From positions 37,262,001 to 37,326,000 of the forward strand of contig JAGIQG010000006.1 in NCBI GenBank assembly GCA_024679065.1: 64,000 bases of DNA, given 5' to 3'. This document shows positions 1 to 64,000 of the stretch, piece by piece. Every line of letters begins with the position of its first letter. Position 1 is the stretch's first letter. Origin of the DNA: Sphyrna mokarran (taxonomy: Eukaryota). Position numbers and translations under genes: made by a program. The notes beneath the pieces were generated by a model that saw only the letters and a list, made by a program, of their open reading frames with translations, searched no databases and was not told the DNA's origin.

Positions 1-440
1 TTAGACTGTTACAGAATATCGAGGTATCAACAATATTTCTCATGTTGCTGTCATAAGTTAAGATGCTTATTCAGATGCCCCCTTCCAGTTGTGCTCTTGG
101 CAAGCATGGCTAACCTGCTAAACTCCTGTGATTTAAACATGTGGGACTTGTACACAGTGTAGGCTGTCCTCCCTCAGTCCACTGCAATACTAACATTCCA
201 AATTACACCTAAACACTGATATGTTAATGGGGCACTTGTACTTTATCTGTTGGACAAGGACACTGAGTATTTTGGAAAGAAGCAGAGCACTTTGCAAAAT
301 GATTAGAAGTCAAATCCATCTTATATTTCCCCTATAGCAAGGAAACTTTTATAAAGGTTGGAATAGCTGACTAGGCATAATGTTCAGTTGGCAGTAGATT
401 TTATTTTATGAAGAGACAGGCATGCAATAATGATTCTAAA

Positions 441-796
441 GGATCACAGTGGCATAGTGGTTAGCACTGCTGCTTCACAGCATCAGGGAGCTGGGTTCAA
501 TTCCACCCTTAGGTGACTGACAGTGTGGAGTTTGCGTGTTCTTCCTGTGTTTGCCTGGGTTTCATCCGGTCTCTTCCCACAGTCCAATGATGTTGGATTG
601 ACTATGCTAAATTGTCCTTTAGTTCCCAGGGATATGTAGGTTAGGTGGATTGACCATGGTAAATGCATGGGGTTACAGGGATAGGACTGGGTGAAGGAGG
701 GAGGATGTGGTATACCTGGATAAGATGCTCTTTTGGAAAGCCAGTGCAGATTTCATGGGCTGAATGGCCTCTTTCTGCACTGTAGGGATTCTCTGG
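441..796 (+). mobile_element. HE1-like tRNA-derived V-SINE with CR1-type tail
   Basis: Head with A/B-box-like motifs (gtggcatagtggttagc...gggttcaattcc), V-domain core (gtgtggagtttgc...gggtttc...tcccacagtcc) and tail gggctgaatggcct...ctgtagggattct. Confidence 0.85.
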
Positions 797-1648
797 TGCA
801 TTGGCCTCAATCACATTTATTTATGATCACTGATACCTTGCATGTTAAATGTGTCTCAGTGTAATTGAACTATGACATTCTACATGCTGTAGATATATGT
901 ACATTCAATAACAGGAGGTATGGGAAGGAAATTACACAGGCCACACAATTGCTTCTACACTTCCAGGTGGCAGGAAGATTACTGTCTGGAATAATCTATA
1001 AGTACTTGCAGCCTGATGCATTCTTTAAATAATCAATAAAAGCCAATTTTCTCCCCTCCACTTCTGAAGGCAGTGATTCCTTTACCGCACGGCACCATGA
1101 TGCCTGCAGTTAATTGCCAAAATGGCCATTTTTCACATGCGAACGGATGATTTGATCGTTTAAGACATAACAAGCATTTTTGAAATCCTTTCCTAAAACA
1201 TCAATCAACATACGTGCATTCTTCCATAGTTATGAGCAGGAAACTAGGTTGATCTTTCCTCAGCAAAGGGATATTATGGATGACAGCTATTTCCTCGGCA
1301 ATATGAAATGTGCTCACAGTAGATCGGAAGCCTATTTTACATCAAACACTGACTTCAATAGGAAGCAATAAGCACCATGTAAAACAGACTGCACTTAACT
1401 TGCATCCCCTTGAGCTCAGATGTGATGAACCTAGAGGTATTTCACCTAAGATCAGTTAATAATCATGCAGCAGCAATCAATTTTTTAAAAATTATAGGTC
1501 TGAAAAGCTTGGTGCCATAGCATTCAGTGCATTTCAACAAAGAGCCTTAAAAGCACTGCAGGCAATCTTATCAAAAGATTCTAAGTGCCAAACGAGCATG
1601 GAAACAGGAGACTTAAAAGTCTTATCTTACCACACTCTAGCAAAAAAA

Positions 1649-1958
1649 TATAAGAACATAAGAAATAGGAGCAGGAGTAGGCCATCTAGACCCTTGAGCC
1701 TGCCCCGCTGTTCAATAAGATCATGGCTGATCTGAAGTGGATCAGTTCCAAATACCCGCCTGTTCCCCATATCCCTTAATTCCCTTATCGATCAGAAATC
1801 TATCTACCAGTGACTTAAACATATTCAACGAGGTAGCCTCCACTACTTCAAGGAGCAGAGAATTCCAGAGATTCGCTATCCTCTGAGAGAAGTTCCTCCT
1901 CAATTCTGTTCTAAATTGCCCCCCCTTACTTTGAGGCTATGCCCTCTAGTTCTAGTTT
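1649..1958 (-). mobile_element. CR1 LINE 3' fragment
   Basis: taagaac tail units and CR1 3'UTR (ggcctactcctgctcctatttctt on the - strand), followed by the end of ORF2. Confidence 0.85.
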
Positions 1959-1999
1959 CGAACTAAAAAGTTGACTAAGTTAAAATTCAGGGGAGTGGG

Positions 2000-2872
2000 T
2001 GGGGCTAAATCACCTGAAAGTCGGCTATTAGCAGCAGAGGGCATCATTGTACGTGTGCAGATTTTGGCATTCTGAAAGCATACAGACCTTTCACTGCCTC
2101 TGCAGCTTTCAGTGGCCTTTTGTGGCCAAACCCATTACCTCGCCGTGGCCATGGAACCTCAAGCGGCTCACAATTCACCCCTTCCACCCTGAACGATCAC
2201 AAACCCACTCCCCTCTACATGGCCAAATTTACCAGTTGCCACTCCCAGCCCAGTGTGATTGCCATTCCTCCTCCCCCCACCAATCACTGTTGAAGAGAGG
2301 CAGCAGTCCCCCCTACCCCCACCGCAACTACAGAATGTGCAGAAGTCCCCCTCAGATTGGCCCACCCCACTCAGGTCCTACCCGCTCAGGCTCTGTTGCT
2401 TTGGCACTTCCTGGTGCCAGGTGAGCAGTGCCATGTGTGAAGCTGGCACTGCCAAGGTGCCCAGTGGGCAGTGCCAGGCTGTGCCTGTAGGGCACATCCC
2501 CGTTCCTCATCTCCCAGGGGGCATTAATGGCCTTCAGTTTTACTGGTGAGGCCATCACATCTGGCTCCCATTAATGGGGGAGCTATATGTGATCTTTCCT
2601 GGTGAGGCCAGAGAGGCAAGTGAGTCGGTCGATAACAGCCTGGGCTCACTAATTACGTTAAAATTAGAGTTCAAGTATACTTACATAATATATTCCACCT
2701 TGTGCATTTTTGGATGCAAGGTGGATTGCAGTGGATATTCGATGTCGTTAAGATCGCGAAAGGTAAGAAATCTGGCACAGCCCTGATTTTTTTGCTGTCT
2801 CATGATCTTATCAGCTCGCCTTGCCCATTGACTGGCAGGGCACGATAGTAAGATTGTCCCTCTCCCCCCCAC
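2000..2872. mobile_element. GC-rich putative non-autonomous DNA transposon (Harbinger-like)
   Basis: Shares motifs (ggcactgccaaggtgccc; ctttggcac) with 23138-23530 and 30419-31513, and terminal architecture with 36440-36837; boundaries approximate. Confidence 0.45.
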
Positions 2873-2910
2873 CATGGTCTGGAAAATCTACAGTGGATCT
2901 ACAGATCTAC

Positions 2911-3179
2911 AGAGGAGGAACTTCTTCTCTTAGAGCTTAGTGAATCTTTGGAATTCTCTGCCCCTTGAAGTGGTGGATGCTACCTTGTTGAATATGTTTA
3001 AATCACAGGTAGATAGATTTCTGACCAATAAGGGAATTAAAGGTTACAGGGAGCAGGCAGGTAAGTGGAACTGATCCACTTCAGATCAGCCATGATCTTA
3101 TTGAATGGTGGGGCAGGCTTGAAGGGCTAAATGCCTACTCCTGCTCCTACTTCTTATGTTCTTATATGTTCTTATGTTC
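2911..3179 (+). mobile_element. CR1 LINE 3' fragment
   Basis: End of ORF2, 3'UTR and (ttcttatg)n tail; same subfamily as 1649-1958 but in opposite orientation. Confidence 0.85.
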
Positions 3180-3477
3180 AAGTGTCTGTCAGCTCAGGAC
3201 CTCAAACTCCAAACACATACATCCCCTAGCCCTGAAGAAAATAACTTTCAGTGTCTCTAGTGAATACGTAACCACTTATTAAACAATGAACTTTTAGTCC
3301 CTCATCTTCAGGGATCTGGTCCTTCAGGGATGTTTCATATTTGCTTTCTTTGGTCGTCTTAGGTGAAATACTAGAATGGCTACCAATTTTTATTGGCCAC
3401 ATTGGCAAGTTAAATGTTAATACATTCCTGCAGGAGTTTCCCAGGATAGGATAGAGCAATCTTCTGCCATTTCACCA

Positions 3478-3750
3478 ATGAGCTTCCCTCCAGCATATGG
3501 TCAGAAGCGGGGATGTTTGCCAATTGTACAGTGTTCAGTACCATTTCTAACTCCTCTATAATGACATAATTCATGCCTGAGTGCAGCAAACTCTGGGCAA
3601 CATTCTAGCTTGGGTTGACAAGCAGCAAGTCCCAGTCAATGACCATCTCTACTAACTATCTCTCCTTGACATACAACAGCATTGCCTTCACTGAATTCCC
3701 CACCATCAACATTTTGGGGATTACCATTGACCAAGCATTAACTGGGCATG
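3478..3750 (+). mobile_element. Degraded LINE RT fragment
   Basis: Remnant of the atga-cttccctcc...gggatgtttgc (NDLP..GMFADD-like) region; similar to 48480-49250 on the opposite strand. Confidence 0.5.
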
Positions 3751-6700
3751 CCCCTATCGAGATTCCTATTTGATCAGACTCATAAACAAACACCATCCAG
3801 GCAGCAATCCCTATAGATGTTTAACTATAAAATGATTCAGTCATATTACCATAAGGTATGGGAATAGGAAAGATATATCTTCAGGCTTCTCACACTATCC
3901 AGCTCTGCTGTGGAAATCAAAAAACTTCAAAGCAAAACGTTGCTTACTAAAAAACAATCAATTTTCTACTTGGCTGGAATGCTGCTTTACTTTGTCTCTC
4001 CACAGCTCTTCCCTAGTATCAAGCTGTGCACCAGGAGGTCTCACACAGCCATTCCACAAACACAGCTCTCAATGCCACTCTTTCCATACCTTATTCTCTC
4101 CTCCATCTTTTGATTCCATTGTCTTTTGCCCCTCTTTGAAACTTAACTTTTCCAAAATATGAAAAATGTTCTGCTTATTCAAACAAAATTTAATAACCTT
4201 GCCTTGTTTATCAGTGAAACCTTTGCAAGTCGTAAAAATATTTTTACTTCCCTTTGAAACAAAACCCTTCTTATTTCCAACTGCAAATTTCTACCTGTGG
4301 TTTGCTCACTTGGAGAAAATTCACATGGGCAATCTAATTCAAATGCATGCCTTTCACACATCCACTCCTTTGATGTCCTAAACCTTGTAGAAAATCAGTC
4401 CATGACTTAATTAAATTATGTTCTGTTCACTCACAATCACACATGCTTGTTTCACTGAATAACACAACAAACCCTCAAAATATTAAAAATTTCTCTTCTC
4501 TCTCATCACACAGTGTGACAACAGAAGAATGGTGAAGGCATTGAGAGAGGAGCAGTGAGGTAAAGAGCTGGCTCTTTTCAATATATATGCTGTCGGATCG
4601 TCACATAATATCACCAAGGGACAGAATGTAGATAAGAAATAGGATGGGGCCAAAGATAGTCCCATGGAGAACTTCAGATCTAATGATATGGAGGCAGGGA
4701 AGAGACATCACAGGAGATTCTCTCGCAAGGGTAACTTTGGGATCAGGATATTGAATTTGATGATCAGCTATGATCAAAACGAATGGATGAGCAGGCTCAA
4801 AGGTTCAAGTGGCCTCTTCCTGCATCTAGTGTCTATGTTTCTATAAGCAAGGCCATTTCAGCTCACCCTGAATCAAGTATTGATCCTTCTTTCCAAGCAG
4901 AATGATTTTCTTGATATCATTCCTGTATTTGCATGAAGCCAATTCTGAATGTTTGATCTTTAACACATTAGACCCCTCAGATCTTGGTCTTAGAATCTTA
5001 GCGGAGAGTTGTTGCTAATGGCACCAGTGGGAAGAGATGATGTCCCTTCATCTTGTTTTCTAACTGCTCCTGCTCAATTCTGCACTGAGTTCCACCCAGT
5101 AATATCTGCTCTCTCATAGCACTGTCAGCCCCCCCAATGAATATATTTGAGTTGCTGTTTGAATAAACAAGATGCTACGACACAATGGGCAGATTTAATA
5201 CAGGAGAATCCTTTAAGGGGCACCAAACTCTCAGCTTCTCCTTTCTTTAAACATTCAATCCCTTTGAGAGGTGTAAAGGACAGCCAACTGACATGTTATT
5301 ATCAGGTTATATCTCCCCTTATATCTCACCTACAGCTGAACATTGCCATATTGTTAAAGTCTTTACTGTGATCCCACAGAATTACAGAATTTGCCTCTTG
5401 CCCACCTGTGGTGGGTAGTAATGATAGCAGGACTGTGCATGGAGATACTGATTCAATGAGGAGACACAAAAACCAGTTCAGTGACTGAACTAGAGGAGCA
5501 TCACGGTAGCTGATTCCCCTCTTTAAGGATGGCTGAATGGATAAGTAAGTGAATGAAGTCGCTAAGTGAATTGGCTGGTATGGCAAACAAGTCCCCACTT
5601 AATGAAAGACCAAATGGCATGAGTTTGTGCCAGTTGTTGTGGGAGCCTTATGTTATGCATTATCAGGCAGATCACATCCCACTTGCCCTCATATGCTCCA
5701 TGCTGTACTCTGCCCAGGCACCGCCCCTCTCACACCCAGGATACTATGTCATTCGTCTTGCTTTGCATCCCAGCCCACATTCTACATTGCACGATCCTCT
5801 TCAGCTCTACCAATATTAGTTGCATTTCATGCTCAGCCACACTTTTAACAAACCGTGGTGAGGAGGTGTGAACGTGCTGAAGGATTGTGAACCAGTGGTG
5901 AGCTGGTTGCGCAGTGGTGAGGAGCAGTGAGCAGTGGTGAGGATATGACATGATACGCAGTGCGTGACCAAATCAGAATCCCACACATGAACATCACTTA
6001 AAGAAGAATTCTAATTCTTGTCATTATTGGCAGTGATTACAGATGTTATTCTTTCTCTGTCTTATTGGTAGATCGGGAATCCATGTTAAGTGAATTAAGG
6101 AAATTTAAGTAACAAATATTTTGTCAACATCAGAAGGAACTCTGGTTCATGTGACATGAATTGCAAAACAACACAATTACCCATGATTCAACGTGTATTA
6201 TAGATTACTTAATGTGCCTATTAGTGCCAATAATTATTTAGATGATAAAGGTTTAATTCTTCATCATTGCTGACTCTTCCCTTGATGAGTATGGTACATA
6301 AGCGGCAGGGTACAATTAAGTCTTTAATTTCACCAAAGCTTTTGTTTCTGTTGAGTTGTTGTTTACTCTTTCATTATAAAATAGGCCAATTTCCAACTGC
6401 CTAATTGACTGATGGGAAGATTGGTGGATAGATTCCATTTGCTTCCATAGTTCCATTCTATTTAGATCAACTCTTTGCTGCTTAGATCCATTTGCCGTGC
6501 TGTTGCAGAACTGTACACATTCTAATATTGGATTATGGGAGAGTGATCATCTCTGTGAAAACTATTGATAATTTGGACAACAACTGCAATTATAATGGGG
6601 ACTTCCATTTATGCAGCGTTCTTTAAAGTAAACTAAATTTCTCAATAAATTTTGTAGAAGCAAAGGATAAAATGATCGGTTAAATCAAATTATCGTGTTG

Positions 6701-7119
6701 GGTTTGCTCAAAATAAGTCTCTAAATTAGCTGTTTTAGGGTAGGTTGCCTGTTGAGAATGTCTGTCACTGGAATGGTCTGTGCTGTAACATATTGCTGAT
6801 ATTTGATGGCAGAAATACTGTACTGGATTTCAGGCTCTCCTGCAGGGTGGGGGAGGTGGGGTGGGTCTCATCCAGCTGCCCCAGTATATTACCAGTGGTG
6901 AGGGAAGGCTCATGCCTTGTGGCAAAACGCCCACATTTGACACCATGAACTGATTTCAGGCAAGAGAAAGGGTGGACATCTTTTACAGGGTCTTGCCTTA
7001 AAGCAGTAATGTTGCAAAAAGTGTTAAATATCGAGATGAGCTGTCAGTGCTAAAGCCACAGCATGGCGCTACTTGTGTGTCAAGCAGTACCAGTAGCAAG
7101 TGATGGACAGAGCTAAGCA

Positions 7120-8240
7120 ATTTTACAACCAATGGATCTAATCTAAGCTCTGCAATCCTGCTACATCCAGCCATGAATGGTGGAGGACAAATAAACAGCT
7201 CACTAGAGGAAGAGGTTCCACATATATCCCCATCTTCAATGATGGAAGAGCCAGCACATCAGTGCGAAAGATAATGCTGAAGCATTCATGGTAATCTCCA
7301 ACAAGAAGTATCAAGATGATGATCTATCATGGTCTCCACTGGAGGTCCCCAACATCACAGACACCAGCCTTTTGCCAATTTGATTCATTCTATGTGCTAT
7401 GAAGGACTGCTGAAGGCACAGGATACACAAAACTATGTGTAATATTCTAACTCTGTTAAGGGTTATGGTTTTAACAAAAAAAATGTTGTTTGAATCTATG
7501 TATACAAAATAACAACAGGTTTATTGTGGGAGCTGTTGACTGTACAGGACAGAATATAAAACCAGCTAGCAGTCTGTGAAAAACTCCAGTAACATCGCTA
7601 TCAAATCATGTGACTGACTCTGAAAGCAGTCACTCAACCACTTAAATATATAATGCTATGGGCTTGGCAATATTCCAACAAAGCTACTGAAGATTTGTGT
7701 TCCAGAACTTGCCATGTACCCAGCGGAGCTGTTTCAGTATAGCTACAACATTGGCAACTACTCAGCAATGTCGTGAATTGCTGAATATGTCATGTATAAA
7801 AGAAACAGGACAAATACAACCAAGCCAATTACTGCCCCATCAATCTATTCTCAATCATCAGTAAAGTGATGAAGGAGGTTATCAACAATGCAATCAAGCA
7901 GCATTACTCAGCAATAACCCACTCACAGATGGAACAGTTTGGGTCCCACCCGGGTCACTGAGCTCCTGACCTCATTACAACCTTAGTTCAAACATGGACA
8001 AAGTGGTTACATGTGAGTGACTGCCCTTGACAGCAAGGTAGCATTTGACTGAGTATGGCATCAATGATCCCTTGCAGAACTTGTCAGTGGGAATCAGGGG
8101 GAAAACTCTCCATTGGTTAGAGTCATTCCTGTAAAAACAAAAATGAATTGTGGTTTCTGGAGGTCATTCATTTTCGTTCCAGAGCATCACTGCAGGGTTT
8201 CCTCATGGTAATGCCCTAAACCCAACCAATGTCACTTGCT
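7120..8240 (+). mobile_element. Degraded LINE ORF2 (RT) fragment interrupted by an LTR-like insert
   Basis: Decayed translation near 7800-7870 resembles KKQDKSNPANYRPISLLSIISKVME; many stops and frameshifts. Confidence 0.75.
7438..7655 (-). mobile_element. Putative solo LTR (218 bp)
   Basis: 5-bp direct repeat ctatg at 7433-7437 and 7656-7660; starts tgtaat; AATAAA on the - strand; the flanking LINE sequence rejoins when it is removed. Confidence 0.6.
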
Positions 8241-8395
8241 TTGCCATAGAGTCATAGAGTCCTAGAGGCTTACAGCCTGGAAACAGACCCTTTGGCCCAT
8301 CTTGTCCATGCCATCCTTTCTTTTTTAAAACTTCTAGGCTAATCCCAATTGCCTGGATTTGGCCCATATCCCTCTATATCTATCGTATCCATGTA

Positions 8396-8885
8396 CAAAG
8401 AACAAAGAACAAAACAGCATGGGAAACAGGCCCTTCAGCCCAATGAGCCCACACCACCACCCCAATGTTCCCACCTCTATCCGTGATCCCTATCTATGTT
8501 TATAGATGCATGGATTAAAAACCAAATTTGAGACAATTTAGGGAGAAATTGTTTTGCCAGTTTGCCTAAGAGCACATCTTTGGGATGTGGGAGGAAACCG
8601 GAGCACCCGGAGAAAACCCACGCAAGCACGAGGAGAATGCGCAAACTCCCACAGACACAGGCCTAAATCCATGTATCTGCACAGCACAGCGATAGTCACT
8701 GAACTGTCGTGTTGCCCATCAATGGTCCAGGTCAAGCGTACACTAACGACGTGAAGCACTAGGATACTCTCAAAAAAAAATCCAAGAGCAGCCCTCTCAC
8801 AACCCATTGCGTGTATGCCCCTTGTTAGATAACAAGGTGGACCAAAGCACCTGTAGGATAAAAACAAGTACAAGTACATCAATAA
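8396..8885 (-). mobile_element. V-SINE variant with extended 5' region and (ttctttg)n CR1-type tail
   Basis: V-domain at ~8575-8660 and tail at 8396-8450; a related 3' portion occurs at 50893-51063. Confidence 0.7.
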
Positions 8886-9879
8886 CAACTATCTAAATGC
8901 TTTTTAAAAGACAAGATTGTATCTGCTTCTACTACTATCTCTGGCAGTTTGTTCCAAACGCTCACCACTATCTGTTTGAAAAAATTGCCCTTCTGGACAC
9001 TTTTGTATCTCTCCACTCTCACTTTAAAACTATGCCCTCTAGTTTTAGACAACCCTAAATTTGGGAAATGATATTGACTATCTAGCTGATCTATGCCTCT
9101 CATTATTTTATAGACCTCAGCAAGATCACCCCTTGGCCTCCTACGCTCCAGAGAAAAAAATCCCAGTCTACCCAGCCTCTCTTTATAACTCAATCTGTTA
9201 AGTCCCGGTAGCAGCCTAGTAAATCTTTTCTGCACTCTTTCTAGTTCAATAATACCCTTTCTATAATAGGGTGGCCAGAATTGCACACAGTATTCCAAGT
9301 TAGCCTTACCAATGTCTTACACAACTTCAACAAGGCATTTCAACTTCTGTATTATCTGTTCTGACGGATGAAACCAAGCATACCGAATGCCTTCTTCACC
9401 ACTCTGTCCACTTGCAACTCCAATTTCAAGGAGCTATGAACATATACCCTAGATCTCTTTGTTCTGTAACTCTTCCCAACTCCCTACCATTAACTGAACG
9501 ATCCTGCCTTAGTTCAATTTACCAAAATGCATCACCTCACATTTGCCTAAATCAAACTCCATGTGCCATTCATCAGCCCACTGGCCCAATTGATCAAGAT
9601 CCCATTGAAGTTGGAGATAATTTTCTTCACTGTCCACTATGCCACCAATCTTAGTGTGATCTGAAATCTTACTAACCATGCCCCCTATATTCTCATCCAA
9701 ATCATTAATATAAATGACAAATACCAGTGGGCCCAGCACTGTTCCCAGAGATACACCGCTGGTCACAGGCCTCCAGTTTGAAAAACAACTTTCTACAATT
9801 ATCCTCTGGCTTCTGCCAAGAACTCAGTAAGAATTTAGCAACACCAATTATTAATCCAACCGATTTATTTGATAGTAAA

Positions 9880-9920
9880 AAAGCGAGCTTTCAACACTCC
9901 CGTGTCTTCATCATGCAAGT
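9880..9920 (-). ncRNA. Minimal type I hammerhead ribozyme motif in the PLE terminal region (C3 mutated)
   Basis: - strand reads ttgc ATGATGA a gacac-ggga-gtgtt GAAA gc TC gc. This matches CUGANGA/stem II/GAAA/UH except for C3>A, with a palindromic AGCT stem III as in known PLE minimal hammerheads. Confidence 0.75.
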
Positions 9921-10131
9921 GCAGTGTTCTGGTCTGCAATAGCACACATCAGCACAGACAGTCAGAGATTGCTGATTAGAATGCGAATCCTTACATCTAA
10001 CCTGCTATTCAAGTGTTAAAGTGGCTAACAATGTGTGTGAAGGGAATCCTGAGCATTGTTTAGAGAATTGTGTATTTTCTCCAGACAGCACAGTAAGTGA
10101 GGTTTTTGCTAACCCAGGCAAGTTACGGGGG

Positions 10132-12222
10132 TTACAGATAGTGTGTCATGAAGCCAAGATCCCTGTTAAGACCGTCCTCATGTGTGCGGAGCTTGGCTAT
10201 CAGTCTCTGCTCAGCGACTCTGCGCTGTCGTGTATCACGAAAGCCCCCTTGAAGAACATTTACCCCCAGGTCGGAGGCCGAATGCCCATGACTGCTGAAG
10301 TGTTCGCCCACAGGAAGGGACCTGTTTTGCCTGGTGATTGCTGAGCGATGCTCATTCATCCGCTGTCGTAGTGTCTGCATGGTCTCCCCAATATACCATG
10401 CTTCGGGACATCCTTTCTTGCAACGTATTAGGTAGACAACGTTGGCCGAGTTGCAAGAGTATGTACCGTGCACCTGGTGAATGGTATCCTCACGTTTGAT
10501 GCTGTCGTCCATGTCTATGATCTGGCATGTCTTGCAGAGGTTGCTGTGGCAGGGTTGTGTGGTATTGTGGTCACTGTTCTCCTGAGGTTGGGTAGTTTGC
10601 TGCGAACAATGATCTGTTTGAGGTTGTGCGGTTGTCTGAAGGCAAGAAGTGGGGGGGTGGGGATGGCCCTAGCGAGATGTTCATCATCATCAATGATATG
10701 TTGAAGACTCCGGAGAAGATGTCGTAGCTTCTCCGCTCCGGGGAAGTACTGGACAACAAAGGGTACTCTGGCCACCGTGTCCCGTGTTCGTCTTCTGAGG
10801 AGATCAGTGCGGTTTATCGTTGTGGCACGTTGGAACTGTCGATCGATGAGTCGAGCGCCATATCCTGTTCTCACGAGTGCATCCTTCAGTGTCTGGAGGT
10901 GTCTGTCACGATCCTCCTCATCTGAGCAAATTCGGTGTATACGGAGGGCTTGTCCATAGGGAATGGCTTCTTTAACGTGTCTAGGGTGGAAGCGGGAGAA
11001 GTGGAGCATTGTGAGGTTGTCTGTCGGTTTTCGGTACAGTGAGGTGCTGAGGTGACCGTCCTTGATGGAGATGCGTGTGTCCAAGAATGCAACTGATTCT
11101 GGAGAATAGTCCATGGTGAGTCTGATGGTGGGATGGAATTTGTTGATATCATCATACAATTGTTTCAATGATTGTTCACCATGAGTCCAAAGGAAAAAGA
11201 TGTCATCAATGTATCTAGTATATAACCTTGGTTGGAGATCTTGTGTGGTGAAGAAGTCTTGTTCGAACCTGTGCATGAAGATGTTGGCATACTGAGGTGT
11301 GAATTTGATCCCCATGGCTGTTCCGTGTGTCTGGATGAAAAGCTGATTGTTGAAGGTGAAGACATTGTGGTCCAAGATGAAGCGGATGAGTTGTAAAATT
11401 GCATCTGGAAACTGGCAGTTGTTGGCATTGAGTACTGAGGCAGTTGCATCAATACCATCGTCGTGGGGGATGTTGGTGTAGAGCGCCGAGACATCCATTG
11501 TGACAAGGAGTGTCCCTGTTTCTACTGCTCCGTGTGTGCTGAGTTTCTGCAGGAAGTCCGTAGTGTCAAGACAAAAGCTGGGGGTTCTTTGTACGATGGG
11601 TTTCAGGATGCCCTCGATATAGCCAGAGAGGTTCTCACACAGGGTCCCATTGCCAGATACGATGGGACGGCCAGGTATGTTTGCCTTGTGTATCTTTGGG
11701 AGGCAGTAGAGATCGCCAATGCGGGGAGTACGTGGAATGAGAGCCCGGAGGGTGTTCTGAAGGTCCGGATCAAGGGTTTCGATCAGAGTGTTGAGTTGAC
11801 GCGTGTGTTCTTTGGTCGGATCTGCTGGTAACTGTCTGTAGTGTTTCTCATTGTTTAGTTGTCGGTACCCTTCTTCACAGTAGTCCGTTTTGTTCAGTAT
11901 GACGGTGGCGCCTCCTTTGTCTGCTGGTTTGATGACAATGTTGCGGTTGGTCTTGAGAGCACGGATGGCCTTGCGTTGTCCTTGGGTGATGTTCGGGACT
12001 GTCTTGTAAGTGCGGTTGATAAATCTGGTGTTCACGCACCTCCTGATGGCTTGGGCATACATGTCCAGTCGGGGGCAGCGGCCTTCCGGAGGAGTCCCAT
12101 TGGATTCATTCCTCTTCGGTTGCTGCACTGCGGATCCCTCTGTCGGCTGTTCTGGTTCATTCGCTATCTCATTGAGTCCACTATTGGCCTCTTGGGGTTT
12201 GTGGAAGAAACCGAAACCTTCT
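10132..12222 (-). pseudogene. PLE RT + GIY-YIG endonuclease ORF broken by one frameshift near 10583
   Basis: RT motifs IVIKPADKGG, LPKIHK, GRPIVS, MDVSALYTNIP, GTAMG and RYIDDIF; Cys linker PCHSNLCKTC in the shifted frame; endonuclease NVVYLIRC...YIGET...LRQRMNEHR...HF...GLNRD. Confidence 0.93.
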
Positions 12223-13044
12223 TTCTGCCAAGAAGCCAACTTTGTTTCCATTTAGGCACTTCACCCTGGATTCCGTGAGATTTAACCTTTTGCAACAATC
12301 TACCCTGCGGTACCTTGTCAAAGGCCTTGTTAGAGTCCTTGTAGACAATATCAACTGCACTGCCCTCATCTACCTTCTTGGTTACCCCTTCAAAAAACTC
12401 AATTAAATTTGTGAGATATGATTTTCCATTCACAAAACCATGCTGACCGTCCTTAATCAGTCCTTGCATCTTTAATGCTTGTAGATTCTTCCAACAATTT
12501 ACTCACCACAGATGTGAGGCTAACTGGCCTATAGTTCATAGGCTTTTCCCTGCAGCCCTTTTTAAACAAAGACACTATATTTATGATTCTCCAATCTTCA
12601 GACACATCACCCATGACTATCTATGATTTAAATATCTCTACTAAGGGACCCACAATTTCCTCCCTAGCCTCCCACGACGTCCTGGGATACACTTTATCAG
12701 ATTCCAGGGTTTTATCTGCCTCGATGTGCTTTAAGACTTCCAGCACCTCCCTCTCTGTAATATGTATACTTCTCAAGGCATCACTGTTTATTTCCCCATA
12801 CTGACTCCAGGGTTGCTCAGCTTGATTTGCAGGGAATGCCGGAAGAGAAATCGGACTTTTCAGGTCACTTTCCCCCAGGATGGGTTTGTAGAGCTGCTAA
12901 ATGACTGTTCTCCTGATCCGGGAGAGAAATTCCAGGCCTATGAGTTCAGGTTGGGTTTTGTAAATTGATACTTTGTTCCAGAGGTGGCAGAGGGTTGAGA
13001 CTGGAAGTTCTAATTCCAACAAATAGTTAAAGGAAGGGTTCATA

Positions 13045-13590
13045 AGAAAATGAGTACACCATTCAGCCCTTCCAGCTCCCATTCAGCGAGATCATGATTG
13101 ATTTGTATCTTAACTGTATCGACTCACCTTGGTTCTGTAACCCGCAATAACTTCAGCTCACAAAAATCCATCAATAGCAGTTTTGATATTTTTAATTACA
13201 TCAGATTCCACTGCTTTTTGGGAAGAGTTCCAGGTTTCTCTATACTTGAAAAAAATCAATCCCAAAGGCTTTAGCAAAAGAGGAAATGTTTCTGTTTGTC
13301 CTATCAACTCCTTTGATCATTTTAAACACCTCAATTAGATCACATTGTAATTTTCTATATGCAAGGGAATACAAGCCGTGTCAAAGGAACTTTGTCCATG
13401 TAATTTAATCCTTTTAGCCCAGATATCATTCTAGTCAATCTGTATTGCACTCTCTCCAAGGCTAATATATTTTTCCAGCAATACAGTGCTCAAAACCGAA
13501 CCCAGTGTTTTTAAATGGATTCTAATCAGAGATTTATATATTTGTAACATAATTTCCACCACTTAGTATTCCAGCCACTGTAGTTAACAG
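13045..13590 (-). mobile_element. Old degraded CR1 3' fragment
   Basis: CR1-like 3'UTR and ORF2 remnants (ttctagtcaatctgtattgcactctctccaaggc). Confidence 0.6.
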
Positions 13591-14118
13591 TGCATTAGTC
13601 CTTCCAGTTACTTTTTTGTCTCATAAAGTGGAGATGGACAATTAGTTCCAAGATGCAGCAACAATTTCAGTAAAACTTACAGCCACAGTCATTTTGTGTC
13701 TGTATGTTTGTTCATTATGGTCAAGTGGTGGATGTAATGGGATTGATGCATTTGTTTGTTTTTCAGTATTTCTCGTAGGGACAGCTGCCAGCTAGGATAC
13801 GTGTCCAGAACTGTCAATGACAACAAAATAGTATGAATGACACTTATGATCTTGAGCTGTGACAGCAATCGCAACCCACATAAAAATAAATGTGGTCATA
13901 TTTTAAACCCATACATGTGACTGACAGGATGGCATTATACTGGAATGGGCAAAGTCCCAACACTGGACCCTTATGCAAGTCTCAAGGCTGCAGAGTGGGG
14001 AGGGAAGGTATTACAGCAGTTTTTGTAGAAAATGCTTTTAAAGTTGGCCACTCATTGGGCCCAACATCCAATTAAGGCCAGGATGTGGATTGCTGATCCA
14101 ATCAGAGGGCCAACAGTT

Positions 14119-14890
14119 CTTTGATTTGATTTGATTTATTATTGTCACATGTATTAGTATACATGAAAAATACTGTTTCTTGTGCACTATACAGGCAAAG
14201 TTTACTGTTCATAGAGAAGGTCATGAGAAATTGCAGAATGTAGTGTTGCAGTTCATAGCTAGGGTGTAGAGAGAGATCAACATAATGCCAGGTTGGTCCA
14301 CTCAAAACTCTGATGCAGCAGGGAGTCGCTAGGTACATGACCTCAGACTTTTGTATTTTTTTCCCAAAAGAAGAAGGTGGAAGAAAGAATATCCAGAGTG
14401 CCTGGGGTTCTTAATTACGCTGGCTGCTTTGCCATGACAGCGGGAAGTGTAGACAGAATCAATGGATGGGAGGCTGGTTTATGAGATGGATTGGGCTGTA
14501 TTCACAACCTTTTGTAGTTTCTTGCCATCTTGGACAATCTGTAATACCAGCAGAAAGAATGCTTTCTAGGGAGCATCTGTAAAAGTTGGTGATGAGTCGT
14601 AGCGGACATGCCAAATTTACTTAATCTTCTGAAAAAGTAGATGGTGGGCTTTCTTAACCATAGTATTGGCATGGGGAGACCAGGACAGGTTGTTGGTAAC
14701 CTGGAAACCTAAAAACGTGAAGCTTCCTGGAGTCAATGGCAATCATCTTTGTTTTGTTGACATTGAAGGAGAGGTTATTGTCTTTGCACCAGTTCACCAG
14801 ATTCTCTATCTCATTCCTATACTCTGTCTCATCATTATTTGAAATCCGACCCACTATGGTGGTGTCATCAGCAAACTTGAATATCAAGTT
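14119..14890 (-). mobile_element. Rex/Babar LINE 3' fragment
   Basis: KFADDTTIVGRISNNDETEYRNEIENLVNWCKDNNLSFNVNKTK; (aaatc)n tail after tgtgacaataataaa. Confidence 0.88.
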
Positions 14891-15540
14891 GTTCTGGAGT
14901 TTAAGCAGTGCCATCAAGAATAGTGGGTGCAGCTGAGACCATGTGGAGAATATCAGGGCATCTCAACAAGGAAGCACTCTTTAAACAGTCATTTGAATTT
15001 TAAAGATGGTTCAGGATGTTTGACAACACTTCTCTGTGCACTTCTCTGAGGCCTGCGGAGCTGATAAGCCTTACCTGGCCCTTGTTCCATTTCCACAGCA
15101 TGGAACCTGCAGTTCTGGTGCTCCCACTGCGCATCCCCCCACCAGAAATTGCTGGAAGACCACCACCATATAGCTAACTGCCTTCCTGCCTGGCAAGGGA
15201 CCTCACCACCACCAACAAAATGCTAGAAGCCCAAAGAAGTTGTTCTTAATTTGGTCTATAATTCTTCTGAAGTCTGTGTACATCTGAACATCTGCCATTC
15301 CTGTTGTTTGACAACATTCCCGACTGCGTGACTGCATCGGGGAGCCATCTTGACACAATTCCCCAATATTTTACTGACAGCCAGCCTTGGGAGTCATAAA
15401 ATTCCCAGCCACTGTCATTGCAAACAATGGCTTTTTGAAGATCAATGTACAGGAGAGAAGAGATTAAACTCTCAATGACAGCAAGCAAAGATAATGTCAG
15501 CATGCAGGACTAGTGGAGGAGTTAGTACACATATCCGATT

Positions 15541-15790
15541 AATCACAGAATCCCTACAGTGCAGAAGGAGGCCATTTGACTCATCAAATCTGCACTGACC
15601 ACAATCCCACTCAGGCCCTATTCCCAAAACCCCACATATCTACCCTGCTAATCCCCATGTCACGAGGGTTAATTTAGCATGGCCAATCAACCTAACCCGC
15701 ACATCTTTGGATTGTGGGAGGAAACCGGATCACCCGAAAAATCCATCCTGACACAAAGAGAACACACAAACTCCACTTAGACAGTCACTG
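15541..15790 (-). mobile_element. V-SINE (5'-truncated), CR1-type tail
   Basis: agaatccctacagtgcagaaggaggccatt tail and V-domain core. Confidence 0.85.
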
Positions 15791-16379
15791 GACAAGTGTT
15801 CAAATGATAGACAAATGTACCCATTTATGCCATCTTAAATTGATGTCCCATCACCTCCGCAGAAGACCTACAAAAAAAATGCTAAAGTTTGCATTTTCAT
15901 AGAACCTTTGAGATGCTTGTTGCTTTGCTTTACAATAACTCTTCAAGTTATCTACACATTCTGTGATATTAATTTCTTACAGGTAGAGATAGTCCATATG
16001 ACTATCTGTAACCTTTCTCAGTTTTATGTTATCATTCTGAGGCATGCAGCTCCAGCAGACGGTGATGACACCTGGATATTGATGGCAGCTGACATTGTGA
16101 AGGTTAGACTTGAATATAAAATGCCTAGCTATTAAATTGTATGAACTCCATCAACAGTAGACTGAACTAAAGATTGGAAAGGGATCATTTTAAGTGAGTG
16201 AAATAATTTCCTGCCTGTACACTCTCTAATCTGAGCTGTTGGAAGGACAGTGGTGGCATTATTCAGCACCATCTGGTGGTGGCTTTAGTCCTACCTTGGG
16301 ATCATCCACTGCTTTGTTGCTGCAGATGTTGTGAGATTTCAATCCTGGGTCCCAACAGCTGCATATTTTCAGATGGCTG

Positions 16380-16600
16380 GGCTCTGAATGATGGTAACCT
16401 GCTTCAGCACAGGCTGAAACGTAGGCCTCACCTTTCTTCAAAGCCTCTGCATCGTTATGAAAATGGTGTCCAAAATAAATGTGGAAATCGTGACCCTAAA
16501 CACAGCACTGATCTTTTTTGCAGGGCAAGGAACTGGGTTGTGTCCTCAGTGTCACATCTGGGGTTCACAGAGGCAACTGCACATGTCCAATTCCAGCTGC
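16380..16600 (+). pseudogene. Possible Harbinger transposase remnant
   Basis: Decayed VTLNTALIFFA...GFTEATAH loosely resembles the HARBI1-family segment VALNFFATGSFQ..GISQSAAH; weak match. Confidence 0.3.
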
Positions 16601-16849
16601 TTCAGACTATCTGATTTTCAGCAGCGGGATGTTCAAAACGTGACTTGTAGATTTTAGACCTAATCAGAGATGGGCTAAAACTGCCAGAGTTCTTTGGAGA
16701 GGCAGGATATGCTTTTGGATATAGTCCAAGGATAGCTTTCAAGGAGGTTAGCCTTTGAAAAAGGGAAATTGCCTTTTGGGAAAGGTAAGACGTCCTTTGA
16801 GATTGTTAAAAATAGCCATGCATGTGCGTAAAATGCACATCAGCTCATT

Positions 16850-16950
16850 GAAACTGTCAAGAAAGCTGTGAAAAGGAGCTATCAAAAGGAACTGTCGAGA
16901 GAACTGTCAAAGAGAACTGTTAGCAGAGCTGTTGAAAGGAACTGGAAAGG
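16850..16950 (+). repeat. Degenerate ~13-bp tandem repeat (aaggaactgtcaa-like, ~7 copies)
   Basis: gaaactgtcaa gaaagctgtg aaaaggagctatc aaaaggaactgtc gagagaactgtc aaagagaactgtt... Confidence 0.7.
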
Positions 16951-19149
16951 TGCTTAAAACTCCTGCCTTTAAAATTTTGAAATAACTGTCTACAACATTA
17001 AAAAAAAATTCTATCTGTTGACATAAACTTGAGGGTTGTGATTACAGGATTAGTGCTGCATGACTGATTCCACAACAGTTCATTATCACAGTGAAGTGCG
17101 TGTCCAGCTCATAGTTTGATTGACAGCTCCAAGAGATTATAAATTCCTTTAAGTGGGACTAAGAATTCCAATGCTTATTTTAACAAGAGATTCAAGGAAA
17201 TTATAGTGAATTTAAATGGTGAATTTGTCAATAGACTCTTAAGAATTTTACTAAATTTCAGCTTGATCCTGAGGTTTGCCCATTGTAGTTACTGGGTGAG
17301 TTGTCATGGTGGGTGTAAAGGCAAAGGTTGGTAGGTGGGGACATGGATTGGCATGAGTTACCAGGAAATTAACTTAGGAGCTTTAAAGGGCTATGGGGGT
17401 GGACAGAGGTCATAATTTGGAGGATAAGAATGGGGAAAAGCAGAGTGTCAAATATAGGCATGGAAAATACGAGGGGATATTGGGGCAAAAGGAAAGGGCA
17501 CAATGTGACAATGATTACTATGGATTGGGTGTGGGGAGTATGCAGGAGGATGAACGGATGTGAGGCAGAGCTGTTTCTTACTTTGTTAATGTTTTTCATT
17601 GATTCAGCAATGTGTGGGTGCACCAAGACAGGACTTGTGCCCAGCTCCCTCAGGGAGCCAGCACAGTCTGTTGATCCATGCTGTTGATGCTGTGTGAAAC
17701 TATGACTATGCTAGACTGTGCTAACATGTCATCCAGCCTTTCCAACGTATCATCAGACCTGTGACTCTCTGCACTTGAGCCTGCATTCAAAATGATAACC
17801 TTCAGTAAATTTCATCCAACATCCATATTCCCAAACTACCAATCTGCCCATGTCCTGTTGAAGCCACTTACAGTCGAGTAAATATTCTTCCTATTTCTGT
17901 GTCCTATTTTGACATTAACACCCAATATCTTTTCAATTGCATATACAAATATTGATTAATCTATACAAATGTCCTTTACTCATCTTGAGCCCCAATCACC
18001 TAATTCCATTATAACTGGAAGCTTTTCTCTCTGTTATAATACCTCACTCGTCACTACTAGAGACAATGTTACATTCCTGGGCAGCTTTCTTTCCTGTCTT
18101 CCATCATCTGCAATTTCAAGCGTTTCTCCGTGGCGCTACATTGTTTTTCTGAGGATCTGTTTACATTGGTTTGTGCTCATTTAAATTTCACACACGATTA
18201 CAAAATTATACATTGTTCTCCAGCTCATGAATCGAATGTCCAACACTCTGCACGTGATAGCATGAGTGCAAATTGCGATGGCATAGATTTCTGTACATTG
18301 CACAGACATCCACAAAAGAGAAAAAAAGATCCTGAATTTAATCATAAAGTGTAATCATATTTGCATTTTAAATGACGATAAAGTGGATTTCACTGAAGGT
18401 GATTATTAATAATTATTTCCTTCCAATGCAATGTAAATTAAATATAAAAAGGAAATAATTGTGGGCCATATTGTAACCTAATTATTCTGCAGCAGATGCT
18501 AGACACTTCTACAGTGACATTTGAAACGGTTCTGGTGAAGCAGCAATAATCATTAAGGTAATCATATTTTATGCATGATATGCATGAAAATGGGAATGAG
18601 AGGGTACAAGAATACAAAACGGGGCTTTGGAATCATGTATCTCATAGAAACCTCAGGATGAATGGTGCCTCCATGTTCGAGGCAGCTGATGCAGTCACTC
18701 ACTCTCTCCTCTCTCACTTTCAGATGGCATCAGGAAGAAGCAAGGCCAAGCTTGGGGAAGTCCTCGTAGGTCCAACACAAGCTTGGAGAAGAACAAAGAC
18801 ATTGCAGACAACCCGAGATGTCACAGCTGAAACCTGCACCCTCCCCAGCTTTATGAGGTACACCATAGTGCCCTTTAGTTCTAGAGTAGGAAGAGTCTTA
18901 TATTCTGGCTTCATGGCATGGACCCAAGTCTTTAGCAGAAGGAGACAAGCTGAGCTCACCAGCACTCGGAGGACTGCTGAGGAAGAAGTCCAAGCCTGAT
19001 CTCGGGCCTCTGGAATCAACCAAATGATGGTGGAAAGTCAGCAAGAGGCAGAGGGACATCAAGCAGAGGCAGTCAACAGAGTGGCACATGAGGCAAAGAA
19101 GCTGTCCACCTTTTGGTTGTTAAGTGGTGCTGATTTGTGCAGGCATAGA

Positions 19150-19378
19150 GGCCTTCATGGGGAAGGTGGAGAACTGCGTGGAGGCTCCATGGGGAGGTGG
19201 AGGGCTCCATGGGCAGGGTGGAGGCTCTATGCGAAAGTGGAGGGTTCCATGGGGAGGGTGGAGGGTTCCATTGGGTGGGTGAAGAATTCCATGAGGAAGG
19301 CAAGGACTCCATGGAGAGGATGGAGAGCTCCATGGGGAGGGTGGAGAACACCATGGGGAGGGTAGAAGACACCATGGA
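19150..19378 (+). repeat. G-rich 21-bp minisatellite (ggagggctccatggggagggt, ~10 copies)
   Basis: Recurrent ccatggggagggtggag units with 20-21 bp period. Confidence 0.9.
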
Positions 19379-20444
19379 GAATCTCTTCAGCAGATTCTGA
19401 TGGAGATGTTCACAGACCTACACTCCACCCGGTTGCCATGGGTAAACACCTGCAATATCTACGCAAGAGTGGGACAGGACACCTCCACCTCCCTTCAGGT
19501 GCTTCTTCCCCTCCAGGGGTCAAGCAGGGTCCCTTAGCCACCGGAAGGGAGGAGGAATGGCAGCAGGACACCCCTGGGATCTCCAGTCAGAGCTTTCTGA
19601 CCCTTCTGAATCCCCTTTCCCTGTGATTCCCTCAACCTCGTTCTCTGTTACCACCATGGGAGGGAACTGCCCCACACGAGGACAGCCAAAGGAAATTGGG
19701 ACTTCCAGGGCTTAGGTCTTCAGAGGGAAACCACCAAGGTCATCCAAAGCAACAAGGTCAATGAATGACAAACTGCCTCCACCCCTACTGCAGATGTGAA
19801 GGGAGAACCTAACAATGATAGGGAGAGAAAAAAAGAGTAATGTCTGAATTCAGAGATGGTTGCTTGGGTGCACTATGATTGTTAATGTTATGACACTTTT
19901 GTAAATATATCTCACTTACATTTTAATCATGTCAAATGTGGTCTATTTGCATATCCTGCCCACTTCATCTTCCCGGGGATGTCCTGTTCTCAGAATGAGG
20001 TATCTGCAGGAGGCAGTGGTATTTGCCAGGGCCCTTATGAGCCTCGTGGAGGAATTCCTGTACAAGCTGAGATTTTGCCCTTCACACTCTTGATTGTCCC
20101 TAGCCCCAAGCACTGTTGTCCAGTTGATCTCTATTTCCAGCCACCCTTAATCACTATTCCACTCCCTGAAATATGAGAGACCCAGCAGCTGCACAGTTTG
20201 AAGGGCAGCTATAGGGCTGACCACTAACACTGGAAATCCTGCTGCCGACCTCTGAATACTGGGAATCCATCATGTGCTCAGCAATCTAGCCATACAGGTA
20301 AAAGTTCCTTCAAATGCCAGTATCCTAACATTTTACCTTTCTTTGCACTGGTTTCCCTTCTCACCCACATAAACAGATCTAGTGTTGCTAAGCAGCAGGA
20401 AGATGATGAAAGACAATTTAAAGAGTGGGGAAAAGATGTTGGGA

Positions 20445-20700
20445 CAGAGATAATGTCATTGGATTAGTATTCCAGAAGGCCAAGCTAATGCTCTGGGACA
20501 TGGATTCAATCCCACCACAGTAACTAGTGGAATAATTCAATGAATACACCTGAAATTGTTATGATCACCTTGCTGAAAATAATTCTCAATGATTTCTGTA
20601 AAAATAAATTTGGCTCACTATGTCATTAAAAAAAAATCAGTCATCTGACCTGACCTGATCTGGCCTACTTGTGACTCCATCCAAAGCCATGGGTGCAAAT
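20445..20700 (+). mobile_element. Degraded tRNA-derived SINE (non-V family)
   Basis: taatgtcattggattagt...ggattcaatcccacca head and ctggcctacttgtgactcca 3' part; related remnant at ~25270-25430. Confidence 0.5.
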
Positions 20701-21407
20701 TTCTGAGTTTTCTTAAATGTTTGCTTAAAACATGCTTTGCTTAAAATTTGCTTAAATGTTGTCTTGGGCAAGAAAAGCAGAGAGAAGTCCGCTGGCTGTC
20801 TTACTGTCCTTTTCCACTGTATTTTTAAACACTTTAGAAGGAGGTAGGCCACACAATGTCATTCATATTAGTAGATTGATTGATGGGTATTTGAAAGATA
20901 GCTGCCGATTTTATAAAAATTAAAAACAGAAACACAGCACAGAATCTCCCCAACAGACAAGGACCCCTCTCATGAGCCCAGACAAGCCCAACCAGCACCT
21001 CCCTATACAGACATGGAATCATGTCCCCTCTCACTCCAAGGAACTAACCCCAATGCATACTACAGGAACTCCCACCACCCACAAGGAATCCCCGCACTCC
21101 AAAACTCCTTAAAGAATGCCCTGTCCAGCAGTGCCCCCTGACATTTTCCCTTGATATTGACCAAGCATGATCCTATTCCCCCGTGGCCTGCACATATCTG
21201 TGCGACCCGGCGGGGTCTGTTTGTCAGTCCCCCCTTTGTCAAAACCTGTTGCAAACTCCATCAACATGATGTCATGCCAATAGCAGGGATTGATACAGCA
21301 GGGAGGCCCATTAAATGTATGTTAATATAATTAAATGAAGTTCCTGTCAATGAAAGACAGGAACCCTGTTATGTTATTGGAGGAGGGCAGGGACAATTCA
21401 GCACACA

Positions 21408-21830
21408 AGCATAAGATATAGGAGCAGAATTAGGTCATTCAGTCCACTCCGTCATTCAATCATGGCTGACATGTTTCTCAACTCCATTCTCCCACCCCTT
21501 ACCCATAATCTTTCATCCCCTTACCAATCAAGAATCTATCAATCATTCTCTTAAATACACTCAATGACTTGGTGTCCATAGCCTTCCAATGGTAATGAAC
21601 TCTCCAGATTCACCGACCTCTGACTGAAATTCCTCCTCATCTTGGTTCTAAAAGGTTGTCCCTTTACTCTGAGGGCTATGCCCTTGGATCCTAGCGTCTC
21701 CTACTAAAGGAAACATCTTCTCCATGTCCAGTTTATCCAGGCCTTTCAGCATTCTGTAAGTTTTGATGCAATCTCCCCCTCATCCTTCTAAACGTCATGG
21801 AGTACAGACACAAAGTACTCCATGTTGGCC
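21408..21830 (-). mobile_element. CR1 LINE 3' fragment
   Basis: cataagatataggagcagaattagg tail and 3'UTR; same subfamily as 26148-26500. Confidence 0.8.
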
Positions 21831-22954
21831 TGAAAGCCATTTTGGACAGTCCTCTCGATTGTCCATCTCCACTACCATTCCCTCCTGCTGAAAATGGGGT
21901 GGAAGATTCCCTCTCCTCCAATGTGGATTCTTTACTACCTTCCTGGCCTCGCCAGGCACTTCCAAGAGCAAGAAATGCTCGTCTTGCCAACATGTCCACA
22001 CCTTATGAAGGAATAAATATAAAGAAAAGAATAAAATGCCTAGGGTCATTGTTATTCAAATCAGAGGAAGACTAATATCTAGACAAGTCAATCATATCAA
22101 AAAAACTTTGGTGGTTTGGGATCAATGTTTAACCAAACCTCGCTTGCATTTTCAAATCACAGCCATGCTAGTTGAAGATCTGTTAGCAATAAGAGCTAAA
22201 GTCTGCTACATTTGGCCACATATTTGTTCTTTGCAGTCCAGCTACCTATCAGCAAGTCGACAACTTGTGTAGCAAGAATTTAAACCCATACTTTGCACTG
22301 GAAAATTGGTCCAATGAAAAAGATTGTTGAAGTCAAGGCAGAGAGGAGAAAACTGAGAAAATAGCGACATGCTTTTGATACACTTGAACCTTTTGAAAAG
22401 AAACAAAATTGTGACAAAACACAGCAGAGCGAGAAACGAACAAAAATTCTTCTGATGTTAAATTGCACCAGCAGAAATAAAAAGACAGATGATATTCATA
22501 AAATTTTACCGACCCACAAATTGGGAAATGGAAGCAAATGAGTCATAGCAAACAATGTAATTATTTACTGCCAAATAAAATTCAGATAGTATTAACATTG
22601 GTTTCTTGTGTTATATAATGAACTTTTATTTGTGTTAAAAATAAATAACGTGGGAGATATCATAGAAATTCCCTTGATAGGGAATATTTTCTACAGCAGA
22701 TGGACAACTAAATGATTTAGGGAAGCTGGCTGAATAGATATGCAGCTGTGGATCTGTGATTATCTCAGGAGGAACTGAGCATTTACTCTTGCCAGACATT
22801 TTGTTTTGCCTGTACATTTAGAGGACACAGTAGCATTTGTCTTTTTTTTTGTCTCAGGCTTTCCTCGTTTTCAAAGAACAATGTATATTTCAAGATTAAA
22901 TGTCATAATGCATGTATTAGACTTCCATATTTGATTGGCTTTCAAATGTGAAGA

Positions 22955-23137
22955 TACATAAGAAAGTTCTACATGTCATTGTATGGCTTGCCATAGTCAT
23001 TTGATTGTGCCATGAGGCAGTCTACCTGGAGACTACCATCTTGAGATAAAGACTTACAATGAAGCTTACAGTGAAGACCAGCAACAAAGACTTGTAATAA
23101 AGCACTGAGGAAGTATGGCTGTCCTTAAACTCAAAAC
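22955..23137. repeat. Copy A of an unclassified ~150-nt dispersed direct repeat
   Basis: atggcttgccatagtcat...tgccatgaggca...agcactgaggaagtatggctgtccttaaactc; matches 24295-24447. Confidence 0.85.
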
Positions 23138-23530
23138 ATGGGGGTGGAATTTTCCCAAAAAATATCTAAGTGTCAAAATGGCAAGAGTAATGGAGTGATT
23201 CATACCGGTCTCTCGGGAGCACTCTGCACCGCAACGTTCAAAGGGCAGCCCAATCTCAAATGCAATGGGAGAGTCCCTCCCTCCCCGCATGGACATCAAA
23301 GCAGCCCATCATCAGCAGAATGTTTTCCCAGTCCCTCCCTAACACTGATCGCCATCATCAGGGCCTTCCTAGTAGGTCCCCCTACCTAACCCTGACATGT
23401 TCCTCCCATCAAGACTGCATTCAGGATCCACCCCTGCATGATCCCACCCATCAGACCACCCCCCCCTCAATACAAAGCCTCCCCAGTCATGGCCTCCACT
23501 CAGGCCCCATTCCTTTGGCATTGCCCTAGA
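23138..23530. mobile_element. Non-autonomous DNA transposon fragment
   Basis: Terminus gggggtggaattttccc and GC-rich interior similar to 2000-2872 and 30419-31513. Confidence 0.45.
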
Positions 23531-24294
23531 ACATTGGCATGACAATAATGCTGAAAGGATAAATTTGTCTGACAACCCAATACAATGGCAAGAAGAAAGA
23601 TCTTGCATTCCAAATTATTGATGGATTGAATAGCTACTCGTCTCAGTTGAAGCAAGTTTAAAATGTTGACTGGTTAGCCTGAATGTGATGACAGAGAAAT
23701 GGCCACAGAAAATCCCAGAGAGTGGGAAGCAAAAGGTTCCACGGCGAGGGAGACAGAAGACTCTAGAGAGAGGGAGATAACTTCAAGTAAACCACAATAT
23801 GGTTGCTGATCAGTGCAATGAAATGCACAAGCAAAAGATAAATAAAACAATTCCATATGATTTAAACTGAGTGTATACCATTGAAAATGCACACTAAACT
23901 GAACCAAGCTGTGCGACATCAGAATATATAAATTTCAAAGACAACACAAAGATATGGGGAGGAAATAATGTTCTTCTATTCCACAGTTGGCAAAACAAAG
24001 TCGGAGTTGAAAAACTCAACTAGATGTACAGCAAGGCAAAATGACAGGCAGGAAAGGCACGCAAAGAAGTGGTAATCCTAAAAGAAGAATCAATAGGTAA
24101 TCAAACAGAAAACACGAGGAGCCAGTGATATAATCTGGAAATCATTAAACCAGTGGAGGCTAACAGGTGTTAGCGCAGGAGAACAGTATGCAGCTGTGTC
24201 TTGGGCAATTCACAGTTAGGCATAATTGTGCATGAAAATTTGTCTAGGAAAAGGGGATGTTTATATCTTTTGCTCAGTATGAAAAGGAGATGCT

Positions 24295-24447
24295 TAGATG
24301 TAAGATGTTGCACAGCATACATGGTTTGCCATAGTCATGTGGTTATGCCATGAGGCACTCTATCTGAAGGCTACCTTGGGATCAATTCAATTAAGACCTA
24401 CAGTGATAGAGCACTGAGGAACGATGGCTATCCTTAAACTCTAAACA
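24295..24447. repeat. Copy B of the unclassified ~150-nt dispersed direct repeat
   Basis: atggtttgccatagtcat...tgccatgaggca...agcactgaggaacgatggctatccttaaactc. Confidence 0.85.
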
Positions 24448-25764
24448 AAGTACATATCAGATCTTTATGGATTGTTTCTTAGAAATACACGCCTGTCGGT
24501 TTGCTTTGTAGTAGGCCTTATGGCCCAATGACTAGCATCCCCACTTCTGAACCAGACTGTCTAAGTTTGATTCCCACCCAGAATTTGATGTTGTGCCCCT
24601 GACATGGCCAAGCAGGGCTGCAACTCCTTCCAACTTGAGCCAATTTTAGGGGAGGAATTACTGGGTGAGGTTCCTGGTCAGCCATGTGATGGAAAGACTG
24701 TCAGAACATCTCCTATCACTATTCATAGCTGCACTCTACAAAGTACAAGTTACCACAGCAACCTGGACTCCGTGCGACAAACTGTAGCAGACCACAAATA
24801 TATCACTTTTGAACAAACAGCTCTCTATAAATTACTTAAGAGTTGCATCTAACATGGACCTCAAGAATGCTGACTTCTCAATCAATTATAGAAAAGCTGC
24901 TCTCAGATCAGAGTACCGTGATACAGTGATTATGGCAGAGACCTCGACCAAGAATCTAGAGAATATTTGTTTATAATGCCAACATGGCAGTTTGAAAATT
25001 TGAATGCATCTTCTCTTAAAGCTGGAAATAAAGAGCTTAGTCTTTGCATTATCCAAATACACTGGACAGGAGCTGTTCAAGTAAGATGTTCATTTTCTTT
25101 CCAGCTCAGTTTTGCATTCCATTAACTTCAATGGAGAATAAAATTAATGGGGTGCTGAATGGACATTTGAATTACACCAGATTGGGGCTCTGGCAGACAG
25201 TAAAAGTGACCACGAACCTGTAAGATTCTCATAAGCACCAGAGAACAAACACAAATATTGTATTAAAGTAGTTGGAGAATTTGAATTCAATATTAAAAAA
25301 ATCTGGAAATAAAACTGGCATCAATATAAGAAATTTAGGTTGTCTGAATGTCACATAAGCCCAATTTGATCATTAATGCCCTGCTGTTCTTACCCGGTCT
25401 GGTCAATATGAAGCTCCGGACCCATCAGGATCTCTCAGCTCAAGGCTTCATTATAACATCAGTGTAAATATGGACAAAAGAGCAGGATTTCAGACATGAA
25501 GGAAGAAAAACTGCTCTTGACATGAAGGCAGCAGTGTAGTAACATCAATGGGAGTCAGGAAAAACTCTCCGCTGGCTGGAGTCATGGTTGAGTTGTTGAA
25601 GGCCAATCCTCTCAATCCCAGGACATCACTGCAGGAATTCCTCAGGGCAGTGTCCCAGGCCCACCAATATTCAGAACTTCCTTTTTTTTTCATTCAGAGG
25701 TCATGGGGAGAAGAGAGGGAAAGTCAGACAATTGTTTGGTGTGTACAGTGACTGGCTTCCTGCA

Positions 25765-25895
25765 TAAAAACAAATTACTGTGGATGCTAGAAATTGAAAC
25801 CAAAAGAAAATGCTGAAAAATCTCAGCAGGTCTATCAGCATCTGTAAGGAGAGAAAAGAGTTTACATTTCGAGTCCAGATGACCCTTGTCAAAGT
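25765..25895 (-). mobile_element. Short hammerhead-bearing repeat (Penelope pLTR-like)
   Basis: - strand reads act TTGACAA gggtc atctg gactc GAAA tg TA; shares the body ctgctgagattttccagcatttt with other copies. Confidence 0.8.
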
Positions 25896-26147
25896 TGGCT
25901 TCTTGCATCTGGAGGGAGCACTCCTGCTCCTCCCGGCCTACAGAAATTTTTATGTTTGCAATTGCTTCATTGGCCTGGCCTTCTCACTTCTCTTTAACTG
26001 CTAGGAATCCCAAACTCCACAGCTGGCATGAGTTAAATTTATAAAGTCTGGTAAAATGGAAGCTTTCTTAAAAGATTTCAGCAATTGATCTGCAATCTGA
26101 GAGCAGATTGGTTCAAAATGTTCAAAGCAGACATTCATAAATATCAC

Positions 26148-26500
26148 AGAAAGGCCTGGATAGTGTGGATGTGGAGAAGATGTTTCCATGAACAGAGGAC
26201 ATTAGGATCTGAGGACACATCCTCAGAATAAAGAGAAGGTCCTTTAAAACCGAGATGAGGGGGAATTTCTTCAGCCAGACAGTGGTGAATCTGTGGAATT
26301 TGTTGCCACAGAAGGCTTTGGAGGACAAGTCGTTGAGTGTCTTTAAGACAGAGATAGATAAGTTTTTGATTGGTAAGGGGATCAAAGATTCAGGAAAAAG
26401 GTGGAAAGATGGGTTGAGAAACTTATCAGCCATGATTGAATGGCTGAGCAAACTCAATGAGCCAAATGGCCTAATTCTGCTCCTACATCTTAAGGTCTTA
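26148..26500 (+). mobile_element. CR1 LINE 3' fragment
   Basis: MRGNFFSQTVVNLWNLLPQKALEDKSLSVFKTEIDKFL followed by 3'UTR. Confidence 0.88.
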
Positions 26501-27159
26501 TGGTTCCAACCCATTCTCCGGATTGAAATTACCTCCTGTTTCTTCTTGGTGCACTTATAGAAGAATTTTTAAAAAATACATGTTTCTTTGTGCTCTTTGA
26601 TGCCTCAGACAGAGGAAGTGTATGTACCAAGGAAGGTGTGGGATTGTATTGTTCAACAGTTTCATAATTAATAGGCTTCCTTGTTGTAAGTGTTGAAGCA
26701 GTTCAACAAATTAACTTCAAGAGGTGTGACAACTGTTGCCCAGGGAATGAACAGCCAGTGACACAATCTTGTCTAGCTAACAAAAATAGAGAAGGTTCTT
26801 TTTGGAAGCAAAATACAGTAACATGGGGCTGACATTCATGTAGAATCCTCTGACAGTTCCAGGTCTTCTGCAGCATTTGTGAAGTGCAAGATGATTTTGA
26901 AAGAACATTAAATGCAAGATGCTACTAGTTATTCCAAAGGAGTTGGAATGTCAGGTTCTTCACTAATTAATCTTAAACCTTCTGATATCAAAAAATGCTT
27001 AAAGGAATTTTGTGGGTTCCACCCACCCCATCTTTTCCCCTCATTATAACACTCTTCTTGAATGCTCAGATTTTCAAACAGTACTGTATTTTAGTCAACA
27101 ACAAGTTGGATCATCTAGTTTTCTTCTTATCTTTGCCCTTCTGAATATGCACACTGACA

Positions 27160-28448
27160 AGAGAGAAATGAATTGATTGGGGATAGTCAGCATGGTTTCG
27201 TGAAGGGTAGGTCATGCCTTACTAACCTCATTGAGTTTTTTGAGAAAGTGACCAGAGAGGTGGATGGGGGTAAGGCGGTTGATGTAGTATATATGGACTT
27301 TAGTAAGGCTTTTGATAAGGTGGCCCATGGAAGACTTCTACAGAAAATGCAGATGTGTGGAATAGAGGGTGATTTAGCTAATTGGATTAGGAATTGGCTG
27401 GCAGATAGAAGACAGAGGGTGGTGGTTGATGGGAGATATTCATCGTGGAGTTCGGTGACGAGTGGTGTGCCTCAGGGGTCTGTTTTGGGGCCCCTGCTGT
27501 TTGTAATTTTTATAAATGATCTGGATGAGGGTATTCAGGGATGGATCAGTAAATTTGCAGATGATACTAAAGTTGGTGGAGTGGTAGATAGTGAAGAGGG
27601 GTGTTTTAGTTTACAGAGTGACTTGGACAAGTTGCAGAGCTGGGCCGAGAGGTGGCAAATGGAGTTTAATGTGGAAAAGTGTGAGGTAATGCACTTTGGC
27701 AGGAACAATAAATGTGTAGAGTATAGGGCTAATGGTAGGGCTCTTAATAGTGTTGAGGAACAGAAGGATCTTGGTGTATGTGTCAATAGATCCCTGAAAG
27801 TAGGCAGTCAAGTGGATAAAGTTGTTAAGAAGGCATATGGAGTCTTAGCTTTTATTGGTAGGGGGATTGAATTTAGGAGCCGCAGCATCATGTTGCAACT
27901 GTACAAAACTCTAGTGCGGCCGCACTTGGAGTATTGTGTGCAGTTCTGGTCGCCACATTATAAGAAAGATGTGGAGGCATTGGAGAGGGTACAGAGGAGG
28001 TTTACCAGGATGTTGCCTGGTATGGAGGGCAGGTCCTATGAAGAGAGGTTGAAGGATTTGAGGTTGTTTTCGTTAGAAAGGAGGCGGCTAAGAGGGGATC
28101 TTATTGAAGCATATAAGATGATTAGAGGTTTAGATAGGGTGGACAGTGATAGCCTTTTTCCTAGGATGGAGAAAGCTAGCACGAGGGGACACAGCTTTAA
28201 ATTAAGGGGTATGAGTTATAGGACGGATATCAGAGGTAGGTTCTTTACTCAAAGAGTGATTAGGGAGTGGAATGCCCTGCCTGCAGCTGTTGTAGATGCG
28301 CCAAGTTTGGTGGCGTTTAAGAGGTTAGTTGATAAGTATATGGATGAGAAGGGAATGGTTTAGTTAGGAGGGGCATTGCTTTTTATTTTGGTCGGCACAA
28401 CATCGAAGGCCGAAGGGCCTGTTCTGTGCTGTATTGTTCTATGTTCTA
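27160..28448 (+). mobile_element. Young 5'-truncated CR1 LINE
   Basis: Uninterrupted RT-to-C-terminus frame, 3'UTR gggcctgttctgtgctgta and ttctatg tail. Confidence 0.95.
27173..28363 (+). CDS. CR1 ORF2 reverse transcriptase C-terminal part (396 aa; start is not native)
   Basis: QHGFVKGRSCLTNL, YMDFSKAFDKV, SGVPQGSVLGPLLF, KFADDTK and LEYCVQFWSP. Confidence 0.9.
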   Translation: MIGDSQHGFVKGRSCLTNLIEFFEKVTREVDGGKAVDVVYMDFSKAFDKVAHGRLLQKMQMCGIEGDLANWIRNWLADRRQRVVVDGRYSSWSSVTSGVPQGSVLGPLLFVIFINDLDEGIQGWISKFADDTKVGGVVDSEEGCFSLQSDLDKLQSWAERWQMEFNVEKCEVMHFGRNNKCVEYRANGRALNSVEEQKDLGVCVNRSLKVGSQVDKVVKKAYGVLAFIGRGIEFRSRSIMLQLYKTLVRPHLEYCVQFWSPHYKKDVEALERVQRRFTRMLPGMEGRSYEERLKDLRLFSLERRRLRGDLIEAYKMIRGLDRVDSDSLFPRMEKASTRGHSFKLRGMSYRTDIRGRFFTQRVIREWNALPAAVVDAPSLVAFKRLVDKYMDEKGMV

Positions 28449-28596
28449 AGATGGAATGTCAATGTAAAAAAGGCCAATATTTTACTTTATTCATCTTTGG
28501 TTCAAAACATAATGTTCTAACAAAATAAAATGATGATTACTACAGTTGCTTCCAAGATGTTAAACCTGAAAGGGGAAGATTCTAGGCAGTGATACA

Positions 28597-28741
28597 TGCA
28601 ACCAAAAGAGAAAGTGTTGGAAAATCTCAGCAAGTCTGGCAACATTTGTAAGGGGAGAAAAGAGCTAGTGTTTCGAGTCCAGATGATCCTTTGTCAAAGC
28701 TTCTCATCTGGTTTCAGCATCTGCAGTCATTTGCTTATATC
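28597..28741 (-). mobile_element. Short hammerhead-bearing repeat with 10-bp TSD
   Basis: TSD cagtgataca at 28587-28596 and 28742-28751; - strand reads agct TTGACAA a ggatc atctg gactc GAAA. Confidence 0.85.
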
Positions 28742-29394
28742 CAGTGATACAAGCGAGTTTTCCAAGGAAAGCCCAAACTGTCTTAAAGCCCGCAACTGAG
28801 GTTGACGGTATCTTTGATGCAGCAAAGATTTTTATAGCTCAGAACAAGCTAACTTCCTCATTTTTATGTGTTGGTTTTTTTTTTGAAATATTTTGACATT
28901 TTTGACATTGGAAACTGTTCTTTCTATGGTCTTTTTATATTGCAGGGGTATCGTAGAAAACAAACCCACTGCAGCCAGCGTAGAAACCACCTCACTTACC
29001 ATTTCCATTCTAACCAGTAGTAGACTATAATACAGTACCGTTTGGAAATCTGAGGATTCAAGAAGTGTATTATAATGAAAGGGAAAAGATATGGTGGGTA
29101 GAACGCACAAAATTCCTTTGAACGTTTTTTTGATATGAAAAGATTTGAGATTAATTAGTGAGAAGCCTGATATTCCATCTCCTTTGGAATAAGTAGTAGC
29201 ATCTCTCATGAAATATTCTTTCAAAATCATCTTATTTTCCCAAATCCATACTAATTCAAGTCACAGTAACTGACAATGGAAAAAAAAGAAGAAAATTGAA
29301 AAAGAGGAAATTAAAAAATTGAATTTCGAATATCTCTTGTTGCATCCGACAGGGTGTACCAAACTTGACCCAGCAAGACTTAATTCAAGAACTT

Positions 29395-29516
29395 TGACAA
29401 GAGCTTAGTCCATGAGCTTTGACAAAAGGTCATCTGGACTTGAAACATCAGCTCTTTTCTCTTCTTACAGACGTTGCCAAACCTGCTGAGATTTTCCAGC
29501 GTTTCCTCTTTTGGTC
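29395..29516 (+). mobile_element. Short hammerhead-bearing repeat with 9-bp TSD
   Basis: TSD caagaactt at 29386-29394 and 29517-29525; gagct TTGACAA a aggtc atctg gactt GAAA ca TC agctc. Confidence 0.85.
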
Positions 29517-30418
29517 CAAGAACTTAGCTGTCCCTAACATTTCTTTGAGATTCTAAGATAGTAAAAAACATTTTGAATAACCAATTCATACGTGTAATGT
29601 GGAGACTCGGCACATGAACAGAATGTGCTTATTTTGTGAGGTAAATATTATTGTCTGTTTAGAGTGAAGAAGTACAGAACGGGAATGATAAATGGGCTTA
29701 TTGATTGGAAGGCAAACCCCAAATATAATTCAGAAAGGCCACTCTTATTCTATCAGTCACTGCATCAGAAATCACAGAGCTCCTTGCTTTCCGCTGATTT
29801 ACTGGCCTGCCATTTTCTGTCAAGTAAGGTGAGAGCAACATCTTGTAGACTGTCATTACACACTGCCATCACTTAATAGGCCTCGAAATTCTGTTACCTT
29901 CAGTTTGCAAAGGATGTGAGGAAAGATTTTCAAGATGATTTCATGAATCATTTATGAATTTGAGATATACTACACATGATCTGATATATCAAGCTATTAG
30001 CAGGGGTAGGAATAAAGGATTGCTTCTTTTCTCGTGTTGCTAAGGAAGCCTTAACAAAACAACCAGATATATAAAATTCACATATGTTGCTCACTTCTTA
30101 GAGAAAGGTTAGGAGCAGCAGCAAACAAGAAATTAAAAGAACTTGCTTTTTAATTGTGCCTAATCATGTCCCACAGAAGAATTTTCACGTAATGTCCATT
30201 ATTTTTCATGCTGAGTAATTGTGACTGAAGCTAAAACGATGGACAAGTTGCAACCAGCAAGATTCCACAAATAATAATCAGGTGGATAGCAATAAATCTA
30301 TTTTTGGCAGTGCAGATAATAAACACTGACTGGAGATGGAATGACATTACAGGGCTGTTCCAAGGTTTGGAGCAGATAAAGCAACTGTAAGCCCCAGCAG
30401 AATAAGTCAGAGAATCAT

Positions 30419-31513
30419 GGGGCCTGATTCTGCACATTTTTTGGAGTATCGGGATGGGAGAATTGCATGTCTGCCATTTCACAGGATTCACGTATGTGCT
30501 TCCATGCATGTGTCCCACTGCCGAAGAATAGGCGCACTCATATCACACTGGAAACCGGCAGAAAGAGAGAGAAGTTATTTGAATCTGTTTTTCATGGATT
30601 TTGAATCTCATTATCAGACTCGGCATGGAGTTATCCAGGCCCAATAACGTCTCCCACACCGCCAAGAGTATTTCACCCCAGTGGGATTTGGAGAAGCTCC
30701 ACACTTGCAGGGAGCTAGCAGGAGACCCTACCGGAGTGAAGGGGGGCGCAGTTGGGGCCCTCAGAGGATCGAGCAGTGCAGGGATAATTCCCCCAGGCAT
30801 GGACACCTTGGCAATGCCAGCTTGTGCTCCTGACACTGCCAATGGATTAGGCAGTACCAACATGGCTTAGTGGTAGGGCTTAGGGGCTGTGTCTAGAGGC
30901 AAAAGGCCAGGCAAAATGGGGGCCCGGTGCAGGGGGGAGCATGAGGAAGGAGATAGGCTCTGATGCCAGTCCTCTTGGCCCTATCATAGGCAGGGTCAAT
31001 GGGTGGGCCTATTGTGGACAGGACCGAGTGGGCAATTGGTGGGGGTGGCAGTTGCCGTTGCCAATCTGCATTGGGATCAGTCATGGCTGGAGGGAGGCCA
31101 GTGGAATGGGGTGGGCTGAGAGGAGTGATCTGCAGGGGGAATCTGCCTCCCGTGGGGGGGGCTGTGCCTCCCAAGGGGGTCAGTGGAGAGAGGGGGTTTG
31201 CGGGGGTGAGGCGGGGAACCTTCACTATTTGGGGAGATTGGGACACTCCAGGATGGGATGGGATGGGGGAATGCTTGTGGGAGCTATGATGAGACCATTG
31301 GCGGGGAGGGCTGGGGGGCTAGGGGGCAGCATTGCGAGAGTTCCAGACTGGCCACAAACTGAGATCTGACAGATCAGGGCCATTGCCAGAGTTTCCCCGA
31401 GCTTTTAATCAGATTCAGAGCGTGGGAAATTCGAGTCTGAAGTGGAACTGAATAAACAGTCATGAGTTACACCAGTTTTCTCACCAATTCAGCACTTTTG
31501 GGAGAATTGCACC
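30419..31513. mobile_element. ~1.1-kb GC-rich non-autonomous DNA transposon (Harbinger-like termini)
   Basis: Imperfect TIRs ggggcctgattct / agaattgcaccc; no transposase ORF. Confidence 0.55.
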
Positions 31514-31820
31514 CATAGAATTCCTACAGGAGGCCATTCAGCCCATCAAATCTATACTGACAACAATTGCAGCCAGGCCCTATCCCCATAAACCTTCACA
31601 TTTGCTCTGATCATCCCCTGACACTAAGGGATAATTTAGCATTGCCAATCAACCTAACCTCCACATCTTTGGTGGGAGGGAAAAAAGTTGGAGCACCCAG
31701 AGGAAACGCAATAGACATAGGAAGAATGTGCAAATTCCACACAGATATGACCCGAAGCCAGGATTGAACCTGGGTCCTTGACATTGTGAGGCAGCAGCAC
31801 TAATCATTATGTCACCCTGT
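31514..31820 (-). mobile_element. V-SINE, CR1-type tail
   Basis: Tail, V-domain and tRNA-like head (gattgaacctgggtcc...gcagcactaatca) on the - strand. Confidence 0.8.
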
Positions 31821-31844
31821 CAGTAAGAGAGAAAGTGTCATTAA

Positions 31845-32197
31845 ATATGAGAAGCATGGACAGAGTGGATAGTCAGAAGCTTTTTCCCAAGATGGAAGAG
31901 TCAATTACTAGGGGACACAGGTTTAAGGTGTGAGAAGCACGGTTTAAAACAGATGTACAAAGCAGATTTCTTACATACAGTGTAATGGGTGCCTGGAACT
32001 TGTTGCTGGGGAAGGTAGTGGAAGCGGATATGGTAGAGATTTTTAAGGAGTGTCTTGACAAATACTTGAATAAGATGGGAATACAGGGATATGGTCCCTG
32101 GAAGGGTAGGGGTTTTAGTTAAATTGGGCAGCATGGTCGGTGCAGGCTTGGAGGGCCAAAGGGCCTGTTCCTGTGATATAATTTTCTTTGTTCTTTG
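31845..32197 (+). mobile_element. CR1 LINE 3' fragment
   Basis: actaggggacacaggtttaagg (TRGHRFK), 3'UTR and (ttctttg)n tail. Confidence 0.85.
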
Positions 32198-32399
32198 TAT
32201 GACAGAGACAAACACAATTGGATGAGCCTTCAGAGAAGGAGCGATCCATCAACAAGAACCAACCCTTTACAAAATCCAAGGAGGCTGATCCTGGCAGCTA
32301 TCCTGAATTGTATCCATCATGGAATTCCATGCACTCCTTAGCTCCCATTAGTTCACCCAAACTCTCCTGCCTCTGTCCCAAGCCCAATGCAACTATTAA

Positions 32400-32790
32400 C
32401 TATCTGTGTTCGCTGACCTGCTTGGCTCCTGGTTAAGCAACGCCATGATTTTAAAATTCCTTTCCTTATTTTTAAATTCCTCCCTCGCCTCTTCCCTCTC
32501 TATCTCTGCAATCTCCTCCAACCTCACAAACCTCTCATTCTATGAGCCTCCTCAGTTTTAATCACTCCATTTCTGGCCGCTGCCTTCAGTTGCCTCATCC
32601 CAGAACTTTGCAATACTTTGCCTAAGCCTCTTGTCTCTCCAAGATAATCCTGAAAACCCATCAACTTGGCCTAGCTTTTGGTCATCAGCTTTCTAATCAT
32701 CATCTTATGTGGGACAATGTTATATTTGGTTGTTAACACACAAAAGAATGCTTTCTTATGTTAATTGTTCTTTACAAAGATAAATTGTTC
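32400..32790 (+). mobile_element. Old L2 LINE 3' fragment
   Basis: ctgtgttcgctgacct...gattttaaaattc...tatctctgcaatctcctcca...gccttcagttgcc, resembling a typical L2 ORF2 end. Confidence 0.55.
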
Positions 32791-32835
32791 TCTATGTTGC
32801 TTCTAAGCCTCCTGAGGTTACAGTTTCAGATGCTT

Positions 32836-33160
32836 CATAGAATCCCCACAGTGCAGAAGGAGGCCATTTGGCCCATTGAGTTTTCGAAAGAGCATCTTTC
32901 CCAGGCACTATCCCTATAATCCCACATATTTACCCACTAATCTCCCAAACTGCTCATCTTGAGACACTAAGGGATAATTGAGCATGGTCAATCCATCTAT
33001 CTACACACCTTTGAAATATAGGAGGAAACCGGAGCACCCTGAGGAAACCCATGCAGACGCAAAGAGAATGTGCAAACTCCACACCGACAGTCACCCAAGA
33101 CCCGAATCGAACCCAGGTCCCTGACGCTGTGAGACGGCAGTGCTAACCACTGTGCCACCT
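32836..33160 (-). mobile_element. Full-length V-SINE, CR1-type tail
   Basis: Head cagtgctaaccactgtgccacc, B box gaatcgaaccc, V-domain and tail. Confidence 0.9.
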
Positions 33161-34011
33161 AAGGTTATAGATTAATACTTCCTGTGAGCACTTGGCAGAA
33201 GAAGACCTTTAACTGTTTAGAATAAAGAAATGGAAGGACAAAGATGCTTAAATATTGAAACCCAGGCCTTAGGTTTATGTGATTGAAGGTCAATGTTGGA
33301 GTGATTAAAAGTGGGGAGACTCAAAAGCATGCCCATCAAATGGTAGACTGAAGAGATTGGGGGGAGTGGTAAGGAGCAAATCATGAAATCACCTTAAAGT
33401 AGGAGTATAATAAAATCTATTTGTATATCAGGAAAATTAAGCTTTCAGATTAGTATGGCAGCTTAATTTCCATCAACTAATACTTGAATTGTCAACAGTG
33501 TGATTTTTAGCAGCCAATCTGAAATACAAGATTCACTTTAATTAGCCTCAAGAGAGTTCTGCTCAATTGCAATGTTTAATTAGCATTTAACAGAATTTAA
33601 TAGTGATTAATTAAGAAAATATGAGTCACTAATTTAATGTGTGGAGCAAAATTTTCAGTGTCAATATAGAAATGTGCAATTGAAGGTTCTGACTCCAGAA
33701 TTACAATATACATTTCAGTGAAGCCATAGTAGATTTGAATGTAGCACATCCATTGGGAGTTATTATTTGTATTTTTCAATGTAATATAGAAGTTCAAATT
33801 TCATATCATGGTGCAGCAGAAGTCTGAGCAGCAATATTATTTGTCATTTTAGAAGAAAACCTGCATTTTAATGCCCATTTTGCTCATTTCCTCTCTGTTC
33901 TCTACCATACATGGACTGCAGCGTGGCAACAACAAAACAGCTGCAGTTGGACAGTTGTGCAACGTGAATGCATAAGACAAGCCTGGAGATGTTTGGAGGT
34001 CATGGTGTCAT

Positions 34012-34370
34012 GAAATCATTACAGCACAGAGAGAAACCATTCAGCCCATCTAGTCTGTATCAACTCTATATACTGCAATCCAGTCAGTCCTATTCCCCCA
34101 TTCTATCCTTGTATTCCTGAAAGTTTACTTCCCTCAAGCACATCTAACTTCCTCTTCAAATCATTCATCATCCTCACTTCCAATACCCTCATAGACAGTA
34201 ACAAGTCATTAGCATTCGCTGTGTAAAAATGTACTTACTCACACCTCCTCCAACATCTTGTGCCCACACCTGAACATTTTGTTCTCCAGTATTTGTTTCA
34301 TTATCTAATCAAAACAGTTATCTTTGACTGCCTTGCTCACCTATCAAATCTCCCTTCAATCTCCTTTGTC
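34012..34370 (-). mobile_element. Old CR1 3' fragment
   Basis: acagcacagagagaaaccattcagcccatc 3'UTR with decayed ORF2 end. Confidence 0.55.
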
Positions 34371-34533
34371 GAAGAAATGATTGTGTGGGATTTTTGCCAA
34401 GTCTTTATACATTGAGAATATTTCTACTGGAGAGTTAGTTAGTGTTTATGTTGAGGAGGACACAGGGGAGTATCTCAGTTGTACCTCTTTATGGTCCAGT
34501 CAAAAACATCTCTTGAGCAACAAAGGAAAGATA

Positions 34534-34658
34534 GGGCAGGATTTTTCAGCCCCGCTTGCCCTAAGTCAGAAAATCCCACCCAAGGTCAACAGATCTTTGC
34601 ATGGTCTGGCCCCACCTGCTACAATTCCCATGGTGGATGGGATGGTAAAATTCAACTC
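34534..34658. mobile_element. ~125-bp MITE
   Basis: Termini gggcaggattttt / aaaattcaactc; reverse-complement homologue at 61378-61503. Confidence 0.65.
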
Positions 34659-34739
34659 TTAAACTCTGCCTGCCTGTGGAAAGGATCATCCTTGAAATAT
34701 ACCCACAGATGTCCCATTCTTTTCCAAGGGACTTCAATT

Positions 34740-35228
34740 TACAGAAATAATATTTCAGAAAGTGTCCTTTCTGGTTGCATCACAGCTTGGTATGGCTCCT
34801 GTTCAGTCCGAGACTGCAAGAAACTCCAGAGTTGTGAACGAAGCTCAATTCATTACCCTAACCAGTTTCCCATTCACTGACACCATTTACACTTCCCGCT
34901 GCCATGGCAAAGCAGGCAGCATAATCAAGGAGCCCTCACATCCTGAACATACTCTCTTCCACCTTCCATTGGGAAAAGGATACTAGATCTGAAGACATGT
35001 ACCAACTGACTCAAGGATAGTTTCTTCCCTGCTGCGTCAGACTTTGAATTGACCCACCATATATTAAATTGAGCTTTCTCTACACCCTAGTTATGATTGT
35101 AATATTCTGCACCCTCTCCTTACCTTCTTTATGTATGGTATGCTTTGTCTGTATCGCGCGCAAGAAACAATATTTTTCACTATATACTAATATATGTGAC
35201 AATAATAAATCAAATCAAATCAAAATCA
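34740..35228 (+). mobile_element. Rex/Babar LINE 3' fragment
   Basis: ESVLSGCITAWYGSCS...; tgtgacaataataaatcaaatcaaatc tail. Confidence 0.88.
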
Positions 35229-35874
35229 AATTTGAATTTGCATTTGACCAAGCAAAATCTAGCAGTGTTCATCTTTAAATATTCAGGTTGGATCAAGCTG
35301 TTATTGAGGCTTGAGTACTTTTCAAGCACAAGGTTTTTTGAGAATATTGCTGCTGGAAGAGGAATTGGGCTTTTCATTTTAAACAGTTTTCAAAATTCCT
35401 GGAGATGCCAGGATGAGAAGAAGAGTGGTCCTCCAATGTGCCAAAGATTAGACTTTCCATGGCTCCACCCCATCTTCACGAATGCTGAGTCTATGCCAAG
35501 TCTCCATCCATGACTTAGCTGACCTCCTGCCACCTGACATTTCATTTCCACTCACCAGCCAGCTGCCTCTTACTGTCACTTTGAGGTGGAAGATTCTTGG
35601 AACCTGTGCAGCTTAATTCAAATCTTCCAGGGTTAATGCTGCTGAATCCAGGCCAAACTGGAGGATATGTTAGCAATTAAAAAGGAAAATTCAGCCCCCA
35701 TATTTGAAACTGAGTAATACTAATTAACTATTCATGCCTATTGTATTTGAAATATTCGCTCATCTTTATAGATTACCTTGGAAACTATCTTCAGAAGAAT
35801 CTTTGGGGGCTTAACAATACCTTTTATGTCAGGCATTTTCATTTTACGTCTACATTATTGAGGAGAAGTAACGT

Positions 35875-36010
35875 TGGCCGGAATTCTCCAACCTTGCCTG
35901 AGGATGGGGTTCTCCAGTCCTGCTGCAGTAAATGGAGATTTGGCTGAGTGCCAAATTCTCTGTTCTCACTGGCTGTGGAAGATGGGCAAGTAAGTTGGAG
36001 AATTTGGCCA
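35875..36010. mobile_element. ~135-bp MITE
   Basis: TIRs tggccggaattctccaac / gttggagaatttggcca. Confidence 0.7.
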
Positions 36011-36439
36011 TTATGTCGAAATGTGTGTTGCATAAATTAACATAATGGAGATTACTATTTAAGAATCTTTGGGAATACACAATTTAATAGGCCTATAGAA
36101 TGTAAATTAAATGGTTAAGTTAGAAAGAGCCCTAGCAAGTGTTGCAAATTAAGTTTGTAGTAGTGAGTGAGCAGATTTCTGCCTGGTCACAGTGCTGTCT
36201 GCTCAGCTGTTCAAGAACCCACTGCTTGTTGCAGTCTCTGTTGTCCCCAATATAGCAGGTGACCTTTCTACACTGGACCATGAGAGGCATATAAACAATT
36301 GGTCTCAATTTTGAAAATAAGCTCATTCCCCAAAATATACACAGGCATTTGCAATGAAAACTATTCTTCCTGTCTTGTTTTGGGAGGATGGTAGCAAATA
36401 TTTCATTCATAGCAAACAAGATAACTATATGCCCAGGGG

Positions 36440-36837
36440 ACACAAACTCCCACCCCGACTACCCAACCCCTGGGAGTCCCCGATTGCCCTCACTTCACTT
36501 CAGCGAACTCAGGCCACTAGCTCCCCAAAGTGGAGAACTACTGTAATCCCCACTAGAATAAAATACTCTGACGGGGTGAGAGAGACAAGCAGGTCCAGAA
36601 CTGAATTCTCCGAGCTCGCTTGTACTTTAAAGTACCTTAAAATTAGACTTAAATAAAAATTTAAATGAGTCACTTGTCTTCCGGTTTCCAGCGCAGATCT
36701 GATGGTGCCAAAAATCCGGTGCTGGAAGGTGCATCAGTGGCAGGAATACACGCAGAAATCTGTCTATACTCAGCCGCTAGATTCTCCCACCTCACTGCGC
36801 TAGAAAATTAGTGTGCCGGGTTGGGAGAATCGCCCCC
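36440..36837. mobile_element. Non-autonomous DNA transposon end fragment
   Basis: Terminus gggagaatcgcccc with subterminal inverted gattctccca, as in 30419-31513. Confidence 0.5.
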
Positions 36838-37059
36838 TATATCTGGTATACTGTATGCAGATATAACATCTGTGACAGGTATTTCACTGAGATTCAGTGA
36901 TTATGCCCCAGGGTTTCCATAAAAGCATACTTCAAAACTCAAAGTAATTTATGCTGGTTAAATATTCTTACTGTACAAAGAGATGTTAATAGTTTTGTGT
37001 AGTAATAGTATGGTTGGTACATGCACACATCGGCCTCTGCACATATTGCCCTTTAAGAG

Positions 37060-37175
37060 GAACATAGAACATAGAACATTACATCGCAGTACAGGCCCTT
37101 CGGCCCTTGATGTTGCGCCGACTAGTGGAACCGATCTAATGACCCTTTAACCTAAACTATTCCAATATTATCCAT
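37060..37175 (-). mobile_element. CR1 3' tail fragment
   Basis: (aacatag)n followed by acaggcccttcggccc. Confidence 0.75.
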
Positions 37176-37469
37176 AGACAACATTAGAGGAAGGCCCACA
37201 CAAGTTGTAACTTGGACAGGAGAGTGACTGAGCATCAGGGGAGCAACATAAAAACTTTTTCTGCCGTTTACTTCATCTCTGTCCCTCTGGGACTTTGCAT
37301 GGACTCACCCAGCCCAAACCCTTACCCTCCCATCCCCGCCACCCCCCCCAAAACCGAAGTTAAGGTGGGAGTTAGGGGAAAGTCCAAGTGGGTTGGAGGG
37401 TTATCAGTTCTTCAGTGTTTGTTTTTTTAAATAGTACATGAAGCATATTAACATTAAACCCCAGGCAAT

Positions 37470-37778
37470 AGAGCAGTACAGTGGCACAGTGGTCAACACT
37501 GCTGCCTCATAGTGCCAGGGACCAGTGTTCAATTCCTGGCTTGGGTCACAGTCTGTGCAGAGCCTGCACATTCTCCCTGTATCTGTGTGGGTTTCCTCTG
37601 GGTGCTCCATTTTCTCCCACAGTCTGAAAGACATGCTGGTTAGGTGCATTGGCCCTGCTAAATTCTCCCTCAGAGTACCCGAGCAGGTACTGGAATGTGG
37701 CAAATAGGGGATTTTTCACAGTAACTTCATTGCAGTGTTAATGTCAGCCTAGTTGTGAGACTAATAAATAAACTTTAA
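37470..37778 (+). mobile_element. V-SINE with alternative (Rex/Babar-like) tail
   Basis: tRNA-like head and V-domain followed by ttttcacagtaac...ttgtgagactaataaataaac. Confidence 0.85.
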
Positions 37779-38662
37779 AATTTTAAATGATAGTTCTAAT
37801 GTGAAACACCACATTCACCTGTTTAAAAATTGCACTTAGTTGAACTGTAATATACCAATGTAAGAGCATCGCATCTGAATTTATAGAAATAGTCCTCCTT
37901 ATCCTTAGATTGTTAAATCAGTTTAAAATAATCCCTTGCAAATCCCATACACTGGATAATATTTTAATTCTTTGCAAAGACATTGTAGTGCAAATGGTAG
38001 AGAGTATAATAGAGAAATGAAACATTTTGAGTCTGTATAAAAACAAATTATTCTACAAATGTTCTCGGGGTCAAATTCCTTTAGTACTAAACTAAACTAA
38101 CCAGAGTATCTCATGGCTGGTGCCAAATCTATGCTGACTTGCATTTGTTATAGAGAGAGAGAGATGACTTCTTGATTGAGAAGATAATGTGTTATTCCAA
38201 AAAAGTGTTTTAACCTCTGCTGTAACTGTACGAAATAGATGAACAACAGGTTTTTCTCATTAAGAAAGGTAAATGTTTATTGTTCAACACTCAAATACAC
38301 CCAACTGCACCCAATCAGATATATAATTGTACATTTACTCATGAAAGCATTATGATTGCAAAAGTAACAAGCGTTTAGGGCTTTTCCCCAGCGTGAAAAC
38401 TAGAAATGGCGCAGGCCTGTAATCCTTTGTATCCGCTGAAGTAGAAAGTTTTGGTAGTTTTAGACAGATGGTTTTCTGTCGATTTAATTTTGTCAAATCA
38501 GGTTTCCCTTATTTCACTCCGGTCAAGGCTCAAGGGAGAAAACCTTGGTAGAGTTCCACAGGTAGAGAGTTCAAGGGCAACTGCCAACTGGGTGTTTCTC
38601 CAACAAAGTTTTTTCCTTTCACTGCTCTAGATATTTCTGACCTGCCTGCACTCACTACTCTG

Positions 38663-38950
38663 AGGGCAGCACAATGGCACAGTGGTTAGCACCACTGTCT
38701 CACAGTGTCTGGGTTTGATTCCAAGTTTGGGTGACTGTGCGGAGTCTGCATATTCTCTGTGTGTCTGCATGGGTTTCCTCCCACAGTCCAAAGGTGTGTG
38801 GATTAGGTGGATTGGCCATGCTAAATTGCTCCTTAGTGTCTGGGAGATTAACAGAATAAATACGTAGCATTGTGGGGATGTGGCCCAGGAGGGATTGTGG
38901 TTGGTTAAGGCTCGAATGGCCTCCTTCTGTGCTGTAGGGACTCTATGATT
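38663..38950 (+). mobile_element. V-SINE, CR1-type tail
   Basis: gggcagcacaatggcacagtggttagc head, V-domain and gaatggcctccttctgtgctgtagggactctat tail. Confidence 0.85.
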
Positions 38951-39407
38951 CAATGCCTGCTCAAAATATGACTTATTAAAAGGTGCTGTAGTGTCACGAG
39001 AAGAGTTGTGGAATAGAATATCTGCCCACTGATTAGGCTGCAGCCCCAGCCCTGGGGATGGGGTAAGTGAAGAAGCAGAAGTGGATGCCTGCACACGCAG
39101 CAACGAGATGGGATGCCAACCTGATAAAAATAGCTAATCAGCTGAGGCGAACAGCCCACTCAAGAAAGGGAGGCAGAAGTTACTTGGATTGAAGAAAACA
39201 AGGCAGAAAACATTTGACTTACCAATCCCTCACAATAGCTAGTCAAGTTTGTAATCAACAACATTTCTTCTTGAATTGATGGCCATTAGATTTTAGAATC
39301 ATGAGATTCACTGCAGGCCCAGAAGAGAGATTTACCCCAGGCAAGATAGATTACACTATATTAATGAAAGACTAATCTCCTTGATTCGTGGATTGGGAAA
39401 TTCCCCT

Positions 39408-41051
39408 CCAATTCGGTTTTCATGTCTGCTGACGACACCACCATACTAGGTCGGATCTCAAACAATGTGGCAATGCATTTTGGAAGGTCTAATACAGACA
39501 GGAAATATATAGTAAATGGCAGAATCCTTAAGAATATTGAAAGGCAGAGGGATCTGGGTGTACAGGTACACAGGTCACTGAAAGTGGCAACACAGGTGAA
39601 GAAGATAGTCAAGAAGTCATACGGCACGCTTGCCTTCATTGGCTGGGGCATTGAGTTGAAAAATTGGCAAGTTATGTTTCAGCTTTATAGAACTTTAATT
39701 AGGCCAATCTTGGAATATAGTGTTCATTTCCAGTTGCCACACTACCAGAAAGATGTGGAGGCTTTGGAGAGGGTGCAGAAACGATTTACCAGGATGTTTC
39801 CTGGTATGGAAGGCATTACCTATGAGGAGGGGTTGGAGAAACATAGTTTGTTCTCACCAAAATGACCGAGGTTGAGGGGTGACCTAATAGAAGTCTACAA
39901 GATTTTAAGGGGCATGGGCAGAATGGATAGTTAGAAGCTTTTGCCCAGGGTGGAAGTATCAATTACATAGGGGTATAGCTTTAAGATGTAAGGGCAAGAT
40001 TTAAAGGAGATGTACGAGACATGTTTTTTACACAAAGGGCGGGTGCTTGGAATTTGCTGCCAGGAGAGGCAATGGAAGCAGATAAGATAGTGAGTTTTAA
40101 GGGGCATCTAGACAAATACATAAATAGGATGGAAATTGAGGGATATGGCCCCCAGGGGTTTTAGTCAAGTCAGGCAGCATAGTCGGTGCAGGCTTACAGG
40201 GCCACAGGGCCTGTTCTTGTGCTGTAATTTTCTTAGTTATTTGTTCTTTGCTCTTTCTTCAGTAACAGGACAGAGTACAGGACTGAGATAGAGAATCTGG
40301 TGAATTGGTGCAGCAACAATAATCTCTCTCTCAATGTCAACAAAACAAAGGAGATTGTATTGACTTCAGAAAGCTTAAAGGAGAATGTGCTCCTGTCTAC
40401 ATTAACAGGGATGAAGTAGAAAGAGTTGAGAGCTTCAAGATTTTAGGTATCCAGATCCTGGTTTGCCTATTCTGACACTATAGTTAAGAAAGCCCACCAA
40501 TGCCTCTACTTTCTCAGAAGACTAAGGAAATTTGGTATGTCCACTATGACTGTCACCAAATTTTACAGATGCAATATAAAACATATTCTTTCTGGTTGTA
40601 TCACAGCTTCATATGGCTTCGGCTCTGCCCAAGACTACAATAAACTACAAAGGATTGTGAATGAAGACTAGTCCGTCACTCAAACTACCCTCCCACTTAT
40701 TGATACTATCTACACTTCCCACTGCCTCAGAAAAGCAACCAGCATAGGTAAGGACTTCATGCACTCTGGACATACTCTCTTCCACCTTTTTCCATTGAGA
40801 AAAAGATACAAAAGTCTGAGAACACGTACCAACCAACTCAAAAATAGTTTCTTTCCCGCTGCTGACAGATTTTTGAATGGACCTACCTCACATTAAGTTG
40901 ATCTTTCTCTACATCCTAGCTATGATTGTAACACTACATTTCACATTCTTTCCTTTCCTTCTCCATATATGGTATGCTTTATATAGTGTGCAAGAAACAA
41001 TACTTTTCACTGTACACTAATACATGTGACAATAATAAATCAAATCAAATC
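39408..41051 (+). mobile_element. Rex/Babar LINE 3' fragment split by a CR1 insertion
   Basis: ADDTTILGRISN ends at ~39465 and resumes as gacagagtacaggactgagatagagaatctgg (TEYRTEIENL) at ~40265; (aaatc)n tail. Confidence 0.88.
39466..40250 (+). mobile_element. CR1 3' fragment nested in the Rex/Babar element
   Basis: MHFGRSN...QRDLGVQVHRSLK...YQKDVEALERVQKRFTRM, then 3'UTR and ttgttctttg tail. Confidence 0.9.
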
Positions 41052-42417
41052 ATTTGAAAAGACAGTAGTTCGAGAATCCAATCGATCTGATAGAATTCCT
41101 TTGGAGGTGAACTACTCATCTACCTTAAGATTGGGTTCGGCTTTAATGGCCTCCAAAGTCAAACGGCAGCAGACATCAATGTCTCAGTCACCCAATAAAA
41201 TGTGGGCCCTCAAGTAAGGTGTCAGAGAGATGTCCAAATTCACAACCGTTTCTCAGTCCAGTTGGAGGGAAGCAAACCAGATTGTATGGCGAACAACTGA
41301 TGCTAAACATATTCAGATTTGTCTATCTGCATTTTAAACAATCAATGGCAGCACTCAGTAACTCACCAAGGGTTTTAGCTTTCTTTAATATATAAATTTG
41401 ATGGGAGTTTCAAGCCAGCAAATAATTGATATTTCCTGATTATTCAACTATTGAAACGTTAGTTAAATGCAACTGTTGTCAGCAATCAAGTATTGATCAC
41501 GATTTGAACCTTAGATTTATCATCACAAGACAACAATAACAGGTGTGATTGTTTCACTTTTCAGGTTACAAATGAATAATTTCATCGTTTAGATTCCTGT
41601 TACAAAGTAAAATACCAAAGTTTTTAAAATGAAAAGCATTTGTTGTTTAAATTCTGGCGTGTTGTCCCCACTGTACTCAGTCCAAATGTCAGCTCTAATT
41701 TTTCCATAATTGGAACAGTGCCTGTTCAAATGGAATAACTGAATCTATTTTGGAACATATGAATTTAAAAGAATGTGTATTTTCCACAGTGTGACAGATC
41801 CTCTGTATAATTGTCCATGTATTAGTTTGCATCTTTTTCACTTGGTAACACTCCAGTAAAGCTTCTTAAGGGAATGAGTATCAAGGTGCCAGAAGCTTTG
41901 CTGGCAATACAATGATACTTAGAAGTAGCAAAGCTGGGTATTTCAATTTGATCTCCAGTTAGGGACAGGTGTCGCAAATATCTGATAGCTGTTTCTGAGA
42001 TGGAAAGAATTTAGTCAAGGTGGAAACCAAACAGCAATTAAATTGGCTAAAAATAGGGGGGGGTTGATGATAAAGTTCGATTGAGGAATAGTTCCAGATT
42101 CCGCCTACAGTTTTCACAGGCTGCAGGTCTATTGCTCACAAGTGATGTTTATTATTGGCCCTGATAGAGAAAAAAAAACTTCATCGAAGTCAGCAACATC
42201 AATGCTTTTGAGGCAAGTGCCCTAAACCTTTATACAAAACTCTTGATATCCATTCATTAATGATTGTGTCCAAATTCCTCATAAATGCCCTCTGTTGTGA
42301 GAGGCTCAAAGCAAAACATTGTCTCATCATAACTGTCATCAGGCTGTCTGCTGCGAGAGTGAATGCAAGGTGGGAGCAGTAAATATCTGGACTATCAGGA
42401 GATGAGTGCCATGAGAA

Positions 42418-42843
42418 GGGCAGGATTTTACTACGGGCATTGAAAATCCAATGTTTGAACTAAATGTGGGTCCCATGCCCAAAAATACCAGTAGTGGGAC
42501 AGTCATGGAAGTAGGGAGGGGGTGGGGAATCAAGCAGGCAGGTTCCTCCTGAAGGGTTGTAGAATCAGTCTTCCCAGCCCATGGCTCTCTCCGCTTGGCC
42601 TCCAGTTCCTATCAGCTACTGCACAGCCACAGGGAGACTTCATCAATGGAGCTGGCCAATCCACCATGTGCAAAACGCTGGCAACCTAGGAAAATGTCCC
42701 AATTGAGCTTTTAATTATTTCAGTTGGCTGCTTGCTGGATAATTTTCACAGCAATAGGGCAACATTGGGGAATCATTGCAAACTAGCTCTTGTTTTCTTG
42801 CCATCCACCCCCATCATCTGAGAGCTGAGAAAAATCCCACTCT
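42418..42843. mobile_element. Putative non-autonomous DNA element
   Basis: Termini gggcaggatttt / aaaatcccactc resemble the termini of the 34534 and 61378 MITEs. Confidence 0.4.
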
Positions 42844-43654
42844 TGAGCTTCTGTCCTACCTGATAAAAGAACAGGGACTTCCAGGAATTACTGAACTGTA
42901 TCAAATGAATTGTAATCCAATCTGGAACTACACCCGTTCTGCCTGTAGCTGTGAATGTCACAGTTACACTAAATGTCTGGCACTTTTTATTCATCACAAG
43001 AGATTCCTAAGGATTATCCGGCGCACTGATTAGTATTACACATAACTATTTACACAGTATAAATGAAGTATCATTCCACAGAGTAGCAGAGTAATGGAGA
43101 GCTGGAGCAATAGTTTGTCAGACTTTAATTCTACGCAATGATACCTTGCTGAAATTCCTACTCTTTAGGCAACTGCTCTAGTATGAGGTAGGACATCACT
43201 TCCCCAATCAGTGGTTGCCACTACTGGTGCTGCAGTTAGAGGTGAGGAGGTGACACTCAGTGATGGACCTTATAAACCTGAAACCTCTCCAAAGGAAGGC
43301 TGACAGGCCCTGGAGAGAGGAGTGGCGACATGTTGGACAGGCGAGGAGGAAGGAACTGTTGGGAGGGTGGTGGGAGCTTTGGCATAGGGGAGTCTGGGAG
43401 GATGTAGCTCTCCTTTCACTGACCACCAGCCACAGGGTTCAACTTACTGGGTTACATATTGGGCACAGGCCTTTCCCACCACCCGTTAAACTGGTGTGGT
43501 GATGGGATAAGGCTCATAATTGGATATTAATTTCCCACTTAAGGAGCACAATTGGGTTATGGGCTGGTGGCAACCCATCTGATTCCTCCCTCACCATCCA
43601 TGCGCAGACTGGCAACGGCTATGTTGTCAATAGCACGACACCCTAATTTATCAG

Positions 43655-43758
43655 ACAAAGCTCTGACGGAGGGTCAGCCAGACTCGAAATGTTGGCTCCA
43701 TTCTCTCTCCACAGATGCTCAAAGACCTGCAGAGATTTTCCAGCGCTTTCTGTTTTTG
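43655..43758 (+). mobile_element. 104-bp hammerhead-bearing insertion with perfect 15-bp TSD
   Basis: TSD accctaatttatcag at 43640-43654 and 43759-43773; agct CTGACGG a gggtc agcca gactc GAAA tg TT ggct. Confidence 0.9.
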
Positions 43759-44094
43759 ACCCTAATTTATCAGTTTACCCATTCATTTTCCTATCCATGG
43801 GTGGCCTGTGAAATTCAACCCATGTTTATCTCATTTTCACTGCAGCTGCGTACACTTTCTATGAAATAAGAGGCAGGGATAAACAAAACCTAGGAGGGAT
43901 GAACTCAATTAGAGTTACTATTAGGGGCACCTACACCAGCGACTGTAACCCTTCCCCCAGGAACTCACAAGGTTAAACAATTGCACTGTTGCCTCATCAA
44001 CTGGTGTTAGCATTTCAATTTCTCACTGTTCAATATCCAGTTTTGGGTGGTCTGTTGAGTAGAAACTACCTGGAGTTTGTCTTCCTTCACATCA

Positions 44095-44875
44095 TGGATG
44101 ACACAAAGATTGGACAGAATGTTAACAGTGAGGCGAGATGTCTTGGGCTACAAGAGGATATAGACGGGATGGTCAAATGGGTAGGTAAGTGGCAGATGGA
44201 ATTTTTAACTCAGAAAGTGTGAGATGATGCACTTTGGAAGGAGTAATTTGATGAGAAAGTGCTCAATGAATGTGTTGTTTTCATTGAAGCAGAGAAGACT
44301 GAGGGATGACCTGATTGAGGTCCTTATGAGAGTCATAGAACATAGAACATAGAACATTACAGCGCAGAACAGGCCCTTCGGCCTTCGATGTTGCGCCGAC
44401 CATTATAAAAAGCAATGACCCTCCAAACTAAACCATTCCCTTCTCTTCCATAAACTTATCAACTAACCTCTTGAACGCCACCAAACTTGGCGCGTCTACA
44501 ACTGCCGCAGGCAGGGCATTCCACTCCCTAACCACCCTATCATGGATAGAGTGGATAGGGAGCAACCGTTCCCCTTAATTGAAGGGTTAGTCACAAGGGG
44601 AAATAGATTCAAGGTGAGAGGCAGGAGATTTAGGGGGGGATATGAGGAAAAACGTTTTTACCCAGAGGGTGGTGATAGTCTGGAATGCATTGTCTGGGAG
44701 GGTGATGAAGGTGGAATGCCTCTCATTTTTTTGAAAGTATCTGGATGGAAACTTGAGGGGTTATAGGTCAAATGCTGGCGAAAGGAATTAGATGGGAATT
44801 CAGGTGTTTCGAATGTGTCGGTATGGACTCGATGGGCCAAAGGGCCTCTTCTGTGCTGTATGATTCTTTGATTCT
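44095..44875 (+). mobile_element. CR1 3' fragment, internally deleted, with a - strand CR1 tail inserted at ~44335-44540
   Basis: DDTKIGQNVNSE...KWQMEF and MDRVDREQPFPL..VTRGNRFKV; (aacatag)n at ~44338. Confidence 0.8.
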
Positions 44876-46844
44876 ACGACATCATAGAGTCTTTTTTCTG
44901 ACTTCCGCCCACTTCCTAAGGATGGTGGACAGAAGGTGGAGTTGTGTGCGGAAAGGGAGAGTGATACCCCAGAGTTACACACTGCTATTGTCCTGCATTT
45001 CCAACTGTTTTCACATTGTATGACAAAATGGTTTAAATGGGAAACATCCAAAACCTCATCCTTATCATTTTTTATTTTGCTCATTAAAGCACTTCAACTG
45101 CTGTGATTCAGAAGGCCTCTTGATGAAAGCCAACATAGTTGTTTTGTTCACCAAATTGATTCTCTCAAGCTGGAACCTCATCAAATAACACAGTTGCTTG
45201 CCAAACAGAAGGAGAGGCAGACAAATGATAATAACTCAGACCATAATATGACAATGTATGAAGTGCTAAAACAAATTGGAGAATAACACACTGAGATAAC
45301 AAAATTTGTCATTACTGTTTTTCAATAGAAACTCCTTGTATTTGTGTGATTTATGCAGTTGCATTGGAAGAATGTGAAGAATGCACTTCACTCGTGGCTC
45401 CTATGGTGCTGTGGGTGTTTGCAGTATTGCTGTACTTTATCCAAGTGGCTCTTCTCCATTTGTGAGCTCAGCAGTGAGTCACTGTGTTGAGGAGAGAAGA
45501 AAGACTTGAAAAGAAATCCCATATTCTAAAGTGTTGGGTACCACAAAGGGTTAAATGCCAGGTTACTGGAAAACAAAGGGAGCAGCGGGAAACGTAAGTG
45601 ACTTTTGCTTCTCCTGATTTAGCTCTGGACCTAACTCTGCTTCTTTCACCATTGCCATGGTGATGGAACAGCTGAAAGCTAAAAGGTGGGTCACTTGGGG
45701 GAAGCTGTCAGTAAAAGAATGATGACTCGCCGCATAAAGTGAAGCCCTTAATTGCCAGGCAAAGCACTGTGGGAAGATCCAAGGAAAATCAAACTCGTTC
45801 TTTAATTTACTCCAGCTGGAGATGGCGGAATGTGTTCTCGTTATCTTTCCTGGATCCATGCACTTATGGCACTGATCCCTAATTCTCGGGAAATGGGAAA
45901 ATACAGTCTTGAGTTCAGTTGTGGAATCTGTGTCATAATAGTTGGAATATTTGATTCAAAATGCCTTCCTTGCTTGTGTAAGGTACACAGCCTAGTAAAA
46001 ACAATGATGCCCCATCTTGTTTACTCTATCTGAAGCCAGCCAGGTGTAAAGCAGCATGTTAAGACATTTATTGAATGTAAGGCTTAACTTTGTCCGCCTA
46101 GTGTCACTTGGTGACAATTCTGTCGCATGCAAGCGTTCTCTTTCTCTCTTGTTCAGTTTTCTTCCTGTGTTACCTGAAGGTACGGGCTGTTTGCTGGTGC
46201 ATAAATCCACAGCTGCTTTCACCTCTCAGAAATTACTATGCCTCATTTGGGAAGAGCTGGAGGGCTGAGAGGCACAATGTGATGTGTGGGGCTGAGGGTG
46301 GCCTGGGTTATCTGTCTTCCTGCACACCTCCCAACTCAGCCTTCACCCTCCCTATTCAGGAAGGACATCACTGTCACTGAAATAAATAAAAATAAAGTTG
46401 TGTGCTGCTCAGCACTCTTTCCTTTCTTTTCACAGCAGATCTTTCAAAAGTTAGTAAGATCAGTCTGCATAAACTTTCAACGTTATTTATGCAGTATACA
46501 TTTTCAACACTGAAATAAGTAAATGAGACAGATCTGCAACAATCCATCTTACTTTCCTAAATTCTTACAGCAATAGAGAGCAAAGTGATTTTATTGAAGA
46601 TAATTGGTGAATCTCCTGATCGTCAGAGGCTGGGATTACAAGCTAGGTACTTAGAAAATGCTCAGGAACTATTCTTACGAAAGCACGACTAAACTGTCCA
46701 CTCTCTCTAAATAGGGAAGCCGTCAAGCACAAAACAAAATTTCTTCCAAAGTAAAATGGAAACATTTTTGATTAAATTTAGTAATTTTGTGGAAATTACT
46801 TTCCACAAAACTTAAGTTTTGGATATATTTATTATAAAAAAATT

Positions 46845-47135
46845 TTAAAGCTTATTTATTCGTGTCAGAAGTAGGCTTACATTAACACTGCAGTGAAGTT
46901 ACTGTGAAAATCCCCTAGCTGCTACACTCCAGCACCTGTTCTGAGGGAGAATTTAGCATGGCTAATCTCAACTAACCAGCACATCTTTTGGATTGTGGGA
47001 GGAAACTGGAGCACTCGGGGGAATCCTAGACAGACGCAGGGAGGAGGTGCAAGCTCCGCATAGACAGTGACCCAATTCAGGAATTGAATCCAGTTTCCTC
47101 GTACTGTGAGGCAGCAGTGCTAACCATTCTGCCAT
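46845..47135 (-). mobile_element. V-SINE with alternative (Rex/Babar-like) tail
   Basis: Reverse complement of the 37470-37778 architecture. Confidence 0.85.
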
Positions 47136-48479
47136 CATATCAACTATATGAACGTTATTTTTTAAACATATGTTGAAAATTAATTTTGTGCACTTTAAGG
47201 GAGTTGGCAAAATTATTTTTAAGAAATTTAATTGATCTGTTTCGTGTTGATACTATTTTGATTATCAGCCTGAGTATACACTTAGCACTTGTTCTATGGC
47301 TAACTATCTGACTAATCAAATCTGAGGCCGTGGATATTATTCAGTTTTCAGTGACTTTATTTTTATACATCAATGGGATGTTTGACAAATTATAATTTTC
47401 TGGCCCATGAATACATTGCAAGTAAAACAGGCACTTTGCAAATGGAAGACTTTGATTCATGACAGGCATTTTCTGTGTGGCACTCATATAAATTGATTTA
47501 TGGGGATTTAGCAGAGGAATAGATAATTGCTCTATAGCTTATGGATCTGAGCTAGAATTTAGCTCAAACAAAATGATGAAAGTCTCTTTAATCTTAGGAT
47601 AACTGAAATTCAAATAAAGTTGGGTAATCATTAACCAGGATTTTACAGAGCAGCGTAAAATTACTCATAAATTTAGCACTAATGATATTAAATTGCTTCT
47701 CTTGCAAAGGACTGAATGATAACTGATGCGCTCAGGGAAATGGAAATGTCACATGAACATAGTAAGTGGTGCTTCAGTTTATGGAATATTGGGCTAGTGT
47801 AGACGGAGCTTTCCTTCATGTGGAAAGAATTGCACCGTTCGTTCCCCATCAATAAAAAAACAACAAAAAGTTATGTTTCTTCACCAGAAAGAATTAGTTC
47901 AGACCTTTCACTTAGGATTAAGTCAGTGATGAATAGAAATTTTAGCAAAAAACCTTGAATTGACTAGCAATGTCAACTCATATTACTGGCAGGCAGTAAA
48001 CATGTATTCTCAAAAGACACTATTACAAATTCAAGAAGGTGAGAAACAATTGTATGATTGTTGCATTCTACCATGTAATTACACACTTATTAGGATGGAT
48101 GCTAGTAACAGTGCCTTTACTGACAATTCCTTCATTAACTCTGAATGCACAGCAAAAGAAGCAGACATTGGAGCCCAAGGTCATCCTCATGATGTGTGCA
48201 AGCTTCTCTTCAGCTTTTGTCAGGAAGCAAGAGGAAATAGCACCAGAAAGAAGTGGTGACCTATGAACACGTGAATCATATTTTACAGTCTATTTAGTGA
48301 AGCGATTTATTTAGTCCCTTTCGTTAGACATTTTCTGAATAAGATTTCCTTTTCAGTAATAAACATGAGCATATCTACTATGATTAGATTGTGTGACAAA
48401 TCAACTGAGACAGTTCGTAAAATTAAATGCAAAATTACTCATGATTGGTGGCCCTGGGGCTTAAACAGTGATGTGCAAC

Positions 48480-49250
48480 TTTTTTTAGTCTTTTATGGGA
48501 TGTGAGTGTCACTGGCAAGGCCAGCATTTGTTGACAGTCCCTTATTGCCCTTGAAAAGGTGATGGTGAGCCAACTTCTTGAACTATTGCAGTCCATGTGA
48601 TATAGGTACGTCTTCAGTGCTGTTAGGAAGGGAGCTCCAGAATTTTTACCCAGTGACTGCAAAGGATAGAACTTGCAAGTTGCAATTTTGTGTCGTGGAA
48701 GGAAACTTGCAGGTTTTGTTCCCAAGTATCTGTGCCCTTGTCCTTTTAAGTGGCAGAAGTCATGGACTTCAAAGATGGTGTTGGAAGAGACTTAGTCAGT
48801 TGATGCTGTACATCTTGCAGATGATGCATATCCTGTCACTGTGCACGGTGTGGCAGAGGGAGCGAATGGTTAAGATGCTAGATGGAGCTGCACTCATCCA
48901 GGCAAGCAGAAAGTATTCCATCACTTTCCTGACTTTTATACTTGGTGGATAGGCATTGAGGAGTCAGGAAGTGAGTTAGTCTCTGACCTGAACTTGTAAC
49001 CACTCTATCATATGGCTGGCCCAGTTCAGTTTCTGGTTGATTGCTTCACCCAGGATGTTGACAGTGAGGTTTCAATGATGGCAATTTCATTAAATGACAT
49101 GGGAGACAGTTAGATACTCTCTTGTTGGAGTTCATAATTGTATGGTACAAGTGTGGCATGACTATTACTTGTCTCTCACCAGCCCAAGCTTGAATGTTGT
49201 CCAGGCCTTGATACATATAGATATGGAATGCTTCACTATCTGACATGTTC
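48480..49250 (-). mobile_element. Degraded LINE 3' fragment
   Basis: QGLDNIQAWAGERQV; 3' end ggccttgccagtgacactcacatccca, also seen near 63205-63300. Confidence 0.7.
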
Positions 49251-49810
49251 AGATTGCTACCTCTCACTGCAATACATTTTCAATATCTATTATGTAACTT
49301 TATCATGATATTTCATTCCTCAATAAGATTTAAATAAACAAAAATGGGATATAGGCCAATAGACAAAAGATGCTGGATAGAGCTGGATAAGATTGGAGTC
49401 AATGGAAAAGACTCCTGAGAATCACGTGCAGGATAAAACAGGACACTGATTTACTATGAACCTACTACACACTCCTCTCGTAGCAATTTCTCTCCACAAA
49501 GTCTATTGACAGTGAAATTCCATCAGCAATAGAATTCCAATCATGAATCCACCCTCTGTTACCAGATAATTATGGAGGACAATGACCATCTAGCCCCGCT
49601 CATCTCTTCTATCCAGAATGACATAAAAACATGTGCAGTAGGAACAGAGTTAAACCATTCGGCCCCACGTGCCTGTTTAGTAATTTGTTAACATTGCTAA
49701 CATTATACCAGTGATTGCAACTCAGAAATGTTTTATTAGTTGATTTGGGACATTGTGAAAGGTGTTATCCATTTTGTCTTTTTTTCACTATGCAGTGTGC
49801 ACTATGCACT

Positions 49811-49924
49811 ATAATTATCCTTAGAGAATCAACATTGTGCCTCCAATTTCACCATTACTACATCATAGTATCTGTAGTAATGGTGAAATTGGAGGCACAA
49901 TGTTGATTCTCTAAGGATAATTAT
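49811..49924. repeat. Perfect inverted repeat with 52-bp arms and 10-nt spacer
   Basis: 49811-49862 is the exact reverse complement of 49873-49924. Confidence 0.97.
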
Positions 49925-50288
49925 TCACAGAGTGATCAATGTTAGGAAAGGAGCTACAAAGAAATCTTTACATTTACAACCGGCAAGTCAGCCCAATATC
50001 CTGTTCCCTGTGCTGTCTTACATTGCTCCCTTATTCATTCTAAATAAGGAGAAGAAACATCTCCCCATTCACCATGTTACCCTTAAACCAATGCTGTGGC
50101 AAGGTGACATTGAAATCTCCAAATTTTAGCTTCACATGTTGTTTTATCCATTTCCAGCTCCACAGAGGTTTCTCATGCCTATTATGGACTACAGATCAAA
50201 GATTGAATATGATTACATATTACCCAAAGATGGTTTAATTATTTTTAACATTTCTCTTTCTGTCTAAGCTTCTGTCCTGGGTTAGGGT

Positions 50289-50890
50289 GTCAGGTCAGAA
50301 ACCCAAAGGCATATTATGCAGTCAGACTGGATCCCAACAATTTTCTACTTTGGCACTAATGTAAGGGTAGGATGTTTCACTTTAGGTGTGACTACTGACA
50401 AACTAATAAGTCTTTATCAAAAAAAACTTTATTTGACAGCACGGTTTAACTATAACAAATGAATTAGCTTAACTGTTAACAATTGAACTATACTTAAACA
50501 TGACAGATATAAATCATAACTGCTAACCTATCACTATGAGTTTCAATTCCAACAATATTCCTCTTATTGAGTTAAATCACTCTTTAAAATTAGTTAGCAA
50601 AACAGAAGTATACTTAGTTACTTAGCCCTGGAGCTCTCAGAGGTGCCCTTTCAGAGAAAGAGAGAGCAAGAAAGCTCCTGTTTTTTTTTCTGGTAGTCCA
50701 GGCTTGTAATTTAAAATGAAACTGAAACCCTTTCTTTCCTGAAAGCTTAATTCCTCCCATTAATCACATGACACTGTCTCTATCAATCAATCTATCAAAA
50801 CTCTACTCTAAAATACCAGGGGGAACACAAGTAAGCACAAATGCATTAGCTCTGTGGAACAATTCTGGTACAAAATGTGCATACACCAAG
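50289..50890 (-). mobile_element. Possible LTR-like element
   Basis: Starts tgtcagg, with AATAAA on the - strand (~50427); no TSD or right boundary established. Confidence 0.25.
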
Positions 50891-50892
50891 GA

Positions 50893-51063
50893 ATTTTGTC
50901 TCAAATTTGGTTTTGTCTCAAATTTGGTTTCGATCTGTAGATCTATAAACACAGACAGGGATCACGGGTAGAAGTGGGAACATCAAGGTGGTGGCATGGG
51001 CTCGTTGGACCGAAGGGCCTGTTTCCCATGCTGTTTTGTTCTTTGTTCTTTGTTCTCTTTGTT
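50893..51063 (+). mobile_element. 3' part of the SINE variant seen at 8396-8885
   Basis: tgtctcaaatttgg...tctataaaca.aga.agggatcacgg...gggcctgtttcccatgctgtt followed by (ttctttg)n. Confidence 0.75.
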
Positions 51064-51156
51064 CATGAATTGGATACTTAACTGTCTTTTTTATACACAT
51101 GAGAGTAATGCAGCACCAATTACTGTCAAACTTGGGAAAGTATAGTACAGTACACT

Positions 51157-51255
51157 AAGGTAAAAACAAAATACTGTGGATGCTGGAGTCAAATCCTGAC
51201 TTGAAACAAATGGTTTCAGATCTGCTGAGATTTTCCAGCATTTTCTTTTTTTTGT
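51157..51255. mobile_element. Deleted/inverted copy of the hammerhead-repeat family
   Basis: aaaatactgtggatgctgg...gacttgaaac...ctgctgagattttccagcatttt; diverged TSD at 51141-51156 and 51256-51271 (13/16 identical). Confidence 0.7.
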
Positions 51256-51359
51256 TACAGTATTGTACACTCAGACAGAGCTGTCATTAAATATATGTAT
51301 ACACTATAGGAAACACAATTTGAAACCAGCAAGAAGGCAAAACAAGATCTGAATAGAAA

Positions 51360-51695
51360 ATCTTGCATTTATATCACACTTTACTATTTCAGGACATTCC
51401 AATAATTATTCTATCCAGTGAAGCATTTTTGAAGCACAGTCACTGTTGTAATGTAGGAAGAGCAGCAGCTAGTTTCCAAATTCCCATAAGCAACAATGGA
51501 TAATGACCATATAATCTGTTTTAGTGATGTTGATTGAGAGATAAATAATTAGACAGGACACAAGGGATTAATTCCTCTGATTGTCTTTGAAATAGTGCCA
51601 TGAGGGAGCAGACATGGCTTCTGAGAGACAGCACCTCTGGCAATGCAGCACCTGCCCGGTACTGCACTGAAGTGTCAGCCTGGATTTTTGTCCTG
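51360..51695 (-). mobile_element. Deu-domain SINE (SacSINE1/AmnSINE1-like)
   Basis: gacagcacctct...gcagcac...gtactgcactgaagtgtcagcctggattt core and cttgcatttatat L2-type tail. Confidence 0.75.
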
Positions 51696-52745
51696 TGTCT
51701 CTTCATATTGTATCACTCTGTAAAGGTTCACCTGCCAATGAGCAAACAGGATACAAGACTGTATTCACAGCCACAACCTACTGCAAAACAAAACATCCTG
51801 CTTCATCCTTGGACAACACCTCAGGAAAGCCTCATTTACAACTGCAATGAGCAAGATGTAGCATTGGGTGCAGATTTGTATATTTTATATAGCATTATAA
51901 AAGAGAGAAGGGTAACAGAAAAATATTTTGCCAGATATCTATATGCAACCTTTGTTGAAGTACAATGTCTTGAAGTTACGTTTCCTACCACTTCTAAGTA
52001 GTTCTTATGGCCGAAGTTGAGGCAGGTCCCTGATGAGGTGCTTTTTGGCCTCTTCCCTCTAGTTATCAGAGCCCCTGTAGTTAAGTATTTGTAGCAGGAA
52101 TGACTGTATGTCTTATCATGGTTCAATCTCAGAAGGAATGAAGCTCCCTGAACAATCATACTGATGGATGATATTCTGCTTACTGTACATGACGGCCCCT
52201 AAATGACAGAATAAAGGAACATGATTTCGTCAAAAAAAGTCACAGTCTTGACTGTCACCATACTCCGTCTCCTCTTTGTTCAGTCATCGACAACATCAAG
52301 ACTACATATGTATGTCAAGATGTTTGTAATTCAGTCAACAACTCTGCAAGTACCCAATCTCCCTATCTCTGACTAAGAAGGATGCAGATGTGTCATTAAT
52401 CTCCAGGGTTTCTGAGCTGCACTATTTCTGGTAACTCACCACCAACTCTGTCACGCTTTCCTGTATTTTGCAATCTCTTCACTTTCAAGTCGAAAGTAGA
52501 TAAACCTGTAAGTGCATGAAAGTGAGATAGTCACCAAGTGTGTGCAGGGTATTTGATGAGTGTCAGTACATTGCATGAGGACTGGGTGAGTAGCAACCAT
52601 TGAGAAGGTGCACAGAAAGTAAAGACTGGTGTTGCTGAAAATTGAGTGGATGAGCAATGTAATGGAGAAGACTGGGTAAGATACAGTGAAAGGGAGTTGG
52701 TGCCTTAAAACACAGGATGGTGTGAATTAGCAAGCAAACTGACTT

Positions 52746-54430
52746 TTTGATTTGATTTTTTTACTGTCACATGTACGAGTATACAGTGTTGTTTTTGCGT
52801 ACTATACAGACAAAACATATCGTACATAGAGAAAGAAAGGAGAGAGTGCAGAATTAATGTCACAATTATAGCTAGGGTGTCAAGAAAGATCAATGTAGTG
52901 CGAGGTAGGTCCATTCAAGAGTCTGACGGCAGCAGGGAAGAAGCTGTTCTTGAATCAGTTGGTACATATCCTCAAACTTTCATATATTTTTCCCAAAGGA
53001 AGAAAGTACAAGAGAATATATGGATGGTGCATGGGATCCTTAATTATGCTAGTTGCATTTCCAAGGTGGCAGGAAGTGTAAACAGATTCAAATAGAAAGA
53101 ATGCACCTGCAAAGGTTGGTGAGAGTTATAGTGGACATGGCAAATTTCTTTAGTCTTCTGAGAATGTAGAAGCATTGATGGGCTTTCTTAACTATAGCAC
53201 CAGGATGGAGGGACTGGGACAGCTTACTGAAGATCTGGACACCAAAAAATATGAAGCTATTGATGTAGATTGGGGCTTGTCCTTCGATGACTATTTTGTT
53301 GACATTGAGGGAGAGATTATTGGCATTGCACCAGTTCACCAGATTCTCTACTTTTTTTGTATTCCATCTCATGATTGTTTGAGATCCAATTCAGTATACC
53401 TCAGGATTGAGCTCATTGGGGTGGGATGCATTGGAGCCAACAATTTTACATGCCTTCATTTTGTCATGCAGTCCTTGCCATAGTCAATGTGGCTGGCCTG
53501 AGACTATAGCTTGGTCCGGTATTTTCTTTTGCCATCTTTGATGGATCTCCTTCCATCATATCTGACTTTCTTGTACAGGTCGGGGTTGCCTGATTTGAAT
53601 GCCTCAGACCTCCAGCAAGCAGTGGATATCCCTGTTTATCCATGGTTTCCGACTGGAAACACATGGATTTGCTTCTTTGGCACACAGTCTTTTACAGACT
53701 AATAAAGTCAGTTACTGTAGTAGGTATTCATTCAGGCTGTTCATAGAGTTTTTAAATATTGATCAGTCTACTGACTCTAAGCAGTCCCACAGGAGATCAT
53801 CCAATTCCTCTGACCAATATTGCATGACTTTTTTAACAGGTTCTCCATTTCAGTTTTTGCTTGTAAGTCAGGAGCAGAAGCACAATCTTGTGGTCTGATT
53901 TGCTAATGTGTGGATGGGCGATAGAGTGATAGACAGGTTTGATATTTGTGTAGCAGTGTCTAGGGTGTTTGAGTCTCTGGTGGAACGTGAGACATCCTGG
54001 TGGTATCTTGGTAGGACACTCTTGAGCTTGGCCTGACTGAAGTCTCCAGCCATGATGAACAAGGCCTCAGGATGTTTCGTCTCAAGGCTATTTGTAATGA
54101 TATATATTTCCAGTGTGATCTTCACATCTACATGAGGTTGGATGTAAACTTAGTCAAGATAACAGAGGTTAGCTCCTTTGGAAGGTAGTAGGGATGGCAT
54201 TTCTTGGTCTAGGAAGCAGAAACCCACAAATGTTGCTACGTTTGGCACCACAAGATGTTGATTAGGAAGCAGACCCCACCTCCCCTAGCCTTGCCTGAGG
54301 CTGTAGTACAGTCCAGTCATTGAATTGACAAGCCTTCTGGTAGTAGGACACAGTTCAGTGAATCAGGCTTGAGCCATGTCTCTGTGAAATAGAGTACACA
54401 GCAATTCCTCAGTTCTCTTTGAAAAATGAG
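52746..54430 (-). mobile_element. Rex/Babar LINE, internally deleted (APE part plus 3' part)
   Basis: CCVLYFTETWL and EALFIMAGDFSQAKLKSVLP (APE domain); VENLVNWCNANNLSLNV and IVKKAHQCFYILRRLKKF; (aaatc)n tail. Confidence 0.85.
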
Positions 54431-54526
54431 TCTGACATTCTGGGTAGGATAATAAACTGCTTCCTACATTGCATCCAAGAGTTGGGAATCTCGATCAACC
54501 ACTTGCTAAGACCAGTAGATTTCTTA

Positions 54527-54720
54527 ACATAGAACATAGAACATAGAACACTACAGCACAAACAGGCCCTTCGGCCCACAAGTTGTGCCGAACACATCAA
54601 AACCTACCCAGCCATAGACCTATCTATAACCCCCAATCCCATTGGATCCCATATACTCATCCAGAAGTCTTTTAAAAGACCCCAGCGAGTTCGCCTCGAC
54701 CACCACCGACGGCAGCCAAT
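54527..54720 (-). mobile_element. CR1 3' tail fragment
   Basis: (aacatag)x3 and VVVEANSLGSFKRLLDEYM. Confidence 0.85.
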
Positions 54721-54849
54721 TTCGATTCTTCTTTCGATTGCTGAGAAAAGTACCTCCTGATTGCCCCCAGTGGTAATACCAGTTATTGAATCTGATTGGT
54801 TCCCTTGCTCTATGTCCACCATCAACCCGTAAAACCTTCAATTTGCGTT

Positions 54850-56600
54850 TGTACATTATTCCTTTAAACACATCTGAGATTTCAACAAAATTAAGGAGAA
54901 TGCAGGGATAGTTTGTCAATACAATAAGAGTAAAAGAGTAACTAAGGAAAGAGTAGGGTCTATAAATGACCAAAAAGGTAACTTGTGTGTGGAGGTGAAG
55001 GATGTGGGTATTGTTCTTAATTAATACTTTGCATCAATCTTCACAAAAGATGGGAATAATGCAGATATCACACTGCAGAAATATTGGATATAATAAACAT
55101 AGGAGGAGTGTAATTGTTACAGAGATTAGCATCCTTGAAAGTGGATAATTCACCGCGATCAGATGAAATGGACCCAGGTTATTAAAATAAACCAGACAGG
55201 AAATAGTGGAGGGCCTGATCATTGTTTTCTAATCCTCACAGAATGTCAGAGGACTGCAGTCCTGTTCATGTTGCGTCTTTATTGAAAAAGGAAGAGAGGG
55301 ATATACCAAATGATTGTAGGCTAGTTGGTGTGGCCTTGGTAGAGGAAGAATGATTGGAAGCATAAACTTACACTTAGGAAGGCGCGGATTAATCAAGGAC
55401 TGTCAGCATAGATTTGTTAAGGGGAGGTCATTTCTGACAAATTTGATTGCATTTTCTGAGCAAGTAACAAGGGCGATTGATGAGGGTAGTATAGTTAATG
55501 TGTTCTACATTGATTTTAACAAGACATTTTTCAAGGTGCCACATACCAGACTGGTTAAAAACACAAAAGCCCATGGGACTCAGGGGCAGATACAAAATTG
55601 CTCAGTCACAGGAAACAAACAGTATTTGTTTATGGGTGTATTTGTAACTGGAAGGTTCTTTCCAGTGGGTTCCACAAGATTCAAGACCAGGCTCTTGCTT
55701 TTCACAGATATTAATGATTTGGATGTAAATGGAGGGGGGATGATCAAGAAGTTTTCAGATGACACAGAAATTGGCCGCATGGCTGATAGTGAAGAGGATC
55801 GCTGTAAACTGCTGGAAGGTATCAATAGACTGGTCAGTGAACATAATAATTCAACCCAGAGAAATGTGGGTGTCTCATTTGGGGAGATAAAGCAAAGAAA
55901 GGATTGCACAATAAATGGGAGGAATACTGAGAGATGTAGAGAAAGTGAGGGACTTTAGAGTAAATATCTACAGATTCCCGAAGGTAGAGGATAGATTGAT
56001 GAGGTGACCGAGACGGCAAATGGAATCCTTTCATTTATTATCTTGCGCAAAGAGGTCATGCTGAAATGATATAAAACATTAGTTAGGCTGCAGCTTCAAT
56101 ACTGAGTGCAGTTCTGGTCATCTCATTACAGAAAATATGTAATTACATTAGAGAGGGTGCAGAGGAGATTCATCAGGATGTTACCAGGACTGGAAAATTG
56201 CAGCTATGAGAAATGATTGGATAAGTTGGGGCTGTTCTCAGTGGAACAGAGGAAACTGAGAGGAGATTTAACTGAGATGTACAAAATTGTTCATTCACTT
56301 TTTTCAACAGCTAAGGGGCAAAGGTTTAAAGCGATTGGTTGAAAGATTAGAGGGGAGATGGGGATAACCTTTTTCATCCAGAGGGTTGTGTGATGTGGAA
56401 CTCACTATCTGAAAGGGTAGCAGAGACAGAAAGGTTCAATTCATTTAAAAGGTGTGTGGATATGTACCTGAAGTGCTGTAACCTGCAGATCTACAGACAA
56501 AATGCTCAGAAGTGGGACTAACTGAGTGGCTCATTTTTCAGCTGGCACAGATATGAGGGACCAAGTGGCCTCCATCTGTGCGATAAACAGTCTATGACTT
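54850..56600 (+). mobile_element. Degraded CR1 LINE
   Basis: QHRFVKGRSFLTNLIAF and KFSDDTEIG; many stops and frameshifts. Confidence 0.85.
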
Positions 56601-57147
56601 GATTATATCACACAGATGTGCATCACACTTTCTGATCAGCTCAGCGATACAAAATCCTTCCGTTAAAAGCTATGCTTCGACTGAGTGTCAGTCAGGGAGT
56701 CCGTCCTTCAGGGTTGCCTTCTGGCCTTCACCTACACAATTCCATCTCCACTCAGAAATATATTAATATCAGGGCCTTGTCAGATTTCCGAGCCCTGCTG
56801 ACCATATTACTGAAGGTTTCATCACAACATCAAGAGCTTATAATTGCCCTGCCAAATCAAAATGCCTTTCTTCCAATACTCTATAACTAATAAAGCAAAG
56901 TGCCAAAAACTGAAAAGAACTCACCATTCTTCTTTAAAAGTCCTTCTAAATTTTCTGTTACAGTCACAGAAGTGTTCCAGTGAACTGTCAATCCTGAAGC
57001 TCCACAAAAATCATGGAGAGTTAGCAACTGGGTCAGGCCAATCTTATCTAGATTCATAAAATAACTGGGTTGTATTTAAATGGACAGGTTTTTTCAACTG
57101 GCTAGTTTCTGGAGGAACTCTGGTCAAGCTTATAAATTATGTAAGGG

Positions 57148-57532
57148 CATAAGAACATAACATAAAAACTCGGAGAGGAGTAGGCCATCTGGCCCCTCGA
57201 GCCTGCTCTACCATTCAATAAGATTATGGCTGATCTTTTTGTGGACGCAGTTCCACTTATCTGCCCATTCACCACAACTCTTAATTCCTTTACTGTTCAA
57301 AAAGTTATTATCCTTGCCTAAAAACTTTCAATGAGGTAGCCTCAACTGCTTCACCTGGACAGGGAATTCCACAGATTCACAACCCTTTGTGTGAAGAAGT
57401 TCCTCCTCAACTCAATCCTAAATCTACTTCCCCTTATTTTCAGGCCCTAGTTCTAGTTTCACTCACAAGTGGAAACAACTTCTCTACTTCTATCTTATCT
57501 ATTCCCTTCATAATCTTATATGTTTCTATAAG
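57148..57532 (-). mobile_element. CR1 3' fragment
   Basis: cataagaacataa tail and ggagtaggccatctggcccctcgagcctgc 3'UTR. Confidence 0.8.
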
Positions 57533-57591
57533 AGGTGGATTGGATGTAAGGTGATCCTGTTTTTCCCCAGGGAATGAGTAGACCTGCAGAT

Positions 57592-57858
57592 TGGGCAGTT
57601 TGTGGCACAGTTAGCATTGCTGCTACTTGGGTTCAGTTCCTGGTTTGGGTCACTGTCTGCGTGGAGACTGCACATTCTCCCCATATCTGTGTGGGTTTCC
57701 TCCAGGTGCTCCGGTTTCCTCCCACAGTCTGAAAGACATGCTGGTTAGGTGCATTGACTCGAATAGATGCCAGACTGTGACAACTAGGTGAATTTCAGAG
57801 TGACTTCATCACTGCGCTAATGTAAACCTTACTTGTGACTAATAAATGAGCTTTACTT
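57592..57858 (+). mobile_element. V-SINE with alternative (Rex/Babar-like) tail
   Basis: V-domain followed by ttacttgtgactaataaa. Confidence 0.8.
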
Positions 57859-58230
57859 GAATGCTGATTCACTGTCAATCTGCAAGTGAAAGCTGAACCC
57901 CTTTCTGAATGGGCTGATTGACTTGTATGAGACTCTATAACCTTTCTCCTATATTGCTTGCAGCATTGTCCAGATTAACGGTGATTCCTGAAGGGCGCAC
58001 AACCCAAACCATTCAGATCTCCTGTTCTACTTCTGATAGCCCACAGGTATCAGGGAGCAATTTTTCCATTGCTTTTCCTTAACTGGCTTGGCTTTTTATA
58101 CTCTCACCTTCCCAGGAGATTACATTGTGCTGTGAGGGTAGGAGATCTTTGTATCCTCACGGATGAGACATCCAAATGTTTAGAACGGACTAGATAGACT
58201 AGATTTTTTCCTCCAATATGACCTTTCTAT

Positions 58231-58430
58231 GGATAAATGCAAATTACTGTGGATGCTAGAATCTGAAACCAAAAGAGAAAATGCTGGAAAACCTCAGCGA
58301 GTCTGGCAGCATCTGAAAAGAGAGAAAAGAGCTGACATTTCGAGTCCAGATGACAGCTTTTACAAAGGGTCATCTGGATCTGAAACGTCAGCTCTTACAA
58401 AGCTCTTACAAAGAGCATTTTCTCTTTTGG
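58231..58430. mobile_element. Inverted double hammerhead-bearing repeat with 12-bp TSD
   Basis: TSD tgacctttctat / tgatctttctat at 58219-58230 and 58431-58442; opposed motifs at ~58328-58353 (-) and ~58354-58394 (+, ending GAAACGTCagctc). Confidence 0.85.
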
Positions 58431-59547
58431 TGATCTTTCTATATATTGGTTTGTGAATGCTGCAACTTCAGAGTTTTGCAGCATTTTGCTTCCTTCCATG
58501 TACTTGGGATAGAGAACTCCCATCACCTTATTTACGGCATGACTCAGCCCTGCCATCGCTATTCATTAGTTAGAGTTGATGGATTTAATAATAATTTTAA
58601 CTTTGTACAGCTCCAAAAATGTTATGCTTTCTCTTTGTGCTCTGGGAAATTGTAGATCCGATAGTTTCTGTAAAACACAGAGCTAAATACGTGAAGGACT
58701 GCGGCTCAGTATCAAATATTGTTTTGCCACCCTCCTGTACATCATCTTGGAAAGTTTCATTGCATTCATGGTGCTACGTAAATGTAAGTTGTTGTGGCAG
58801 TTGATCTCATCTAGCCTGACAGCAATTGAGAGCTTACGTGAGTGCCACTGAGGGCCTTAAGAAGCCCAAAACTTTACTGGGGAGAAATAATTGATCCTGG
58901 AGGAGACGTACTTCACAAAGTGCTTTTAACAAAAGAGGGGAGCTCTGCCAACTAATGCAGGAGCAGGAGTCAGCAGTCCCCACTGCAGTATTTATTGGTA
59001 TGAAGGGAATATTCTGTCTCATGCTTTGTAGTGATGGATTATTGCTGACAGTTACCAGGAATGGAAATTGGGATGCGGAATGGCCCTTTATTCATCAGTT
59101 AATACTTTTCACGGGAAAGTTAAAGAATTCAAGTTGGGCATTACAATAAGACCAATAAAGTCCAATAGAAAGTTGTTAGCTTTCCTGAGGTTTAGGACAC
59201 AATAGGCGGTGCAGCCCTGAGTTCCTAAAGTAATCCCTTTAACTCCATCAACAGGAACTCCTTCGAGCACAGACTGCATATACAAAGGAACCTGTCAATC
59301 GATGTCTCTTTTGTTGGAAGGATTACCCATGTGATTCTTCATTTGAGTTTGTTTTGTGCATTGGTGCCTAGGAACCTCTAGGAAGGAAAGGAGAATAATC
59401 TGCACATTAACAACTGAGCACTCCCAGCTTTCTCTTCTCATTTCTGATTTCTAGCATCTGCAGTATTTTGGTTTTGTTAAGTTTGTCTTGCCTGCCTTGG
59501 TCAAGATAGTGACCTTCTTGTGGAACTAATCTGCAGTTCTAGAGTGA

Positions 59548-60225
59548 GGACATAGAACATAGAAAAACTACAGCACGAACAGGCCTGTCAGCCCACAAGT
59601 TGCCCCGATCATATCGCTACCTACTTACAGGCTTATCTCAATCCTATTAAGTCCCATGTACTCATCCAGAAGTCTCTTAAAAGACCCTATCGAATTTACC
59701 TCCACCACCACTGACGCAACAGATTCCACTCACCCACCACCCTCTCAGTGAAAATCTTACACCTGATATTGCCTCTGTACCTACTCCCCAGTTCCCCAAA
59801 CCTGTGTCCTTTCGTGGCAACTATTTCAGCCCTGGGAAAAAGCTTCTGAGAATCCACCCAATCAATACCTCTCAACATCTTATAAATCTCAATCAGGTCA
59901 CCTCTCGTCCTTCGTCTCTCCAAGGAGAAAAGACAGAGCTCCCTCAACCTATCCTCATAAGGCATGCCACCCAATCCAGACAACATCTTTTGTAAATCTC
60001 CTCTGCACCCTTTCTATGGCTTCCATATCCTTCCTGTAATGAGGCAATCAGAACTGAGTACAGTACTCCAAGTGGGGTCTGACCAGGGTTTTATAAAGCT
60101 GCAGCATTATCTCCTGACTCCTAAACTCAATCCTTCAATTGAGGAAGGCCAGTACATCCTCTATCTGCGAGGCCAATTTAAAAGTCCTAGGGACCCGGAC
60201 CCCAAGATCCTTCTGATCCTCTACA
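59548..60225 (-). mobile_element. CR1 3' fragment
   Basis: YEDRLRELCLFSLERRRTRGDLIEIYK; catagaa tail units. Confidence 0.88.
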
Positions 60226-60297
60226 TTCAGCATGAGTGCTGAATCCATCTATAAGATATGACTCAATGTTCTAAGCTCTTTCCTATTTGCTTGTTGT

Positions 60298-60705
60298 TCA
60301 TAGAATCCCTACTGCTCAGAAAGAGACCATTCAGACCATTGAGTCTGCATTGATAACAAGACCACGCAGCCTGTATTCATATAACCCTTGACACTAAGGG
60401 GAAATTAGCATGGCTAATCCATTTAACCTGCATATCTTTAGAATGTGGGAGGAAGCTGTAGGAGGAAAAATTGCACACCAGAATGATAGGGAGTGGGATA
60501 GCTTGATCTTGGGTTTCAGATTAGCTTGGCACAACATCGAGGGCTGAAGAGCCTGTACTGTGCTATGTTTAAACTAAAGCACCTGGAGAAAGCCCATGCA
60601 GACATGGGAAAAACATGCAAACTCTACACAGACAGTGACCCAAGGCTGGAATTGAATGCAGGTCCCTGGTGCTGTGAAGCCAAAGCACTAACCACTGTGC
60701 CACCA
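60298..60705 (-). mobile_element. V-SINE interrupted by a + strand CR1 tail (~60478-60570)
   Basis: The V-domain is split by ggcacaacatcgagggctgaagagcctgtactgtgc. Confidence 0.75.
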
Positions 60706-61180
60706 CTGCTGTCCCAAGCCTGCTGCAGATATCTTGAATTACACTGAAGACAGCACAACATCCGAGCACATTACTCCATTTTATGTGGGACTTTCACTCC
60801 AGATTCTTCAATTGGTATGTAAATGAGTTCATCCAAAACATTATGGTGGATTCAACTCTGGATGGAATTGGCAGGTGAAACTCCAAACTTAAGAGTGCAA
60901 ATTCCAAGCAATGCACCACCCCCCCCTCAACATTTGGAATCCTGGAGTCTAAATATTTCTGATGCTGATCTATAGTTCTGTTTGCACATTTTCCTGTCAT
61001 TTCATCTGAAGTCTCTTCACCATCAAACTATAATTTGACATTTCCAAGTTAAGTTCCCCTGAGCTTGAGTTTTCCATTTTCCTTTCTATTCTAAACACCG
61101 AACCTGGTGATGTTGTTGCTCCCAAACTTTCAGATCACATACTTCTTTTTCATCGCTATTCCAAAGCAGTTCAAGTAAAT

Positions 61181-61545
61181 AAGAACAAAAAATGCTGGAT
61201 AAACTCAGGCAGCATCTGTGGAGAGAGAAACATTTCGAGTTCAATATGGCTCTTCTTCAGAACACAGCTCTTGACCACAGTTGTCCCGGAGAATAATCAT
61301 TTTGGACTTGAAATGTTAACTCTGTCTCATTCTCCACAGATGCTGCCAGCCCTGCTGAGTGTTTCCAGCACTTCCTTGGGCACATTTTTCCATTCCGCTC
61401 ACCACAGGAATCAGAGTGGGCGGGGACAGACCATAGAAAGACCATTTGACCTCGGGTGGGATTTTCCAATTTCGGGGCATTGGCAGGTAGAAAATCCCAT
61501 CCCTGTTTTTATTTCAGATTTCCAGCATCCTCAGTATTTGGCTTG
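61181..61545. mobile_element. Inverted hammerhead-bearing repeat with a nested MITE
   Basis: - strand reads CTGAAGA a gagcc atatt gaactc GAAA at ~61230-61260; opposed decayed copy at ~61285-61370; family 3' part resumes at 61504. Confidence 0.75.
61378..61503. mobile_element. ~125-bp MITE
   Basis: Termini gggcacattttt / aaaatcccatccc; homologue of 34534-34658. Confidence 0.65.
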
Positions 61546-63902
61546 TATCCAAGTAGTGGTTCTATTCTTGTTAGAGCTGCAACATTTGATCAATACTATG
61601 TTGTAATCAATCCTCGTTGACCCTGATGTTCCTTATGAGCTAGCACTGATGGCAAATAAATTTCTGAGTAAGTTACTGAGCACAGACTGGGCTGATGTAT
61701 GTTAGTCAAACAATATGACAATGTTATTTTACTGTTCACAGAACTGACAGAAGGGAGTTGCATTATATTACAACATTATTTGAAAATTCCCACCCACCTT
61801 TTCAAGCAAATTTCCATCTGTTCCTTTCTATCTCGAATTTAGCTTTTCTCCTGTTACAGCTGACTTATCACGAATGGCAGCCAGCTTCCAGACTTCTGTC
61901 AATGCCATATATCAATCTCAGAGAAACTGATGACAAAACTCACTTTCAAGCCTTCCTCTCCCCCCTTTGGGACTTCATTCTGTCTCCGCTTGACATCTCT
62001 CCAGGCTGGCTGCTGAGAAGATGTGCAATAGCCCTGCTCTCTGTTAGCTTTCTGGATGTTCAACTGCTCACCCACATGAGGGTACAGCCATAAATCTGGG
62101 CTGAATTTTTAAAACAATTTCTTTTGCATTCTTTACAGAAGAAAATACTTCTGTAAATCTTTACAATTTTTCAATCTTTACAGAAAAAAATACAGTTTCT
62201 GCAGAAACACTTTGGTTCAACATAGTCATTCCTCAAATGTCACAGAGTCATAGACAGCACAGAAGCAGGCCCTTCAGCCCAACTCATCCATACTAACCAG
62301 GCTTCCTTTCAGAATACACGTGAGACAACATCTTTCCTGAATAAACGCCATTATTAATACAAATTCATTTCTATGTTTGTGGCAGTTTCAAAGGCATCAC
62401 AATGGAAGGGAACAGTGTAAGAAAAGTGGACCCATGGCGAGGTGTCATGTATGAAGTATTGAGAACTTTGGTCATCAAACATCAAGATCCAGATGGCTCT
62501 CTGCTGTGGAACAAATAGGCCTGCAACTCACTTAGTATTGGGCCATGGGCCTCACTAACATCAAGCCAGCAAGTTGCAGACACTCAGTTGGGCAATGTTA
62601 GACAGATCACCAATTAGGGTCTCTGCAGATTGGCCTTAAAGGAGGAGGAATGATCAGAAAAAAGGTAGAATTGGGACTTTGAGGCCAGAGAGATAATCGG
62701 AAATGAGAAAGATCAGCAAGAGAGCTCATGCTGGCTCCTCACCATGATTTTAATACAAAGTCAGGTGAAGCACTCCCACTCCATGCAGGTAAACATTCAT
62801 CATGAACAGACATTGGACACATTGTGAGCCTCTTACAGGAGCTAAGCTTTTGATTTGTGAAGCTCTATTTCTGCAAGTTCTGGACGCCTGTTTGTTGCCT
62901 ATGTTCCCCAATGTGAACAGCACCTTTCCAGCTCACAATGAACATGTACTTCTGACCACTCATACACGAAGCTTCAATCCATTAAGCCTAAAACATCTCA
63001 GGCACAGCAGCATTGATTTCCTGTGCCTATATATCAGCAATCAGAGTTTGTTAGTGCTTTTCTGCAGAAACATTGTGAATTATGAAGCACCCAAATGTGA
63101 AGATCATTGCAGAAGGAAATCAAACCGGGTGTCGACTGGCTGCTATTGTCACGATGGCCTGATTTACCCAAACATCCAAGAACAGTGTCACCCCCTATTG
63201 ATTTTGTCATTTGTTCATGGGACGTGAGTGTCACTGGCATTCTTTGCTCATACCTGAATGTCCTTGAGGATGCTATTGTCAGGCACCTGCATCAACCATT
63301 GCAGCCTTGTGACAGGCTCAAGTATCCATGCCCCTACGTATTGCCTCGTTCCTACCAAGGCACCAAATATAACCTTGAAGTTCTTTCATTGCTAACTCCA
63401 CGGTTCTCTAATATCCAAGCTGCAATTTACAATCTTCACAATGTCAAGGGCATCACACAAATGGTTATTGTGCCTGAATCATGATGATTGACTGACACAC
63501 AGCTTCAGATGCAAAATGGTTGCATGGCTCCCATTATTTTGGTTCTCCTCTATTTTTGCAGAGCCATCTAATCAGTGACACTATTTTTTTCAGTGCAGAA
63601 ACAAACTAGGCATTTTGCCCATAAATGGAACAATAAAATGAATAGCAGAAAAGAGTGCTAAAAGCATAAAATAAATGTTTTATTATTCCCATTGCCCATA
63701 GGATTTCCTTTATACCTGATCATTCCAAGTAAAGAAGCACTCATTATGATGCTGTTCTAATTGGAAGGAAAATCATGTAAAATTTAGTTTAGATGCATTG
63801 TTATATTTAACGGAGGCCATGATTTTTTTTGGCTTAAAAAGAGGATTGAACTAAAATGAGGCAAATTCCCTTTACTTTTGACACCTGGAAAATATATAAA
63901 GT

Positions 63903-64000
63903 AAATTTTATTAGTCACAAGTAAAGTTTACATTAACACTACAATGAGGTTATTGTGAAACCCCCCCCAGTTGCCACACTCTAGCACCTGTTCAGGTTAA
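63903..64000 (-). mobile_element. 3' tail of an alternative-tail V-SINE (runs off the window)
   Basis: tttattagtcacaagta...acattaacact...gtgaaa...gccacactc. Confidence 0.75.

Follow-up and report, generated by a model that had tools for sequence, protein, structure and literature searches.

Eight related loci lie in the window, the 64,000-nucleotide stretch of the Sphyrna mokarran contig JAGIQG010000006.1 analysed here, and self-blastn places them in one repeat group. A profile search gave 13 arm matches in the window and none in a reversed 600-kb control; related loci number about 160,000 genome-wide by extrapolation. The family of related inserts given in a preliminary description of this DNA is borne out at all eight loci. 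Model positions below count from 0, the first hammerhead base.

Three of the loci are single-arm stubs. The first (25764-25894, minus strand) is a family A stub with a tail, covering model positions +2 to +136 with 119/134 identity to working consensus A; its hammerhead stands at the 5' end and has a 1-nt deletion, and its target-site duplication (TSD) is 13 bp long with 1 mismatch (25753-25765 / 25896-25908). A tail-less family A stub at 29415-29515 (plus strand; 0 to +101; 93/101 identity) has 20 extra bases ahead of it (29395..29515) and an exact 9-bp TSD (29386-29394 / 29517-29525). The tail-less family B stub at 43659-43758 (plus strand; 0 to +100; 89/100) has 4 extra bases ahead (43655..43758), a hammerhead with a C3-G8 type core and an exact 15-bp TSD (43640-43654 / 43759-43773). 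An old fragment at 59414-59475 (plus strand; 49/64 identity) consists of 3' body and tail only, without the hammerhead, and no TSD was found in its flanks.

Half of the loci, four of eight, are two-armed, head-to-head insertions, a point overlooked in the preliminary description. At 28597-28701 (minus strand), a tail-less family A arm (0 to +105; 95/105 identity to the working consensus), whose 5' end is the first hammerhead base, shares its insertion with an inverted tail-only arm at 28701-28741 (plus strand; about +89/98 to +137), the whole being flanked by an exact 10-bp TSD (28587-28596 / 28742-28751). The insertion at 51158..51260 combines a tail-only arm (51158-51190, minus strand) with a short tail-less family B arm (51206-51260, plus strand) and lacks most of the hammerhead; its 11-bp direct repeat with 1 mismatch (51139-51149 / 51259-51269; score 8) lies 8 nt off the left edge. 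A family A insertion at 58232..58431 has a tailed arm (58232-58354, minus strand; +14 to +137; 113/123) and a tail-less arm with an internal deletion (58355-58431, plus strand; 0 to +101), within a 12-bp TSD with 1 mismatch (58219-58230 / 58431-58442). The last insertion, 61177..61549, belongs to an older sister family; its tail-less arm lies at 61177-61261 (minus strand) and its tailed arm (61303-61376 and 61503-61549, plus strand) is interrupted by a later, different repeat. The flanking repeat here is just 6 bp, which is at chance level.

Direct repeats at the ends had been reported for five copies; their presence holds, and flank comparison raises the count to six of the eight loci, with TSDs of 9-15 bp. 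Among 120 family copies, 27 have a TSD score of at least 9, compared with 0.6% of shuffled flank pairs.

Hammerhead and parent elements

The module carries a putative minimal type I hammerhead, with a predicted cleavage site at +34/35. An Rfam search of the window gave four matches at E up to 5, all unrelated, and detected no hammerhead. The case for a ribozyme is therefore based on the anatomy of the motif together with paired changes that distinguish the families. At family level the core boxes, helices I and II, the palindromic 15.2-16.2 pairs and paired changes are all present; the core reads U3-A8 in A and C3-G8 in B, pairing in helix I is kept despite an A-to-G change, and helices I and II are seen in the predicted fold. 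This anatomy supports the earlier assignment to the minimal type I hammerheads of Penelope pLTRs, and the layout first drawn covers six of the eight loci. That no single copy is fully intact is true of every copy in the window. Core or stem III bases are lost in most genomic copies, with the core and the stem III CG surviving in 2/47 A copies and 0/29 B copies.

Genome-wide, the same module is joined on its upstream side to a GIY-YIG gene and on its downstream side to a reverse transcriptase (RT) gene, and so copies do extend into a Penelope-like element (PLE) ORF, a question left by the preliminary description. The A and B elements are about 3.3 kb long, with the hammerhead at 0-39, the tail end at +137 and the start of the RT/GIY-YIG frame near +163. 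Followed in the 5' direction, copies of both pass through a pLTR of about 430 nt, then the GIY-YIG frame, then the RT; the order pLTR-tail-ORF occurs in six loci, two of which (L417 and L428) start exactly at 0.

The parent of A was located by pattern search, and no intact parent copy was found. The RT of A is 35% identical over 465 aa (E 1e-84) to that of the window's own Penelope-like element, the reference being a Pfam RVT_1 protein, and the natural L409 frame matches the same RT protein at E 4e-23. Working consensus A has the RT motifs DKG, GxxMG and YIDD. The GIY-YIG domain of the parents is C-terminal, has two cysteines between the motif halves and shares 27-36% identity with the Pfam GIY-YIG protein of the window (E 5e-10 at best), and both working consensuses have a CX2-5CxxC linker between RT and endonuclease (EN). 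Pfam had no match for three natural fragments of the parents, all decayed (two RT, one 115-aa GIY-YIG), and a PDB search gave nothing useful for them; the RT identity of the parents is based on similarity to the window's Pfam-confirmed RT. The features of EN+ PLEs are all present, namely a pLTR or partial tandem, inverted copies, a 30-40 bp tail and a variable TSD. As judged from sequence, the stubs are pLTR ends belonging to A and B, two sister Penelope-like elements that are probably of Neptune type.

The window's own element, at 10132..12251 (minus strand), encodes RT and GIY-YIG in two frames (Pfam RVT_1, GIY-YIG). It was rejected as the stub parent, given 35% RT identity to A and a 3' end without significant DNA match to A or B, and the earlier view that the inserts belong to a different family is upheld. 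Sequence upstream of a copy (L010), tried as a route to the parent of A, matched an unrelated repeat.

Insert ends

The only selection applied to the 120 copies was a 36-nt pattern in the 3' body; 53 of them (44%) have their 5' ends at -2 to +5, where simulated constant random truncation with the same aligner puts 6-7%. The 5'-end hazard at this peak, which is 8 nt wide, is 0.080 per nt, as against 0.003-0.022 in all other bins. The same peak appears in 25/59 copies without an inverted arm. Outside it, 37/120 copies end within the module and 30/120 extend further upstream. The preliminary description had allowed for extreme 5' truncation of a PLE; the origin stands, and the stop point is fixed rather than random.

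In contigs of four other organisms (31, 24, 34 and 36 contigs), aligned differently, the main 5' junction falls at the same base, the flanks at this junction are unrelated (agreement 0.37-0.38) and the 3' junctions fall at the tail end. The RNA status of these contigs is a guess; they were used for junctions and are uninformative on expression or transcription starts.

TATAAA stands 30 nt ahead of the fixed 5' end and is kept in both families. Among long copies, TATAWA occurs exactly at -30 in 16/30 of A and 16/25 of B, and neither 1-kb consensus has a second word of this kind, although A and B are 72% identical. We suggest that the fixed 5' end likely marks the start of the element's RNA. An extra G at the cDNA end is the signature expected from copying a cap. 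Such a G was not enriched (8/20 exact-0 ends versus 3/20 and 4/23 in context sets), and a by-eye impression of a cap-derived G at -1 was lost on counting. C is commoner than G at -1 and looks like junction microhomology.

Insert ends lie at 0, +100 and +137 and not at the cleavage site. What had looked like another 5' cluster close to that site, at +33 to +38, dissolved into background hazard (8/120 ends at +35 to +42, 10/120 at +27 to +34). Several of the ends near +33 to +38 are internal deletions that run from one short direct repeat to another. Stalling at RNA structure was also rejected as the cause of the fixed end, as the hairpin's 3' foot (+39), and not 0, is where it would be expected to stop synthesis.

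The 3' ends form two clusters, at about +91-108 and +128-138, which likely mark two start points of copying. In 39/40 head-to-head insertions the tail is present on one arm and one only, where about 50% would be expected (binomial p 3e-11), and the same was seen by eye in 14/15 further insertions chosen by junction. In 18/40 pairs the tail-less arm exceeds the tailed arm by more than 10 nt at the 5' end; each arm then holds sequence that the other lacks, so that neither can have arisen from its partner by fold-back copying. Early stops occur in 12/25 free tailed arms and in 0/15 free tail-less arms (p 0.001). The lengths of two-armed forms vary from copy to copy. Their junctions are mostly non-palindromic; perfect palindromic junctions gave 19 exact 26-nt matches genome-wide.

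Discussion

The inserts are end-pieces of ordinary Penelope-type elements and not a new mini-element, and their layout, tail and ribozyme are already published. In the features described for Neptune and Nematis EN+ PLEs (PMC8557442), we see no structural difference from A and B: these share the RT followed by a C-terminal GIY-YIG, the CX2-5CxxC linker, the cysteines inside GIY-YIG, the pLTR, strong 5' truncation, an inverted 5' copy and a tail of 30-40 bp that is often confined to one end. What A and B add are counts, for a fixed 5' end 30 nt behind the TATA and for a near-strict one-tail rule. The hammerhead resembles those of PLE pLTRs as described in PMC4209133 in having a short helix I, an additional base ahead of helix II, G10.1-C11.1, a palindromic 15.2-16.2, the U3-A8 variant of the core and scattered single or opposite-strand paired motifs; cleavage and circles as templates are proposed there, whereas the ends of A and B inserts ignore the cleavage site. 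In the literature searched we found no description of shark PLE hammerheads.

The nearest mechanistic parallel is Poseidon of Anolis carolinensis in vitro (PMC11167929), which also has two adjacent internal RT starts bounding the tail, cuts and extends both target strands, and uses uncleaved RNA as template, ribozyme cleavage not being required. It belongs to another clade, and its ORF starts inside the hammerhead rather than after the tail as in A and B; inverted arms and 5' run-off are not addressed in that study. The study saw no strand difference in start-site use, and the rule of one site per strand is therefore one that we infer ourselves.

We consider it probable that the stubs are run-off cDNAs, copied from two internal RT starts to the 5' end of the RNA, and that priming on each of the two cut strands gave the inverted forms. 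The module forms the pLTR end of the elements of about 3.3 kb, and its TATA box would start transcription at the first hammerhead base. By analogy with the anole element in vitro, the protein would nick both target strands about 12-15 nt apart, a spacing taken from the observed TSD lengths, and cDNA would be made from about +137 or +100. On an ordinary transcript the start sites would have 100-137 nt on their 5' side, so that the usual product would be a stub ending at 0; longer copies would need read-through RNA, with the downstream pLTR being used. Both nicks may prime, one at the +100 site and the other at +137, probably on one RNA. We propose that the arms point outwards and share a single tail because each nick uses its own start site. 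The hammerhead was copied uncut and has since decayed, and the stubs are most likely inert. Target-primed reverse transcription by a Penelope-type RT, as suggested from the outset, is supported.

In L1 twin priming an inversion arises from a second primer on the other target strand, the second site being a chance annealing point and the arms having no overlap, whereas in A and B the two sites are fixed and overlapping arms are frequent. Retroviral strong-stop DNA is a short cDNA that ends at the 5' end of the RNA. We hold with as much doubt as belief a specific version of two-site priming, in which a dimeric RT-endonuclease sits on one RNA, each nicked strand has its own site, the enzyme at +137 trails that at +100, and both run off the capped 5' end on ordinary transcripts. 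Neither the run-off mechanism nor a paper that joins Penelope with twin priming or strong-stop came up in a search that covered the main texts of open-access papers.

The same parents could yield the same fixed 5' end if it were set by RNA processing, through a splice acceptor or through trans ribozyme cleavage just before the palindromic AGCU. We think this unlikely. Pyrimidines followed by AG make the edge read as a splice acceptor in both families, the D. virilis intron ends at the 5' edge of helix I (PMC4209133), with a TATA-less start further upstream, and the excess of cap-type G is absent; yet the AG itself is retained in 20/53 peak copies, the unrelated junction flanks hold no common upstream exon, TSDs adjoin the element directly in several copies, a trans cut would leave stem III one base pair, and the TATAAA of both families would become a coincidence. 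Ordinary random truncation, with the peak as an alignment artefact, is very improbable: the class typically shows strong 5' truncation (PMC8557442) and a graded length series exists in a quarter of copies, but the simulated fraction falls far below the observed one, and the recurrence of the junction in four organisms under another aligner refutes this reading unless the aligners share an unseen bias.

For the inverted arms, the published view is self-priming (snap-back) at a palindrome, with the one-sided tail coming from endonuclease resolution (PMC3846280, PMC8557442, in their discussion of inverted copies). Pen2a and Pen3a of Adineta vaga, for which self-priming on an antisense template was invoked (PMC3846280), are described with a head-to-head inverted pLTR, a one-sided tail, 8-10 bp TSDs, a putative TATA in the pLTR, junction palindromes and solo pLTRs, all as in A and B. 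AGCT is self-complementary and perfect palindromic junctions exist, but most are non-palindromic, and the sequence unique to each arm in 18/40 pairs, including the tail-only arms at 28701 and 51158, does not fit a fold-back. Self-priming already fails for about half of the pairs, and we regard it as improbable. We give little credence to a retrozyme-like, non-autonomous family with self-cleaved and possibly circular RNA moved by a Penelope RT in trans, and the short RNAs moved in trans of the preliminary description are not supported. The inserts are, like metazoan non-LTR retrozymes (PMC7229834; bioRxiv 10.64898/2026.07.22.740005), small, non-coding, pLTR-related carriers of a type I hammerhead in very many copies, and animal retrozymes are described as deriving from pLTRs (bioRxiv 10.64898/2026.07.22.740005). 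Those sources, however, describe tandem repeats, canonical ribozymes and circular RNA, whereas A and B are dispersed singly or inverted, with minimal, decayed ribozymes and two-armed forms that differ in length. They form no arrays (a second same-strand arm within 1.5 kb in 10/120 rows, one pair adjacent, none in the window), their ends avoid the cleavage site, and in both subfamilies the module runs on without a break into RT and GIY-YIG genes and so is not independent of a coding parent.

Being ordinary debris in themselves, the stubs call for annotation as Penelope ends rather than as SINEs, MITEs or retrozymes. What their ends preserve is an extensive natural record of insertion by the Penelope class. 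If fixed two-site priming is correct, the commonest product of these elements would be a strong-stop-like stub, whole elements would come from read-through RNA only, and the hammerhead, left uncut where the mRNA begins, would have a job other than shaping the template. Head-to-head inversion and the one-sided tail have so far had tentative explanations only, in antisense self-priming and endonuclease resolution. Fixed ends understood as an RNA start and two copying starts would explain this long-known mirror-image layout; the counts speak for two arms that were each primed separately and copied from a sense template, and they make sharp predictions that can be put to the in vitro Penelope system already established.

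Results

The eight stub loci in the window, mostly hammerhead-bearing pLTR end-pieces and chiefly from two sister Penelope-like element families (A and B), are mutually similar, and self-comparison and a search profile built from 39 genomic copies agree with the preliminary description in placing them in one group. The direct repeats reported at their ends are confirmed, but at six of the eight loci (9-15 bp) rather than five. Four of the eight are two-armed, with a head-to-head structure. Across 60 evenly spaced 10-kb stretches of the 2.77-Gb genome, the profile matched 38 arms at 35 loci, with zero matches in the reversed sequence used as a control. Extrapolation gives ~160,000 loci, older sister families counted in, and ~55,000 arms scoring at least 60 bits; the exact 36-nt body pattern occurs 1495 times for A and 1041 times for B.

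Whether such copies ever reach a Penelope-like ORF had been raised as a check, and they do. Copies found with the family B stub at 43655 have upstream sequence in common, and its translation gives the terminal part of a GIY-YIG protein; among the 30 of 51 places fetched for this stretch, the same module stands at the end and several extend to the RT. Family A copies are likewise continuous with GIY-YIG and RT coding sequence. Among 30 of 40 places from the A RT-region search, at least six loci have pLTR and tail running on into the coding region, two of these six starting exactly at the first hammerhead base (position 0). The working consensuses, 72% identical over the last kilobase, describe an element of ~3.3 kb, place the hammerhead at 0-39, the tail end at +137 and the first ATG near +163, and encode DKG, YIDD, a CX4CxxC linker and GIY-YIG with internal cysteines. 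By the linker criterion of PMC8557442, these consensus sequences are of Neptune or Nematis type. No intact parent was seen among the fetched A and B loci, and none of three natural parent fragments matched a Pfam family.

As proposed earlier, this is a different family from the Penelope-like element at 9.8-12.2 kb, the RTs being only 35% identical. That element (10132-12251, minus strand, and ~9870-9930) is 5'-truncated, its RT and GIY-YIG separated by a frameshift, with a decayed hammerhead-like motif of its own, and sits within decayed LINE-like RT sequence. Elsewhere in the genome, elements of its family interrupt family A modules at L186 and L194, in the latter 50-60 nt past the hammerhead start. 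The window also holds a LINE fragment (27158-28363, plus strand; open 401-aa RT frame, Pfam RVT_1), with decayed related pieces at ~9089-9814, 39500-40040, 55400-56200 and 59800-60130. A near-perfect 118-bp hairpin (49809-49926), both strands of which match Rfam MIR7807 below gathering score, is probably a small inverted-repeat element.

In its arrangement the predicted hammerhead agrees with the minimal type I hammerheads of PMC4209133, as first described; the U3-A8 variant and opposite-strand pairs already appear there. The core has U3-A8 in A and C3-G8 in B, with helix I pairing kept, and these paired changes suggest that the fold was under selection in active parents. In the copies the ribozyme is in decay: among rows covering the core, the latter is intact in 19/47 A and 4/29 B, and together with the stem III CG in 2/47 and 0/29. 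This CG (+31/+32) now reads CA far oftener than TG (30:9 in A, 19:6 in B), unlike the CG at +26/+27, which decays evenly; a context effect or source variants unable to pair as a dimer could be the cause.

Retrozymes are by definition tandem units yielding circular RNA (PMC7229834 and bioRxiv 10.64898/2026.07.22.740005). Over the 120 genomic rows sampled for ends, the stub family showed neither the tandem arrays nor the boundaries of a retrozyme, and that earlier reading was rejected.

Ends were sampled in 120 rows: following contig order, the earliest matches to the 3' body patterns were taken, 70 for A and 50 for B, with two insertions occurring twice. Their 3' ends fall into two groups, ~+91-108 (tail-less) and +128-138 (tailed); PMC11167929 links such ends to two RT start sites. 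At the 5' side, 53 rows end at -2 to +5, 37 at +6 to +50 and 30 further upstream, as far as -908. The hazard is 0.080 per nt at the peak versus 0.003-0.022 elsewhere, and simulated constant truncation places 6-7% of ends there. Copies without an inverted arm show the same peak (25/59). The identical junction base recurs in contigs of four other organisms, as genomic junctions that are silent on transcription start.

An inverted match lay within 700 nt in 61/120 rows; 42 pairs within 70 nt of the junction and reaching at least +85 were kept (19 dropped), or 40 after removal of duplicates. Exactly one arm is tailed in 39 of these 40, the exception being over the tail cut-off by one base. Since single-armed copies are tailed in 28/59, independent pairing predicts this pattern in only about half. 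It also holds in 14 of 15 perfect palindromes (15 of 19 inspected, by eye). TSDs of 9-18 bp, mainly 12-15, enclose the entire two-armed unit. At L068:5243-5642, three arms of the group within 400 bp represent a two-armed B insertion beside an older tailed copy.

Discussion

The tail-less arm extends further 5' than the tailed arm in 18/40 pairs, so in those pairs neither arm can have arisen by folding back and copying the other. Early stops occur in 12/25 free tailed arms and in 0/15 free tail-less arms. The arm pattern fits two primers on what would be a single RNA, the tail-side enzyme trailing. Such priming would also yield head-to-head arms when the template is sense RNA; for A. vaga, PMC3846280 could account for that orientation only by an antisense template.

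The word TATAWA begins at -30 in 16/30 A and 16/25 B long copies and is absent elsewhere in either consensus. TATA boxes typically lie 30 nt ahead of the transcription start. Position 0 is likely a transcription start behind a putative TATA box. Two observations count against this: no cap-G excess was found when 5' ends were counted, and an AG resembling a splice acceptor lies at the same spot. In D. virilis Penelope, transcription is known to begin within the pLTR (PMC2377424), and A. vaga Pen2a has a putative TATA (PMC3846280). At L419:2466, L428:2425 and L411:2122, RT coding sequence abuts a module beginning at position 0, as if run-off cDNA had jumped from the RNA 5' end to an internal RNA position. 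L417 carries an additional tail-less arm within the RT.

Published work already covers the class and its ribozyme, as well as the truncation, the inversion and the tail on one side. Neither fixed-site twin priming nor 5' run-off was found for Penelope-like elements in the literature searched. The stub ends offer a testable mechanistic reading, in which twin priming would combine with 5' run-off.

Follow-up and report, generated by a model that had tools for sequence, protein, structure and literature searches.

The flagged bases near 29.4 kb of the window, the window being the whole 64,000-nucleotide stretch of DNA that was analysed, are probably the minimal hammerhead of a decayed pLTR from a Penelope-like element (PLE), in which U3-A8 was inherited from the source of the youngest subfamily and the pair had been kept by selection for the active fold. 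The parts of this copy are as follows.

29415..29515, + strand: solo pLTR fragment of PLE subfamily A (hammerhead and downstream tail), ~100 bp, the same sequence comes after the RT/GIY-YIG ORF in long copies
29415..29418, + strand: stem I 5' strand, 4 nt; also the preferred 5' end of the element
29419..29425, + strand: core U3 U4 G5 A6 C7 A8 A9 (U3 at 29419, A8 at 29424)
29426, + strand: extra nucleotide (A) separating A9 from stem II, usual in PLE minimal hammerheads (PMC4209133)
29427..29441, + strand: stem II, 5 bp with a 5-nt loop; the pair that closes it, once G-C, has decayed to A-U
29442..29449, + strand: G12 A13 A14, A15.1 C15.2 A16.2 U16.1 and C17 (29449); predicted cut 3' of 29449
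29450..29453, + strand: stem I 3' strand
29454..29470, + strand: pyrimidine tract with CAG at its end; candidate splice-acceptor-like sequence
29386..29394, second copy 29517-29525, + strand: 9-bp duplication, possibly a target-site duplication

The core N3-UGA-N-N8-A, the GAAA and U16.1-H17 are all present in the four subfamily masters (for C and D, the search patterns prescribed these letters) and in the 29.4-kb copy, for which the original prediction had noted a perfect stem I and a stem II of 5 bp each. Both stems can be drawn at that length, but the fifth pair of stem I uses G29414, a flanking base rather than one of the element, whose own base at that site is T (opposite C) in 7/7 copies retaining it among 30 loci. 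The closing pair of stem II is A10.1-U11.1, as against G10.1-C11.1 in the master. This pair was rejected as a covariation: the four U3-A8 copies with A10.1 among the matches listed comprise two with U11.1 and two with C11.1, and A10.1-U11.1 therefore represents two separate decays. Nor is a well-kept ribozyme supported by position 16.2, where G has changed to A (29447). While the subfamily A master and intact copies such as L007 have the palindrome ACGU, the 29.4-kb copy reads ACAU at 29445-29448, and because of this substitution it has lost the palindrome needed for a dimeric stem III. The copy is thus predicted to be inactive as a ribozyme, and a poor witness.

Beside the 9-bp duplication of the same copy lie 20 nt of filler, which partly repeat the element's 5' end. 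Directly upstream (29379-29414), within the 9-bp duplication, there is a 25-nt partial repeat of that 5' end at 80% identity, possibly a template-switch product.

The repeat is the pLTR of an EN+ PLE with a minimal type I hammerhead. Upstream of the pLTR, five long subfamily A copies (L294, L296, L302, L306 and L311) carry RT, a zinc-finger (cysteine) linker and, at the C terminus, a GIY-YIG endonuclease. The endonuclease piece matched GIY-YIG clusters with a score of 0.96, and a Pfam search of three decayed RT/EN pieces gave no meaningful match; a CX2-5CxxC linker, of a type common to Neptune and Nematis, and the CCHH of the endonuclease are visible by eye in the translations. By its domain layout, the element fits the Neptune/Nematis-type EN+ PLEs, with which it shares the RT, the CX2-5CxxC linker and the C-terminal GIY-YIG, as well as 5' truncation and inverted copies; those elements may also have a tail of 30-40 bp (Craig et al. 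2021, PMC8557442). Here, 5' truncation and inverted adjacent copies are found in the 58.3-kb and 61.2-kb pairs of the window and in many other copies, and by an informal reading copies end near column 100 or ~136.

In an unbiased sample of 1.064 Mb (100 stretches plus the window), 67 fragments of the element were found, which extrapolates roughly to ~170,000 fragments in the 2.77-Gb genome. Exact tail motifs, whose lengths differ between the patterns, occur 1,448 times for subfamily A, 808 times for B and 330 times for C/D. Reversed-pattern controls gave 0 matches in each genome pattern search, and the matches are therefore not due to chance.

All six core readings of the original prediction were confirmed in the window sequence, three of them on the minus strand. 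The core is UUGACAA at 29419-29425 (+), 28697-28691 (-) and 25892-25886 (-), and UUUACAA at 58359-58365 (+); the two C3-G8 cores are CUGACGG at 43663-43669 (+) and CUGAAGA at 61260-61254 (-). None of the six copies is an intact ribozyme. The five outside 29.4 kb lie in the following features.

28600..28701, - strand: subfamily A copy, U3-A8; mismatch in stem II, U16.1 lost
25799..25896, - strand: subfamily A copy, U3-A8; 1-base deletion before stem II, mismatch in stem I
58256..58431, both strands: two subfamily A copies lying head to head; the one on the + strand (58355-58396) has U3-A8 with G5U
43659..43759, + strand: subfamily B copy, C3-G8, with A9G; 15-bp target-site duplication at 43640-43654 / 43759-43773
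61171..61376, both strands: head-to-head pair of subfamily C-type copies; the minus copy has C3-A7-G8 and is without the stem I 3' strand

An Rfam scan of the window returned no hammerhead match at E<=1, likely because stem III is missing. Assignment to a non-LTR retrozyme, which would consist of tandem ORF-less hammerhead repeats, was rejected: the window copies are solo or head-to-head and the parent element has an ORF. Where copies lie head to head, the point of inversion is often precisely the self-complementary stem I 4-mer, which yields perfect fold-backs, as in L088, L097, L215 and L328.

The window holds other repeats as well. A near-complete element of a second Penelope-like family, at 9880-12251 (-), has RT (PF00078, in a 577-aa open stretch) and GIY-YIG (PF01541) in different frames and is inserted into LINE-like sequence; in its pLTR, the hammerhead near 9917-9880 combines A3 with G8, and a relative in L067 has C3-G8. 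RT fragments (PF00078) at 27158-28363 (+) and 55320-55958 (+) are probably LINEs. At 49809-49926 lies a near-perfect 118-bp palindrome with a sub-threshold Rfam match to MIR7807 on both strands, which is probably a fold-back element and not a microRNA. Among the 20 of 23 long open frames that were scanned, none gave a Pfam domain of a host gene.

Subfamilies A and B were separated by clustering 152 near-complete copies on the tail alone, and C and D were added by targeted searches. The master of A has U3-C7-A8 with C17. The masters of B, C and D, all with U17, have C3-C7-G8, C3-A7-G8 and C3-U7-G8, respectively. Divergence from the respective tail consensus, based on the 68 of 112 loci with a usable tail, is 7.7% for A (26 copies), 11.7% for B (14), 16.8% for C (19) and 22.2% for D (9). 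Subfamily A is the youngest and largest wave, and since the older B, C and D have C3-G8, its U3-A8 is derived.

The association of U3-A8 with A is also seen when copies are picked by their tails only, at 30 loci for each subfamily. By hand tally, U3-A8 was found in 21/24 readable A copies (6/30 were unreadable and 2 were ambiguous) and in 0/20 readable B copies (10/30 were unreadable). Subfamily C gave C3-G8 in 19/30 and U3-A8 in 0, and subfamily D C3-G8 in 11/30 and U3-A8 in 3, although the search patterns for C and D fixed the core and some stem letters, so that the intactness of these two is partly built in. Six C-type motifs are identical (L271, L272 and four places on G000:C1104 near 130 Mb), which suggests a segmental duplication or a recent local amplification. 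The A-type sequence, with <5% other letters at positions 3 and 8, was also recovered in contigs of four sequencing runs from four organisms, a comparison in which the A-type reference favours A and one run may be the source.

The original prediction had proposed that a subfamily was amplified from a U3-A8 source, and the copies bear this out. Among 709 copies in A context, with positions 3, 7 and 8 left free in the search, G8 was found in 15, C3 in 13 and both in 0. These frequencies, 2.1% and 1.8%, are at the level of background mutation in the tail (A>G 10/262, Fisher p 0.17; T>C 13/647, Fisher p 0.85). As for the contingency test on position 3 and 8 haplotypes that had been suggested as a check, two things confound it at the level of single copies, namely common ancestry and the decay of the CpG in B, where the 81 rows among the matches listed (tallied by hand, after 19 of 100 listed were dropped for A-type loops) comprise C3-G8 43, C3-A8 23, U3-A8 6, U3-G8 2 and other 7.

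Could the U3-A8 copies instead be decayed C3-G8 or U3-G8 copies, and the pair a CpG artefact? The site at positions 7-8 is indeed a decaying CpG in B, with CA 25, TG 28 and CG 18 in the same 81 rows among the matches listed. In A, by contrast, a hand tally of the dinucleotide in the 100 matches listed gave CA 87, TA 8, CG 2, TG 0 and other 3, and TG occurs at 7-8 in only 3/709 A-context copies overall. Two true CpGs within 28 A copies show both decay products (CA 15, TG 7, CG 6 at one; CA 13, TG 7, CG 7, other 1 at the other), so that TG at 3/709 compares with 7/28 at true CpG sites of the same copies. An intermediate master with U3-G8 or C3-A8 was sought among the copies and none was found; copies with these haplotypes, in groups that included a few neighbouring inverted copies, have A-type tails and no private changes in common. 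The counts thus refute the CpG artefact, to which we give next to no probability, and G8A in subfamily A is not CpG decay.

What, then, kept the pair in the source of subfamily A? Positions 3 and 8 are paired in the catalytically active conformation, and minimal structures in the ground state lack this pair (PMC3884650). Selection on the active fold is therefore the likeliest reading, the change to U3-A8 being a likely trace of a parent element selected for a ribozyme that still folds into its working form. The masters of A and B differ in 13/104 columns, of which 6 lie inside the ribozyme, namely positions 3, 8 and 17, position 1.1 (A-U vs G-U) and two bases in a loop, and all six are compatible with the fold. 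Across the four masters, 2.2-1.2 is C-G or U-A, 10.1-11.1 is G-C (A, B and C) or A-U (D), and 10.2-11.2 is G-U, A-U or G-C. No pair is broken in any of them, and stems I and II covary, although part of this was set in advance by the search patterns for C and D; counts of pairs made on 10 hand-picked copies are illustrative only.

The swap at 3-8 is one evolutionary event. Because the copies are not independent, having inherited a single swap by shared ancestry, the four window copies (or the 709) amount to a single observation. In simulations with six random substitutions, the A and B masters were both intact in 0.7-1.2% of runs, and 3-8 was Watson-Crick in 2.5-3.4% of cases in which either base had changed; the simulation uses a simple model and is post hoc, the swap having been chosen after it was seen. 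The selection invoked by the original prediction is therefore upheld in part, as selection on the fold rather than for cleavage as such, by four masters that keep every pair while several pairs covary, against which stand the single swap and a simulated chance of ~0.03.

A neutral history would produce the same bases if the source lineage could do without the ribozyme and two independent transitions, first G8A, favoured by the CpG, and then C3U, happened to restore the pair. Any two transitions in a C-G pair yield U-A, both changes are of the commonest kind (C>T ~10% and G>A ~8% in the copies), there was one event only, and 6/81 B-type rows among the matches listed have U3-A8, either by decay or as A copies with a loop change. 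The ribozyme of a lizard PLE is, moreover, dispensable for insertion in vitro (PMC11167929). Nevertheless, the simulated chance is small for the 3-8 pair and ~1% for the whole motif remaining intact, 0/4 subfamily masters have a broken pair, C3-G8 also prevails in two unrelated PLE families of the sample, and the same swap recurs in unrelated hammerheads (PMC4209133, PMC3088659). We consider such a coincidence unlikely, and selection for the active fold remains our preferred reading, although it concerns a single event chosen after it was seen, and cleavage in this family is itself a prediction.

The 5' ends of the copies bear on how the ribozyme might act. In 19/20 matched long copies, of 30 examined, a distance of 30 nt separates a TATA box from the stem I base that comes first, and B and C copies have the box at this distance too; the loci concerned are L287-L316 and L009 (around 1470-1501). 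In each of the four sequencing runs, 5' breakpoints are most frequent at that stem I base (306, 445, 360 and 297 contigs). Among the unbiased fragments, 25/67 have 5' ends in columns 1-5 and only 2/67 near the cut site, as judged from alignment starts, which are approximate. This base also ends a pyrimidine tract plus AG, and a second acceptor-like tract lies 3' of the ribozyme; Drosophila Penelope has an intron whose end is at helix I (PMC4209133). That the pile-up of 5' ends stems from splice junctions was rejected, the upstream flanks being unrelated between copies. We infer that transcripts begin with the first stem I base and that the short copies, which begin at the 5' end of the ribozyme and rarely near the cut site, were made from uncut RNA.

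In the mechanism that we propose, the transcript would begin with stem I, whose first base lies 30 nt past the TATA box. Lacking a stem III of its own, the ribozyme would depend for its cut after C17 either on a second copy, with which the ACGU palindrome would join it into a dimer, or on help from the element's protein. In cofolding, the form of lowest energy was not the hammerhead dimer, but the method is blind to tertiary pairs and this result is therefore uninformative. Cutting would remove a capped leader of 35 nt or split tandem transcripts. Reverse transcription would begin downstream and copy uncut RNA into many short copies, which would then decay neutrally. Selection would act on rare source elements and not on the window copies, and the benefit of cutting, if any, may lie in the life of the source element, in removal of the leader or resolution of tandem transcripts.

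That copies derive from uncut RNA might also mean that the fold was selected for some role other than cutting, serving the element's protein, splicing or the internal promoter as a structure for binding or folding. The motif lies where transcription appears to begin and directly ahead of a splice-acceptor-like tract, which would suit such a role, and the authors of PMC4209133, who found low activity in vitro, leave non-cleavage roles open. Yet the 3-8 pair belongs to the active conformation (PMC3884650) and would not be kept by plain selection on secondary structure; all masters have also kept the palindrome and a non-G at position 17. A purely non-cutting role is therefore quite improbable in our view, and selection for the active fold is again preferred.

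U3-A8 in this genome is a further instance of a variant already published for PLE hammerheads. In Schistosoma mansoni, U3-A8 occurs in the Cercyon elements, with ~1,300 matches (Cervera and de la Pena 2014, PMC4209133). The metazoan PLE minimal hammerheads of that study resemble the present motif in being type I with a short stem I, an extra base between 9 and 10.1 and G10.1-C11.1, in having no stem III and a palindromic 15.2-16.2, and in residing in pLTRs, mostly solo or as inverted pairs. They differ in setting: here, U3-A8 is found in a vertebrate-type genome, in the youngest and largest subfamily of one lineage whose C3-G8 ancestors are still datable. Fig. S3 of the same study has two U3-A8 rows, and its 10 chordate species are all C3-G8 and include no cartilaginous fish; the words 'shark' and 'Callorhinchus' have 0 occurrences in the text of it that was searched. 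Its supplement gives a Saccoglossus PLE motif with U3 and G8, which counts against our main reading. More generally, C3-G8 covaries to U3-A8 in several natural hammerheads, and U3-A8 variants were earlier shown to be active in vitro (Perreault et al. 2011, PMC3088659, the latter point citing Przybilski and Hammann 2007); as far as its searched portions go, that work covers hammerheads at large, not PLE minimal motifs, and gives no within-family history.

A reconstituted system for comparison is PAc, a Poseidon element from Anolis carolinensis (Frangieh et al. 2024, PMC11167929), which likewise has a pLTR hammerhead and in which reverse transcription starts internally, on uncut RNA. Its hammerhead cuts only with protein present, and C3G/G8C partly rescues cutting. 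PAc differs in belonging to another clade (the element here has a zinc-finger linker), in its C3-G8 core and in that the engineered pair was G3-C8 rather than U3-A8. Mutating the PAc ribozyme left insertion unchanged in vitro, none of the reads had an end at the cut site, and Naiad PLEs proliferate without hammerheads (PMC8557442); these observations, like the origin of the present copies from uncut RNA, count against the main reading. Further related literature comprises PMC6765202, PMC6155905, PMC7151607 and bioRxiv 10.64898/2026.07.22.740005. A report of this particular U3-A8 subfamily was not found in the literature searched, which covered few subscription papers.

The changes C3U, G8A and U17C all arose on the branch to subfamily A, where every non-loop change in the ribozyme lies in the core. 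Hammerheads with C17 cut faster than those with U17. If U3-A8 slows cutting and C17 restores it, the three changes would amount to an epistatic retuning of the ribozyme just before its largest amplification wave, a speculative proposal that we regard as doubtful. Should it be true, the four dated subfamilies, whose transcripts would carry the motif within their first 40 nt, would provide a natural test series for Penelope hammerheads in a vertebrate.

PLE hammerheads cut poorly in vitro, are dispensable for insertion in one reconstituted system and are missing from some clades. The pair that was swapped here is confined to the active fold, and the fixation of such a compensatory change in a very successful vertebrate subfamily is an indirect sign that activity matters in the source elements. 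Descriptors that require CUGANGA, moreover, overlook the most abundant subfamily in this genome.
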